64,000 bases of DNA from assembly GCF_037042905.1 (NCBI RefSeq), contig NC_087249.1, forward strand, positions 10,912,001 through 10,976,000. Direction: 5' to 3'. The notes under the pieces were generated by a model. It was not told the DNA's origin and did not search any database. It saw only the letters and a program-made list of their open reading frames with translations. The position numbers were made by a program, and so were the translations under genes. Within the stretch, counting starts at the first letter, position 1. Every line of letters begins with the position of its first letter. This DNA is from Lytechinus pictus (lineage: Eukaryota). Below, piece by piece: positions 1 to 64,000 of the stretch.

Positions 1-991
1 TAGCTGTTTTCAAAGTCAGCACTGCTGCTATATTGAATCGCATAATGCAGGCGAAATTGCCAGTGGCGTTCCACTTGTATTTCTTTGTGATGCCATGGAT
101 ACAAAAGATGACTTGGGGTCTTTTCACACGAGAATCTTGAATCATCATTGTGATGATGATTGCAATTCCTCTTTAGAATCATTGGGCACCATTTACACGT
201 TCACTCGAAAACTGTTATTTGAATTCGAATTCCTACGCGAAGGCGGTATTGTGTCAGTCAAACCCAATCAAAGCACTGCATCACAAAAAAGAAACTACGA
301 TAAGTGCATGACAATCGTTTTATCTACGGAAGTGCTTGAAAGGTCACGTAAGCTCCGCCCCTCAAAAATATGTTTAGGAGGTTAACCCTTTCAGACGTAA
401 AATTCGTACCGTATTTTGAGTGAAACCAAGGAGCTTCGCTCCTTGGTGAAACTTAACTGAAATTCACCTTCGGAGTAGAATTTGAATTCGTGATTGTGAT
501 TAGCGTTCGTGATTCTAGTTTGCTTTCACTCGTGCTTAAAATTCGTCATTATAATTATTTTTCACTGGAATCATCATTCATTACGATTTTGGTACATTGT
601 GAAAGGGTAGAATAATGCATGCAAGTGGCAAAGGACCATCGATAAGCCATTTACAGGTATATTCTTTCTTTCATATAAAAGATCAATTTTTGTTTTTTTT
701 ATTCAAATTATTACCCGATAATGACCGAGGGGAGTGTGATATTACACCAAAGTCGGTTGATTATAAAATTATAATATTTGTTTCTCAATCTTTTCTGCTT
801 AACAAACAAAACGAGTATCGGTAAAGAGTTAAATTAATGAATTATGCTAAATTCATGCAAGAAATGATTTAAATCATTGAATAATGGCGAGGAAGGGATT
901 CAATTTTCGGCAAAGCATCATTTTTGTCTCGCCTGCGTAGCGGAGCGAGACATAGGTATCACTATTTCCGGTGTCGGCGTCGTCGTCAACA

Positions 992-1177
992 ATTGTGTTG
1001 TACACCCAATAACTTTCTATAGCTTCGAGGTGGGATCACCAAATTCATACCAGAGGTCCATCTCCTAAAGGCACAGGTCAAGTTCGAATATGAGTCGAAT
1101 TTGAATAAGGTCAAAGGCAGTGGCGTACCTAGGATTTTCCACAGGGGGGGCAAAACCGTCCGCCAAAAAATTTGACA

Positions 1178-1213
<36 letters not shown>

Positions 1214-1261
1214 AGGTCTTCGATCACAAATAAAGGATTTCGTACCAGAAAAAAATTGACA

Positions 1262-1299
<38 letters not shown>

Positions 1300-2522
1300 T
1301 CTTCAAGCTCGTCAGGGGGGTATTGAAGGTCTTAAAGCTCGTCAGGGGGGGCAAAAAAGGTTTTTCAAGCCCGTCAGGGGGGGCAAAGATACGTTTTTGC
1401 ATGGGTTTTGACTCGTCAGGGGGGGCAGAGTGCCCCCCTGCCCCCCCGTAGGTACGCTAGTGGTCAAAGGTCAATGAACTTTCCATGACTGGCACTGTGC
1501 TGTGTTCTACACATAATAACGTTGTACACCCAATAACTTTCTTTAGCTTCGAGGTGGGATCACCAAATTCATACCAGAGGTCCATCTCCTGAAGGCACAG
1601 GTCAAGTTCGAATATGAATCGAATTTGAATAAGGTCAAAGGTCAATGAACTTTCCATGACTGGCACTGTGCTGTGTTGTAAACATAATAACTTTCTATAT
1701 CTTCGAGGTGGGATCACCAAATTCATACCAGAGGTCCATCTCCTAAAGGCACAGGTCAAGTTCGAATATGAGTCGAATTTGAATAAGGTCAAAGGTCAAT
1801 GAACTTTCCATGACTGGCACTGTGCTGTGTTGTACATACAGTAACTTTCTATAGCTTCGAGGTGAGATCGCCAAATTCATAACAGAGGTCCATCTCCTGA
1901 AGGTACAGGTCAAGTTCGAATATGAGTCGAATTTGAATAAGGTCAAAGGTCAAAGGTCAATGAACTTTCCATGGCTGGCACTGTGCTGTGTTGTACACAC
2001 AATAACTTTCTATAGCTTCGAGGTGAGATCGCCAAATTCATAACAGAGGTCCATCTCTTGAAGGTGCAGGTCAACTTCAAATGTGAGCCGAATTTGAATA
2101 AGGTCAAAGGTCAATGAACTTTCCATGACTGGCACTGTGCTGTGCTGTACACAAAATAACTTTCTATAGCTTCGAGGTGAGATCGCCAAATTCATAACAG
2201 AGGTCCATCTCTTGAAGGTGCAGGTCAAATTCAAATGTGAGCCGAATTTGAATAACGTCAAAGGTCAAAGGTCAATGAACTTACCATGACTGGCACTGTG
2301 CTGTGTTGTACACATAATAACTTTTTATATCTTCGAGGTAGGATTGCCAAATTCAAACAAGAGGTCCATCTCTTGAAGGTGCAGGTCAAGTTCGAATGTG
2401 AGTTGAATTTGATTAAGGTCAAAGGTCAATGAACTTTCCATGACTGGCACTGCTGTGTTGTACACACAATAACTTTCTATAGCTTCGAGGTGGGATCGCA
2501 AAAACTCGTAACAGAGGTCCAT
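992..2522. repeat. Tandem array of about 8 units of ~154-161 bp, interrupted by a MITE
   Basis: The motif gaggtccatct recurs near 1055, 1578, 1733, 1885, 2047, 2200, 2361 and 2515. Units contain AGGTCAAAGGTCA. Confidence 0.9.
1118..1462. mobile_element. hAT-type MITE, 345 bp
   Basis: Ends cagtggcgtacctagg...cgtaggtacgctagtg. 8 bp TSD gtcaaagg at 1110-1117 and 1463-1470. Same family as 16795-17146. Confidence 0.9.
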
Positions 2523-3347
2523 CTAAGTAATATAGCATACATGTAGTTTTGACATGCAGTCTCTTCATGACTGCAATATGCAGGCGAGACAACGCTTGGC
2601 GTTTGCCTTGTTTTTTATATCGATACCGGCTTACAAGAAAACTCATGAAAGAAAGAAATAAAAATCAATAAACTATCCCATGCAGGAACTATCCCATTGC
2701 TAATTTATCCATTAAAGTACTTTATTTTTTTATGGAAATCAGAAAGTAAGATTTAAAACCAAAATGAAATGAATGTACAATATGAAAGCAAAAGTCAGAA
2801 TCGAGCACTACCAAACAAATGACCTGTCTTTGTATAAATATGTCTGATTTTGTGTCGATTTGGTAAAATATTTTGTTTCATTTTGTTTTCTGCTTGATTG
2901 ACAATATGTAATATACAATATCTTAATTTTTGGAAGCGAGAACTTGACCCGACATAGGCGACATTTAAGTCATAGTACACACAAGAAGAAGTTGTTAAAC
3001 ACATCAAATCAACATCCTTTCAACTTTCAACATCATTTTGTCAGCTTTTTAGAAAAAATAGCGATTTTAATGATACGCATGCATATTCCAGACGTCACAA
3101 TAATCGCGTCTTTGATTATCTTGTTGATTTACAATGCGACAAACCAAAACTATCATCCAACTTTAGCCCACAACATCATTGAACTCCATCTAAAGTATCT
3201 CACTATATAGGTCCATCAAGTTTATTAACACGACATCTGAATGAAATGCACGGTGCCAAGACATGTCTCGGAGAATGTTAAGACTTCTGTTAACGAGATG
3301 GAATTCTTCAGGATGGGGTATGTCGTAGAGTATCATTCATCGAAAAG

Positions 3348-3355
3348 TATATAAA
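3348..3355 (+). promoter_or_regulatory. TATA box of G1, separated from the ATG by an insertion
   Basis: TATATAAA. Removing the 3459-5046 element and one TSD leaves 129 nt to the ATG, matching the 114-140 nt spacing of G2-G7. Confidence 0.65.
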
Positions 3356-3458
3356 GTCGATGACATCGAAATGCTCGTCACCTTCGCCACTGACACTGGG
3401 AGAGTTTGCACGAGCATCAATAAGATCTTCTTTCAGAATATCTTGTACAACTGCAGAC

Positions 3459-5046
3459 CAGTGGCGTAACAGGCGGGGGGGCAGGGGGGGCAAGTTGCCC
3501 CCCCTGGCGGATTTCACCGGGAAAATAAAAGAAAAACGGGAAAAAGAAAAAAAGGAGAGAGAAAGAAAGGGAAAGAGGAAAAGGAAAGGAGGAAAAGGAA
3601 AGGGAAAAGAAAACGAAGAAAAAACAATTTTTTTTAAATGGAAAAGGAAGGAAAGCAGGAAAATGTACGAAAGAAGAACATTTGAGAAAGAACGAATCAT
3701 TCCGAAATAGGCCTATGTAATGCGATAGCACGGTGGGAAATGAATTAAAAGATGACAAAATGGCAACCAATAGCGGGAAACGAAGTTAGAGAGGGTTAGT
3801 CAAAAGCTAAATTGGAAAAGAAAAGGGACAAGGAAAAAAAATAATAACACGACCGGGCTGCCGATGATTGAAAATAAAGAGCGGGAAAAAAGATTGACTG
3901 CATACAACATTGTGCTATAAGCTTGCTAAATTTTATGCAAATAAGCTACCGGGGCTTTGCCCCAGACCCCACGCAGTAGGGGCTCTTCATTTATAACCTT
4001 CAAATGGCTCTATAATGCCCCCGTTCAATCACAATCAATCACTGGCATACAGGCGCGCGGGGGGGGGGGGAGGTCTTGGTTCCACACCCAAGAGAAAATA
4101 AAAGAAATTGTAGGAGACAACGTATAATGAAATGAATGGAAACAATGAAATGCGTTATTTGCTGAATATAATGGAAAAAGCGATCACATAATTAGAATTT
4201 AATTTCAATTGGTAATTTTTTTTCCAGCCCGCTTTGCATGCTGGCGACTTTTTTTTACAAATTTTCCCACATTGCTATGGTTTGCCCCTTAAAAATATTT
4301 GGTTCACTATGCAACCGGGTTGAATAAATGTGTTGTGTAAAAGCTATATTCTGTATATGACCGCGATTTGAATAAAATAGCGGCAATCTGCGAGGTTTAA
4401 ATGGCTTTGATATCAAGAAGTTCCGGGAGCTCCGCCCGGACCCCAACCACACAGCACTGCGTATTGAAGGGTTGGGCCATGGCCCCCAAAAGTTCTACAA
4501 ACAAGAAGAATAAAAAAGAGGAAAGAAAAGCAAAGGAAAAGTGTAGGATATGATTTTATTTACTGAATATAATGTAAAAAAATAGCTCAAAGTTAGATTC
4601 TCATGAAAAGGTGATTTTTTTCTCGCTCGCTTCGCTCGCTCGGGACTTATAGTAAGCAGCTTTTTAGCACATGTGCTATACTGCTCCCCTGGTTTTTTTT
4701 CTTCTTTTTTTACTCTTCACGCTACTTCCACAAAGAATCCTGTTCACAGTGGCGTACAGACCACAAAAAAGGAATCTAAAGAGAGAAGAGTGAAATATAT
4801 TATTTTCTGGATATCATGTCAAAATCTATCACAAAATTGGATTTTTGTATTAAAAAGGTCCAAATTTTTGCTCGCTCGCTTCGCTCGCTCGCAACTGTTT
4901 TTAAAGATAAATTCTGCCCGATACGCAATATCTGGCCTTCTCAAAATAGTCGCCTCATTACACCATTACGCCTGCTCATACCATGATATGACCGGGAAAT
5001 TTTTGGCTCTTGCCCCCCTTGGCCACCGACCCCTGTTACGCCGCTG
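3459..5046. mobile_element. Non-autonomous hAT-type DNA transposon, 1588 bp, in the G1 5' UTR
   Basis: 15 bp TIRs cagtggcgtaacagg / cctgttacgccgctg (1 mismatch). 8 bp TSD ctgcagac at 3451-3458 and 5047-5054. Internal gctcgcttcgctcgc motifs; no transposase ORF. Confidence 0.92.
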
Positions 5047-5072
5047 CTGCAGACACAGTGACCACGAACAAG

Positions 5073-6501
5073 ATGGCGGTCTTTGTAAAAGCTATTTGCC
5101 TTCTTGCTGGTGAGTATACTTTTTTTTTGAAAATAGTATTAGCATGGACCTACTACAACTGTTGTAGTAGGTCCATGGTATTAGCAAAAGGGACTACTCA
5201 GTGATATTTCGATATGGGGGGGGGGGCAACGACCTACTGGTGACGTTATAGTGATTCTACTCGCTTTTCGCCTCCCAGGAACAGGTGACGCCAAACAAAT
5301 AACAACTTTAAGAATAATAATAATGATAAAATAATTATTATGATAATAATAATGTAATAATAATCATTGTAATGATAATAATACTAAGAATAGTTATAAT
5401 TATCATTATTATTATCGTTATTCTTATTGTTATTTTTATTATCATCATCATCATTATCTTTATCATTAGTATTATTATTATTATTATAATTATATATTTT
5501 TTAATAGAATAGACTAAGATCTTAGAGGGTTACAGAGTTCAGACCTGTCCTTTTTATTCTCTTCGTTCTTCTTTCTCTCCACCGTTTTCATTAAATTTTC
5601 TCCCTTTTTCCACTACTTGAAAAAAGTCAAGGGGCGTCGCCCCAGGGACACCCTCCACTGCCCCCTAGTGCCGCTGCCCCTATATTAAGTTCTTATCTTC
5701 CAAAGCATTCTCATACCTAGTCATTATTCACTCGTGACTTCACTAGTCATAATGATTATACTTCTAATTGTGATATAGATTAAATATGTTGAATCGAGAT
5801 ATTTAATTCAATATCGAAGATATGACAGAATGGAACAATTAATGCGTTAAAGACACTATCGGGTTAATTTAGATTTCCCAACTTAACCTTTTATCATTCT
5901 TTATTCCATTCGCACAGCATTTTGCTTCACGATCGAAGCCAAAAACGACACTCGTACGGATCCTGCAAAGAAGCTAACTCCGCCCGCTTCACCTCCCCAA
6001 AACCAGTTCGACTTCGTGTTCAGTATCTATAATCAAACCACGCCAAGCCCTGAGAGTCCAACTACCACGAGGATGACCAGACCAAGCACTGGCAACCAAG
6101 GTACGATCCAGCCTAACATCGTAGGAGGGTCTACGAGCATCTACGACGACTCTTCCGAGGAGGAATCCGATACTGATACGGATGACGGCGAGGTCCAAAG
6201 TGCTCCTTCTTATGTCTTTACGGGAAACGAGAATCGAGTGAGCGGAAATACACGACCAATGTTTCCTGGACGGACTAGGCAGCGAGTCATGGCAGGAGAG
6301 CAGGATGGGGACCTCGTAGGAGACTACGAGGGTGATTTCTTTGGCGTTCACGACCATCTCGTCGGCAGGGCTACCGGTTCGTCTGCTCGTGGAGTCGGAA
6401 TCGCTCTCGGTTTGCTCGGACTGCTAACTGTGGTAATAGCTGCTGCTTTCCTCATCATCAGAAAACAAAGGAGTAATAACGCGAGCTTTGTTCGTATTTA
6501 A
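5073..6501 (+). CDS. G1: acidic single-pass type I membrane protein, P16-like architecture, ~206 aa, 2 exons
   Basis: Exon 1 5073-5109 (MAVFVKAICLLA+G, donor gtgagt); exon 2 5918-6501 after cacag, in frame. Signal MAVFVKAICLLAAFCFTIEA, acidic DDSSEEESDTDTDD, TM GVGIALGLLGLLTVVIAAAFLII, tail RKQRSNNASFVRI. Confidence 0.88.
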
Positions 6502-7110
6502 TGGGAATACATCGATGGTATTAATATGGACCCAATTACAGATTGTTCCAAAGCCAGTCGGTTTCTACGGAAAATTATTGAAATATGTACATTTATTTGT
6601 AATTGATTGATTAATTTATTAATATGTAATACGTACATTAATTCATATGTAATGTGTACTTTACTATATTGACCTCCTTGTATCATTAATTCATTTTCCC
6701 TTTTATTTCATAATTTATCTTGTTTACTTATTTCATTTCATTCTTAATAACTATGTTATCTTATCTTGATTTCGGGCTTGTTTTTGTTTTGGGGATTTTT
6801 GTGGGGGGGGGGGCTTCGTTTGTGATATGGACTAAGGTTGTCGTTAAATATTTTCATGGCGCCCTTTCTCAGATGTACCCCCCCCCTAAAACCAATCATC
6901 AAGGAATAATTTAGATTTGTAATTTTTAAAAACTATTTTGATCTTGACCAATTTAATATCATATTGAGACTAAATGTATTTTTTTCACAGTGATCCGATG
7001 AAAGTAAGCTTATGCAGTTCAGTTATATGTTATTTCAACAATTAAGCTTACAATTATAATGTTTCTTGGCGCTTTACATTGTAATTATTATTATCCCAGT
7101 CATTGGATCC

Positions 7111-7349
7111 AATCATACCCGCACATCCTTCTCCACTCCCTGGGGAACATTCCAACAAGAGTTCCAAGACTTATTTGCTAGGCATACTACATATAGGCAT
7201 TGGCGTACTGCCGGGTACCCATTGAAAAGCTGGGTTGGAGAGTAGATTGATGCCTTGCCAAACGATACTATAGGGCCGCGGCGGGTGGGATTCGAACTCA
7301 CAACTTTCTAATTACAAGGCGAGAGTCAGAACCGCTAAACCACGACGCT
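7111..7349 (-). mobile_element. tRNA-derived SINE copy
   Basis: Minus strand shows A-box-like gtggtttagcggtt and B-box gagttcgaatccc, followed by a non-tRNA body. Confidence 0.65.
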
Positions 7350-7774
7350 GTTAATGTATAATATCAATGTTGTTTTTGATTGTTTTCGTTGTGATTTGCT
7401 TTCTTTATGATACATTCATTATAAATAAAGAATACAGATTTTTCATGATGAATTCAATTTCTATGAGCTGGTCAGGGGATGAATTTAATTAGTATTCTTT
7501 TTTTTCAGTTTAATATGTGAATGTGTTGTCTCTACCGAACTCTGTTGTGTAAGATACACGAAATGAGAATAACACTTTTTTGGTGCGTTAGTGTAAAAAA
7601 AATTCTAAATAAATTCATTATTTGATTGTAAAACTAATACGTGATCTCTTGCAGACCTTTTTTGTTTTATTCTTTTTTTTGGGGTGGGGGTGGGCGGTTG
7701 AATGTGAAGATGTTTGTTTCGGACACTCTTAAGAAAAAAATGGATGGTTTATATTTACCCCCCCCCCCCACATT

Positions 7775-8057
7775 AGAAAGAACACAGTGCCCCCACAGTG
7801 TGTTCACAGTGTGGAACACGAAGTGAAATCACCTTCACACTGTTAAATTTGAGCATTTCAACACTGTGTATCACATATTCACATAGTCGACCATGTGAAC
7901 ACGCTGTGAACAGTCACCCTGTCGAGGTGTCCACAGTGTAAAAATATCTTCACACTGTTGAATTTGAGCATTTTAACAGTGTGAATAATATTTTCACAAA
8001 GTCCACTATGTGAACGCACTGTGATCACACTGTTATGTGTGACACTGTTCTTTCCAC
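7775..8057. repeat. MITE rich in cacagtgtg/cacactgt motifs (family of 37914 and 44977)
   Basis: Shares internal sequence tattcacatagtcgaccatgtgaacacgctgtg with 44977-45238. Ends gaaagaacacagtg / cactgttctttc. Confidence 0.7.
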
Positions 8058-8889
8058 CAAAGGTTGGTCCACAATTTACTAGCGCATACATGCAACTTTT
8101 GTGATATTTATCCGTTGCCATGGTAACAGCCAGAGACGAACTCGGTTTTGGTGGCTCCCCTTCTAAATTCAAATGTTAGTCCATAAGGAAGCTCTGTGCC
8201 AAAAATTGTGTTTTTATCCAGTCATTAACGGTAATCCAAAAAATTGACCCTAAGCAACCCTACTATCATAGACAGTCTAATACGTACCGCATGGGCTAAG
8301 CACATTCGGTCTAGTTTCATTTATCGTTTGCTGCAACTACTTTCCTTCAGCTTTAACACTGTAAACTAGTAAAACCTAGTCCAAAACCATTTTTATATAT
8401 CTTCAACCGACTAACTGTTACATGTAATATTTACTTACCGAAACAAATATTTTTTTCCTAGAAAAGGTATCAAGACCCAATCTTCAGTATGAAAGAGAAC
8501 GATAATTGCCGAATGTTTTCCGAACTAGATGCTTTGAAGTCATAACAAAATATGAGGAACATTTTGACAAGATTCGACTCTTTTTTTTTCTTTCTTTCAA
8601 GGCAAATCAACAAGATTAAGTGGAGTTATTTCAATCTCTTTCATATTCCATTAAACAATGATGCATTCGTGATGTCATATGTACGAATTACATTTCATTC
8701 ACTTGTCAGTACTAATAAAGCAGTCTTGTGGAGGTGAGCAATTTACCTTGGCAAGGGTTCAGGTTTTGTTCGGTTTCGTTTCGTACGTGATCTGTATTTT
8801 TTTTCTCAATGGGAGAGAGCGTTCTGATAGAATTGAGAGAAAGAAAGATTTTAATATAATGATGGTAAAAATATGATACTACTCTGTTA

Positions 8890-8893
8890 CTGT

Positions 8894-8925
<32 letters not shown>

Positions 8926-9099
8926 CTACTATTTGTACAACTACTACTACTACTGCTTCTACTCCTACTTCTACTATTCTTCTCATTCTGCTTCTTCGTC
9001 TCCGTCTTCCTTTTCTTCTTCTTCTTCTTCTTCTTCTTCTTCTTCTTCTTCTTCTACTTCTTCTTCTTCTACTTCTACTTACTACTACTACTTCTACTA

Positions 9100-9131
<32 letters not shown>

Positions 9132-9430
9132 GTACTACTACTACTACTGCTACTTCTACTACCATTACTACTACTATAATATTACTACTTCTGCTAGTAG
9201 TAGAAGAAGTATAGGCCTAATAGTAGAAGTTGTATAGTACTAGTAATAACGATAATGACAATTAGGATAATAATATTAATGATAAAATTGATAATGATCA
9301 TGATAATATTAATAATTACAACAACAGCAGAAGCAATAATAATATCAATAATCATAATAATAATGATAGTTTTAATAATGATAGTAATAATGATAATAAT
9401 AATACTGATGATAATAATGATGATGACGTA
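8890..9430. repeat. Compound trinucleotide microsatellite (TAC/TTC/AAT/GAT)
   Basis: Visible directly; it accounts for the poly-Y/S/T/I ORFs in the track. Confidence 0.95.
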
Positions 9431-10360
9431 TAGATGAATAAATTCCAATATCAATATAATTATTTATATACAGATTTAGACATTAACGATATAATTACCC
9501 TACCGTGTGGTTTCAATCTGGTTTGATGGGACAGCAGATTTTTCAAACCATGCGGTTGTAAGATATATGTTTGCATATAATTAGAAAATCAAAATTTCAT
9601 TAAAAATGTAATGCAAAGAAAAATCAGTAAATGTTCTTCTAATAGGGCATCTAATCGATGTATTTTAAAGTCCTTCGGAGAGGATGCGTATATCCTTAGT
9701 TCCCTTTATTTCTTTATCAGAGCGAGTTTTCGCTCAGTGGCGTACGGGACTTTAAGCGCCGAGGGAGTATGGTAAGGCCTTTAACATTTATTCCTATTTC
9801 TGAATTATTGATATCAAGAAATATGGAAGTAAATGTTAAAAGGGCTTGCCGTTCACCCGCGTCGCTGCAAGTCCGGCTTACACCGCTAAACAAACACTCG
9901 CCAATATCAAAACAATAGGTAAACAAAATCAAATTAATGAATAATGACATATTGATATGGCTTGATGAACCTACATTGAAACAAAGTGACTGATAGTATT
10001 CGATGTTCTTTGCCTGTCTGTGAAAGGAATGAAATCCAATATTCGACATACTGGACAGGAAAATGATTAATTTGAGGTCAAATTTGTGCTAAAATTTGAC
10101 ATTGCTAATCATTGCTTGTTTATTTAAGCAATCAACAAAAAACTTTGATGGAAAATCTCGTCCGAATTCGAGCATTATTAATAATGTCCTCGTTAATTTA
10201 GCGATGTTTAATTGAAAATAATAATAAAAGGAGACTAGTGCCAATGTATAGTTCACCTTTTGATAGTCATAGTCGCTTGTGTCACAGATATCAACTTTGA
10301 CAATTGTCCTAGCTGAATATTTTTTTATCATTATTAGTCGTTTTAGTTTGATCGGAAATG

Positions 10361-10367
10361 TATAAAT
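10361..10367 (+). promoter_or_regulatory. TATA box of G2
   Basis: cggaaatgTATAAAT, 136 nt upstream of the ATG. Confidence 0.65.
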
Positions 10368-10496
10368 ATTGCTGCGAAAAGCCATATTTTTCATACCTTA
10401 ATCCGGTTCGTTGCAGAGTCACTAGAAAATCAGGTGAATACTCCAACTCCTTTCTTTTTACGTGAAATCTTCGGATTTTAGCATCCCGCCATAAAT

Positions 10497-11750
10497 ATGT
10501 GTTCTTCTGGAAAACTTTTTGGTTTGTTCTTTCCTCTCCTTGGTAAGTTAATTTTCATTGTAATTATGATATGAATTGTAAAATTTTTCATAGGACTGTT
10601 TAGATAGAATTAACATCCACGCTGAAACTTGGTAGAACCACATGTATTAGCGGCAGAATCTTGGATCAGATACTCTGAAATAATGTCACCTGCTTAGCTT
10701 AGTGTACACTTGCTTTATTTGATATTAAGTTGGTGGTCTTCGCCTTTAGAAAAATGTATCTCTATGCATATTGCAGCTACATCTTTTAGGATTTTGTATG
10801 TGTAAAGAATGGTATTTGGTGTAATTTTTAAACGAGCCAACTCGAAATTGAGTTCTATCAATTCGATTAGTGAGATATTGATTTAAAATATTGATAATAA
10901 ATATCTAAACGTATATCATGGAGTTCAAGTGGGCTGTTTGATTATGAGAATATTAATTCATCTTAAATATAGTTCTTTTATATAACATATCCAGTTTACC
11001 TTAAAGTTATAGCCTACTGTATTTTTTTATAAATAACATATACAGGTTACCCAAAGAAGCCTTCTTTAACTTTTGGTATTATTCGTTAATGAGTCATTTG
11101 ATCATGTTGATTATTCCTGTAAAAAGAAAGAGAAGCAGTTTTGTTTTGGGGGGAGATAGGAAATAGGAAAACGATAAGGGGCGACATAGTAACAAAAAAA
11201 GATGGTGGTGTGATTTTATTATTAATTGCCTTATTATGCTTTTCATTTTCATTTCATTAAAAGTACCCCATTTTTATTTTCAGTTTTCTGTGTAATGACT
11301 GAGGCCAGTCGTGGGGCTGTAGCAATCCACATAGCCAATGTGCCTCAGGAGCAAACCCTCATGAATGTCCCAATGAATCAAGTCATGGCTGACGAATCAT
11401 CCGAAACAGTCGAATCATCCGAAACGTCCGAATCATCCGAAACATCCGAATCATCCGAAGTATCAGCCGAATCATCCGAGACAGACGGATTAACCGAAAT
11501 GGCCGAAGTCGAAACGGGAGTCGAAACAAATACGGACACTGCTGCCAATAACGCTGGCCTCATGAACCCAGCAGTACCGATTCCTGTCCGGAGCGGGAGC
11601 AAAGTTGGCGGGAATCTTGCTATTGTTTTCGGTGTTTTGGGGCTGGTTGCTGTGGTAGTCGTAGGAGCTTTCTTTGTTCTTCGCAGACAAAGGCGCTCTT
11701 ACGTTTTAGCAAGATATGAAGAACAGCAACTGATGATGGAGAAATCGTAA
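10497..11750 (+). CDS. G2: Ser/Glu-rich single-pass membrane protein, P16-like architecture, 170 aa, 2 exons
   Basis: Exon 1 10497-10542 (MCSSGKLFGLFFPLL+G, donor gtaagt); exon 2 11284-11750 after ttttcag (VFCVMTEA...). ESSETxE repeats, TM LAIVFGVLGLVAVVVVGAFFVL, tail RRQRRSY...EEQQLMMEKS. Confidence 0.9.
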
Positions 11751-11866
11751 TTTATGCTCTTCACTTGGTCATCTCAACTTAACAATGGAGTCAGAGGATG
11801 AAAAAAAATGTATTCTTGATGTTGAACGCATATAGTACAACGACTAAACTGCTCTGTATTATGTAA

Positions 11867-12170
11867 CCATAGGGATATTGCAATTGCAATGGGGACGGAT
11901 TCTACAATATGGTAAATCTATTGAAAATGCTCGTCATAACACTGTGAACAGCTTAGAGGTCTTTGCCAATGGTTGGTCGACCGGGACAGCAGATCGTCCT
12001 TAGATTTGGACCTGACGAAAAATTGCAAATTTGTGGTTTGTCCAGAGTCCAGGACGACACTGCTGTTATTCACCGATTTTCCACAGAGACTCCTTTGTCA
12101 TGAAGGTCCTTTGACAATATATTTTCTGTGTTCTAGAAGGCGTCTGCGTACTGGTTGCGAAAAGAGTCAT
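11867..12170. repeat. Decayed copy of the fold-back element at 43974-44290 (also downstream of G3 and G4)
   Basis: Shared stretches such as gacggattctacaa, tttgtccagagtccaggacgac and tgtcatgaaggtc. Boundaries approximate. Confidence 0.75.
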
Positions 12171-13094
12171 ACGACGAAGCCTACTTCAAACCGGTCGATG
12201 GTATGTCATTCTAAATCACGTAAAAGATTCGGACGTTTTAGATCTGGTATGACTGCATAGCATTCGATAGTATGGGGGAGAAGTAATTGTATTTTGTAAC
12301 TACTCAAAATGTGTAACCTTCGTGAAATTGATAATGCCTTAAGATTTACCTGTCGAAATTATAGTTCATGAAGATATTGAGAAATTAAGACCTGTGACAA
12401 AATCATGCACAGTTATCATGTCTATACTTGTGTAGCAATGGCTTTTAGTGAAATATGATAACATTTTAACGCATTATTTCTACTTTTTTTCAAAATGCCG
12501 AGACGCAAAAAGCTTTTAAGAGCACAAAACATTAATTGGAAAAACCCGTCTAATGACCATGAAGATCTGGGAGGGCTTTGTCGAAATTTGTTAGCACGGG
12601 CATAGCAGTATGACTGCATAGCATTCGATAGTATGGGGGAGAAGTAATTGTATTCTGTAACTATATACTCAAAACTGTTTAAATGTGTAACCTTCGTGAA
12701 ATTGATAATGCCTCAAGATTTATCTGTCGAAATTATAGTTCATGAATATATTGAGATATTAAGACCTGTGGCAAAGTCATGCACAGTTATTATGTCTATA
12801 CTTTGGTGTAGCAATGGCTTTTAGTAAAATATGATAACATTTTAACGCATTATTTCTACTTTTTTTTTCAAAATAAAGTGCGATGTATTTACACTAAGTA
12901 TACAGTGTAACTTAATCATCCTCTCAGTCTTTATTTCTTGCAAAACATATTCAAACATTGTATTCATTTTTATTCTGACTCATTGTGAAACTTAATTTTG
13001 CTGTACATATTTGCATTTTGATCTTATTGAATTTTGAATAAATTGAGTATTTAAATAACGAATTGACGTTATTTATATAGTAATTAGACATCGA

Positions 13095-13320
13095 GATTGA
13101 TTGATTGATTGATTGATTGGATAACTCACTAATTGGTGGTTGGTCGATTAATGATGTTCATGAGTAGAAGGATGAATGGATAGATTAATTAATAGAATGA
13201 TGGATGGTTGGACTGATGGATGGAATGACCGGTGGATGGATTGATTGATGGATAGAAGGATTCGGGATGGATAGATTGATGACTAGATGGATGGATTGGT
13301 GGATGAATAAAAAAGATTGG
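13095..13320. repeat. (GATT)n/(GGAT)n degenerate microsatellite, paralogous at ~21320-21760 and ~29490-29840
   Basis: Visible directly. Confidence 0.85.
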
Positions 13321-13652
13321 TGGTTAAAAGGAAGAAGGTGTTATGTGATTTTGCCTCGGAGGGAGCAATGTAGCCTTGGGTTTGGGTTAAAAGTAACACA
13401 TGTTATAATTTGTTTAGATTTTCCAGAGCACTTTATAATGAAAAAGTCTTTAACTCGTTTCGAATACAGCCCCCTCCACCACCCCCCCCCCCTTTCTCTC
13501 TCTCTCTCTTTCTCTCCCTCCATGTTTCCCTCCCATCTCATTCTCTCATTTTGTCTCGTTTTTCTCCCCTTTTCTTTGTCTCAATCGTTGTTTGATTCTG
13601 ATTTTAGTAGATATATTGAATATTGATATTCTTTCTAGCAAATATAATAATA

Positions 13653-13826
13653 GCAAAAAGAAGCTGCTGAAAACTGCTTATCTAATAAAAGAGAGCCAAT
13701 GGAGTAAATTAGAAAGTCAAAAAGGGGCCTAAGCTTTCGATCCTAGCAGAATCTTCGTCGGAGGCAAAATCGCCTCCGACGAAGATTCTGCTAGGATCGA
13801 AAGCTTAGGCCCCTTTTTGACTTTCT
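13653..13826. mobile_element. 174 bp insertion with a perfect 57 bp hairpin; Penelope-like retroelement remnant
   Basis: 13 bp duplication aaatataataata at 13640-13652 and 13827-13839. Absent at the paralogous site in unit 2 (~22340). Arms 13709-13765 / 13772-13828, with a hammerhead-like core in each. Confidence 0.7.
13772..13810 (+). ncRNA. Minimal type-I hammerhead ribozyme-like motif (Penelope type); mirror copy on minus strand at 13727-13765
   Basis: Folded by eye: stem I gcct/aggc; core CCGACGA (CUGANGA with U-to-C); stem II gattc/ggatc around loop tgcta; GAAA; palindromic AGCU mini stem III; UH. Confidence 0.55.
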
Positions 13827-14267
13827 AAATATAATAATACAGAGGATAAATTTTCGAAAATAGGTAATCCAATAGAGTATGCCTGACATTTCACACAACA
13901 AATTTTATAATTTTCAAAGCCCACACCCCATCCCCCTCTCGGATCTGCACTGACCGCAACTATTCGGTATTCATGTTTGCTCGGTCATCGGCAACGAAAA
14001 TAGTCCGTGACGCATTTCCCTGGTCCCCAGTTAGACCGTTGTAGGGTTTATATGGTTAGATCCAACGCTGGTGAAAATGGTCAATATTGAATAATTTGGA
14101 GTTTTCTCGCCGAGACGCAGAACGCTTTCAAGAACATAAAAAATATATTGTCAAATGCCCTTCATGACAATGAGCAACCAAGATTATAACGCTCAACTTA
14201 AGAATTTATCTAATCTTATTTATTCCATCAGCATACAAAATGAAAGGAAACAAAAATTATCTTCGAT

Positions 14268-15447
14268 CTATATATATTTGTGATTCATGTGGGTCATGGG
14301 GGAGGAAGGGGTTACATAATGTGACTGGGGCTTGGGACGAGAGTCTCTTAAACTGAGTCTGTAGTCATCAATCTGCTGTCGGTCAAGACATCGTGGGAGG
14401 TATGCCTGCATTGTACGATACCACCCCATAATCTTCTCCTGGGTGTTGGCGTCGATGTCTCTCCTGGCCATGCGACAAACGATGTCGACACGCCACGCTC
14501 CATAGTCATAGCCTTCCCTGTTGAGCAGCCTCTCGTTCTCCTATAGCCTGTTACATCTCAGGGCGTGCCAAGTCCCTCTTGACAGAAGCATTGAAGACAT
14601 CAGAATGAGCATTCTCACAGAAATTTAGGAAAGGTGAGTATGGCGGCAAAAGCTTCAGCTGAATATCTTGCTGAAAATTGGGTGGAAGTTGTGATCTTAC
14701 ATGTGGCCTGCCATTGTCGTATATCAGGACGATTGATTGGTTCTCCTTGCGGGAATCGAATGGAGCACTGTCGTGCCGTCTCCGCAAGGAATTCCTCGAA
14801 AATCTCTCTGGTGATCGTCTCGGTAGAGACCATGCGGTGCAACAAGCCTTTCTTTCCTGAAACAACATAAGTGACGTTGCACCTTTTGCCTCGTTGACCA
14901 TGTCACCATGGACAACTCTCCTAACAGGCTGACCTCGTTGTGCCCTTCCAAAAGAACGACGGGTCCAAATGTTGCAGCCGGTCTCGTCAATGTGGGCGAC
15001 AACTCCTTCGGCGAGAAACCATTGCGCATACTCCATTCGACGATCGAGCGTTTACTGGTGAATTCCTTCCATCCGGCACATCCTCAGCGAACTTCAGTGT
15101 GATGAACATTCCATCTAGAGTCCTGGATATAGTTGAAATGGAAACTGTTGGCTTCCAGGTCTCTTTTCATCTGATCTAGAGTGGCCAGCAGATTAAGATC
15201 AATTATGGCCTGAAGGCGGCGAGCTCTCATGTCTTCATCGATCTTATGATTTTTGGCGCCTCCCCTCGCCAGCTTTTTGCCGTCTGCCCGTTCTGAGATA
15301 AGTTGCTACGTTGGATGTGGCTGTTGAATGTTTGATGCCCAGTGCATCAGCTAACTCAAGGTAGTCAGCTTGGTGGCCTTCAAATGCAGCGATTAGTATA
15401 TCTCTATCTTCGTTGGGTATGCGCTGGTAGCTTACGTGTCCTGCCAT
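14268..15447 (-). pseudogene. Frameshifted IS630-Tc1-mariner-type DDE transposase
   Basis: HTH-like N-terminus (ELADALGIKHSTATS) and catalytic motifs HIDETG, LIYDNGRPH and LPPYSPFLNFCE, spread over several frames. Confidence 0.85.
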
Positions 15448-16794
15448 GTCGAAATGAACTGGTGTTCTGTAAATTCTGAAACTGTGTAGGTTATCTCGGT
15501 CTTAAGATGTTAATTATTCTTGTTACATTCCAAATCTGTACATCGAAGGGGGCAGTTGAGTGAGGGTAACACAGAGGTGACCTTATACTCAATATGCTAT
15601 AGACAATGTCATGTCTGTGCAGAATGTACATTTATTACTCTCCTTCTCAGCGGCTAGAATTCTGAATAGACCCATATACTTTGTTCTTGAAAACGAATAG
15701 ATGAAATAACAGAGTAGATCACAACGTCAAACAGGCATTTTTCGGCACATTTAAATAGATTTGTAAACACTTGTAACATTTATTCCCCTGAATTCTTAAC
15801 TTGAATGATCCCTTCAACAAAAAAAAGAATTCCAATCGCTAATTTAAAAGCTGGAAATGATGCTTCGATATTCAATGACTATTTTGAATGCTAACTGGCT
15901 CGTTTCTAAATTAAATGAAAAGAACACACAAACCTTCAATAAACATCCTATATTGAAATAAAAAAATATTTCATGACAATTTGCACGGCAAAACCGATCT
16001 ACGCTGATTTAAATGCCAAAAGTATTGATTCAAATTAAAATCGAATTCAACGGAGATCAATATTCAATATTTTATAAATGAATCATACCTTGCAATACAA
16101 TCCAGTAATGCAACCATTTAATTATTCCTGATCAATTCACTGTAAAGAATTATAGGTGTATCCTATAATTATAATAATAATGATGATGATGATGATTGTC
16201 ATAGCCATGGGGAGGGTGTGATGACTTGTTGGTCCAGTGGCAACTTCTTAAATACAGAACTCAGACAAAGTAACAATTGAGACAATATTTAAAGGAAATT
16301 GAATTCAATTTCAATCTTCAAATTCAAGTGTTCCTCGGAACAATTACATCACTTCAAAACATAAAGTATGGAAAAGTATTCAATATAAATCAATTATCGA
16401 AATCAACGGAGATCAATATTCAATATTTTATATATTAATCTTACATAGCAATACAATCCAGTATTGCAACCATTGATTATTCCTGATCAATTCACTAGAA
16501 AGAATTATCGATGTATCCAAATATAACAAAACAGTTTACTGTATTACTGCTTTAAAGTCCAAAAGTTCTTTTATTTCTATAGCTTCATTTCTTTAAAATA
16601 TGGAACCTGATCTGGAGAAGTTCTTGGGAATATTGAAATCAACTCGTTGACCGTCTAACATGGTCGAAGTCCTTCGACGTTCGCCTTGACTGACTAAACT
16701 TGACTAGCGTAGACTTTACATCGTACTGTAGTTTACATCGGGTTTATACCTCTATGCTCGAGAAACGCCTTCATTCAAAGGACATCATAACGTC

Positions 16795-17146
16795 CACTAG
16801 CGTACCTACGGGGGGGGGGCAGAGGGGGCACTCTGCCCCCCCCCCTGACGAGCCACAACCCATACAAAAGACATATACCTGCCCCCCCCTGATGAGCTTA
16901 AAAGACCTTTTTTGCCCCCCCCCCCCTGACGAACTTGAAGACCTTTAATGCCCCCCTGAAGAGCCTGAAGACCTTTTTTTTTTTTTTTTTTTTTTTTTTT
17001 GCTTGTCAAATTTTTTTCGGGTACGAAAACCTAATTTTTTTTATTGAAGACCTTTTTCTTTTTTTTTTTTTTTTTTTTGCTTGTCAAATTTTTTGGCGGC
17101 CAATTTTGCCCCCCCCCCCCTGTGGAAAATCCTAGGTACGCCACTG
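16795..17146. mobile_element. hAT-type MITE, 352 bp, present in unit 1 only
   Basis: Ends cactagcgtacctacg...cctaggtacgccactg. TSD ataacgtc at 16787-16794 and 17147-17154. Empty site at 25301-25308. Confidence 0.93.
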
Positions 17147-17696
17147 ATAACGTCGTCCTTAATACTGTCGACGTCAACGCCATAGTTTAACTGGCGACAA
17201 AGCTTGGAAGACTGGGGCAGCCCATGTCCAGTACAGACAAATTTTGTGCAACATAGCTAGAAAAATATAAGAAACTGCCACGCCTTGTTTCTAGATGTAC
17301 AACCTAAACATGCTAGCTAATGCTACCAAACCCTAACTGGATAGCCGCTGCGGCTGCTCTTACAGAGAACTCGGAGGTCTTGCCTCTCAGATTCCTAAGC
17401 TTCAAGTGACAACTATTAATTCTAACTAGGGTTCCTCCCATATAAGAATTCCTATCCAAGCCCAAGCTACTTAAATATTGCATTCACCTGCTTATAACAA
17501 AAACCTTGAAAAATTGTTGAGAATATGCTAATAGCCAACTGCACTGCATAACTCTGGACCAAAAAAAAAATCATGACCAAGACAAACTATTTGCGTCACT
17601 GGCATAGATAGACATGACTTATAATAATAATAATAATGATAATACTACTACTAATAATAATAATGATTATAATTAATATGATAACAATAATAATTT

Positions 17697-17985
17697 TTCA
17701 ATTCAATTCAATTCAATTCTTTATTCCATTTCCATTCAAAACATAATACAAAGTAATATAAAGTAATGCAAATCAAGTACAATTTTACAGACGAGCATTC
17801 TTACTTCTTAAAACAAAAACAGTATTGAGCATAGATGGAAATGAGGGGGGTCCACTAAAAAGCAAAGCTTGTAAAGTGTGGATCACCCTTGGAAATGAAG
17901 AAAATATAGTCGACTTATTCATATATGCGTATATATACAGGAAAGAAAAAAGAGAAAGAACAAAAAGGTCGAAATCATAATGATA
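17697..17985 (-). mobile_element. Probable 3' end of a LINE (related pieces at ~25875-26160 and ~55070-55330)
   Basis: Minus-strand AATAAA followed by a (TTGAA)n tail. Shares the stem region ccactaaaaagcaa...gtgg with 55288. Confidence 0.45.
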
Positions 17986-18915
17986 CATAGATGAATAAAT
18001 TGCAATACCAATAACATTATTTATATAAAGTTTTAGACATCGACGATATAATTACCCTACCTTGCACTTTCAATCTAGTTTGGTGGGACAGCACATTTTC
18101 CAAACTGGCGGTTGATTATGTTTGCATATAATAAAACAAAATAAAAAAATCATTAAAAAATGTAATGCGAAGAAAAATCAGTAAATGTTCTTCTAATAGG
18201 GCATCCAATCGATGTGTTTTAAAGTCCTTCGGAGAGGATGCATATATCCTTCGTTCCCTATTTCTTTATTAGAGCGAGTTTTCGCTCAGTGGCGTACGGG
18301 ACTTTAAGCGACGAGGGGGTATGGTAAGCCTTTTTAACATTTATTCCTATTTCTGAATTCTTGATATCAAGAAATATAAAAGTAAATTTTAAAAGGGCTT
18401 GCCGTTCGCCCGCGTCGCTGAGAGTCCAGCTAACGCCGCTAATCAAACACTCGCCAACATCAAAACAATAGGTAAAAAATCAAATTAATGAATTATGACA
18501 TATTGATATGGCTTGATGAACCTACATTGAAACAAAGTGACTGATAGTATTCGATGTTCTATACCTGTCTGTGGAAGAATGAAATCCAGTATTCACATAC
18601 GGGACGGGAAAATGATTCATCAATTTAAGGTCAAATTTGTGCTAAAATTTGACATTGATAATCATTGCTTGTTTATTTAAGCAATCAACAAAACTTTGAT
18701 GGAAAATTTCGTCCGAATTCGAGCATTATTAATAATGTCCTCGTTAATTTAGCGATGTTTAATTGAAAATAATAATTAAAGGAGACCAGTGCCAATGTAT
18801 AGTTCACCTTTTGATAGTCAGTAGTCCCTTGTGTTACAGATATCAACTTTGACATGTGTCCCAGCTGAATATTTTTTATAATCATTATTAGTCATTTTTA
18901 GTTTGATCGGAAATG

Positions 18916-18922
18916 TATAAAT
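18916..18922 (+). promoter_or_regulatory. TATA box of G3
   Basis: TATAAAT, 136 nt upstream of the ATG. Confidence 0.65.
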
Positions 18923-19051
18923 ATTGGTGCGAAAAGTCATATTTTTCATACCTTAATCCGGTTCATTGCAGAGTCACTAGAAAATCAGGTGAATACTCCA
19001 ACTCCTTTCTTTTTACGTGAAATCTTTGGATTTTAGCATCCCGCCATAAAT

Positions 19052-19700
19052 ATGTGTTCTTCTGGAAAACTTTTTGGTTTGCTCTCTCCTCTCCTTGGTA
19101 AGTTAATTTTCATCGTAACTATGATATGAATTGTAAAATTATTCTTAGGACAGTTTAGATAGAATTAACATCCACGCTGAAACTTGGTAGAACACTAGAA
19201 CCACATGTATTAGCGGCAGATTCTTGGATCGGATACTCTTTAATAATGTCACCTGCTTAGCTTAGTGTACGCTTGCTTTATTTAATATTAAGTTGGTGGT
19301 CTTCGCCTTTAAAAAATGTATCTCTATGCATATTGCAGCTTTATCCTTTAGGATTTTTTTATGTGTAAAGAATGGTATTTGGTGTAATTTTTAAACGAGT
19401 CAACTCGAAATTGAGTTCTATCAATTCGATTAGTGAGATATTGATTTAAAATATTGATAATAAATATCTAAAAGTATATCATGGAGTTCAGGTGGGCTGT
19501 TTGATTATTATAATAATAATTCATCTTAAAGTTATAGTTCTTTTTAGATAACATATCCAATTATCCTTAAAGTTATAATGTAGTTCTTTATAAATAATAT
19601 ATCCAGGCTACCCAAAGAAATCTTCTTCAACTTTTGGTATTATTCGTTAATGAGTCATTTGATCATGTTGATTATTCCTTTAAAAAGAAGGAGAAGCGGA

Positions 19701-19733
<33 letters not shown>

Positions 19734-20337
19734 AAGATAGGAAATATGAAGACGATAGGGGGCGACATTGTGAAAATGGTGGCGGTGACAGTGGTGTGAT
19801 TTTATTATTAATTGCCTGATTGTGCCTTTCATTTTCATTTCAATCTAACCCATTTTCATTTTATTTTCAGTTTTCTGTGTAATGACTGAGGCCAGTCGTG
19901 GGGCTGTAGCAATCCACATAGCCAATGTGCCTCTGAAGCAAACCCTCATGAATGTCCCAATGAATCAAGTCATGGCTGACGAATCATCCGAAACAGTCGA
20001 ATCATCCGAAACGTCCGAATCATCCGAAACGTCCGAATCATCCGAAGTATCAGCTGAATCATCCGAGACAGACGGATTAACCGAAATGGCCGAAGTCGAA
20101 ACGGGAGTCGAAACAAATACGGACACTGCTGCCAATAACGCTGGCCTCATGAACCCAGCAGTACCGATTCCTGTCCGGAGCGGGAGAAAAGTTGGCGGGA
20201 ATCTTGCTATTGCTTTCGGTGTTTTGGGGCTGGTTGCTGTGGTGGCCGTAGGAGCTTTCTTTGTTCTTCGCAGACAAAGGCGCTCTTACGTTTTAGCAAG
20301 ATATGAAGAACAGCAACTGATGATGGAGAAATCGTAA
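19052..20337 (+). CDS. G3: paralog of G2, 170 aa, 2 exons
   Basis: Exon 1 19052-19097 (MCSSGKLFGLLSPLL+G, donor gtaagt); exon 2 19871-20337. Differs from G2 at PLKQ, SGRK, IAFG and VVAV. Confidence 0.9.
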
Positions 20338-22779
20338 TTTATGCTCTTCACGTACTTTGTCATTTCAACTTAAAAATTGAGCTAGAGGATGAAAAAATTG
20401 TATTCTCGATTTTGAAAGCATATAGTACAACGACTAAAGTGCAATATTATGTTTTATGTAACCAAAGGGAGATTTTGCAACGGGAACGGTTTCTGCAACG
20501 TGATAAATCACAATGGCCAGTTGAGATATTTTTGACGATAGTTGGTGGACCGTGACAGCAGATCGTCCTAAGATTCGGACCTGACGAACAATTCCAAATA
20601 TATGTCGTTAGTCCAGAGTCCAGGACGACACTGCTGTTATGATTCACCGATTTTCCACGGAGACTTTTTTTCCATGAAGGTCATTTGACAATAGATTTTC
20701 TTTGTTCCAGAAGGAGTCTGCGTAGTGTTGCGAAAAAAGTAATATGATAAAGCCTTTTTTGAACCGGTCGATGGTATGTCATTCTAAATTACGTAAAAGA
20801 TTCGGACGTTCTAGATCCGGTATGACTGCGTAGCATTCGATAATAAATGGAGAGAAATAAATTCATTGTGTGACTTAGTAGAAAAACATATTTTAGTGAA
20901 CCTTTGTGAAATTGATAAATGCCTTAACATTTACCTGTCAAAATTATAATTCATGAAGATATTGAGATATTAAGACCTGTGGCAAAATCATGCACAGCTA
21001 TCATGTCTATACTTTGGTGTAGCAATGGCTTTTAGTGAAATATGATAACATTTGAACGCATTATTTCTACATTTTTGTTTCAAAATATAGTGCGATCTAT
21101 TTACACTACAGTGTAATTTAATGGTCCTCTCAGTCCTTATTTCTTGCAAAACATACTCAAACATTGTATTCATTTTTATTCGGACTCATTGTGAAACTTA
21201 ATCTGTTAATTTTGCTGTATATATTTGCATTTTGATCTTTTTGAATTTTGAATAAATTGAGTATTTAAACAATGGGATATTCGTAACAAATTGACGTTAT
21301 TTATAGTTATTAGACATCAAGATTGATTGATTGTCGGATTGATTGATTGATTGACTAGATAACTGATTAATTGGTGGTCTGTCGATTAAAGTTGATGGAT
21401 GGAAGGATGAATGGATAGATTTGGAAATGAATAAATTAGTGGATGGATGGATTGATAAATGGATTGAAAATGAAGAGACTAACGGATCAACGGGTGACTC
21501 TATAATGGTCGGTGGCATGGATAGACGTATGGAAGGATGGAAGGAAAAATTGATGGATGGATGGATGAATGGTTAGATAAATGGATGGATAGATGGATGA
21601 ATATAATAATGGATGGTTGGACTGATGGATCTATGGAATGACCGGTGGATGGATGGATTGCTGAATAGAACGATGGGTAAATGGATGGATGGAGGAAAAG
21701 ATGGATGGATGGATAGATGGATACATGGATGGATTGGTGGATGAAAAGATTGGTGGTTTAAAGGAAGAATCAAAGAAAGTGATTTGCGATTTATTTTGCG
21801 TTGCAGTGATCAATGTAGTTTGGCTGTACGCCATCTATTCCTTCCAAGTTTTATCAATCGCAAAAAAAAATTGAGCCAAGATCCGTTTAGCTTAAAGGGA
21901 AAGTGCTCTATGAGGGTAATTATGTGTCCAACCAACATTGGACATTTCTTTTGGGCATTTCTATTTATCCAGTGTTGTAAAAATTTTGCCCATTCTAAAG
22001 TAATTGCTGCTTATTTTTTAACCTTACTGGATAATATGCTTCCCGCATTGGGTAAAATACTACGCCAAATTGGTTGGACACATAATTACCCTCGTGGTGG
22101 TAAAAAAGTACCCATAATTGTCTAGAAATTTCACAGCACTTAATAATGCAAAAGTCTTTAACTCGTTTCAAACACAGGTCCTCCTCCCTCCCCCCCCCCG
22201 CTCTCTCCCCCCCCCCCCCCTCTTCCTCTCCCCATCTCATTCTTTCAATTTTGTCCCTTTTTTCTCCCTTTTTCTTTGTCTCAATCGTTGTTTGATTCTG
22301 ATTTTAATAGATATATTGAATATTGATATTCTTTCTAGCAAATATAATAATACAGAGGATAAATTTTCGAAAATAGGTAATCCAATAGAGTATGCCTGAC
22401 ATTTCACACAAAAATTTTATAATTTTCAAAGCCCACACCCCATCCCCCTCTCGGATCCGCACTGACAGCAACTATTCGGTATTCATGTTTGCTCGGTCAT
22501 CGGCAACGAAAATAGTCCGTGACGCATTTCCCTGGTCCCCAGTTAGACGGTTGTAGGGTTTATATGGTTAGATCCAACGCTGGTGAAAATGGTCAATATT
22601 GAATAATTTGGAGTTTTCTCGCCGAGGCGTAGAACGCTTTTAAGAACATAAAAAATATATTGTCAAATGCCCTTCATGACAATGAGCAGCCAAGATTATA
22701 ACGCTCAACTTAAGAATTTATCTAATCTTATTTATTCCATCAGCATACAAAATGAAAGGAAACAAAAATTATCTTCGAT

Positions 22780-23958
22780 TTATATATATTTGTGATTCAT
22801 TTGGGTCATGGGGGAGGAAGGGGTTACATAATGTAACTGGGGCTTGGGACGAGAGTCTCTTAAATTGAGTCTGTAGTCATCAATCTGCTGTCGGTCAAGA
22901 CATCGTTGGAGGTATGCCTGCATTGTACGATACCACCCCATAATCTTCTCCTGGGTGTTGGCGTCGACGTTTCTCCTGGCCATACGACAAACGATGTCGA
23001 CACGCCACGCCTCCATAGTCAGCCTTCCCTGTTGAGCAGCCTCTCGTTCTCCTATAGCCTGTTACATCTCAGGGCGTGCCAAGTCCCTCTTGACAGAAGC
23101 ATTGAAGACATCAGAATGAGCATTCTCACAGAAATTTAGGAAAGGTGAGTATGGCGGCAAAAGCTTCAGCTGAATATCTTGCTGGAAATTGGGTGGAAGT
23201 TGTGATCTTACATGTGGCCTGCCGTTGTCGTATATCAGGACGATTGATTGGTTCTCCTTGCGGGAATCGAATGGAGCACTGTCGTGCCGTCTCCGCAAGG
23301 AATTCCTCGAAAATCTCTCTGGTGATCGTCTCGGTAGAGACCATGCAGTGCAACAAGCCTTTCTTTCCTGAAACGACATAAGTGACGTTGCACCTTTTGC
23401 CTCGTTGACCATGTCACCATGGACAACTCTCCTAACAGGCTGACCTCGTTGTGCCCTTCCAAAAGAACGACGGGTCCAAATGTTGCAGCCGGTCTCGTCA
23501 ATGTGGGCGACAACTCCTTCGGCGAGAAACCATTGCGCATACTCCATTCGACGATCTAGCGTTTACTGGTGAATTCCTTCCATCCGGCACCTCCTCAGCG
23601 AACTTCAGTGTGATGAACATTCCATCTAGAGTCCTGGATATAGTTGAAATGGAAACTGTTGGCTTCCAGGTCTCTTTTCATCTGATCTAGAGTGGCCAGC
23701 AGATTAAGATCAATTATGGCCTGAAGGCGGCGAGCTCTCATGTCTTCATCGATCTTATGATTTTTGGCGCCTCCCCTCGCCAGCTTTTTGCCGTCTGCCA
23801 GTTCTGAGATAAGTTGCTACGTTGGATGTGGCTGTTGAATGTTTGATGCCCAGTGCATCAGCTAACTCAAGGTAGTCAGCTTGGTGGCCTTCAAATGCAG
23901 CGATTAGTATATCTCTATCTTCGTTGGGTATGCGCTGGTATCTTACGTGTCCTGCCAT
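22780..23958 (-). pseudogene. Second copy of the frameshifted IS630-Tc1-type transposase
   Basis: Near-identical to 14268-15447, with the same broken frames. Confidence 0.85.
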
Positions 23959-26900
23959 GTCGAAATGAACTGGTGTTGTAACAAGTGAATTCTGAAACTG
24001 TGTAGGCTATCTCGGTCTTACGATGTTAATTATTCTTGTTACATTCCAAATCTGTACAGCGAAGGGGGCAGTTGAGTGAGGGTAACAGAGGTGACCTTAT
24101 ACTCAATATGCTATAGACAATGTCATGTATGTGCAGAATGTACATTTATTACTCCCCTTCTCAGCTAGAATTCTGAATAGACCCATATACTTTGTTCTTG
24201 AAAACGAATAGATGAAATAACAGAGTAGATCACAACGTCAAACAGGCATTTTTCGGCACATTTAAATAGATTTGTAAAAACTTGTAACATTTATTCCCCT
24301 GAATTCTTAACTTGAATGATCCCTTCAAAAAAAAAAAAAGAATTCCAATCGCTAATTTAAAAGCTGGAAATGATGCTTCGATATTCAATGACTATTTTGA
24401 ATGCTAACTGGCTCGTTTCTAAATTAAATGAAAAGAACACACAAACCTTCGATAAACATCCTATATTGAAATAAAAAAATATTTCATGACAATTTGCACG
24501 GCAAAAACCGATCTACGCTGATTTAAATGCCAAAAGTATTGATTCAAATTAAAATCGAATTCAACGGAGATCAATATTCAATATTTTATAAATGAATCAT
24601 ACCTTGCAATACAATCCAGTAATGCAACCATTTAATTATTCCTGATCAATTCACTGTAAAGAATTATAGGTGTATCCTATAATTACAATAATAATGATGA
24701 TGATGATGATTGTCATAGCCATGGGGAGGGTGTGATGACTTGTTGGTCTAGTGGCAACTTCTTAAATACAGAACTCAGACAAAGTAACAATTGAGACAAT
24801 ATTTAAAGGAAATTTAATTCAATTTCAATCTTCAAATTCAAGTGTTCCTCGGAACAATTACATCACTTCAAAACATAAAGTATGGAAAAGTATTCAATAT
24901 AAATCAATTATCGAAATCAATGGAGATCAATATTCAATATTTTATATATTAATCTTACATAGCAATACAATCCAGTATTGCAACCATTGATTATTCCTGA
25001 TCAATTCACTATAAAGAATTGTCGATGTATCCAAATATAACCAAACAGTTTACTGTATTACTGCTTTAAAGTCCAAAAGTTCTTTTATTTCTATAGCTTC
25101 ATTTCTTTAAAATATGGAACCTGATCTGGAGAAGTTCTTGGGAATATTGAAATCAACTCGTTGACCGTCTAACATGGTCGAAGTCCTTCGACGTTCGCCT
25201 TGACTGACTCAACTTGACTAGTGTAGACTTAACATCATACTGTAGTTTACATCGGGTTTACACCTCTATGCTTGAGAAACGCCTTCACTCAATGGACATC
25301 ATAACGTCGTCCTTAATACTGTCGACGTCAACGCCATAGTTTAACTGGCGACAAAGCTTGGAAGACTGGGGCAGCCCATGTCCAGTACAGACAAATTTTG
25401 TGCAACATAGCTAGAAAAATATAAAAAAAACTGCCACGCCTTGTTTCTAGATGTACAACCTAAACATGCTAGCTGATGCTACCAAACCCTAACTGGCTAG
25501 CCGCTGCGGCTGCTCTTACAGAGAACTCGGAGGTCTTGCCTCTCAGATTCCTAAGCTTCAAGTGACAACTACTAACTAGGGTTCCTCCCATATAAGAATT
25601 CCTATCTAAGCCCAAGCTACTTAAATATTGCATTCACCTGCTTATAACAAAAACCTTGAATTTTTTTTGAGAATATGCTAATAGCCAACTGCACTGCATA
25701 ACTCTGGACCAAAAAAAAAATCATGACCAAAACAAACTATTTGCGTCACTGGCATAGATAGACATGACTTGTAACAATGTTTATGATAACTATAATAATA
25801 ATAATAATAATAATGATAATACTAATAATAATAATAATAATGATTATAATAAATATGATAATAATAATAATAATTTTTCAATTCAATTCAATTCTTTATT
25901 CCATTTCCATTCAAAACATAATACAAAGTAATATAAAGTAATACAAATCAAGTACAATTTTACAGACGAGCATTCTTACTTCTTAAAACAAAAACAGTAT
26001 TGAGCATAGATGGAAATGCGGGGGGTCCACTAAAAAGCAAAGCTTGTAAAGTGTGGATCACCCTTGGAAATGAAGAAAATATAGTCGACTTATTCATATA
26101 TGCGTATATATACAGGAAAGAAAAAAGAGAAAGAACAAAACGGTCGAAATCATAATGATACATAGATGAATAAATTGCAAAACCAATAACATTATTTATA
26201 TAAAGTTTTAGACATCGACGATATAAGTACCCTACCTTGCACTTTCAATCTGGTTTGGTGGGACAGCACATTTTCCATACCAGCGGTTGATTATGTTTGC
26301 ATATAATAAAACAAAATCCAAAAATCCAAAAAAAATGTAATGCAAAGAAAAATCAGTAAATGTTCTTCTAATAGGGCATCCAATCGATGTGTTTTAAAGT
26401 CCTTCGGAGAGGATGCATATATCCTTCGTTCCCTATTTCTTTATTAGAGCGAGTTTTCGCTCAGTGGCGTACGGGACTTTAAGCGACGAGGGAGTATGGT
26501 AAGCCTTTTTAACATTTATTCCTATTTCTGAATTCTTGATATCAAGAAATATAAAAGTAAATTTTAAAAGGGCTTGCCGTTCGCCCGCGTCGCTGAGAGT
26601 ACAGCTTACGCCGCTAATCAAACACTCGCCAACATCAAAACAATAGGTAAAAAATCAAATTAATGAATTATGACATATTGATATGGCTTGATGAACCTAC
26701 ATTGAAACAAAGTGACTGATAGTATTCGATGTTCTATTCCTGTCTGTGGAAGAATGAAATCCAGTATTCGACATACGGGACGGGAAAATGATTCATCAAT
26801 TTAAGGTCAAATTTGTGCTAAAATTTGATATTGATAATCATTGCTTGTTTATTTAAGCAATCAACAAAACTTTGATGGAAAATTTCGTCCGAATTCGAGC

Positions 26901-27091
26901 ATTATTAATAATGTCCTTGTTAATTTAGCGATGTTTAATTGAAAATAATAATTAAAGGAGACCAGTGCCAATGTATAGTTCACCTTTTGATAGTCAGTAG
27001 TCCCTTGTGTTACAGATATCAACTTTGACATGTGTCCCAGCTGAATATTTTTTATAATCATTATTAGTCATTTTTAGTTTGATCGGAAATG

Positions 27092-27098
27092 TATAAAT
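27092..27098 (+). promoter_or_regulatory. TATA box of G4
   Basis: TATAAAT, 140 nt upstream of the ATG. Confidence 0.65.
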
Positions 27099-27231
27099 AT
27101 TGGTGCGAAAAGCCATATTTTTCATACCTTAATCCGGTTCATTGCAGATTCACTAGAAAACCAGCCAGGTGAATACTCCAACTCCTTTCTTTTTACGTGA
27201 AATCTTCGGATTTTAGCATCCCGCCATAAAT

Positions 27232-28513
27232 ATGTGTTCTTCTGGAAAACTTTTTGGTTTGCTCTCTCCTCTCCTTGGTAAGTTAATTTTCATCGTAACT
27301 ATGATATGAATTGTAAAATTATTCTTAGGACAGTTTAGATAGAATTAACATCCACGCTGAAACTTGGTAGAACACTAGAACCACATGTATTAGCGGCAGA
27401 TTCTTGGATCGGATACTCTTTAATAATGTCACCTGCTTAGCTTAGTGTACACTTGCTTTATTTGATATTAAGTTGGTGGTCTTTGCCTTTAAAAAATGTA
27501 TCTCTATGCATATTGCAGCTTTATCCTTTTAGGATTTTTTATGTGTAAAGAATGGTAATTGATGTAATTTTTAAACGAGTCAACTCGAAATTGAGTTCTA
27601 TCAATTCGATTAGTGAGATATTGATTTAAAATATTAATAATAAATATCTAAAAGTATATCATGGAGTTCAGGTGGGCTGTTTGATTATTAGAATAATAAT
27701 TCATCTTAAAGTTATAGTTCTTTTTAGATAACATATCCAATTATCCTTAAAGTTATAATGTAGTTCTTTATAAATAATATATCCAGGCTACCCAAAAAAA
27801 TATTCTTCAACTTTTGGTATTATTCGTTAGTGAGTCATTTGATCATGTTGATTATTCCTTTAAAAAGAAGGAGAAGCGGATAATTTTTTTTTTTTTGGGG
27901 GGGGGGGAGAAGATAGGAAATATGAAGACGATGGGGGGCGACATTGTGAAAATGGTGGCGGTGACAGTGGTGTGATTTTATTATTAATTGCCTGATTGTG
28001 CCTTTCATTTTCATTTCAATCTAACCCATTTTCATTTTACTTTCAGTTTTCTGTGTAATGACTGAGGCCAGTCGTGGGGCTGTAGCAATCCACATAGCCA
28101 ATGTGCCTCAGGAGCAAACCCTAATGAATGTCCCAATGAATCAAGTCATGGCTGACGAATCATCCGAAACAGTCGAATCATCCGAAACGTCCGAATCATC
28201 CGAAACATCCGAATCATCCGAAGTATCAGCCGAATCATCCGAGACAGACGGATTAACCGAAATGGCCGAAGTCGAAACGGGAGTCGAAACAAATACGGAC
28301 GCTGCTGCCAATAACGCTGGCCTCATGAACCCAGCAGTACCGATTCCTGTCCGGAGCGGGAGCAAAGTTGGCGGGAATCTTGCTATTGTTTTCGGTGTTT
28401 TGGGGCTGGTTGCTGTGGTAGTCGTAGGAGCTTCCTTTGTTCTTCGCAGACAAAGGCGCTCTTACGTTTTAGCAAGATATGAAGAACAGCAACTGATGAT
28501 GGAGAAATCGTAA
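27232..28513 (+). CDS. G4: paralog of G2/G3, 170 aa, 2 exons
   Basis: Exon 1 27232-27277 (G3-type); exon 2 28047-28513 (G2-type, with a private F-to-S change in the TM and a T-to-A change). Confidence 0.9.
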
Positions 28514-30665
28514 TTTATGCTCTTCACTTGGTCATCTCAACTTAACAATGGAGTCAGAGGATGAAAAAAAATGTATTCTTGATGTTGAACGCATATAGTA
28601 CAACAACTAAACTGCTCTGTATTATGTAACCATAGGGATATTGCAATTGCAATGGGGACGGATTCTACAATATGGTAAATCAATTGAAAATGCTCGTCAT
28701 AACACTGTGAACAGCTTAGAGGTCTTTGCCAATGGTTGGTCGACCGGGACAGCAGATCGTCCTTAGATTTGGACCTGACGAAAAATTGCAAATTTGTGGT
28801 TTGTCCAGAGTCCAGGACGACACTGCTGTTATTCACCGATTTTCCACAGAGACTCCTTTGTCATGAAGGTCCTTTGACAATATATTTTCTGTGTTCTAGA
28901 AGGCGTCTGCGTACTGGTTGCGAAAAGAGTCATACGACGAAGCCTACTTCAAACTGGTCGATGGTATGTCATTCTAAATCACGTAAAAGATTCGGACGTT
29001 TTAGATCTGGTATGACTGCATAGCATTCGATAGTATGGGGGAGAAGTAATTGTATTTTGTAACTACTCAAAATGTGTAACCTTCGTGAAATTGATAATTC
29101 CTTAAAATTTACCTGTCAAAATTCTAGTTCATGAAGATATTGAGATATAAAGACCCGTGGCAAATATTCCATGTACAGTTATTATGTCTATGCTTATATT
29201 TTTTGTACCAATGGCTTTTATTGAAATATGATAAGATTTTAACGCATTATTTTTCCTTTTTTTCAAACGAAGTGCAATGTATTTACATTACGGTATTTAA
29301 TTCTTATATATTTTGCAAATTATATTCAATCATTGTATTCATTTTTTTTTCTTACTTATTGTAAAACTTAATTATGCTGTATATATTTGCATTTTGATCT
29401 TAATGAAATTTGAATAAATGGAGTATTTATTCAAACAATGGGACATTCGTAACACATGGACGTTATTTATATAGTTATTAGACATCGAGATTGATTGATT
29501 GGATAACTGGCTGATTGGTGGTTGGTCGATTAATGATGTTGATGGGTAGAAGGATGAATGGATAGATTTGGAAATGAATAGAAATTGATAGAGGATGGGT
29601 GGATGGATGGATGGGTGAATAGATGGATAAATGGATTGAAAATGAAGAGACCAACGGATGACTGTATAAGAAGCTGGTTTGTGGCATGAATAGACTAGGA
29701 ACGATGAAGGAAGAATTGATGGATGGATGAATGGTTGGACCGATGGATGGAATATCCGTTGGATGGATGGCTAGAAGGATTTTTGGATGGATGGATGATT
29801 AGATGGATGGCTTGATGGATGAATAAAAGAGATTGGTGGTTGAAAGGAAGAATCAAAGAAAGTGATATGCGATTTATTTTGCCTTGGATGAAGCAATGTA
29901 GTTTGGCTCTACGCCATCTCTTCCTTCCAAGTTTATTAATCGCAAACAAAAACTTAAGCCAAGATTCGTCTGGCTTAAAGTTAACACAGGTTATAATATA
30001 GTTTTTACAGCACTTTATAATGACAAAGTCTTTAACTTGTTTCGAACACAGCCCCCCTCTGCTCCCCTCTCATTCTCTCTTTTTTTATTCGTCTTTCTTT
30101 GTCTCAATCGTTGTTTGATTCTGATTTCAATAGATATATTGCATATCAATATTCATTTTGGCAAATATTACAGAGGATAATTTTTCGAAAATAGGTTATC
30201 TTTATAGAATATGCCTGACATTTCACACAACAAATATTATGATTAAACAATATGTCAATCATTCATCAATAACACGGTTAAAACGAATCCTTGTCAGTAT
30301 ATAGTCAACCAATCAATCCATCCATATCCACTCTTCGATTAATCAATAACTTCATCTAATTATCTAATAAAAAACATTAGCAGTCATATTGCCACAGTCA
30401 CACTAGCGAAACCGGCTCCAGATCGTTCAAAGCTATTACCTCACATTCGGACGACCGATCATCAGTCGGTTTGGAGTCGAATGCGTTGGTGTAACTGTGT
30501 AACATCCATGATCATCCAGGGGCCAGGTTCCCGTTTCATAACGACTTGTTACAATGCATAATTTATATAAGTTCACTATTAGCCAATCAAATCGAATTAT
30601 TTCAGTAGCTTAAAACTGTTGTTGCACATTCGTTATTGCAACAAGTCTTACGCAACGGATCCCAG

Positions 30666-30935
30666 GGCCCCGTCTTACAAAGAGTTACGATTGATCCGAT
30701 CAATCGTAACTCTATGGAAATCCATCAGTTTCATATTTTTTTCTACAGGAAATTTGCAAAATGTCCTTTGTAAACAAAAAGGAACACACTGAATTACCAA
30801 GAAAACAATGGATTTATGAATATACAACAAATCTGGAAAACATTTTGAACAAACGTGCATTTTAGATGTTGACGGTGCTGGCTTTCCATAGTTGCAATTG
30901 ATTGGATCGATCGCAACTCTTTGTAAGACGGGCCC
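30666..30935. mobile_element. PIF/Harbinger-like MITE
   Basis: TIRs ggccccgtcttacaaagagtt / aactctttgtaagacgggccc, flanked by cag on both sides. Confidence 0.75.
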
Positions 30936-31307
30936 CAGATCTCACTTGCAGGCAACTTTACCACCATTAATCAAGACAAATTGAAAACTGTATGCATTTC
31001 TTGATCATTTTAATAATTGTCATATCTTAGAGCATGTAAAGCAAAATAGTAAAACCATAGAACACCATTTTGTGTCTGCTACACATACAAGTTATAGGAA
31101 AATCATCATCGCAATATAAATATTATATTGATTGACATTAGAGCTGACATTTCATTCGAAATAATTACACGTATAGGCATTTGTATTTGACAAATTTGAC
31201 AAAGTAAAGCAATCTTAGAATTATTTTTAAAAAAAGTTCTTCACTTTATTTTTTATTTATTTTTTTACTGATAGTTGTTTCACGAGGATTTTTCATGAGT
31301 ATGACAA

Positions 31308-31418
31308 CGCTACAGTTACACCAACGAAACTGACTCCAAATCCGACAAATGTTGTGCATTGGAAATAACGTAACTGCATTCGTCTGTCTGGGGTCGGTTT
31401 CGCCGCTGTAACTGTGCC
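31308..31418. repeat. ~110 bp palindromic MITE in the G5 3' flank (relatives at ~30391-30500, ~43698-43810 and, split by an insertion, ~44930-45300)
   Basis: acagttacacc...gtgtaactgt-type inverted ends and a shared cattggaaataacgtaa core. Confidence 0.6.
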
Positions 31419-31450
31419 TGTGGCATAAGATTAGGCAATGAAATATACGA

Positions 31451-32376
31451 TTAAGCAAAATTATCTCTTCTGTGCTTCCTTATTGCAAAGACAGCCCCAG
31501 CAATGACGACAGCGACTACTCCAACCGCGGCAAGAGCGATTGCAACGGTCTGTCCTGAAGCCGCTGACTCCCTGCCGAATACGCCATTGTGCCCTCGAGC
31601 TCTGGTGTTGGGGAGCATATTCCCGGCTACTTGGTTTCCACTACCGACCGAGACCGGTGCACCAGCAGGAGCAGCCGCGGCGTTATTACCGGTAGCCGCA
31701 GCGTTGTTACCGGTAGCTGCGGCGTTGTTACCGGTAGCCGCGGCGGCAATGTCCTCGTCCGCATCGTTGTCCATGTCGTCCTCGGATGATTCGGTAGATT
31801 CGGAACTCACACTGTCGTCGTCATCTGTAGTGGTTGTGTTCATCTGGGTTGTGGGGGTCGTGTCACCCATGGTCTGCTTCTGTGGTACGTTTAACCCTTG
31901 CCTTGCCTCGGCCATAATACAGAAAACTGTGGAGAGGACGTTGAAATACCGTTTAGACGTTTTCCTTGAGCTTCAAAGAATATGGGGGCAGTCTTTAGTC
32001 AGTCACATAAAGATAATCCATGGTAATTACCAGAACTGATCTTTATGTGACAGACTAAATTCAAAACAAAAATCATATCATATAACATTAAAATGATATT
32101 TGTTTTGAATAATTCATAATGAGATAAACTTATTCGTGACGGTGTAGACATACTGATTAAGCAAACAACTAACAAACTTTAAGATGATTTAATCGAGAAA
32201 AGTGAAAACCTTTAAAGTTGGGCTCTTCCATAATAATGTCGTATCACCCCCCCCCCCCATAATATTTTATTTACCACCGGCAGTCAGATATGAGGTTTTA
32301 TAAAGAGTAAGAAAATAAGCATGTACTTACCAAACAGAAGACAAAAAAGACCAAACATCTTTCCAGTAGAAGCCAT
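31451..32376 (-). CDS. G5: acidic single-pass membrane protein, P16-like architecture, 173 aa, 2 exons
   Basis: Exon 1 32376-32331 (MASTGKMFGLFCLLF+G, donor gtaagt); exon 2 31926-31451 (VFCIMAEA...). DDDDSVSSESTESSEDD, (ATGNNAA)x3, TM VAIALAAVGVVAVVIAGAVFAI, tail RKHRRDNFA. Confidence 0.9.
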
Positions 32377-32500
32377 TTTGATTTTAAGCGATTTGTCAGT
32401 ACTAAAATTTAGGAGCAAGAAAGTGTGACCAGTGTCTGCCTTTGCTAAGCTGCTACGAGACCTGAGCAAGATGTGATGAAAATCTTTGAGATCAACCCAC

Positions 32501-32507
32501 TTTTATA
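32501..32507 (-). promoter_or_regulatory. TATA box of G5
   Basis: tgTATAAAAg on the minus strand, 131 nt upstream of the ATG. Confidence 0.7.
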
Positions 32508-35500
32508 CAAATTTTCGCTGGATCGAAAATTCAAAAGGATATAATTTCATAATTATGGAATTACTGACGAACAATACCACACACCTGTCACTGTGTTGTT
32601 ATCCCGTCGCCTAAGTGTTAATCGCATGTGTCTTGGCACGTAAGATTATCTAATCGCATAGCTAAAATTTGTTTAAGACCAAGACAAAATGATGTCCAGA
32701 ACGGAACTATGAAACTCTAAAAAATTATTTGCATGATTTCATATCCATACTTGTCATCACGGCAAATTAAGAGTAAGTGAAAGGTGCAGCGATTGAACAG
32801 GTGAAATTGTGGAAGAATATTGGCCGAGAAAGTGATATTATGCAGGGGAAGGGAGAGTTATCAGGTTATGAAAACGTGTCCTTGCCTTTATTGATTCAAT
32901 ATTCTCAGTGAAGAGAGATCACAAGACTGATCATCAATCTTATATTTGGCGCGGTTCATATTGTCTGAGACGAACGAACATGGAATCTGCTTAATTAAGA
33001 GGTGAAAAGTGGGAGTGATTATTTCTCCTCCCAATTACCTTCTGTCAGCTACCACAATTATTAACAGGGTCCCGTTGCAGGAATAGTTGCGATTAAACGC
33101 AATTCCAAAGTAATGAAACATCAATCGCAACTTGATTTACAACCGGGAATCCGTAACACAAAGATTAGCGATCAATCGCTAAATGAACTGACCAATCAAT
33201 ACCAATGTTACACGCGCATTAGGTTTAAAATACTGACCAGGGACCAATCAGTGCGGTTCTTTCATATTTGCAATTCATCTCAAACCTTTGTGTTACGGAG
33301 CCCAAAATACAACCTATCAGAAACCATCTCTCTCTCTCTCTCGGAAACAAGTTTTAAATGCGCTAGTCTTTTGTGAGGACCCACTTTAAGTTTCAATCAG
33401 GGTCTGTGCCTGCAGACTAGCCGTTGGCGGGGGACCTAGTGTTTTTCTCTAAACAGATGTTATTAATAATATAGGTGTAAGATAGTATTACGGCCGACCC
33501 AGAAATTGTTATTTTTGAAACTCTTTTTAGTTCTTATATTTCCCTTTTCTTCCCCCTTTTCTTCTTTCTTTTATTGTTTACTAAGTATGCAAAATGATAG
33601 GGGGGCCTCATTCCGCCTCCTGCAGGGCAGCCCCTTAAGGATCATTCAACCATGAAATAAATATTTTCAAAAGTAATGCCAACCCTAAAGCTTTGATATT
33701 GTGTTAAATTAAAGAGGCCACAATTCAATATGTTAATAAATAATAAGTACACGAAATAAAACAAATCAAAATTAAATAAAAATTTATTTTTAAAAACTCC
33801 TCCACGGCTAAGGTAGTTGAAATATCTTTCTGTCATGTTAAAAAAAAGAACAAAATAATAAACAAATCGAGACAAAACAGTGAAATGATTTTTAAAAAGT
33901 CTCTGTCGCGACAGAAGAAGCAAATATCTAAAAAGGACTGTATCTACAGGTGCGGGCCATGGCGTATTAACACCACTTTGGCTTTCGACAATACATTAGA
34001 GTCGACATCATTCAGTGTTAAAACAAGGTCGGTATTATTTCAAATTTGTGTTATTTCAGCACTTATCTGGTGTTGGATTTGTTAAGTTGATGGGGCCATA
34101 TCCATTCGATGATTTCCGCCACGGGTGTGTGCGTGAGAATATGTAATTGACGTTATTTTTTATCAATCATATTTGGGACTGATTTAACATCACCAACCGA
34201 AAGACTTGACCGGGGCTCGAACCTCTGCATCGATTCGAAACATGATTTCCGTAAGATAAAACAGTCATATAAAATTACAAATCGATAAGGTAAAGATTAC
34301 GGCAGGTAGCCCATTTACAGCTGCAACAATAATTATTGCTGCTGGTCTTCCATGGGGCCAGTACATTGTAAGACAAATTAATAAGTCAAACGAGCACCGG
34401 TGGGTTTTTTTTTTTCAGTGTAGAAGTGTCTCAGGAAACAGTTCGAATAGGATATAGAGAGGGGGAGACAGAATACAAAGTTTGGCAGGCGGGGAATAAG
34501 GAGATAATGTATATTGATCATAATTGAAAGAACAGATGAGACAGACGCTGTCAACGATATTGACAGATTATGAGGGGGTGAGAGAACTCAAGATTAGTCA
34601 CAACAGGCCCCAATGTATAACACACCGCTCACACAGTAAGCCTGACAGATACGAGGAAATTTCCAATCACTCTCGATAACTCTCCACCAATCACATGAGA
34701 GCGAATACTGACGTCATCCTGCAAGTGAAGGGTTGTTTATTTTGTTTCCCGCCAATGTTTCGCCCGATTCTCATATGGTAATGGCACGGCTATAGTTCTC
34801 GGTTCGTTGTTATTGGCTAAAAAGTTCACAGCGGAGCAGATGACTGCGATATTAGACACCATGGTCCGTTACCTTAGGCCATGGTCTTACTCTGTGCTCA
34901 AATTAGGGGAGGCCGAATATGTCAAAATTTTGTTAACATTCGATGTTTCATTAATGTGTGCACTGTGCCCTTTCATCACGTTATAATGGGGAAGAAAACT
35001 AATTCAGTAATCATTCCTCTGACAGTTACATGTATGAGTGATCTGCAGAGGTGTTTATACAGCACCAGATTGGCTTTGGGCTAACACCAGATAGGCATTT
35101 AAACAGCACCAGTCAGTGTTAAAACATTGATTTTATTCTGAACAGGTGTTGTCGCGACACTTCTCTTGTGTTATACCGGGCTTGTGTTAAACTTAACACC
35201 CGCACCCGTCTTTTTGCTGTGAAAAATTACGTAGTCAGCTCCAATTTTTACACTTTCTCATTTATTTTTGATGTCCATGATGGTAGAATTTTCAAAACTT
35301 TTGTAAAATACAGCTACTATATTATTTTTTTTTAATATTTTGAACATTTTATATGGACATTGATTCGTTAACGTGATAACTGGCGATATGATATTTTTCT
35401 GTTATATTCTCACAAAATAAATGTTTCTTGAAAATATCTCTGATAATATTTTACTTCTTGACTTCCAATTAAAGAATCGGATATCAGAAAGCAACAAACA

Positions 35501-37231
35501 AAACTATATATCTTTATAGTTTTAACTTATTTCATATAATGTGCTTGACAAAAAGTTGTAATATCGTATCTTTAAAACGTAAAAAAAGAAGGAAAAAAAA
35601 GACGTAATAATTCAAATTTTTTGATCACCGCCAAAGAAAGTTCTCATGTTAAATCGCAAAGTATGTCCACAAAACGACATGTTTATTTCCACAGAGTAAT
35701 CATGGTAACAGTTTTAGGATATTCGCGTTCATGTAAAGAAGTGACAGATCTGAGTGGATATGTCTGTCAAGAAATCTAGAAATCAAGAAATCAAAAGTGA
35801 CTTTTTTTAACAGTACTTACTCATGCAATTTAACCCCCTGATCTATTTCAATGCATATTAGATATATGTTATATATGATAATAAAATAATTCAAAAATGA
35901 TATCGTGCAGAGAGAACAAACGAAAGAGAAGAGAAAGAGAGGGGGTGGATTGTGGGAGGGGGTGATAGAAACAAGGAGTGCGATAAGAAGCACTAGGTTA
36001 TGATCTCGCGATCTATAATGTGTGACTTAATTGTTTATATCGGAGTTACTTCAAGGATCAAATTTTAAAAACGAGATTAAAATTAGGATTTTACTTCAAT
36101 TTCAACTTTAACTAGGCTTCCCTTTCTTACTCCCCATTTTTGGAGAGTACTCTAGTGAACTTAAAACCAACGGTCCTGAAGTTCAATTTTGATGACCAAA
36201 TTAGGCGTATCTATAGTGTCATAGAGCACGATCAGATAAATGCCTTTATATATTTATGTAGAAAGGAAACAAGTTATAAAATTATTCAGTTATTCGTCCC
36301 TTTACTACCAAGAATATTTATTTTTCCTTGTCATAAATTAGCCATCTCTCTTTCACCCTACTTTATTCTCTTTCGTATTTTTCGTTCTAAGATTTTTTTT
36401 TTTGGATACCGGATCCATAATTTAACCAAAATTTAAAAACAATTACTAAAGTCTCAAAGATTATCAGGCGGATTAATCCACCGGCATTCAATATTTACGT
36501 TAAGATACATTCGAATCAAGTCATCATTAAGTTGTGTATTTTACGAAAAATGACTAAAGCCACAATAATAATTGGAAGAATATACATTACATTATAACGT
36601 TATTCTTTTCAACCAAGAAAATATGTGTGCTTTACTAAGAATTATCAAAGTCAGAAAAATAATTAAAAGAATACACATAACCTCCCAGCGGCATTCAAGA
36701 TTTAGAGATCGATACATTTTAACATAGAGATCGCAGCAATATAATGTCCTCCGGACTAATTAATATTTTGGTTCGCACTTTGGCATTATGGTGAGAATAC
36801 TCATACATACAATTAACCCGCGCTAACTTAAAGGCGGGAATGACAAAAAATAAATGTTCAAGTACAATTAGCTAGTGAATTCTTGGCATTCATTCGCGCG
36901 CCATTATGATTCATATGACTATATCACCTGTTAAGCATATCTAAACAGTATGACTTATATCTACGACAGAAGGACTGAGATAAGTATTCAGGGTTTATAA
37001 CGATAAATGATTGAAGTGACCATAATTCGCGAAGGTCTAATCGCCATAGAGTCCATTTCATATATCAAGGAAAATATGAAAAGAAATAATTTTCCAGTCG
37101 AGGTTAAATCAACGTATCTCAGCGCCAAATTAATTGAACTTCATTTCTTTTCTTAATAATTTACCTTCGCTATTAACAAAAATTACACAGGTGTAAAATA
37201 TACAAATGTTAAATTTTGGAGGGAGAAATTG

Positions 37232-37238
37232 TATAAAA
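37232..37238 (+). promoter_or_regulatory. TATA box of G6
   Basis: tgTATAAAAgg, 114 nt upstream of the ATG. Confidence 0.7.
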
Positions 37239-37345
37239 GGGAGACGTGAGGGGCATACTCGTCAGATTGCCCCTCGGCTTGATAGGTACAACTTCAAGTA
37301 GCAGTACTGATTTGAAGAACGTAGGTTTGCTATCATCATAGAACC

Positions 37346-38658
37346 ATGGTTTCATCAGCAAAGATAATCTGCCTTGTGGCTTTTCTGAGTGGTAAGATGT
37401 CAATATTGCTTTCTTAATTTTGTTATACCGACATGGCATGTCGCACCGGTGAATCCGACCCCGGACCGTACAAATCTATTACGTTATTACCAATAGCATA
37501 TCATCGATCGGTTTGGTTTCAATGTCTTGGTGTGACTGTAGCAATATAGGAAGCGAATGGGGAGGAGGCTGCTGCCCCCTGAAAAAAATAACCTGCTTAT
37601 CAATTAACCTTTTTTTTTCATATTCTATCCAAAAAGGTTTGAGACCTTCAATCTTAAGTTATAATACTAAAAAAATAAATCGACTTGGTCACTTTGCTCC
37701 CTCGTTTGTATGCGTATACTTTGTAATAAAAAATCAGCGTTGTGGCTTTTAATTACTTTTAGTCACCTATAATCTATAACCATTTTAGGATTTTTTTGGA
37801 TAATCCATAAAACAATCCGGGGTTTTAGAATTCTGTGAAATGATGAAATAAAAATTATATTACGAGCATTATTATCTTGGGCGAGAGTTTTCAATTTGGT
37901 TTTGATCCATTGACAGCAGAATAGACAATGTGAAAATATTATTCACACTGTTAACAGTGTGAAGATATTTCCACACTGTGGACAACACGAATGTGTGACT
38001 GTTCACATGTGTTCACATGGTCGATTATATGAATATGTGATTCATACTGTTGAAATGCACAAATTTGACAGTGTGAAAGTGATATCATATTGTGTTCCTC
38101 ACTGTGAACACACTGTGAGACACTGTGTTCTTTTTAGTAGGGAAACCACAACCATGGTTAAGATCATAGTATAATTTCAATTTCTTCGCAACATTTCTTT
38201 ATCTTTTAGCACTTTGCCTGGTGGCAGAAGCAAGAGCCAAATTTCCAGGTGTGGCAAAGCATATCGGATCACCTCAGAAGCAAACACAGATCAACCCTCA
38301 AGCCCCAATGGCCCAGACCGACGCATCGGCCTCTGCTTCATCAGAATCAATGTCATCGGAAACAGACGATGACGACGCCGCTGCTAACACCGCCGCCGCC
38401 GCCGCTCCAGCCGCTGCAGCACCAGCACCAATCGGCGGCAACCTCCCGATGTTGGCTGCGAACGGACGACAGTTGCCGAACACCGGAGCTCGGGACCCGA
38501 ATCAGATGTTCGGTAGGGGATCTGGAAGTTCGGGAAAGAGCGTCGGGGTTGCTTTCGCCGTTCTTGCGCTGATTGCCGTGGTGGTAGCAGGAGCATACTT
38601 TGGAGTCCGGAAATACAGACCACATCTCGTTTCACATTTCACATCAGAGGACGAATGA
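37346..38658 (+). CDS. G6: acidic single-pass membrane protein, P16-like architecture, 164 aa, 2 exons
   Basis: Exon 1 37346-37391 (MVSSAKIICLVAFLS+G, donor gtaaga); exon 2 38210-38658 after ttttag (ALCLVAEA...). SSESMSSETDDDD, TM VGVAFAVLALIAVVVAGAYFGV, tail RKYRPH.... AATAAA at 38857-38862. Confidence 0.9.
37914..38142. repeat. cacagtgtg-family MITE in the G6 intron
   Basis: Reverse-complement similarity to 44977-45238 and 7775-8057. Confidence 0.6.
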
Positions 38659-39602
38659 AAAATCAAAACTTTTCTGTTTTGCTTGACCGAACATTATCTT
38701 AAGGGATTTGTATCATGTATTATGAAGAAAATGTCCAAATTTTATCATCTATTTAACTGCCTTTGTCATGTTTATTGTATATTTGCTGTGATATGTGAGC
38801 GTAACATCGAGTTTTAATATTTTTTCCTTCCTTTTAACATCATGTATTGTCCACTCAATAAAGTCATCTTGTTATAACCATATTACCTTTGTCGTTATAT
38901 TGAAACTTTTTTTTCTTTAGAAAAATGATCTAATAAAAAATCTTTGTTGAAAAAGAGAGAGAAAAGAACGTTGCAACTTTTCATCTTTAATCGTTCCACG
39001 ATAATGACTGATGGAAATGAAAGAGGGAAATTGGGAAATTGGGAAATAGGGAAACCAGCAAAGACAGAGAGGGAGAGAGAATGGTGGTGAAGTTTAAACA
39101 AGAACGCGGGGGCAGAGCTAGAGTAGGCCGACATTAACACATGCAGAACTTTTTTCGCGCGGGGAATTAATACATTAAAAAAGTGTTTGAGGGGGGCAAG
39201 CGAACGAGCTGACTCTGAGAGCATTTTCTTTTTAAAATTATCTTATTGAAATTGATTGATCTTAAATTAACCTTTGATGTTTTGGGGGGAAAATAAAATT
39301 GTGGAGAGGGGTCAAGATACCAATCCGATCCCATACGCATAGTTGTGCTGAAGAAAATTTGTGATCTGTTAATTTTTGTAATATGGTTTTCACATTGTGA
39401 CACCCTTCGTTTAGTCTTTCTTTCTCTATTCCTCTCGCTCTCCTTTCTCCCTCTTTCTATCCATCCTTCCTCTCCCCTTCCTCTGCACTCTACGCCTCTA
39501 AATTTTCCCTTTCCTTCTCCTTAATCACTTTTTCCTACTTTTCTTCTTCTTCCTCCTCTTCTTCTCATCCTCTTCTTCGTCTTCTCTTTCTTCTTATTTT
39601 CT

Positions 39603-39633
<31 letters not shown>

Positions 39634-41015
39634 ATTATTATTATTCCATATATTCTCCTTCCTCTTCTTTTTCTTTTTTATTTTCCCTTATTCATCATTG
39701 CACCTTCACCAGTCCACTTCTATCCTCTTTGCTTCTTTCTTTTATATGTCTGGTTCTTTTCCTCATTTTTTCTTCTTTTATGAAATAATACATATTTTAC
39801 ACATACACTTATATACATGCGGTCAAATATTTATTTCCTTAAATATCTTTATCATAAAGTGATTGACATTTTGTCGCAACAATACTGTATTTATTCATCA
39901 ATATAATATAATCAAGAACACGATGATGCAACTTACTTTAAAAGTGAATATTAATCAAAGTTTGTTTCCAAAGTATGTGAGCGTATATGAAGATTATAAT
40001 ATCATAAGATTACAAGATAATGAGAAGAAAAGTGATATTTGGAACTAATACGATAAAAATCAGTAAGCAGCTGAAAGACGAAAATTTCAACAGCATGTTA
40101 TTTGTTAAGTAAATGTCTTCTTCACACCGTTTCGGGTGAATCAACCGATATAATAATTTCATTATTCATTCGGTGCAAATTGATTCTACAGTGTGCGAAA
40201 TTGTATTTTACTTTAATATTGAAATCAACGGAGGTAATTTTGCACTGATTCATATTATGCTACGATGTATGTTACTATATACCTAATATATTTGACTTCG
40301 TTATATTGCTTATTATATTGAAAATGTAAAACGGACGTCAACAACACCCAATATATCTTAATTTAAATCACATTATCTTGGAGTGTTGAGTGTCAAATCT
40401 GACAGAAATAGAACCCACTATTAAACTTGTTGGTCAATGTTTAACCAATGCTTAACAAACTTTGGTTCGTATGCTTATCCGGTTAACAATATGTTTTGTT
40501 TCTCAATATAATAATTAACATTCATCTTTTTGGTTAAGTGAGCCCAACATCATGACCAACATGACCAATGTGACCACATATATCGGTATGAATATGACCG
40601 AATGTTGAGCAGCATTTTCTGTACACAAATTGGTCAATTATTCTTGACCATGCTTCGGCCCAGTTTTGGCAAATTCTAACCCAAACTCTGTTACCAAACG
40701 ACATCTACGCAAGTTTTAAGGATTGTATTGCAGGGACCACTCGAAAATTAGGTAACAGCTTAAGTTTCTACTCAAGTTAATAAAAGATTATGATTTTAAA
40801 GTTATCATTCCATCCATTTACTTTATATAGGCCTTGTATGTTTTTTAAAATGAAAATTTCGTATATAAGATAATGAGAGCATAGCTTTAACTCATGCTTA
40901 TATTAATTCAGAATTATTTCATTTCGTCTAATATTGAATTAAAAAAATTATGAGATACATATAGTATTAGCATTTTCTTATCTTAAAAAATTCCTGAATA
41001 TATATGTGGCATTAT

Positions 41016-42248
41016 CTAGGCTTCCAATAAGGCGGGAGAAATGTGTCTGTACTTCTTGACGACGAAGATGACTGCTCCTGCAATGAATCCGACGGCTGCT
41101 AATACGGCAACAGCGACGCCAGCTGCACTTGATGAGGTGTTCCTTCTCAGGTGTGAGCCGAGGGGAGCTGGAGCTATCCGAGCAGGACCGGCTGCTACTG
41201 CTGCGGCTGGATTGGGACCTGGAGCCGGGTTGGGGCCTGGAGCCGGAGCTGGATTCGGGGCTGGAGCTGGGTTTGGAGAGGAAGCGGGACCGGGAGCCTC
41301 TTCTGAAGAGTCTGACGTGGAAGAAGCACTCTTGCTCCCTGAGGTGATTGCAGTCGGTGTAGGTTTGGCGGCGGGAGAAGGAGCAGGTGTCGGTTGATTC
41401 GGTGGAGCTACAGTTGTAGGTTGATTCGGTGGAGCTACAGTTGTAGGTTGATTGGGTTGTGTCTGGGCCAAGATACCAACTGAACAGGCTGTCATAGTAG
41501 AAACAAATGTTTTGATTATTTGCACGAGTTTCAGTATTTAATGTTAAAGCGATATAAAGTTACAAAAACATACACAATTGTTATAAATGTGACATTTAGA
41601 TAAAAATAACAATAGACTACATAATTAATATCAACTAACTAGTAGGACTATGAATGATTAGAAAGCAGAGGCCAGCTATCAGAAGCACAGTACTTGGAAG
41701 AATAGATGCCGTGAGAAAACAGCTACATATAAAAAGAACGATGATTACACAGATCAGCATTATAATGTAAATCATATTCTAAAATGTGACTAAATATGAA
41801 ATTTAAAAATCTCCTCAAATGAAGCTATCTTATATTTATAGAATTTGAAGAAAAACTGGTGCAAGAACGTCGAGTGACTGACACTTTCAATTTCTAAAGT
41901 AACCTTTTTTTCATTCTTATTTCGTTTATTTCCAAAGTAAACGATTGGTCGCTTAATTTCTTACATCTTAATGAAGAAATAAACATGAGATATTTTGCAG
42001 AATTTTACGTACAATCGACAAGATCATGATTCAGATAGACTGGTAACTGGGGAGGCTGCTAAAAAGCGAATCTTATAGACTGCAGCCTCCTATTTTAAAA
42101 AAAATCATAAATATTATATACCAAATAATAAACATCACTAGCATACATAACAATTGATTTATAGAAAATATTTAAAAGGAAAAAAAGTGATGCAAATTAT
42201 ACCTAGAACGATGACGAGGAAGGTGCCGAAGATTCGAACTGATGCCAT
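41016..42248 (-). CDS. G7: Pro/Ala/Asn-rich single-pass membrane protein with a Ser-acidic patch, 172 aa, 2 exons
   Basis: Exon 1 42248-42203 (MASVRIFGTFLVIVL+G, donor gtataa); exon 2 41488-41016 (ACSVGILA...). PNQPTTVAP repeats, STSDSSEE, PNPAPAP repeats, TM AAGVAVAVLAAVGFIAGAVIFVV, tail KKYRHISPALLEA. Confidence 0.88.
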
Positions 42249-42372
42249 GTTCGGAGTTTGAAGATGCCGGATTCTGAGCTACGATGATAAAGATAATATA
42301 AAATCAAGCTGTTCTGCAGTGACCATGAATAGGTTTCAGAATAAGTTGATATCTCTGGACTTTCTCTCGCCT

Positions 42373-42379
42373 TTTTATA
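42373..42379 (-). promoter_or_regulatory. TATA box of G7
   Basis: tgTATAAAAAgg on the minus strand, 131 nt upstream of the ATG. Confidence 0.7.
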
Positions 42380-43574
42380 CATTTTTCATTTCATTTTGTT
42401 TACCAAACGGGATGCTCTCCCAGCACGAAACGCAACAGGATATCATCTGCAATCCAACTTTTGGTCCATTAATTGACCGCCGACATGGTAATTGATGTTA
42501 TACGTCTTTGTACATTATCATGATATAATCATATACTCTCGCTACATTTTGATTTATCATTAAAATGACAGCTTAAAAGCTCTAAACAAAGGCATTGAAG
42601 TATTGATTTAATTATTTATTTTGTTATCCTTCTCTTCCCCTCTTACCCCTTCCCCCTCTCTTCCCTCTATCTATCTGTCTCCCTTTCCATCTCTCTCTTT
42701 CTCTCTCTCCCTCTTTCTCCTACTCTCTCTCAATTGCTCCCCCTCTCTCTCCCTCCATCAATCTTTCCTTTTCTCCTTGCTTCTTCTCCTCATCCCCCTC
42801 CTCCTCTCAGGCTCCCCCTCTCTCTTTCAATATTTGTATTTAAATCTCTCACTCGCACTCTCCCATCCCCTACTTCTACACAGTGAATACCATACTCCCT
42901 GTAAAGTACACTCAAATTCGAATTCATTTCTAAATAACTGTTTTTATTAATTTTTCACTCCGAATTTCAGAAGATCATCAACGTTTCTGGAGACGAGACC
43001 ATGAAAAAGATACATACTTGATTATGCAACAATCAAATTATTTTTTTATTTTCATTACTGTCCCGAACATAATTATACATGTACCTATTTTTTCTTCGTT
43101 TCTCCAAAAGATATGGAATGTCTAGTCGTAATTAATATCCCTTTCATACCCCCCCCCAGAAAAACCCAAAATGTTTATGAAATTAGCTATGTAAATTTTT
43201 AGAAAAATTGCACCTATATACGGTCTACATCAAATCCGAAGTGATTAATCACTTTAATCACCCATTAAAAAAAATAAAAGTACACTTATACAATATATAT
43301 ACATGAAAAACATACACATAAAACTACAGAAAGATCTTATCTTACGCGGGAAGCTTTCTGGTGGCCAGTCTGTGCTTCAATAATGGTTTGTACGATACTG
43401 AACTTTGATATGGTATAGAACATCCGTCAATATTCCCTCGGATGGGATATTGATAATAAGCCTCACAGTTTCTAATGAAGTATTCATCTACTTTTAAAAC
43501 AAGTTGACACATTGTTACCAAGAATTCTTATAGCATTTCCATTTATTTGAATGTGATATAAAGAGCAATGTTGA

Positions 43575-43672
43575 TTAAATGCATTGTTCACAGGAATAGG
43601 GACCGTGGCCGGGGATCGAACCTCGGACTTTCATGTGTCTTGTCAGGCGCCTTAGACCACTCGGCCACGGCA
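43575..43672 (-). mobile_element. tRNA-derived SINE head
   Basis: Minus strand gtggccgagtggtctaaggcg (A box) and ggttcgatccc (B box); no complete cloverleaf. Confidence 0.6.
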
Positions 43673-43973
43673 CTCTTCGGTACCATCAAATGCTTATGCT
43701 ACAGTCACACACCAAGGAAACCGACTCCAAGCCGACCGTTGACATGTCATTGGAAATAACGTAATAGCTTAGGTCGGTCTGGAATCGGATTCGTAGGTGT
43801 GGCTGAGGCTATAGTAGATCATATTTCTTTAGAATGACTCTTTTATTTAGTTTTTTTTTTCTTTATGATTCATACCTTAATCAATTACCGATATATTATG
43901 TTTGTTACGTAATGAAAATTGTATTGTATACAAATGTTATGAATGCAGAAGAAAACAATAAATCAAATCAAAT

Positions 43974-44290
43974 CAATAGCGAGTTTTTCGCAATTACAAC
44001 GGAGACGGATTCTACAACATAGTAAATCTATTGAAAATGCCCGTCAAATCACAATGGACAGCTCAGAGGTCTTTGTTGAAAATTTGAGAATCGGGACGGA
44101 AGATCGTCTTAAGATTCGGAGTTGACGAAAAATTGCAATTTGTCGTTTGTCCAGAGTCCAGGACGACGGCTGCTGTTTTTATTCCCCGATTTTCGACAAA
44201 GGCTGCATTGTCATGAAGGTCTTTTGACAATAGATTCTCTACGTTCCAGAAAGCGTCAGCGTAGTGATTGCGAAAACTCTTGTGCTATTG
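43974..44290. mobile_element. ~317 bp fold-back/MITE just downstream of the G8 stop codon
   Basis: Imperfect terminal IRs caatagcgagtttttcgcaatta / tgattgcgaaaactcttgtgctattg. Homologous to the 3' flanks of G2-G4. Confidence 0.65.
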
Positions 44291-44305
44291 TACAGCGCCA
44301 ATAAG

Positions 44306-45831
44306 TTATACCCGCACAACAACAGGGAAGTGGTGCCTGTATTTCTTGACCACGAAGACGATCGATCCCATGCCAAGGCCTACCATGATCATGGCTGCGA
44401 TGGCGATGCCGAACGTCGCGTTCGATGACGATGACGTCATCCTGACATCTTGGTTGCTAGGCATGTGATCCGGCCTACCCTTTATCGGGAGTTGGTTTCC
44501 AGACACGACCCCCGCGTCATTGACCAGCTCGACGTTGGTGTTCGGCAGTGCCCCGATGTTGATGGAGGCCGCGGTGCTACCGTTTGCCGTGTCGACGTCG
44601 TTGTCGGTGTCGGTATCGGTATCAACATCCATATCATCTTCCTCGGACGATTCCTCAGAGAGACTGCCGCTTTCAGTCACCTCAGTCATACCCGTTGGTT
44701 CTACCTCCTGATTGGCGGGAGCACCATAGAAGGGTTCTATCCGTAGCTCAGCTGGCTGCTGCTGCTTTACTTCCATTATGGTATCTTTTAAAACCACCCT
44801 CGCTCCTGCGAGGTTGCTGACCATACTGCAGGCTTGAAAAAATAGATATTCCGAAATAATGTTAAGAAATTTGTTTTCAGCTCTCTCTTTTTTTAATGTT
44901 GGTACTTGCTGGCTAATGTGAAGTGAGGGTTATACTCATTGGCGCCAACGAAATCGACTCCAAACCTACCGATCGTCCCGCTGGAAAGAGCACAGTATCC
45001 ACAGTGTGTTCACAGTGTGTGCCACATTGTGTGTCATAGTGTGGTACACAATGTGTAATCACCTTCACACTGTTATATTTGAGCATTTCAACTGAGTGTG
45101 AAAAACATATTCACATAGTCGACCATGTGAACACGCTGTGTACAGTCACACTCTCGAAGTGTTCACAGTGTGAATAATATTGTCACATAGTCCGCTTTGT
45201 GAACACACTGTGATCACACTGTGTTCGCTCCAGCAGGGGTATGTCATTGGTATAATAGCTTTTATCGGTAAACAGTCGGTCTCGATCGCCGGTGTGACAA
45301 TAACACGAAATCAGAGTGCATACTTTTATTCTAATTTTCAATTATGTGATTTTAGTATCATTATTCATAACAAAGATAAGAAAATCTTTTCTCCGATATG
45401 CTCAAATTAAAAATTAAAAGTTCATACTGAAGAACTAAATCTTGATGCGCTGTCTCTTTAAATTGTTTATACATTTTTGATTTTTGATTCACCAAAATAA
45501 TCCCTCATCCCCCCCCCCAAAAAAAAAAAAAAAAAAAAACAGAAAAAAAAATGTGCGAAATTCTTACATTTCGGAATTCAATTTCATTTAAACCATAATG
45601 ACTATAACCATTTCGACACTAACATGTAATAATGTTGTATTTCAGCGTTAGCCATTCATTGCTTAAACCCATGGACCTGTTGAAATCCATGATTAAACAT
45701 TAAACCAACGAAAAATTGCCCAACTGCAACCCTTCGGTAACATACATTTAAAAAAATGAATATTGAATTTGTATTGGTCCCAACTTACTTAAAACCATGA
45801 AAAGAGCGGGCAGACTTGTACGTGATGGCAT
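44306..45831 (-). CDS. G8: acidic single-pass membrane protein, P16-like architecture, ~189 aa, 2 exons
   Basis: Exon 1 45831-45789 (MPSRTSLPALFMVL+A, donor gtaagt); exon 2 44832-44306 after a ttttttcaag acceptor (TCSMVSNLAGA...). SEESSEEDDMDVDTDTD, TM FGIAIAAMIMVGLGMGSIVFVV, tail KKYRHHFPVVVRV. The AAG acceptor is less common. Confidence 0.82.
44977..45238. mobile_element. CCC..GGG-ended MITE (CACTA/EnSpm-like) in the G8 intron
   Basis: Ends cccgctggaaagagcacagt / actgtgttcgctccagcaggg; gt dinucleotide on both sides; nested in an older palindromic MITE. Confidence 0.65.
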
Positions 45832-46084
45832 GATGGAGGATTCCTGGAGTCGTTTTCACCAAACGAGTTCACAACCGACTTTTAGATGTAAACAATCGAT
45901 TGTTGAGGATGTTCAAGAAGATGTGGTATCCTGAAGAAGCTGAGATGATGGCGATATTTGAGCTTCTAGAAATGTCATCCTCTGCCAACGGACCGACCCA
46001 GTGCGCTCCAAGAGCGGGTGAGCTTCTGAGGATCTCTCGATAAGTCTTCGAAACGTTTGGATGTTCATCACCTCGCTCTTTGCC

Positions 46085-46091
46085 TTTTATA
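46085..46091 (-). promoter_or_regulatory. TATA box of G8
   Basis: tgTATAAAAgg on the minus strand, 260 nt upstream of the ATG. Confidence 0.55.
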
Positions 46092-46962
46092 CATCCCAAT
46101 TCCTTTTTTTTACATTAAACATATGATCTTAAACAGAAACCACAGGTGAAACCGGAAATACATTTGGCAACTCGAAGTCAAAGTGATCCCAAGTTTTACT
46201 TTAAGTCAACGTAAATGAGACGACTTTCATAAGGTGTTGTTGCTTTGGCAGTAAATGCTTCGAAGTTCAAACGATGTCAAATGGCACATTCTAATTGACA
46301 ATGTATTCTTAAAATGTTGTTGCGTTACGTAACGGTCAAGAAATATGGCACATGTTGGATTCATTGTCATCTCACATTCATGTTTATCATCATATGGAAG
46401 GTTGTCCAACGATGCGAGGCTATCGTTGCAATGATCTAATTGGCGGAAACACAGATACACACACCTGATTCGTCTCCCGCATCAAACCAGGTTACGTAAT
46501 ACTCATACATGTATATTGGTCGTTTATATACTGTAACTGTACCTCTATTTTGAAAATGTGATTATGATGATGATGATGATGATGATGCTTAATAATGAAT
46601 AATAATAATGATAATGCTAATAATCATAATGATAATAATAAGCAATTATCATTATCATCATCATCATTATCATTATTAATATGCAAAAAAAATATATAGC
46701 GCTTAATACAATGTTCCTAGGCGCCTCATACTACTACACCAATTTTAGCACGGCTGCCCCGATCAGGAGTTCGAGCGTTCAGGCAATTCTTATCATCGTT
46801 GATATTATTATCATTCAAAGAAATAGCATTAGCAAAATAACAATAATAATGATAGTGGCTACTTGTAACGCACAGGTCCACTTTTCAGTGATAATGGCGC
46901 TTCAAGAAAATATACATGAACAAAAATTGAAATAAAATAGAAAGAACAAGAATAGGCATTTG

Positions 46963-47282
46963 NNNNNNNNNNNNNNNNNNNNNNNNNNNNNNNNNNNNNN
47001 NNNNNNNNNNNNNNNNNNNNNNNNNNNNNNNNNNNNNNNNNNNNNNNNNNNNNNNNNNNNNNNNNNNNNNNNNNNNNNNNNNNNNNNNNNNNNNNNNNNN
47101 NNNNNNNNNNNNNNNNNNNNNNNNNNNNNNNNNNNNNNNNNNNNNNNNNNNNNNNNNNNNNNNNNNNNNNNNNNNNNNNNNNNNNNNNNNNNNNNNNNNN
47201 NNNNNNNNNNNNNNNNNNNNNNNNNNNNNNNNNNNNNNNNNNNNNNNNNNNNNNNNNNNNNNNNNNNNNNNNNNNNNNNNNN
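46963..47282. other. Assembly gap (320 N)
   Basis: Run of N. Confidence 1.
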
Positions 47283-47384
47283 TTAAAGTAGTGGTAATAG
47301 AGAGGTATATATGGGAACAGAAACAGAGATTCTAATTAATATAGTGTGTTCACATCAGACTATCTACGTCGACAAACTGTTTAT

Positions 47385-47512
47385 GTGGTGTAGCGGTTTG
47401 GACTCTTGACTTGTAATCAGAGGGTCGTGTGTTTGAATCCCACCTTGGTCTAGCATCCTTTGGCAAGGTGTAAATCCATACTCTGCCACTCTCCTCCCTC
47501 GTGTTAGATGGA
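47385..47512 (+). mobile_element. tRNA-derived SINE fragment (related to 7111-7349)
   Basis: gtggtgtagcggtt...gactcttgacttgtaatc...gtttgaatcccacc...cctttggcaagg. Confidence 0.6.
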
Positions 47513-49935
47513 TAAAAATAATGCAAAACTTTACAATGCCAATATTTTTATTCCAATTTGAAGAAAGGTTCAGTGATTTGTTTGTCTGATTTGACTCTAT
47601 CTGTTCAAATCATGATTATTTACATTTCGACGTTTCCCTTTTATATTATAGAATTACCATCTGATGTAATCGTAATGATCACTTTAAACATATTTTCAAT
47701 CTCCGATATCCTAGCTTGGATATTATCTACCACCTGCTTTTGATATTTCATGATCATTTAATAGTTTACTCAACCTGTAGGTTCCCACTGTGACGTCAGA
47801 CAATCTGCACTCCTCCCATCTGTGCGACGTCACCTGTTAGGTCCTACCCCTCCCTTCCATGTCAAAACAATCCCTATCATTGCGCCAAGCCTTGGTAGAC
47901 TTGTATGCGACAATGAATGATTCGGTGCCAATGCATCTGTCTACTGCTCAGTGTTTTGGCAAGTGAATGCCCTCAGAAGCAATACAGGGGTGAAATATGG
48001 TTCATGGATGAAAACTATTTTTAATGGTTTTTATACTTAAAAAGGGGAAATGGACAAGTGGGTCCCGTTTTCTAGCAGCGCGGTGGTATTGCTTGACAAG
48101 ACAGATATAGTTTCTCTTTAAAAAAAAAAACCTGACATTAAAGATCTCTCGTTGATTTTTTTTTATCATTGTTCATTTGAAAGACAAACTATTCCGAGAA
48201 TAGTTAAACATCCACGACCGCTATTGTATGTTTTTAGTTAGTGTTTCTGTCAGTAAAAAAATAATAAATCTTGAAACGGGAAATTATATATATCATGGCT
48301 ACGTCGAGTTCATTATTTAGTATGAAGTTGTGGGTCCGTGGAAGGAGAGTTGGGCCTCCGCTTATCTATTAAGAGTTAAAAAAATAACTTTCTGAAAGTG
48401 ATACTTCGGAATCGATTCGACATGACCAATGCTAAGAAAATGTGCATAATAACAGGGGCCGCGGAACCGGGAAGGGGGGTCTGGGGTTAAGTGCCCCTTT
48501 TTTCAAAACCGTGTACAAAAATGTAAAAATTACTTTATGCATAGCCCCCCCCCCCCCCCCCCCCCACTTTCATAACAGAATCGCCACAATACGACAACTT
48601 TTAAGTGAAGACCTTTCTTCCTATATAGCTTACTTTGCTTTTTTATTTTTATTTTATTTTTCTATGGTAAGTTGTTGTTCTTTCTGTATTCTATTTCTTA
48701 AAAATGCCCCTAGTGTCGTATGAGGGAGCCAGGCGACAGCGCATTGGACAACGTTTTAAAAATGCCGCGAGCGAGCAAAGCAAGCGAGCACAAATTGACC
48801 TTTTTGCACAAAAAAAATCTAATTTTGTGATTAATTTTAATATAATATTCAGAAAATAGTATTATATTTCACCCTTTCCTTTTTTTTCTCCTTTTTTCAT
48901 TGGTCGTGTTTTTTTGTTTGGGGGATGTCTGTGGCCAGCCAAGCCCCCCCCCCCCCTCTGTTGTACGCCAGTGATGCCCCCCCCCCCGGCTTTTCCGCCT
49001 TTTATCACTTAGGCAATTACTTTTACCCCTCCAATACCATAATTCTTTTTATTCATATAAACATTTAGTTCCTTTCATTCTCACAAAATTCAACTTTCTG
49101 AAATAAATTCATTTAAAATTTTCATAAAGGAAATGAATACACCAGGTTTGTTTACAGGATCGAAAACCTATAGATCTATAAAGGAAAAAAACCTAGTTGT
49201 TAGATACACTGGTGCACATGAATACAACATTAAATAAAAGCAGATTAAGAATTATCAAAATTTATTAAAATTAGCGATATCAACTCGAATCGTTAAAGAC
49301 AGTCGAAAAACGATATCTGTACGAAAGAGGTGCCCGCAGAGCAGTGATTGATGTAAATCGGAAATCACATTAAATAGTAAGGAAGTACTTCATGGTACTA
49401 CCGATCAATTATATTGTTCATTGACTATACAGCCGCTAAAGCAATTCATACATTTTCATTTCATTATGAATGACAGTAGTATCGATCTAATATATTGGTC
49501 ACGGTCCCATGGTGGACTGAGTAGGGGGGGGTGGTCAAGGGGTGCATGACCTCATTTTCGGGTTTTCCCAATTTATCATGCTTGTCAGATATATATTTTT
49601 TTCTAAGATATTCCATTTTTAGTGTGCACCTTTTTAAGTCTTGAAAGATTATTTTTCGATAGTTGCCTGCCTGTTTAGAGTGATATTTTCATTATTTTAT
49701 GGGGGGGGGGGGCTTGCTTGTTAGAATATTTTGAATGAATCAACATATTTGTTAACGTTTACTAAGTTTATAGGGGTAGATTAATATGTTTTCCAAGCCA
49801 TTTCATGTATTTCTTTGTTCTCATTTTACGTATATTTGGACCGCCTTTGAGCTCGATGACAAGTGTTTTGTTTTTCCAAAATGAAAGGGCGGATCTTTGA
49901 AAGTCCAAGACACACAACCGCCTTTCACACCCTCC

Positions 49936-49970
<35 letters not shown>

Positions 49971-51481
49971 GCTCTCTCCCTCTCTCTATTTCTCCTCTTG
50001 CCTATCCTTTTCTATCTTTCTTTCTGTCCAATTTAATAACCATTGAAATACAGGTTACCATGGCAATTAAAGTTGATGGAATATAATTTATGTAACGGGA
50101 GCAGATTGAGATATTTGCCTAAAATAAAGTTGCTTTATATCATCTTAAATTTTTCCCGCAAGCATTAAGTATTTATTATATCAAAATAAATATTTTCCTT
50201 TTTTCATTTAAGCTAGTACCCTCAATTTTAATTTGGGCTATGTATAAGAAAGTGGATATATTGGTATGTATATAAACGTTAGAGAAATGTATATTCTTTA
50301 AGATTTGTCTCGCAACGAAATTTTGAAAGCGCTCCAATTTCCAAAGTTTGTATTCTTCAAAGAACAAACCGCGTATTCATGTAACTACATGGCCAACGTT
50401 TGGTGCCATGCCAAAGGCTGAATACAAGAATACTATGTAAGTTAATTAACTTTGGATTAATGTCAAGCATTATGAGAAACGTCAAGTCCTTGGCATGGTT
50501 TCAGTTGATTCTTTCGTGAACCCTTTCCTGGTGACAAAAGCAGTGGCTTAGCCGATTTGCGCTATATAAGCGCGAATGAATACAGTTTTTACCTTACTTT
50601 TTTACATTATGAAATGTGGTGTTACAACCATAACTGCAGTGTATACCGACGAAGCTGTCTCCAAACCGACCGTAGTCTAGTTCTAGACGATATTAAACGA
50701 ATTTATTTGCACCGATATATACGTTCTATTCCGTGCGTACGCCCAGCCGAGTGTGCGCGCAAAACCGAGAACCTGTACTCCGAGGAAATATCGTCTAGAT
50801 CAGTTGCTCAGCGGTGACGTCAGAGGTCAAAGGTCAACGGACGAGTGCTCATGAATATGCATGAGTTACTTGTCAATCTCGCTGCGCCGAACAGTGCAAC
50901 GTTGTTTACGTTTTGCACACTCGTTATCAGCTGTGTGCATACATTGTGCACGTGGGATTGATGTAGTAGATCTATGCAGCGCAGGGACGTGAGCGTCCGT
51001 GATCTATGTGATGTGAATACATGTACATGTATCATACGACAGTTTAAGATAGTTCATTACTTTTAAGGCTACAAATAGACATTTCATTGTTGGGAAATTA
51101 CTGTTACATGCATAATAGTTATTTCACTCTATGTGCATATCTTGGTTAAATCTGTGGGTATGATGTTACCATCATGATATATGAAAGAAGGTGCTAATGT
51201 ACCAAATTTCAAACTTCAAAACAATACAGACTAGTTTTTCCACTTTACTCAGATGGAATAATTAATGTACATGTTTGAATGATATATTTTATATTCTTCT
51301 TCATCTACACATGTAATTACATAAAGGCATTTTGTCTTAGTATGGGTATTGAAAATTTAGACTCATACAATGTAATTAAAGTCTCATTCTTGTGAATGGA
51401 TCACATCACGGTACATTTTACTGTGGGCACTTGTAAATATATCATTTTCAAAGTCTTCTTCACATATTTCACTGTCAAAGA

Positions 51482-53680
51482 CATGCATGGGTGTCGATCA
51501 CCGGGGGGGGGGGGGATGGGGGGATATATCCCCCCTAATATTTCAAGTGGGGGGATGGCCTGTATTATCATCCCCCCAATAATTTAGGGTAGAAAAATTA
51601 AATAATGATGATCAAAAATGAAAAAGTATGATCATGATAATTATAGTGATGATTATAGTATGCCATCAATCAGTTTGTTTCCGTCGCAATGTGTGTATAT
51701 TGTTATTAAATAAGAACATTCTTTTCCAGGACTTTAAAACAGATGGGTGGAGGTTCAAGATGACAAAAATTTAAATGTTTATGTATATGATATTTTTTAA
51801 CACATGACATAAAAGGACCCCGATGAACTAAAAACAACTTTTGTTGATAGGGTGTTCTATCCCACCAGGCATTGGTGAATAAATACATTTTAATAAATCA
51901 ATTAATTCAAAAGGGTGGGAAAATAAACGGGTGGAAAAATAAACTGGAGTAAACAGGGAAAACCCCATGGACGTAAATCCCAGAGGGCCGCAATTTTGAA
52001 AAAGTACAAATAACTTTTCTCAGATTTACCCCTCCCCACATCCAAGTGCATGATGTTTGTTCCATTTAATCTACAACCCTTTTGAATATCATTTCATTTT
52101 TGAAGTTATGTAAAATAAGTAAATCGCCAGGGATCGCTGTCATAAAAAGTTATTTGCAATGAGGTCTGACATGAGGCGAAAGATTTTCGGACATTATTGA
52201 GACTACCTGAAATAGATGTTGTTCTATTTCACCTTTTTCTTATTCATTCCCAGAAAATTCAGAGAAAAAGAAAAATACCTTTGCGTTTCTATAGAGTATA
52301 GGCTTATCACTTCATTTATTTGCCTGGTTATACACACTTTACCGATGTATGTCATGGTAGTTATATATTAAGTTCGGCATTCAGTAACTTGAACAAGAAA
52401 ATATACCAAAAGCAAGATGTGCACAAAACGAAAGTCACCCCTACTTGTATATCCAAATACCTTGACTTGAACGATAACTTTTGGTCAATAATATTTTGCA
52501 GGAGAGCATCGATGTCCTCATTATCTATCTATGTGGAAATGAGGTGCCTATAGTCATGAAAGAGTGAGCCCACATCAAATGCAAAAATTTCACTTTAAAA
52601 AAAGTCATAATGGTCGTTTGGTGATCAGTAGCTCATATATGGTGCCTTTGTTGTATGCGGTTGGATGTAATTGATATTAAAACATTTTATCATGTGACCC
52701 CATCAGATACCTCTCATGAAAATATTGAGGTTCAGTGAGCTCAATATAATATGATCATATTTTTACAATTTTTATAATAAGTGAAATCAATTGATGGTTT
52801 CAGAAAGAATAATCATTCATTCTCTCTAAAGCGGATATGAGGATATGAACATCGGATGTTTTTTTCATGTTATTCTTGTTATTGTTATGGACTTGAATAA
52901 CTAAACTTGATTATTTTTTTCTTATTTTGGCAAAAAGAAATATCTTTTGAGTTTGGAAAGGGATGGCAGTTTTACATTCTATATGAGCACACTCATGCGG
53001 TACGTAAATTTCATTTTAACACATAATGTATATTAGCTGATATTACACACTGATGGTTCAAGAAAATGTTGGAGAAATATCATAACATGACAGTTGAGTT
53101 TTGATTGTTTTAATGTTTGTTTTTGTTTCATGCACTTATAAAGTATTTAAAACATGTTAAAACTAATCGTCTAAGGAATGACGGTAAGCCCGATGGCACA
53201 CGAGAAGCCACACAGTTTGTAATTTGTGCTAGTCTTATATTTTTTGTCCGAATGTGCATTTTATCATGATCATGCATTAAGAAGAAAAAAGATATTGCCA
53301 GTCGGGTTAGATTTAAGAGAGAAGTTGTATACATCATGCTCAATAAACATATCACTTTGTACATGGTCCAGACAATTTTTGTCATTTTTCTTTCGTATGG
53401 GTTTATAATAAGCTTACTTGTAACACAAATTGAATTTAAAAAAAAATTATATAAGTAAAGTACACTGCAACAATCCCCTACTTTTCCCCTACGTCCAGTG
53501 AAGAAACGCTAGTTCATGCTTTTTGCATTAAGCAATTTCCAAGAACACCATGCATATCAACCACTCTCAAATGTCCTAACTTGTAATTTTAGTGGGGGTA
53601 ATGTTGAAAGATCCCCATCCACAAGAACATTTGTGTCAATCACCCCCCCCCCCAACCAAGCATACCGATCGACACCCATG
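51482..53680. mobile_element. ~2.2 kb non-autonomous hAT-like element nested in the AcademH-like element
   Basis: TIRs catgggtgtcgatc / gatcgacacccatg with subterminal G/C runs. Near-TSD gtcaaaga (51474-51481) / gtcagaga (53681-53688). Confidence 0.7.
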
Positions 53681-56367
53681 GTCAGAGAGTATGACAAAAA
53701 GATTAGTACAGAGCTGTGAAAGGGATAAGGAAAACAGAATAAAAATCATTATTGATTTTTAAAAGTAGATTAATCTCACAAATGTGGATTTTGATGCGTG
53801 CATTAGATTTTGGAAGAAAATCTTTACGATTGTCCTTGGAACTTTTAGTTTATTTATTTACTTTACATGAACATGTAGATAATGCGTACAATTATTTTTG
53901 TTGTTCAGCTACATTATTATCTAGCTACAGGTAGCCAGGAAATGATATTGCCAATGATGTACATGAAGCCTCTTCGATAAAGACCCTGACCGGTGTAAAA
54001 ACAATCATATATTAAAATAAAGGTAATGATTCTTCCAATAGTTAAAATTATTAAATAAAAATCAAAGAAACTACTCCTCCAAAGTACGCTTCGATTGAGC
54101 ACCCCCATGTCGCCTGGAAATGATGACGTCACGTTGTGTCAGGAGGGTTGTGGTTCCATAGGTTTGTGTACAAAAGCATTGGGTATTTTCTTCCATTTCC
54201 ATGTTATGAATCCATTTTTTTTTCGTTTTCAGATGAAAATGGCACTCAAAATTATTCACTGTTCAAATTGTTGTAAACCTACAACTATTCACTACTTTTT
54301 TGTGATTTCTTTGTTTGGCTCTTATTGGGCCTAAATTGCTATGTCAGGAAAAGTTATTATACATAATCTAAATGCAGATAGAATTGAAATTTGCGCCAAG
54401 TAAGCAGGAAATAAATATGGCAAAAACTAGTTCAAAACTGTAGATTTCATAAATTCAAGCTTGTGGGTAAAAATATATGTGATATCCCTCTGTGATAGAA
54501 GTGAAGAGAATGAAATGCGTTATCTGGAAAGCAAAAAAAATCACCCAGTGTTTCTGTGTACAAACCTATGGAATCACGACGCTTCTTACACAACGTGACG
54601 TTAGGGTCTCGAGGCAAGTGAAAAGCACAATAAAGCCTATTTTCTAAGCGGGGTTCGAAGCCCGATAATTGGAATATTCTTAAGCAAAATACTCAGCTGG
54701 GAAGCGGTGAAAATTAATATAGCATACCTTGCTGTATTTAGTAGCTTATAAGCTTTCGATTGGTATATAATTTATGAATTTCATTTTCGGGTCCGGTCTG
54801 GATCTATAAATAAAGGCATCTTTTCTCATTACCTTTGAAGTACAGTATTTATGAAATATATTTTTTGCAGCCATTATGAAAGAGCATTATGTTCAGATCT
54901 ACATGTACCTTGCCAGTTAATTAAATTGCTAGTAACTATTCCATTGCAGTGTAACTTTTACATGTAGTTTGCATAGGCGGATCCAGCTTTTGGCGAAAGG
55001 GGGGGGGGGACCGCCGAGCGGCGCACATATTTTTGCACTATAAATGAAAATGAAAAGGGGAAAAGTCAAATTCAATTCAAATTCAAATTCATTTATTTCA
55101 CTTCCATCAAACAAAAACAAATTGTATACCATATATAAACATAAATATTTGTATCCGTTGCAAACAAAATTAATAATACATATGTTGTGAAAAAAAACAC
55201 TTAGACGATTTGGGCAACACATTGTAGGTTTTAAATATATATACTATTTTTCAATAGAAATTAAATTAAGATGGAAATGGAGGAACCCACTAAAAAGCAA
55301 TGCTGGTACAATGTGGGCCCCTCAAGAAATAGATAACACAACAAATAACAAAATAACAAAGTATAAATACAGATAATCAAATGAGAAAAGAATGAATAAA
55401 GGAGAGGGAAATACTCACAAAATAAATACAAAGTAATAAAAAATATACAGTTTGGTGAAGGACAAAACAACCCGTCCTAAAAATATCTACCCTTCCCACC
55501 CCCCCCCCCCCCAGAAAAAGAGAAGAAAAAAAGGGGGAGAATGCCCTGAGAAGATGGATGGGTGCTGCTGTACGTAGGAAGGCGGATAAGCGGAGAGGAG
55601 AAAGAGGAGAGGATAGACACAATAATGAGCACATCTGAGAAGGACTTGTGTCAGTTTTTTTTTTTTTTTTAAGAAACAAAGGATAATAATTATTTTATGT
55701 TTTAATTGTAGTTTAAAGTAATAATGATGACTTGACAGAAGTCTGACCCTGTCAAATGCTCTTTTCAAAATGTAGGATTTCCAGTCATGCCATTTTGCAT
55801 GACCACACGCAGATAATATTTCCGGGGGGGGGCAAATCTCGAACATATTTTTGAAAAATAAAAACGGACCGAGCTGCTCATGTGGCGATTATTATTTTTT
55901 TATAAAGTGTAATAAAAGTATTTGGTACACATCTCACATTTGCACATTTTTCATAGTTTTCATGAAATGTTAAGGGAAAAAATGTGTTTTCACAACAACT
56001 GATCGGGAATTTGCCCCCCCCCCCCTTCCCCCTTGCTGCGTACGACCATTCCCTGAAGTCCACTTAAACATATATCATTACAACATAAAATATACATGAA
56101 TTTAGACATATAATCTTTCTTAGACATATATAGAGAGAGATTGAAAAACTTATTAAAGAAAGAAACAAGCAAAAAGTAACACAAAATCTCGTGTACTAAC
56201 CCTTTTATTGCGATGAGGCCGATACTTGTGTATATTAATTGAGATGCAATTTTTTTACTATATATACACAGGGGCGTCAATCTTTTTTTCACATTGGGGG
56301 GGGGGGGGAATCATGAATCAACTTTCCAACGGCGCTCGATCACACAAAACAAACAAACTCACACACA

Positions 56368-56424
<57 letters not shown>

Positions 56425-57084
56425 CTGAAATTTTTTAGTAAACTGACCTGAAAATAGGAAAAAGGTGCCTTTTAAAGACTGTTTGTAGTAACTCATGAGG
56501 AGAATACATATCTCACTACACAGATAATGCGAGTGCCGAGGGCGAGCTGAAATTTCTTTATATTCTGACCAGAAAGCTTGATATCCTCTGCATTTTGGTA
56601 CCTATGATTAAGATGGGTATCTAAAAAAGACAAAACATGCGAGCGCAAAGCGCGAGCTTAAAATTTTGATATTTCGATCTGAAAAAAATGACAGTTTAAT
56701 GGACGTTTTTAATAAAGAACAAGATTATATCCGACAAAAGATTATTGCAAATCGAAGCGGGACTTCTTTTGAGGCTTAGAACTGAGAACGGGACATTCTA
56801 TTCACCTATTTAATGATGAAAAGTGTGGGGTTTTGCTACTGAAATGGTGCGAGCGCGAAGCGCGAGCTGAAAATTTTTGTATTCCAATCTGAAAAGCGGA
56901 CAATTTGAGCACGATTTTAAACAAAGAACGAGTTGTGTAGCTCAACATCGCTTGCTGATTTCTGTGTAACATTACTATCTTATTTTATTTTTGTACATGC
57001 GGAATTATTGGAGGAGGGGGGGGGGGCAAAACGATATGTTTGCCCCCCAATCATTTCTATTGGTGGGGCGAAGGACTATCTTGG

Positions 57085-57311
57085 CCCCCTGACGAGCTTG
57101 AAAAATAGCCTTTTTTGCCCCCTGACGAGCTTGAAGACCTTTATTGCCCCCCCCCCCTGACGAGCTTGAAGACCTTTTTTTGTTTTGCTTGTCAATTTTT
57201 TTTCCAGGTACGAAGTCCTTTATTTGTGATTGAAGACTTTTTTCTTGCTTGTCAATTTTTTTGGCGGACGGTTTTGCCCCCCCCCTGTGGAAAATTGTAG
57301 GTACGCCACTG
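57085..57311. mobile_element. Truncated copy of the 1118/16795 hAT MITE family
   Basis: cctgacgagcttgaagacc repeats and terminus ...ctgtggaaaattgtaggtacgccactg; other end missing. Confidence 0.75.
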
Positions 57312-57536
57312 TTTAAAGTGCTATACTGTACGTACAAATATGACCGACTTGTGAGTTTTGTTTTGGTCATGGTTCTTTAGGATTTTTTTTGTTCCAGAGA
57401 GAGTTTACTCAGTCCACTTCAATATATGCAAAAGGGAGACAATTACTGTATTCTTGTTCTACTGCAAATTCCAATTATTGTTTGGTCAGCCATATTATGA
57501 AAGAACAGTACATTTCAGACCAAACTTGCCAGTTAA

Positions 57537-58135
57537 AGGACAAGTCCACCCCAACAATAAGCTGACTTGAATAGATAAAGAAAAATCAAACAAACATAAC
57601 TCTGAAAATTTCATCAAAATTGGATGTAAAATAAGAAAGTTATAACAATTTCAAGTTTCGCTTAATTTTTCAAAACAGTTATATGCACATCTTAGTCAGC
57701 ATGCAAATGTGGGGACCGATGACATCATTCACTTACTATTTCTTTTGTATTTTATTTTATGAAATATGAAATATTTTGATTTTCTCGTCATTGTCTGTTA
57801 ACAAAGTTTCATTCCTCCCTGAACACATGTAATTCCATTATTCTAACATTTTGTGGTTCGAGCAAAGGGGTACTAATATTGTCGAATTCGTAAAAATTGA
57901 AATAGTGTATTATTCAAACAAAAACAAAAGAAATAGTGAGTGAGTGACATCATCGTCTCTCTCATTTGCATATCACCGAGTTGAGTATAGAACTGTTTTG
58001 TGAAAAATAAGCCAAATTTTAAAATGTCATAACTTTCTTATTTTACATCCGATTTTGATGAAATTTTCACCATTATTCATGTTTGATTTGTCTCTATTTA
58101 TTCAAATCATTTTTTTTCTGGGGTGGACTTGACCT
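57537..58135. mobile_element. Kolobok-like non-autonomous element, 599 bp
   Basis: TTAA on both sides (57533-57536, 58136-58139). Termini aggacaagtccacccc / ggggtggacttgacct, with long imperfect internal IRs. Confidence 0.8.
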
Positions 58136-58399
58136 TTAATGACTTTGCCATTATTTTCCTGCTATATATTACTGTCATGCGAACAAAAGAAGCAACTCTG
58201 TGGAACAAGTTTATGAGGAAATGTGTAAAATTGTCATTGTCATTTTACATGTGGAAATATAGAATTTCTTGCTTTTTAAGTGACTCCATTTATGAAACTT
58301 GGGGCCACGTGACTTCAATTAAACTGGCATCATGAAGAAATTACATAATTAACCCAAATCAAGGGGAGTGTCAATTTTGAAGGATATAAAGTCGCTACC

Positions 58400-58568
58400 C
58401 TCTTTCCATATATACCCAGTAGATATATTCAAGAAGACATCGTGGCCTCGGAGGAAACTTTCGAGAGCTAGCTTTGTTCTGTAGGATCTTCAAAGTCGTT
58501 GTTCCCAACTGTTTGGAAATATGCAGGATGGAATCTCTGATAGAATGACGTTAATTTCCCGTCGCCAT
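58400..58568 (-). pseudogene. RecQ-like helicase N-terminal fragment (motif 0/I), disabled
   Basis: Hand translation: MATGN*RHSIRDSILHISKQLGTTTLKILQNK / ALESFLRGHDVFLNISTGY / GK, with one stop and two frameshifts. Resembles the RecQ pattern L.G.DVF...PTG.GKS. Confidence 0.7.
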
Positions 58569-61500
58569 CACACCATATATGAAAAAAAACGAAGATAAGT
58601 GATCAAGACTTGTCTGATTTGGTAAACACGCAAGAAACTGAATTTGGAAACCGCGCGCTGTATAATTATGTATAGGCCTACACAATACAACCAGGGAGTT
58701 GGGAGTCTCCCTAATACAACAGCACGGCAGACGGTACAGTACACAAGTCTATGGCTTATGTTGTGCTGCTTTGTGCGATCCGATTGATTATGTAATCCAT
58801 ATACAATAGTCTACGCTCAAAAACCTTATTGTAGGTATCAGGGGAAACATACACGATGCGATTCATTTATGATGTTTTTGTGTGTTTAATTTGATTTCTT
58901 TTATAATTATTTACAACGAAAAGTCCTTTCTTAGGTAATTAATATTCATTTTATCGGTAGATCACACCATATTTCTCAACCCAGTAATCTTCCTTGCTGT
59001 TAACAAAGACTAACAGCTGAACGGGAGGCGTGTCCACTTTTAACGACTTTCCCTCAAAAATCTGAGGGAGTGACGTCACCGCTGAGCAACTGATCTAGAC
59101 GATATTTCCTCGGAGTACAGGTTCTCGGTTTTGCGCGCACACTCGGCTGGGCGTACGCACGGAATAGAACGTATATATCGGTGCAAATAAATTCGTTTAA
59201 TATCGTCTAGAACTAGACTAAACCGACCGATGGTGCACCCTCGGAAATATTTTAAGCAACCAATAAGTTGGTTGAAATATAGACCTATCAAACGTTGGCT
59301 TTTAACGAAATTGCATGCAAAATGAATTGGGATTTTAGTAACCAACAGTCTGGCAGTTGGCAGATTCATAGTTTTTAACAAAACTTAGGGTTAGTTAAAA
59401 AAAAACAATTAGAGGGTATAGAATTATAGTGGTAAACACGTAAAGACCTCCTTGTCCAAACTATCAAGTTTCAAAGCCGGGGACGTTTCATTATTTTTTT
59501 TCTTCAATATTTGAACAGAATGCTTGTATATACCATCACTATTCAATTGACTTTTCTAAGATTAGAGAAATTAACCATTCTGCGGAATGCGCAAAAATTG
59601 AAGATAAATGATGCTTTGAATTTTGTGCGTGATTTATCGCATCTAGGAAACAGTGTCATGAAAAGACATTTATTTTGTATGATTAAAAAATTAATTGACG
59701 TTCAAAATTCAAATTAAAGACACAAAACAAGTGGAGAAGATGGGGACGGAAAGAGGTGGAATTTTATTTTGTCAATATTCCATCTCTTTCCGTCCCCTCC
59801 TGTGTTTATAGCACCAAAGAATTGAATTTTCCTCCATTTTAATAAGAACTTGTGCTTCTTTTTTATAATCAGCACCGATTTAAAGCCTGCATCTGCTTAA
59901 ATAGGAAACTTGCTTGTCAAGAAATTGTTTTCGAGAAATGAGCGGAAAAGCGGCAGGAATAACTGACTTGCTGAATCCAGGATCGTGGTAATGTTGTTTC
60001 ATCTCAATTGATATGGGGGAAAGGTAACTTTTCGTATTCAATTATACTCTAATTACATGCCCAAATAATTATAATTCATAGCTCAAGTCAACAGCAGACC
60101 GAGAAAAAAACGGGTTCGAAAAGGTGCGGGATGTTATTGTTAATTCCCGCGCGTAGCGGAGAAGCAAAAATTATAGCAATAATATTCGATGAAGTATACA
60201 TTTTATTTTTTTACTTGAAGGGGGGGGGCAACAAAGCTTCTCACCTTTTCCATTCTCCTCTTTACCCTCCTTTTTGTGAGGGGAGGTACGATCACCCCAT
60301 CACCGTCTGGCTATCCGGTTGTATTCTTCTTCTTCGTCTTCTTCTTCCTATTCCTTTTCCTCTTCCTCTTCTTCTCCCTCCTTCGCCTCAACTCTTCTTC
60401 TTCTGCTTAAATTACTAGCTCACTAAAAAGGAATTTAAAAAATGTACCAGGTCGATTGCCAATTTTATCGACAGATGGCGCTTGTTCAATTTGCGAATAA
60501 GTCAGAATGACCGCCGAGATTGTTTTTTTTTATTTAAAAAAACTCAGTGACAGGAGGGGCTTGTCACTAGGGGCGGACATGATATTTTCATATGGGCGGG
60601 GGGGGGCTGGCGACCCCAGGGGCTTGTCTTTTCTTCCTCTTTTCATCTTTTAAAAATCTCCCTTTTCCCTACCTGCTTGTCACATAACAGCTGTTCGATC
60701 TGTCGACAGAACGTATTTGACCATGGATTCACAAAAGAACTCCCTTCCCGGCAGTGTGAACATTGCATTTCATATATCATAAATCATTTTATGTATTATA
60801 AAGCTACGCACCACCTACTAAAATTGTCACTGATGGAACAGTTAAAATGTTAAAATGAAATCATTACAAAAACAAATTAAGATATATTAAGGCAATATAA
60901 CGAATTCAACTTCATTAGTCGATCAGTAGGCCAATAGTTCACTTCATACTATTTGGTAGTGCGGCAGCTACTATGTAATGAGCAGGCTGTCATGATCTTA
61001 TACAAATATTGGAAAGAATCCAATGGAGAGTTGATTGGATAAAATCCAAAAAAAGTATACAGAATTACAGATGCAGGACAACCAATAAAATAGTTATAAA
61101 TTTATGGAAGTTATGGAAGTAGCCCTCCCTCATGGCTGCTATTGTTTCAAGCAGTTACCTGCTTATTATAGTTGGCCCCTGCATTTTTACCCACTTTACT
61201 ATTTTACATGCTTCATTTATGTAGTTTTCAGTCTTATACATTATTTATGTTGTCGATTGTCACACAAAAATGTACTCATTTATGTCATTGTGATTGTATC
61301 AAGTTTTTTTTATTATTTGTTATTGATTTATGAATAAAATGCAGAAACTCCTGCAAAAAAAATATGTTCATCTTCATCATCATGTTGTTTTTGTCTCCCC
61401 CTCTTTCTTTCTTTCTTTTACTCTTTAATTATATCAGCTTTTCATTTTATTGTCCACTGTGTAATTGTTGAATTTATGTAGTTACTCCAAACAGTGTTGA

Positions 61501-61661
61501 GCTAATTCTGTGTTTTACCTATAATATGAAAAACATTGCAATCATCATTAAACTGTTCGTATTTTTAGGGACCTAAGAAATACAAGCATGCCTTTTTATT
61601 TTGGTTCCACCACTTCTGTGTTTTTTTTCGTAGAAAACTTTTCAAACTTATTGTACTTATT

Positions 61662-62467
61662 CAGTGCGTCCCACAAAAAACGAAACCGAGATTTATCGAT
61701 GATTTGTCAAAACTTTATCACAAATACAATAGACAAATGACCTACCATTGTAAAGCTTAGAATCTCCTCTTTCATCTGAAATTACTTACAATATTCATTC
61801 AGGCATGAGTTAGCAAAAACAATTCGAAGAAGGATACCAAAAGTCACTTGGCGGGTTGTATCCGGGTTTTAAAAAGGAAACCACATTTTTAATAAATTCA
61901 ATATCTGCTCTTTAATTTGATACCTCAATTACAGAAAATGGTCAAGAAATAACAAAGTTCTGCATGGTTATTTGAAATAAGGCTTGAATTTCAATAATTT
62001 TATAAAATGAAGAGGTTTTACAGGCTAGCGTTCAGACTCACTCGACACTCTGTTTTGTTGACGATCAGCCATGCATTCAGTCTTTTGTTAACCATGCGAT
62101 AGCTTCTGTGGGAAACGTTTATTTAATGAAATTATGGAAATACAAGCATTGTTTCGAGGGAACAGAACTGTTTTACTTCTTGACCATTTTCTGTGATTAG
62201 GTATCAAATAAAAGAGTAGATATTGAACTTTTTAGGCATGTGATTTTCTGTTTGAAATTCCGATACCCCCCGCCAAATGAGTTTTTGGTATCCTTTCTTC
62301 AAATTGTTTTTGCTCACTCGTGCGTGAATGAGGAATAATCTAAGTAATTGTAGATGAAAGAGGAAATTCTAAGCTTTACATTGGTAGGTCATTTGTCTAT
62401 TGTTTTTATGATTAAGTTATGATAAATCATCGCTAAATCTCGGTTTCGTTTTTTGTGGGACGCACTG
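61662..62467. mobile_element. Tc1/mariner-type MITE, 806 bp, with long inverted arms
   Basis: cagtgcgtcccacaaaaaacgaaaccgagattta / taaatctcggtttcgttttttgtgggacgcactg. TA on the right, TT on the left. Arms pair imperfectly over ~300 bp. Confidence 0.85.
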
Positions 62468-63697
62468 TATAGTTGAAGACTTTGTTGATTTTCTATACAC
62501 CATGTTCACCTTTTCAAATTTATATTTTAATCCAATTATTCTATGTTTTTCATGTATGTTTGTATTATTATGAATTATAACTATAATCATTCTTCGTCTA
62601 TCATGCATATATTATTATGAATTGTAAATGAAAACAAGAGTGGAAAAAAATAAATTCAGATCAAATAAAATCATCATTGTTAACAATTGTAGACTAAATA
62701 GGCTAAACCGTGTTTGACAAAGTGGGTTATGGATGAAATAAATTGTTAAAGCCTAAATATGATCTTGAGATGAAATCATGAATAGACCAAATAAAAGGGC
62801 CATTATAAAAATTAGTCGTAGACAAAATATTAGACCAAACGAGTCGTTATACCTAAAGGGGCAAATTCTTGGTTGCAGAACTGATCATTAATAATCAAAG
62901 GATGACAACCTTAAACAGTTAAAGAGGCAATATAAAATAAGAGTGAAAGAAGGAAAAGAAGCAAAAAGGAAAGAAAACATGAATAAACATAAGAGAAAAG
63001 GGGGTGAATACGACTAGACGAGTGAATATTCCGATATGGTTTTTTTTATGCTTTTTAGCCTTTATTCAGATAATATCACATTTTCATACATACATAACAA
63101 GGGTAATAAATAAAAATATACACAATAAAATGAAGTACATGTATACAGCAATATAACAAATAAAGTATTATACATTGTGATGTACAATTTTTGAACAAAG
63201 ATTAGCATAACCCATAATACAAATAAACAAACAGTTGATTTTACTTGTATATACTGTATAATAATATTGTATTGTATGATGAAAAAATCCAAACATAAAG
63301 ACTTTTAAAGTTCTGAGCAGATAGTAAATAATTTGTTTGTATGCCTAATATTGAAACTCCAATTACCCCCTCATTGAGCTAAAAGAAGTTTGCGCGACAG
63401 GTGGAAGAAAATTGGTCCAATCAAATTCGAGCTTATCATTCTCTTTATTCATATATGCATGGTCGATTACGTTACCAAACTAGCTCACTGCTGGTATAGG
63501 GGTACGGACAACGTGTGCAAGTTACCTGCGTTAGAGTCAGTTTAGTCAATTCGTCAAGTGAAAGTCGGAACGAGACCACTGCTGCATCGTTATGTTTTTA
63601 AATTGACTTATTCACTCTTTATTTTCTTCATTGAGACTTACCAAGTGTGATAAATTGCAACGACAAGGAAGAGTTATCGCTGAGAAACCTAATCGCC

Positions 63698-63810
63698 ATG
63701 GCGCGATTCTGGGGAATGTGCTTGTTGATGCTGCTTCCAGCGTTTCTCCTCTTGGAGTCCCAAGCCGCCAGCATCCCGGTAGAGGATGAGTCATCCTCGT
63801 CGGCTATCGA
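63698..63810 (+). CDS. First coding exon of a secreted or membrane protein (gene continues beyond the window)
   Basis: gccATGG context. Encodes MARFWGMCLLMLLPAFLLLESQA-ASIPVEDESSSSAI, a clear signal peptide, followed by a phase-2 donor gtaagt. Confidence 0.78.
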
Positions 63811-64000
63811 GTAAGTTTTGTAACCTTCGGCCTGTCTGGGTTTTGTTTTTGGTTTGTGGAAGATCGGTCGGCACGCTCATTTTTTAGTGCTCTTGATTTA
63901 CTGAAAAAAAAGAGTTTTAATCTGTTTTTGCTGAATTCTCTGAGAGTGTTTTTTGTATTTTTGTTTGTTTAACTAGTTTATATTTCTTTTCACATACTTA

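Follow-up and report, generated by a model that had tools for sequence, protein, structure and literature searches.

A second cluster of P16-family genes in the sea urchin Lytechinus pictus encodes small membrane proteins with an acidic serine run

The window analyzed here, a stretch of 64,000 nucleotides of the Lytechinus pictus chromosome-scale contig C5 (C5:10,912,001-10,976,000; hereafter 10.912-10.976 Mb), is part of a second, undescribed cluster of P16-family genes, located 6.8 Mb from P16. It contains eight genes (g1 to g8, orientation + + + + - + - -), the second-exon open reading frames of which were all recovered at their predicted places. It is very probable that the eight are real, with the structure and architecture described below, and that they are members of the family formed by sea-urchin P16 and its neighbours. 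A profile search of the genome identified three further members (u1, u2 and u3) 5-18 kb left of the window, which brings the cluster to 11 genes, eight of them inside the window. The original prediction of an eight-gene cluster was therefore right for the window, but drew the boundary too narrowly. The first cluster, on the same chromosome C5, comprises P16 and five paralogs. The explanation that we favour for the whole, with a probability of roughly 0.55, is that the second P16-family cluster supplies phosphorylated, membrane-tethered polyanions to the surface of skeleton-forming cells.

A clear family relation was revealed by a profile (A2) that was built from the window genes alone and searched against the 812-Mb genome. 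Every one of its 16 matches at E <= 1.3e-4 was found on C5; as g3 was matched in two pieces, these represent 15 genes, 11 of the window cluster and 4 of the P16 locus, and the next match was on C20 with an E-value of 0.005. Four of the five P16 neighbours were retrieved in this way (pE 3e-22, pD 1e-14, pB 3e-6 and pC 1e-4; whole-genome E-values), which bears out the proposal that the eight genes constitute one family in a P16-like locus. Extension of the profile by the P16-locus genes yielded 17 genes at 5e-14 or below, again all on C5. The six subtypes that had been proposed for the window (g1, g2-g4, g5, g6, g7 and g8) were recognized by BLASTP as well, and all are joined via u3, pE and pD (g1-pE 5e-27, g6-u3 2e-20, g5-u3 8e-16, g6-pE 1e-13, g2-u3 3e-11, g7-g8 9e-9 and g8-u3 5e-8). 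The expectation that the ectodomains would be barely alignable, and that a homology search could miss the family, proved incorrect: BLASTP (E down to 5e-27) and HMMER connect all members, and conserved motifs were observed within the ectodomain.

The eight genes follow a common two-exon plan. The coding part of exon 1 measures 37, 46, 46, 46, 46, 46, 46 and 43 nt in g1 to g8, starts with ATG, encodes a hydrophobic stretch and ends in phase 1 at a GT donor, which is GTAAGT, GTGAGT or GTAAGA in seven of the eight genes and a weaker GTATAA in g7. The acceptors are pyrimidine-rich AG sites in all eight and keep the frame, giving spliced products of 206, 170, 170, 170, 173, 164, 172 and 189 aa, respectively. 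All eight splice models reproduce the proposed phase-1 intron that splits the signal peptide, and the residues foreseen at the junction (AFC, four times VFC, ALC, AC and TC) match the spliced models exactly. The proposed exon 1 length of 37-46 nt is correct for the coding part, but the transcript contig of g8 extends at least 198 nt further 5'.

More specifically, on the forward strand the coding exon 1 of g1 (MAVFVKAICLLA plus 1 nt; phase 1, donor GTGAGT) is located at 5073..5109 and its exon 2, coding part and stop, at 5918..6501 (206 aa; profile E 8e-62); its upstream twin u2, which is nearly identical, is built in the same way in RefSeq XP_063955445.1. For g2, exon 1 (MCSSGKLFGLFFPLL plus 1 nt; donor GTAAGT) is found at 10497..10542 and exon 2 at 11284..11750 (170 aa), and for g3 at 19052..19097 (MCSSGKLFGLLSPLL plus 1 nt) and 19871..20337 (170 aa), where the N-terminus and junction are as in the RefSeq model XP_054755821.1. 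Exon 1 of g4 was placed at 27232..27277 by the splice model and exon 2 at 28047..28513 (170 aa). In g6, exon 1 (MVSSAKIICLVAFLS plus 1 nt; donor GTAAGA) spans 37346..37391 and exon 2 38210..38658 (164 aa); both the N-terminus and the junction are shared with the L. variegatus ortholog XP_041463820.1. The second exons of g2, g3, g4 and g6 were each identified by reading frame, splice model and profile match. On the reverse strand, g5 has its coding exon 1 at 32331..32376 (MASTGKMFGLFCLLF plus 1 nt; donor GTAAGT) and exon 2 at 31451..31926 (173 aa), whereas those of g7 are found at 42203..42248 (MASVRIFGTFLVIVL plus 1 nt) and 41016..41488 (172 aa, with a Pro/Ala/Thr-rich, mucin-like ectodomain). 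Exon 1 of g8, also on the reverse strand, was taken from transcript contigs (45789..46029) and comprises a 5'UTR of at least 198 nt and 43 nt of coding sequence, with the ATG at 45831; exon 2 lies at 44306..44832 (189 aa).

Two of the models are supported by both RefSeq and RNA data. The spliced g5 model is identical letter for letter to the L. pictus RefSeq protein P0001, and that of g8 to XP_054754466.2. The predicted g8 junction (45789|44832, 956 nt skipped, GT..AG, minus strand) was confirmed in spliced contigs from two runs of two studies (X1 and X5), and g8 transcripts are thus shown to be present in some samples; in two deep rRNA-depleted RNA runs the coverage of g8 was zero. The RNA-like run X1 contains half of the words of 31200-32500, the pattern expected of spliced mRNA, and transcripts of g5 are probably present in some samples too. 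For g7, coverage was zero across the four runs examined.

The products are all small membrane proteins of type I, in which a signal peptide precedes a disordered ectodomain free of Cys, a single TM helix and a basic tail. The signal peptides were judged by inspection of their n-, h- and c-regions only; the conserved junction Cys most likely resides within them, with cleavage predicted after a conserved (E/D)A, and beyond that site, the predicted mature proteins are devoid of Cys. The ectodomain has an N-terminal P-(Q/A)-x-Q motif, contains an acidic run made up of a conserved SSE(E/S) and Asp-x-Asp, and often GN-x-LP, and continues into a Ser-rich juxtamembrane stretch. The hydropathy of the TM helix peaks at 2.4-3.0 over 19 residues, the tails have 3-6 K/R and read KKYRH-x-PV-V in several members, and AlphaFold2 returned a single helix at 125-154 with a pLDDT below 55 elsewhere. 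The original prediction of small, acidic, single-pass proteins holds with respect to the membrane plan and the acidic Ser run, as every window gene has a 25-residue stretch with 52-80% S/D/E, but not for the ectodomains of g6 and g7, which are not net acidic (D+E versus K+R of 8 versus 8 and 3 versus 5). Only g2-g5 had more S-x-(E/D) motifs than composition-matched shuffles (P 0.01-0.03); g7 was borderline (0.05) and no such excess was seen in g1, g6 and g8.

None of the eight window genes is the named P16, which is located at C5:4,128,510-4,131,095 and thus does not adjoin the window cluster; its neighbours pA-pE are found at C5:4.06-4.12 Mb. P16, including that of L. variegatus, was reportedly described by Cheers and Ettensohn in 2005. 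For P16/UTMP16 (SPU_018408 in S. purpuratus), cleavage of the signal peptide has been established by Edman sequencing, together with an Asp/Ser-rich domain, a TM segment and phosphorylation (PMC2758014), and the protein was localized to syncytial membranes that touch the mineral (PMC2758014; Alvares et al. 2009). The skeletogenic gene battery includes p16, p16rel1 and p16rel2 (PMC4778923, PMC12588293). P16 resembles the window genes in its signal peptide, low-complexity region, Asp/Ser-rich acidic run, single TM helix near the C-terminus and short basic tail, and also in its two coding exons, the first of 34 nt, with a phase-1 intron within the signal peptide, and in its location on the same chromosome. 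It differs in that its signal peptide lacks Cys, that it has a Gly-rich region and that its acidic run is of the SD-type instead of the SSEE-type. It is also the member of known function and location. A family HMM built without P16 did not recover the L. pictus P16 (E above 10), hhalign aligned P16 and the family over 28 columns of the TM region only (probability 77%), and BLAST against a 16-sequence database connected P16 and pE at 4e-3. The homolog of Patiria bridges both: it matches the family profile at 9e-14 and is 56% identical to P16 in the TM and tail. As the sequence similarity to P16 is confined to the TM region, the window genes are tied only indirectly to the one member whose function has been studied.

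The relation to the paralogs pA-pE at the P16 locus (S. purpuratus LOC105443729, LOC105443730) is more direct, as their homology to the window genes is clear from sequence. P16, pB and pC follow the same plan, with a coding exon 1 of 34 or 46 nt in phase 1, and a post-junction Cys is found in pA, pB and pC. The four neighbours retrieved by the window profile (pE, pD, pB and pC) have the 46-nt phase-1 first exon and a KKYRHH-PV-V tail in common with the window genes. The 46-nt first exon that pC shares with g2-g4 reads MCSKGKLF... in the former and MCSSGKLF... in the latter. The post-junction Cys, the P-x-x-Q motif, the SSEE run, the SSS-VGIAFAVLA TM segment and the KKYRHH-IPVIV tail are common to the P16-locus paralogs and the window genes. 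The paralogs sit in a separate cluster; u1/u3 are nearest to pD/pE (46% identity) and g2-g8 form more diverged subtypes. The published p16rel1 and p16rel2, which we take to flank P16, are probably among pA-pE.

The mechanism that we propose would start with cleavage of the signal peptide after the conserved (E/D)A. In the Golgi, a Fam20C-type kinase would next phosphorylate the serines of the S-x-E motifs, and a dense polyanion, tethered to the membrane, would then be displayed at the cell surface. By analogy to P16/UTMP16, the site would be the membrane of skeleton-forming cells that faces the mineral, where the polyanionic surface may bind calcium or a mineral precursor, or organise matrix, and the subtypes would provide different ectodomain chemistries. 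Genes with a Fam20C domain were found in the L. pictus genome. We give phosphorylation of the acidic Ser run in the window proteins an even chance; an action of the window genes in skeleton-forming cells, suggested by the P16 analogy, is possible, with the odds slightly against it. The literature searched contained no mention of the LOC identifiers. Palindromic Alx1-type sites were absent from the vicinity of the genes, and in a crude test the window contained one, far from the genes, versus 1.8 expected.

The family is older than had been assumed. S. purpuratus has five orthologs in the same order as the window cluster; it also has two g2-type genes, and its g7 ortholog occupies the syntenic place and carries an identical type of tail. 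Orthologs are also present in L. variegatus and Diadema setosum, and the homolog of the sea star Patiria miniata has a 40-nt phase-1 first exon. The original description of the cluster as lineage-expanded was therefore an overstatement: the subtypes predate the Lytechinus-Strongylocentrotus split, the family reaches Diadema and a sea-star homolog exists. Recent copies are limited to g2-g4 (exon 2 identity 97.6-99.4%), the pair u1/u3 (99.5%) and the pair g1/u2 (95.5%), and g2-g4 arose by recent duplication or else represent haplotypes that were not collapsed.

These copies raise the question whether part of the expansion is functional gene content at all. It could be that g2-g4, u1/u3 and u2/g1 are uncollapsed haplotypes or very recent duplicates and that some genes, such as g7, are silent or decaying. 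The exon 2 identities of 95.5-99.5% within these groups fit this idea, as do the flanking units, which are 88-98% identical, with indels, and thereby stay within the allelic divergence seen in sea urchins. The u-type loci also number three in an earlier RefSeq release versus two in the present assembly, and g7 combines its weak donor with the lack of RNA coverage. Nevertheless, reading frames, donors and acceptors are intact in all copies, and the two g2-type genes and the conserved g7 ortholog of S. purpuratus point the other way; we consider this explanation unlikely. The more radical option, that the reading frames stay open by chance in DNA of low complexity and are not genes, could appeal to the character of the sequence and to a 178-aa antisense ORF that overlaps g5. 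It was rejected on basis of the exact identity to RefSeq proteins, the spliced g8 contigs, the restriction of profile matches to two clusters in 812 Mb and the orthologs in S. purpuratus, one of four other echinoderm genomes that have them.

A doubtful but serious possibility is that the window genes encode general sialomucin- or proteoglycan-like surface proteins comparable to podoplanin, syndecan, SNORC or glycophorin. Their ectodomains, being disordered, glycosylated and negatively charged, would act on epithelial, immune or other cells in anti-adhesion, hydration or signalling, and recruitment to the skeleton would be limited to the P16-locus members. Podoplanin, SNORC, syndecan and glycophorin indeed resemble the window genes in size, disordered Ser/Thr/acidic ectodomain, single TM helix and short basic tail, and podoplanin, TMEM154, syndecan, SNORC, mucin-15 and glycophorin were the nearest neighbours in the feature space of a language model. 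However, significant sequence matches to the four are lacking, and look-alike scores of 0.78-0.88, all below 0.9, can be attained by shuffled sequences as well. Likewise, the Pfam matches to Podoplanin (PF05808; best 15.2 bits versus a cut-off of 30) and Psg1 (PF14610; 17.3 versus 30.1) were sub-threshold, and none of these or Syndecan (PF01034) reached the gathering score. The Pro/Thr/Ala-rich, non-acidic g7, the absence of net acidity in g6 and the Ser-Gly-rich juxtamembrane stretches agree with a general surface role. In addition, the published peptide table of the spicule matrix contained none of nine tryptic peptides of the S. purpuratus orthologs, although the search behind that table may have lacked these gene models. 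Two points speak against a general surface role: function or expression is known for only three relatives (P16, p16rel1 and p16rel2), all of them skeletogenic, and the SSE(E/S)-Asp run is kept across the subtypes.

The organisation had also been compared to that of the vertebrate SCPP cluster, a likeness that holds as analogy but not in the intron phase, which is 1 and not 0, or in the products, which are membrane-anchored. Both are tandem arrays, and the proteins that they encode are small, acidic and disordered, evolve fast and carry S-x-E motifs. Vertebrate SCPP genes have phase-0 introns, a whole signal peptide in one exon and several coding exons, and their products are secreted and have no TM helix. 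The window genes have two coding exons and a phase-1 intron that interrupts the signal peptide, and every member has a TM helix; the resemblance is one of analogy, not of homology.

The eight genes, g1-g8, were all recovered in a mechanical listing of open reading frames. Eight open frames of 145-174 aa were found where the original prediction had placed the second exons, in the orientation + + + + - + - -, and all of them end with a hydrophobic stretch followed by R/K residues. Upstream of the first ATG every frame remains open into a pyrimidine-rich tract with an AG end, and each frame is preceded, 358-956 nt upstream, by a hydrophobic ATG-initiated mini-ORF of 37-46 nt that runs up to a phase-1 GT donor. 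Six of the eight genes have the donor GTAAGT or GTGAGT; that of g6 is GTAAGA, and g7 has a weaker one, GTATAA. The spliced products of g1-g8 measure 206, 170, 170, 170, 173, 164, 172 and 189 aa, with the junction residues AFC, VFC (four times), ALC, AC and TC, respectively. Thus, the ORF listing and the spliced models bear out the eight genes together with their orientation, the plan of a short first exon with a phase-1 intron, and the junction residues. Moreover, the g5 model equals the RefSeq L. pictus protein of 173 aa letter for letter and the g8 model is identical to XP_054754466.2. The same first exon and junction recur in XP_063955445.1 (u2, a near-identical twin of g1 lying upstream), XP_054755821.1 (a g2-4-like locus) and XP_041463820.1 (the L. 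variegatus ortholog of g6). The genes of the cluster are annotated, but only as 'uncharacterized' or under misleading names: 'autotransporter adhesin BpaC-like' for g5 and 'paraneoplastic antigen Ma6E-like' in Patiria are both low-complexity misnomers. A literature search with eight LOC identifiers (five window-cluster genes or their orthologs, two Strongylocentrotus purpuratus genes of the P16 locus and the u2 twin) returned no paper among those searched. A 178-aa ORF antisense to g5 (31503-32039, plus strand) is a by-product of Ala/Ser/Asp codon repeats, and we see no reason to call it a gene.

Transcript support was examined by aligning two contig runs from two studies (X1 and X5) and two raw rRNA-depleted RNA runs (X7 and X8) to positions 40500-46400. 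One clean joint was observed, from 44832 to 45789, which skips 956 nt and has the ends CT..AC, i.e. GT..AG on the minus strand. It is present in two contigs, one of 812 nt from X1 (depth 54) and one of 847 nt from X5 (depth 22.5), and corresponds exactly to the intron predicted for g8. As the contigs reach 46029, the true first exon of g8 contains a 5'UTR of at least 198 nt, in which there is one upstream ATG. For the g5 locus half of the sequence words were present in X1, in the pattern expected of spliced mRNA. None of the four runs covered g7, and X7 and X8 contained zero reads on the coding sequence of g7 or g8, which holds for those samples only. Logan contigs that carry orthologs were rejected as RNA evidence, since they keep the acceptor and the end of the intron and are thus genomic; none of the papers searched mentions the accessions of their runs. 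Directly past the g8 stop codon, at 43450-44250, the summed contig depth is 180-1000 with many loose ends, probably reflecting a repeated element in or beside the 3'UTR.

The products are small type I membrane proteins with a disordered ectodomain, in which an SSE(E/S)-Asp run is conserved, and the family alignment reveals more of their architecture than was visible by eye. In this alignment the second exon starts with a conserved x-C-x3-(E/D)-A, followed by P-(Q/A)-x-Q(T), an SSE(E/S) core and Asp-x-Asp repeats, often a G-N-x-L-P motif, and a Ser-rich juxtamembrane stretch leading into a transmembrane (TM) segment of the type VGIAFAVLA. The tail has the form (R/K)(K/R)(Y/Q/H)R and is longer in g8 (KKYRHHFPVVVRV). 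The mature N-terminus of the sea-urchin protein P16 was set by Edman sequencing (PMC2758014), and in our L. pictus P16 model it lies six residues past the position of the exon junction. By alignment with P16, signal-peptide cleavage of the window proteins likely takes place at the conserved (E/D)A, so that the conserved Cys would be lost with the signal peptide; past this predicted site none of the eight proteins contains a Cys. Hydropathy analysis gave a single peak, close to the C-terminal end (2.4-3.0 over 19 residues), followed by tails with 3-6 K/R. In an AlphaFold2 model of the g5 exon-2 protein, made with the family alignment, residues 125-154 form one helix with a pLDDT of about 90, whereas the remainder stays below 55 and has no structure. 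The description as small acidic membrane proteins stands for the TM architecture and for the acidic run: in each member S/D/E make up 52-80% of some stretch of 25 residues. It does not extend to the net charge of g6 and g7, which are not net acidic; g7 is a Pro/Thr/Ala-rich, mucin-like protein. S-x-(E/D) counts exceed those of shuffled sequences in g2-g5 only, with g7 borderline. Pfam on six products and an ESM-Atlas feature search yielded no match at threshold.

The possibility that one of the eight is the named P16 was rejected, as the L. variegatus P16 peptides and primers (PMC2758014) give only low-complexity noise in the window. The forward P16 primer has one exact match in the genome, at C5:4,131,070-4,131,095. 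The coding part of the first exon of L. pictus P16 measures 34 nt (MKTIIALFAFV plus G) and is followed by a phase-1 GTAAGT donor; the second exon encodes the published Gly-rich and SDTSSDTGSDDDS sequences. P16 is surrounded by five more two-exon genes (pA-pE; C5:4.06-4.13 Mb), which are strikingly similar to the window genes in details of the 46-nt first exon (MCSKGKLFCILATLI in pC versus MCSSGKLFGLFFPLL in g2), the tail (KKYRHHIPVIVLK in pB versus KKYRHHFPVVVRV in g8) and the TM entry (SSSVGIAFAVLA among the P16-locus genes versus SVGVAFAVLA in g6). A non-circular test was provided by A2, a profile to which no genes but the six distinct ones of the window contributed and which was searched in six frames over the whole 812-Mb genome. 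It gave 16 matches at E <= 1.3e-4, representing 15 genes (g3 was split in two), all of them on C5: the eight window genes, three further members left of the window (u1, u2 and u3), and pE (3e-22), pD (1e-14), pB (3e-6) and pC (1e-4). The next match was on another chromosome, with an E-value of 0.005. This specificity to C5 implies that the matches are not driven by TM or low-complexity composition alone, and the matches to pE, pD, pB and pC now establish the proposed family link to the P16 locus at the level of sequence. In addition, pairwise BLASTP connected every subtype via the u3/pE/pD type, and the worry in the original prediction that homology search could miss the family was therefore unfounded.

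The position of P16 itself is less straightforward. In the whole-genome search A2 reached neither P16 nor pA, a family HMM built without P16 did not find P16, and hhalign of the family against P16 aligned 28 columns of the TM region only, at a probability of 77%. A match to P16 at 3e-17 with a profile that included the P16-locus genes (A1) was rejected as evidence; because P16 stood in the A1 alignment the match was circular, and the search was redone without it. In all, A1 matched six members at the P16 locus. Thus, P16 is at best a very divergent member of the family, to which it is linked by its position in the first cluster, its gene plan, its architecture and a bridging sea-star protein. 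Judged by sequence similarity, the window genes are homologous to the neighbours of P16; none of them is P16 or adjoins it. By analogy, they may also work like these neighbours.

The family is small. When 1.84 billion representative proteins were scanned exhaustively with HMMER, 15 had an E-value of 1e-10 or lower, 18 one of 1e-9 or lower and 70 one down to 1e-3, and the matches inspected past the first 18 were mostly unrelated single-pass proteins. The members with an organism name are all echinoderm. In S. purpuratus the 21-kb stretch that holds the g5 ortholog (LOC105440560) also holds the g7 and g6 orthologs and two g2-type genes, and relative to one another these genes are ordered and oriented like those of the window. 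Orthologs of g5, g6 and g8 occur in L. variegatus, and one family member was found in Diadema setosum. The bridging protein of the sea star Patiria miniata (XP_038071412.1) matches the family profile at 9e-14; over TM segment and tail it shares 56% identity with P16, and there it is nearer to P16 than the window genes are. Its gene (JADOBP010000026.1:14.10-14.13 Mb) has a 40-nt coding first exon with a phase-1 GTAAGA donor, and no paralog within 10 kb. These relatives imply that the subtypes are old, as does their conserved order in S. purpuratus, and the proposed lineage expansion holds for the youngest copies only (g2/g3/g4, u1/u3 and g1/u2).

The eight-gene cluster was confirmed, but it is truncated by the window edge. 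Some 5-18 kb left of the window, which spans C5:10,912,001-10,976,000, lie u1, u2 and u3 (C5:10,893,968, C5:10,900,278 and C5:10,906,510; span C5:10893968-10907004), which brings the cluster to 11 genes. Here u1 and u3, of a 182-aa type with the tail RKYRHSIPVIVRV, are 99.5% identical and of all cluster members closest to pD and pE. The second exons are 97.6-99.4% identical among g2, g3 and g4, 99.5% between u1 and u3, and 95.5% between g1 and its twin u2. The g2-g4 repeat units (10000-31000) are 88-98% identical over kilobases, with indels. Near-identical 161-aa ORFs on the minus strand lie inside the g2 unit (14551-15036) and the g3 unit (23062-23547); the former, the one of the two that was tested, contains a Pfam DDE_3 transposase domain (6.9e-8). 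On this domain match we assign both to a fragment of a Tc1/mariner-like element that was duplicated along with the gene. The g2-g4 genes either arose by tandem triplication in recent times or are uncollapsed haplotypes, and the latter may also apply to u1/u3 and g1/u2, considering the heterozygosity of sea urchins and the presence of three u-type loci in an older RefSeq release versus two in the present assembly. In the flanks (1-5000 and 46000-64000) there is no ORF of at least 120 aa except low-complexity ones, stop-to-stop frames of at least 100 aa are short and without recognisable content, and the 46-64 kb part is without convincing coding sequence; the only flank ORF put through Pfam (57005-57370) matched no family. 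A run of 320 N at 46963-47282 marks an assembly gap or masked stretch.

What the proteins do may be approached by analogy with P16/UTMP16. UTMP16 is phosphorylated, binds apatite and is concentrated at syncytial membranes that touch mineral (PMC2758014), P16 is reported to be needed for rod growth (Cheers and Ettensohn 2005, as cited in PMC2909932), and p16, p16rel1 and p16rel2 belong to the skeletogenic gene battery (PMC4778923, PMC12588293). The S-x-E serines of the window proteins would be substrates of a Golgi kinase of the Fam20C type, and the phosphorylated proteins would form a polyanion tethered to the cell surface. By the analogy with P16/UTMP16, they would most likely act at the membrane of skeleton-forming cells, to which we assign a probability of about 0.4. 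Exons for a Fam20C kinase domain occur at three loci (C10:10.69-10.72 Mb, C12:9.22-9.23 Mb and C15:27.36 Mb), and these genes are candidate kinases for the S-x-E runs. The main alternative, to which we give only slightly less weight, would be a general surface coat of the sialomucin or proteoglycan type. It agrees with the mucin-like character of g7 and with look-alikes of the podoplanin, syndecan and SNORC type, all of which score below 0.9. Two further observations were made regarding a role in skeleton-forming cells. Palindromic Alx1-type sites number one in the window versus 1.8 expected, not near the genes, which is a weak test, and none of nine tryptic peptides of the S. purpuratus orthologs occurs in the published spicule-matrix peptide tables, which is uninformative if the Glean3 database was without these models.

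P16 is commonly seen as one gene with two relatives, and is among the few echinoderm-specific proteins with a proven need in skeletal rod growth. It would now belong to a family of about 17 L. pictus genes, 11 of which make up a cluster of their own, conserved in S. purpuratus. In a family whose one studied member is essential to skeleton growth, this delimits the genes whose expression could be mapped and which could be knocked out, with conserved motifs for mutation (P-x-x-Q, the SSEE-Asp run, GN-x-LP and the KKYRH-x-PV-V tail). The reading of P16 loss-of-function results may be affected by redundancy within the family. A more far-reaching reading, rather unlikely in our estimate, is that one echinoid chromosome bears two clusters with, in total, about 17 genes for acidic phosphoproteins that resemble P16 and are tethered to the membrane. 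The 11-gene cluster would then be an undescribed, subtype-diversified part of the biomineralization toolkit, with different ectodomain chemistries (SSET repeats, Ala-rich, Pro/Thr mucin-like, Asp-x-Asp runs) per skeletal element or growth zone. If true, the cluster would be functionally equivalent to the vertebrate SCPP cluster, with membrane-anchored products, and would be genetically testable in L. pictus. The original comparison with SCPP organisation is retained as an analogy only: SCPP genes, with their phase-0 introns, encode secreted products, whereas in the window genes the intron is in phase 1 and interrupts the signal peptide, and the products carry a TM anchor. Conversely, expression of the cluster outside the skeleton would point to an origin of P16 from a broader sialomucin-like surface class, which would bear on the origins of biomineralization genes. 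Finally, the 97-aa XP_054755821.1 (L. pictus LOC129261809) combines the first exon of g3/g4 with the TM segment and tail, without the acidic run; it resembles UTMP16S, the short isoform of P16, and may represent a variant copy or else an artefact of annotation.

Follow-up and report, generated by a model that had tools for sequence, protein, structure and literature searches.

Tandemly arrayed membrane proteins with an acidic serine patch in Lytechinus pictus, putative relatives of P16

The DNA analysed here (the window: 64,000 nucleotides of Lytechinus pictus chromosome C5, 10.912-10.976 Mb) covers the greater part of a tandem array of two-exon genes, at least 11 in number. Eight of them (G1-G8) lie inside the window and three further copies directly upstream of it. 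Each of G1-G8 encodes a type I membrane protein of 150-205 amino acids. On balance, our analysis leans somewhat towards the array encoding P16-like membrane proteins whose SSE patch, phosphorylated in the Golgi, would bind calcium mineral at the cell surface. All NCBI models of the family are labelled “uncharacterized”, and we found no mention of the LOC identifiers of its genes in the literature searched.

The eight genes share one design. Exon 1 comprises an ATG and a hydrophobic run within 37-46 nucleotides and ends in phase 1, with a fitting AG acceptor at exon 2. The phase-1 intron interrupts the signal peptide in every gene, and exon 2 begins with the signal-peptide c-region, C-x-x-x-EA. 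Exon 2 has an open frame in each of the eight, and the ATG exons, donors and acceptors are intact. The acidic serine peptides singled out by a first-pass annotation were all recovered where it had placed them, in exon 2, and the open frame carrying each peptide also encodes a transmembrane (TM) helix and a basic stop-transfer sequence. Positions are counted from the first nucleotide of the window.

5073..5109, plus strand: G1 exon 1 (ATG, N-terminal part of the signal peptide, phase-1 GTGAGT donor); the N-terminus of NCBI model P0011, a sister copy, matches
5918..6501, plus strand: G1 exon 2 (remaining signal peptide, ectodomain, TM helix, tail, stop)
6145..6171, plus strand: G1 acidic Ser patch, DDSSEEESD
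10497..10542, plus strand: G2 exon 1
11284..11750, plus strand: G2 exon 2
11394..11480, plus strand: G2 patch, (ESSETx)5, ESSETVESSET..., from an 18-nt tandem repeat
19052..19097, plus strand: G3 exon 1
19871..20337, plus strand: G3 exon 2
19981..20067, plus strand: G3 patch, (ESSETx)5
27232..27277, plus strand: G4 exon 1
28047..28513, plus strand: G4 exon 2
28157..28243, plus strand: G4 patch, (ESSETx)5
32331..32376, minus strand: G5 exon 1
31451..31926, minus strand: G5 exon 2
31775..31807, minus strand: G5 patch, SSESTESSEDD
37346..37391, plus strand: G6 exon 1, coding part; spliced transcript contig, starting at 37281
38210..38658, plus strand: G6 exon 2, coding part; transcript contig extends to 38822; 99% identical to LOC129261808
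38338..38376, plus strand: G6 patch, SSESMSSETDDDD
42203..42248, minus strand: G7 candidate exon 1, predicted only (ATG, hydrophobic run, phase-1 GT donor fitting the exon 2 acceptor)
41016..41488, minus strand: G7 exon 2, Pro-rich ectodomain
41298..41315, minus strand: G7 patch, SDSSEE, with the only two Glu of the G7 ectodomain
45789..45831, minus strand: G8 exon 1; the N-terminus of NCBI model P0010 matches
44306..44832, minus strand: G8 exon 2
44633..44659, minus strand: G8 patch, SEESSEEDD

The ectodomains of the array are homologous. They had been described at first pass as unrelated; we find instead that they can be aligned end to end and have in common the motifs PQKQT-FD-PF-Q, near the N-terminus, GGN..LP, and R.SGSS, of which SGSS lies next to the membrane, ahead of the single TM helix. 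The hydrophobic run of this helix spans 19-27 residues and is followed by an R/K-rich tail of 9-22 amino acids. Topology signals (signal peptide, TM helix, positive residues past the helix) support the earlier placement of the patch on the luminal or extracellular side. AlphaFold, given the family alignment, returned a pLDDT of 43-55 across the ectodomain, and the sole confident element was a helix at 110-140 (pLDDT 86-94). The ectodomain is thus predicted to be intrinsically disordered.

Serine and acidic residues cluster significantly in all 11 cluster genes (p 0.0000-0.029; 12-residue window, 5000 composition-preserving shuffles per ectodomain). The patch, which takes forms such as SSE, SSEE or SSESSE, lies 65-92 residues ahead of the TM helix, at a homologous position in every cluster member. 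Each ectodomain contains 2-6 S-x-E sites, a count with a shuffling p of 0.002-0.035 in G1-G7 and of 0.09 in G8. The ectodomains of G6 and G7 have just two Glu each, and all of these fall within the SSE motif. We also find the patch in L. variegatus, S. purpuratus, Diadema setosum and other echinoderm sequences. A comparison of patch and flanking conservation, set in advance, came out in favor of the patch: orthologues out to Diadema retain 41 of 45 patch serines vs 37 of 72 other ectodomain serines (Fisher p 6e-6).

These data bear on an explanation that we consider unlikely, namely that replication slippage in a disordered linker left the patch behind as low-complexity sequence of no particular function, selection acting on the TM helix, the tail and the segment next to the membrane. 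The five-fold amplification reported earlier for G2-G4 is real, and its DNA is a minisatellite in which an 18-nt unit runs for 6.2 tandem copies, as slippage would produce. Furthermore, the patch cannot be aligned residue by residue between distant paralogues, and of some 60 open frames outside the family (≥100 amino acids), five have a comparable S/D/E window, simple Ser repeats among them. Those five windows, however, contain no S-x-E, whereas both Glu of G6, and both of G7, fall inside the motif. The same relative patch position in every cluster lineage and in Diadema likewise argues against a by-product, as does the preferential retention of patch serines.

The patch is nevertheless not “the conserved core” that it had been taken for. 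Conservation of the TM helix, juxtamembrane segment and cytoplasmic tail equals or exceeds that of the patch, with helix and tail the best-conserved parts, which fits the slippage explanation. So does the absence of SSE from four wider relatives (L015, L017, P0027 and S. purpuratus LOC105440561); P0019 is also listed without SSE, and some relatives have only a D/E/T acid patch. The first-pass generalization that every family member keeps an SSE cluster therefore holds for the eight window genes and the three upstream copies, but not for these four. Because some relatives (L015, L017, P0019, P0027) lack it, the SSE motif appears to be dispensable in parts of the family.

It is very improbable, in our judgement, that the array is largely non-functional, consisting of recent duplicates, pseudogenes or haplotype duplication in the assembly, with a common motif that merely reflects recent common descent. 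G2, G3 and G4 do sit on units of 8.2-8.6 kb that are 89-98% identical to one another, and non-synonymous differences among these copies equal or exceed synonymous ones. All three are absent or mis-modelled in the present annotation: the one NCBI model of their type, P0025 (97 amino acids), bypasses the patch by a frame change. Yet their exon 2 sequences are more alike than their flanks (98.3% between G2 and G3, vs 92.9% and 86.9%), and the paralogues G1, G5, G6, G7 and G8 are old, each having orthologues of its own in other genera. The open frames and intact splice signals of all eight genes also speak against decay. G6 is transcribed and spliced, its transcript contig crossing the joint 37390/1 to 38209/10 (GT..AG) with 0 mismatches. 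G6 is the only gene with a detected transcript, which came from one RNA run of undisclosed tissue; two further RNA runs gave no G6 or G7 signal. The lack of RNA support for G7 in the runs examined fits the non-functional reading.

P16 of sea urchins, reportedly the subject of Cheers and Ettensohn in 2005, is essential for skeletal growth. The closest paralogues of the array flank P16 on the same chromosome, 6.8 Mb distant. A profile search of the L. pictus genome returned matches at C5:4.06-4.12 Mb (E 1e-22 to 6e-4), situated at 4063610 (E 1e-22), 4095325 (2e-14), 4112076 (1.6e-6) and 4116411 (5.8e-4), 15-67 kb from P16, whose exon 1 is at C5:4131070. Array and P16-adjacent cluster interleave in the tree, because U1 groups with R2 (support 97/89) and G1 with R1 (96/88). 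Relationship in sequence is clear for the P16-adjacent R1, R2 and R4, which carry SSSSEE, SESSEE and SSSSGESS; the P16-adjacent genes are probably the P16rel1 and P16rel2 of the literature.

P16 itself resembles the window genes in its two-exon structure, phase-1 intron within the signal peptide, disordered ectodomain, acidic Ser-rich patch (SDTSSDTGSDDDSIDDDGSSDDSSED; S/D/E clustering p 0.0002 in the same shuffle test), single TM helix close to the C-terminus and short basic tail. The patch of P16, however, is Asp-based (DSS/SSD, like dentin phosphoprotein), whereas that of the window genes is Glu-based (SSE), and it lies 33 residues from the TM helix rather than 65-92. P16 also has a Gly-rich N-terminal region, lacks PQKQT-FD-PF-Q, and differs from the many family members with a KYRHxIPVxVRV-type tail. 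Only in the TM region does the family directly resemble P16 proper in sequence (hhalign 74.6%, E 2.7e-5, over 32 TM columns), and TM-only matches of like strength occur with unrelated fungal and bacterial proteins. The sea star Patiria provides a bridge: its P0024 matches the family (hhalign 96%) and has 51% identity to the TM helix and tail of P16. Judged by these comparisons, P16 is probably a divergent member of a larger, echinoderm-restricted family with at least 16 L. pictus loci.

Fam20C is a Golgi casein kinase with the consensus S-x-E/pS. The earlier match of the patch to this consensus was borne out, the sites lying in an ectodomain exposed to the secretory lumen. The genome contains three loci with a Fam20 domain (PF06702 above cut-off), situated on C10, C12 and C15. 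Sp-Fam20c_1 has been found in sea-urchin tooth matrix (PMC2830187), and a list of skeletogenic-cell genes includes Fam20c (PMC10131483). Under the mechanism that we propose, the patch would transit the Golgi lumen, where a Fam20C-type kinase would phosphorylate S-x-E and S-x-pS sites. The product would be a casein-like cluster of phosphoserines, densely anionic and anchored at the cell surface. Both phosphorylation and apatite binding are published for UTMP16/P16, which resides at syncytial membranes contacting mineral (Alvares et al. 2009; PMC2758014). By analogy, the cluster may bind Ca2+, or calcium carbonate as it forms, where the membrane faces the mineral. The amount of patch could be tuned by duplicating genes in tandem and by slippage within short repeats, such as the 18-nt one of G2-G4. 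This extension of known P16 biology seems reasonable, because P16 has a like architecture, is phosphorylated and binds apatite. The idea is already known in kind, as the literature on P16 makes the same case for its Ser-Asp-rich domain.

Vertebrate SCPP/SIBLING proteins and caseins are likewise disordered secretory-pathway proteins with S-x-E/pS clusters. SCPP/SIBLING genes also form fast-evolving tandem arrays with acidic-motif repeat expansion and are tied to a calcium biomineral, a tie made here via P16 homology. The SCPP family descends from SPARCL1, and its members are secreted without a TM helix and have introns all in phase 0. Their many phase-0 exons and secretion contrast with the single phase-1 intron and membrane anchor of the window proteins, and their mineral is apatite, whereas that of echinoderms is calcite. 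We therefore rejected SCPP membership on the basis of the TM anchor, the one phase-1 intron and the echinoderm-only relatives; the window proteins are analogues, not homologues.

A doubtful but more serious alternative is that the array encodes generic anionic glycocalyx or mucin-like proteins of non-skeletal cells, comparable to podoplanin, glycophorin, syndecan or SNORC. These would serve surface charge, anti-adhesion or ligand capture. On the patch there would be O-glycans, glycosaminoglycans or mere negative charge, with no relation to mineral. Podoplanin, TMEM154, syndecan, SNORC and glycophorin, like the window proteins in architecture and size, are their language-model look-alikes (scores at most 0.88). 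The G7 ectodomain is Pro/Thr-rich and mucin-like, and the conserved SGSS juxtamembrane motif contains Ser-Gly dipeptides. RNA from the array is limited to the G6 contig from its undisclosed tissue, and Alx1-type sites showed no enrichment, in a low-information test. The Pfam candidates Mucin (19 bits, cut-off 34.7) and Podoplanin (15.3, cut-off 30) both scored below threshold and were rejected, and the syndecan Pfam model had no match in the window proteins. The syndecan C1/C2/EFYA motif is absent, and the cytoplasmic tails are unrelated to those of these small type I proteins.

None of the look-alike and Pfam matches reaches the threshold of its own tool, and what they reflect is architecture alone, whereas the nearest true relatives of the array adjoin P16 and interleave with it in the tree. 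Members of the family are also found in echinoderms alone, and a calcite endoskeleton is what defines that phylum. In G6 and G7, moreover, the only Glu stand exactly two positions past Ser, giving S-x-E, which argues against bulk charge.

The mineral-binding reading can be widened to the P16 superfamily, the 11-gene array included. Its members may be echinoderm-specific, membrane-tethered Fam20C substrates whose SSE patch touches mineral, an independent, cell-anchored counterpart of SCPP/SIBLING proteins. Paralogues might then be allotted to individual skeletal elements (larval spicule, test, spine, tooth), with slippage tuning patch length. We offer this wider view tentatively, as possible rather than probable. 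P16 is among the few effectors proven essential for sea-urchin skeletal growth. Golgi phosphorylation of a membrane-tethered acidic patch would be a candidate mechanism, with a luminal S-x-E cluster common across the family. Natural variants are at hand: E-type and D-type patches, one-fold and five-fold patches, and members without a patch.

The eight two-exon genes of the window (G1 to G8) encode small type I membrane proteins of a P16-like family that extends beyond it. We searched the whole genome (812 Mb), in which the window is C5:10912001-10976000, with a profile of the eight window proteins and recovered G1 to G8 together with three genes upstream of the window, at C5:10894016, 10900380, and 10906555, which represent a duplicated pair, one gene of the pair being U-type and the other G1-type. 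Further loci lie at C5:4.06-4.12 Mb (four relatives, R1 to R4) and on C20 (one relative). An exhaustive protein profile search returned 32 proteins at E <= 1e-3, and those at E <= 1e-6 were treated as credible family members. They come from L. pictus, L. variegatus, S. purpuratus (LOC105440559/60/61, LOC105443729/30, and LOC100891699), Diadema setosum, Patiria miniata, and further assemblies. All named records of the family are either “uncharacterized” or spuriously named, and a literature search on the family LOC identifiers found no mention of them. Five database proteins with matches weaker than ~1e-5 (P0026, P0029, P0030, P0032, and P0037) were excluded as unrelated single-pass proteins that match in the transmembrane (TM) segment only. 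ESM Atlas look-alikes (scores <=0.88) were likewise set aside as architectural analogues.

The window genes share a two-exon structure. The window has a G+C content of ~36% and its open frames are short. Those of G1 to G8 that carry the Ser/Glu/Asp-rich ectodomain segment (SSE, S-x-E; the patch) are 145-174 aa each, with a hydrophobic run of 19-27 residues, then R/K-rich residues (RKQR, RRQRR, RKHRR, RKYR, or KKYRH), and a stop after 9-22 residues. Homologous NCBI models have an additional N-terminal hydrophobic segment, and an exon 1 matching these models was found 5' of all eight genes. It consists of ATG, 36-45 nt, and one base, followed by GTAAG, GTGAG, or GTATAA; a pyrimidine tract and AG directly precede exon 2 in every case. 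All eight introns are thus phase 1; the codon they split is Ala, Val, or Thr and falls within the signal peptide. For G6, this structure is proved by a 724-nt contig (sequencing run X1), which joins 37281-37390/1 to 38209/10-38822 across GT..AG with 0 mismatches. LOC129261808 (“uncharacterized protein,” Lytechinus pictus) is 99% identical to the G6 exon. Exon 1 of G7 is a candidate by prediction only, and G7 had no RNA support in the reads examined over 37.2-43.2 kb. Across this interval, runs X6 and X7 gave no signal except at a repeat near 37.95 kb, and run X4 resembles DNA. This repeat, in G6 intron 1 (37924-38117), has high depth in all four runs, RNA raw reads included, with numerous loose ends; it probably represents a dispersed repeat that is transcribed outside the G6 mRNA.

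G2, G3, and G4 are poorly represented in current annotation. They sit on tandem units, each 8.2-8.6 kb long, with 89-98% identity between units. Exon 2 is closer between copies than the flanks are in two of the three pairs, in a mosaic pattern that suggests gene conversion. The patch amplification first noted in these genes was borne out as an 18-nt tandem repeat (6.2 copies, 79% matches). The sole database model of this type, XP_054755821.1 (P0025; 97 aa, LOC129261809), was also the only return from a homologue search with G3. Compared with window positions 11283-11747, 19870-20334, and 28046-28510, this truncated model switches frame for part of the exon (“PHECPNES”) and omits the acidic patch entirely. 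Thus, three intact frames lack a correct counterpart in the annotation and protein database. Other features of the window are as follows.

14551-15036, minus strand: transposase-fragment-like open frame, 161 aa
23062-23547, minus strand: transposase-fragment-like open frame, 161 aa
46963-47282: N run in the window sequence
61658-62471: 814-bp segment with 79% identity to its reverse complement, a large imperfect palindrome

The two 161-aa frames, one per tandem unit between G2, G3, and G4, look Tc1/mariner-like by eye; the segments at 13.8-16.8 kb and 22.3-25.3 kb are 97.8% identical.

That the window genes group with the P16-adjacent genes is certain, and common ancestry with P16 itself is probable. 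The published L. variegatus P16 forward primer (Alvares et al., PMC2758014) matches C5:4131070-4131095 exactly. Both the P16 peptides known from the literature and the acidic sequence SDTSSDTGSDDDSIDDDGSSDDSSED published for P16 are encoded by the exon 3' of this site, which continues into a TM helix and YRKRQ. This identifies P16 here, flanked by the four 4.1-Mb relatives. P16rel1 and P16rel2 were reportedly defined by Livingston et al. in 2006, and R1 to R4 probably correspond to them. The P16 signal peptide is likewise split by a phase-1 intron. In a maximum-likelihood tree, the window and P16-adjacent clusters interleave: one clade holds the upstream gene U1, R2, and the S. purpuratus orthologue of R2 (97/89), and another holds G1, R1, and the orthologue of R1 (96/88). 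P16 lies on a long branch, weakly joined to two sea-star-type proteins (86/56). A direct profile match between the family and P16 (74.6%) covers the TM region only, where such matches are non-specific. The Patiria miniata protein P0024 has a 96% match to the family profile and 51% identity to the P16 TM and tail. The Alx1-type palindrome TAATNNNATTA, taken as a proxy for skeletogenic regulation, occurs at 5 sites vs 4.84 expected, with 0 near promoters; the P16 promoter locus itself has no site, which leaves the palindrome without value as such a proxy.

The ectodomains are divergent homologues. The first-pass annotation had called them unrelated; instead, the eight window proteins and more relatives align over their full length. 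Their signal peptides end in C-x-x-x-EA, and the proteins have in common a PQKQT(M)FD.PF.Q motif, the acidic Ser patch, and a GGN..GN.LP motif. Also shared is an R.SGSS.x.GVGIAFAVLGL juxtamembrane/TM block, with a tail of the form RKYRHxIPVxVRV in many members. AlphaFold, run on the alignment, predicted no ectodomain fold (block pLDDT 43-55) and a single confident helix at 110-140. A Pfam scan of eight members gave no match over any cut-off, and these proteins have no Pfam family. In several members, such as U1 (L013:1450-1950) and R2 (L014:1492-2049), a basic site of the R-x-x-R type (RKTR, REAR, or RKAR) directly precedes PQKQT-FD-PF-Q and may be cut by a proprotein convertase. Many members end in a hydrophobic V-x-V (VIVRV or VVVRV), a possible PDZ-type or sorting signal.

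The patch is a statistically distinct segment. Each peptide quoted for it is present in the frame and place described. It occurs in all cluster genes, as had been claimed for every family member; in S. purpuratus LOC105440561 and the database protein P0027, the acid patch that remains is of D/E/T and lacks SSE. We compared the densest 12-residue S/D/E window with 5000 shuffles per ectodomain, and clustering was significant in 11/11 cluster genes (p <0.0002 to 0.029). The same is true of R1, R2, R4, and P16 (p 0.0002-0.0054); clustering beyond shuffles was not found in R3 or the C20 relative. S-x-E counts exceed shuffles in G1 to G7 (p 0.002-0.035), with p 0.09 in G8. The ectodomains of G6 and G7 contain only two Glu apiece, every one of them in SSE. 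In every cluster gene, the patch starts 65-92 residues N-terminal of the TM helix. Among ~60 unrelated open frames (>=100 aa), 5 match the S/D/E density, simple Ser repeats among them, and 0 of these 5 have S-x-E; the two L019 rows in this comparison are the family gene U1. Most background Ser-rich frames arise from a compound microsatellite (8855-9214) that encodes poly-Ser/Tyr/Thr in several frames. In the P16-adjacent R3 (C5:4110576-4113704; L015, + strand 1039-1635), the Ser/Glu patch is replaced by (PDAPD)n and then DYEEYE, and the N-terminal motif, TM helix, and KKYRHHIPVIVLK tail are retained.

The patch is conserved and selected, though not the sole conserved core of the protein. From 15 pairwise orthologue alignments, we used 10 distinct non-congeneric pairs, leaving out L. 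variegatus pairs and redundant P0003 and P0008 rows. In most of these, patch identity is at least that of both flanking ectodomain segments: 0.88 vs 0.71 and 0.77 for G6 and S. purpuratus, 0.75 vs 0.49 and 0.40 for G7 and P0022, and 0.69 vs 0.33 and 0.39 for U1 and Diadema. Exceptions include R1 (0.62 vs 0.59 and 0.64) and R4 (0.78 vs 0.72 and 0.83), each against S. purpuratus. Orthologues retain 41/45 patch serines (S-x-[E/S] context) vs 37/72 elsewhere in the ectodomain (Fisher p 6e-6), a difference somewhat inflated by aligning Ser-rich on Ser-rich sequence. This comparison does not refute the first-pass interpretation. The tail and TM block are conserved as well as or better than the patch (in distant G8 pairs, tail identity is 0.85-0.92 vs 0.35-0.54), and some relatives lack SSE. 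The earlier view of the SSE patch as the conserved functional core is therefore not supported.

By its topology, the patch would first face the secretory lumen and later the cell exterior. No kinase class other than Fam20C is known to phosphorylate S-x-E/pS in the secretory lumen. The L. pictus genome has three loci that encode Fam20 domains. Sp-Fam20c_1 is present in tooth matrix (PMC2830187), and Fam20c is among skeletogenic-cell biomineralisation genes (PMC10131483). P16 is phosphorylated, is located at syncytial membranes touching mineral, and binds apatite, from which elution needed 400 mM phosphate; this binding was ascribed to its Ser-Asp patch, and CK1/CK2 were predicted (Alvares et al., PMC2758014). 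CK2 is rejected here as the patch kinase, being cytosolic where the patch is luminal; luminal placement also rules out a furin/PACS-1-type cytosolic acidic-cluster sorting motif. The work of Alvares et al. (2009) predates the identification of Fam20C. Luminal topology, Fam20 genes, and the phosphorylation and apatite binding of P16 together make Fam20C phosphorylation and mineral binding a reasonable proposal for the window genes, one that would extend published P16 biology and introduce no new principle. The first-pass observation is real apart from one mistaken descriptive claim; its interpretation is plausible, and the P16 literature anticipates part of it. What is new is an uncharacterised, partly mis-annotated array of P16-like genes with an E-type S-x-E patch.
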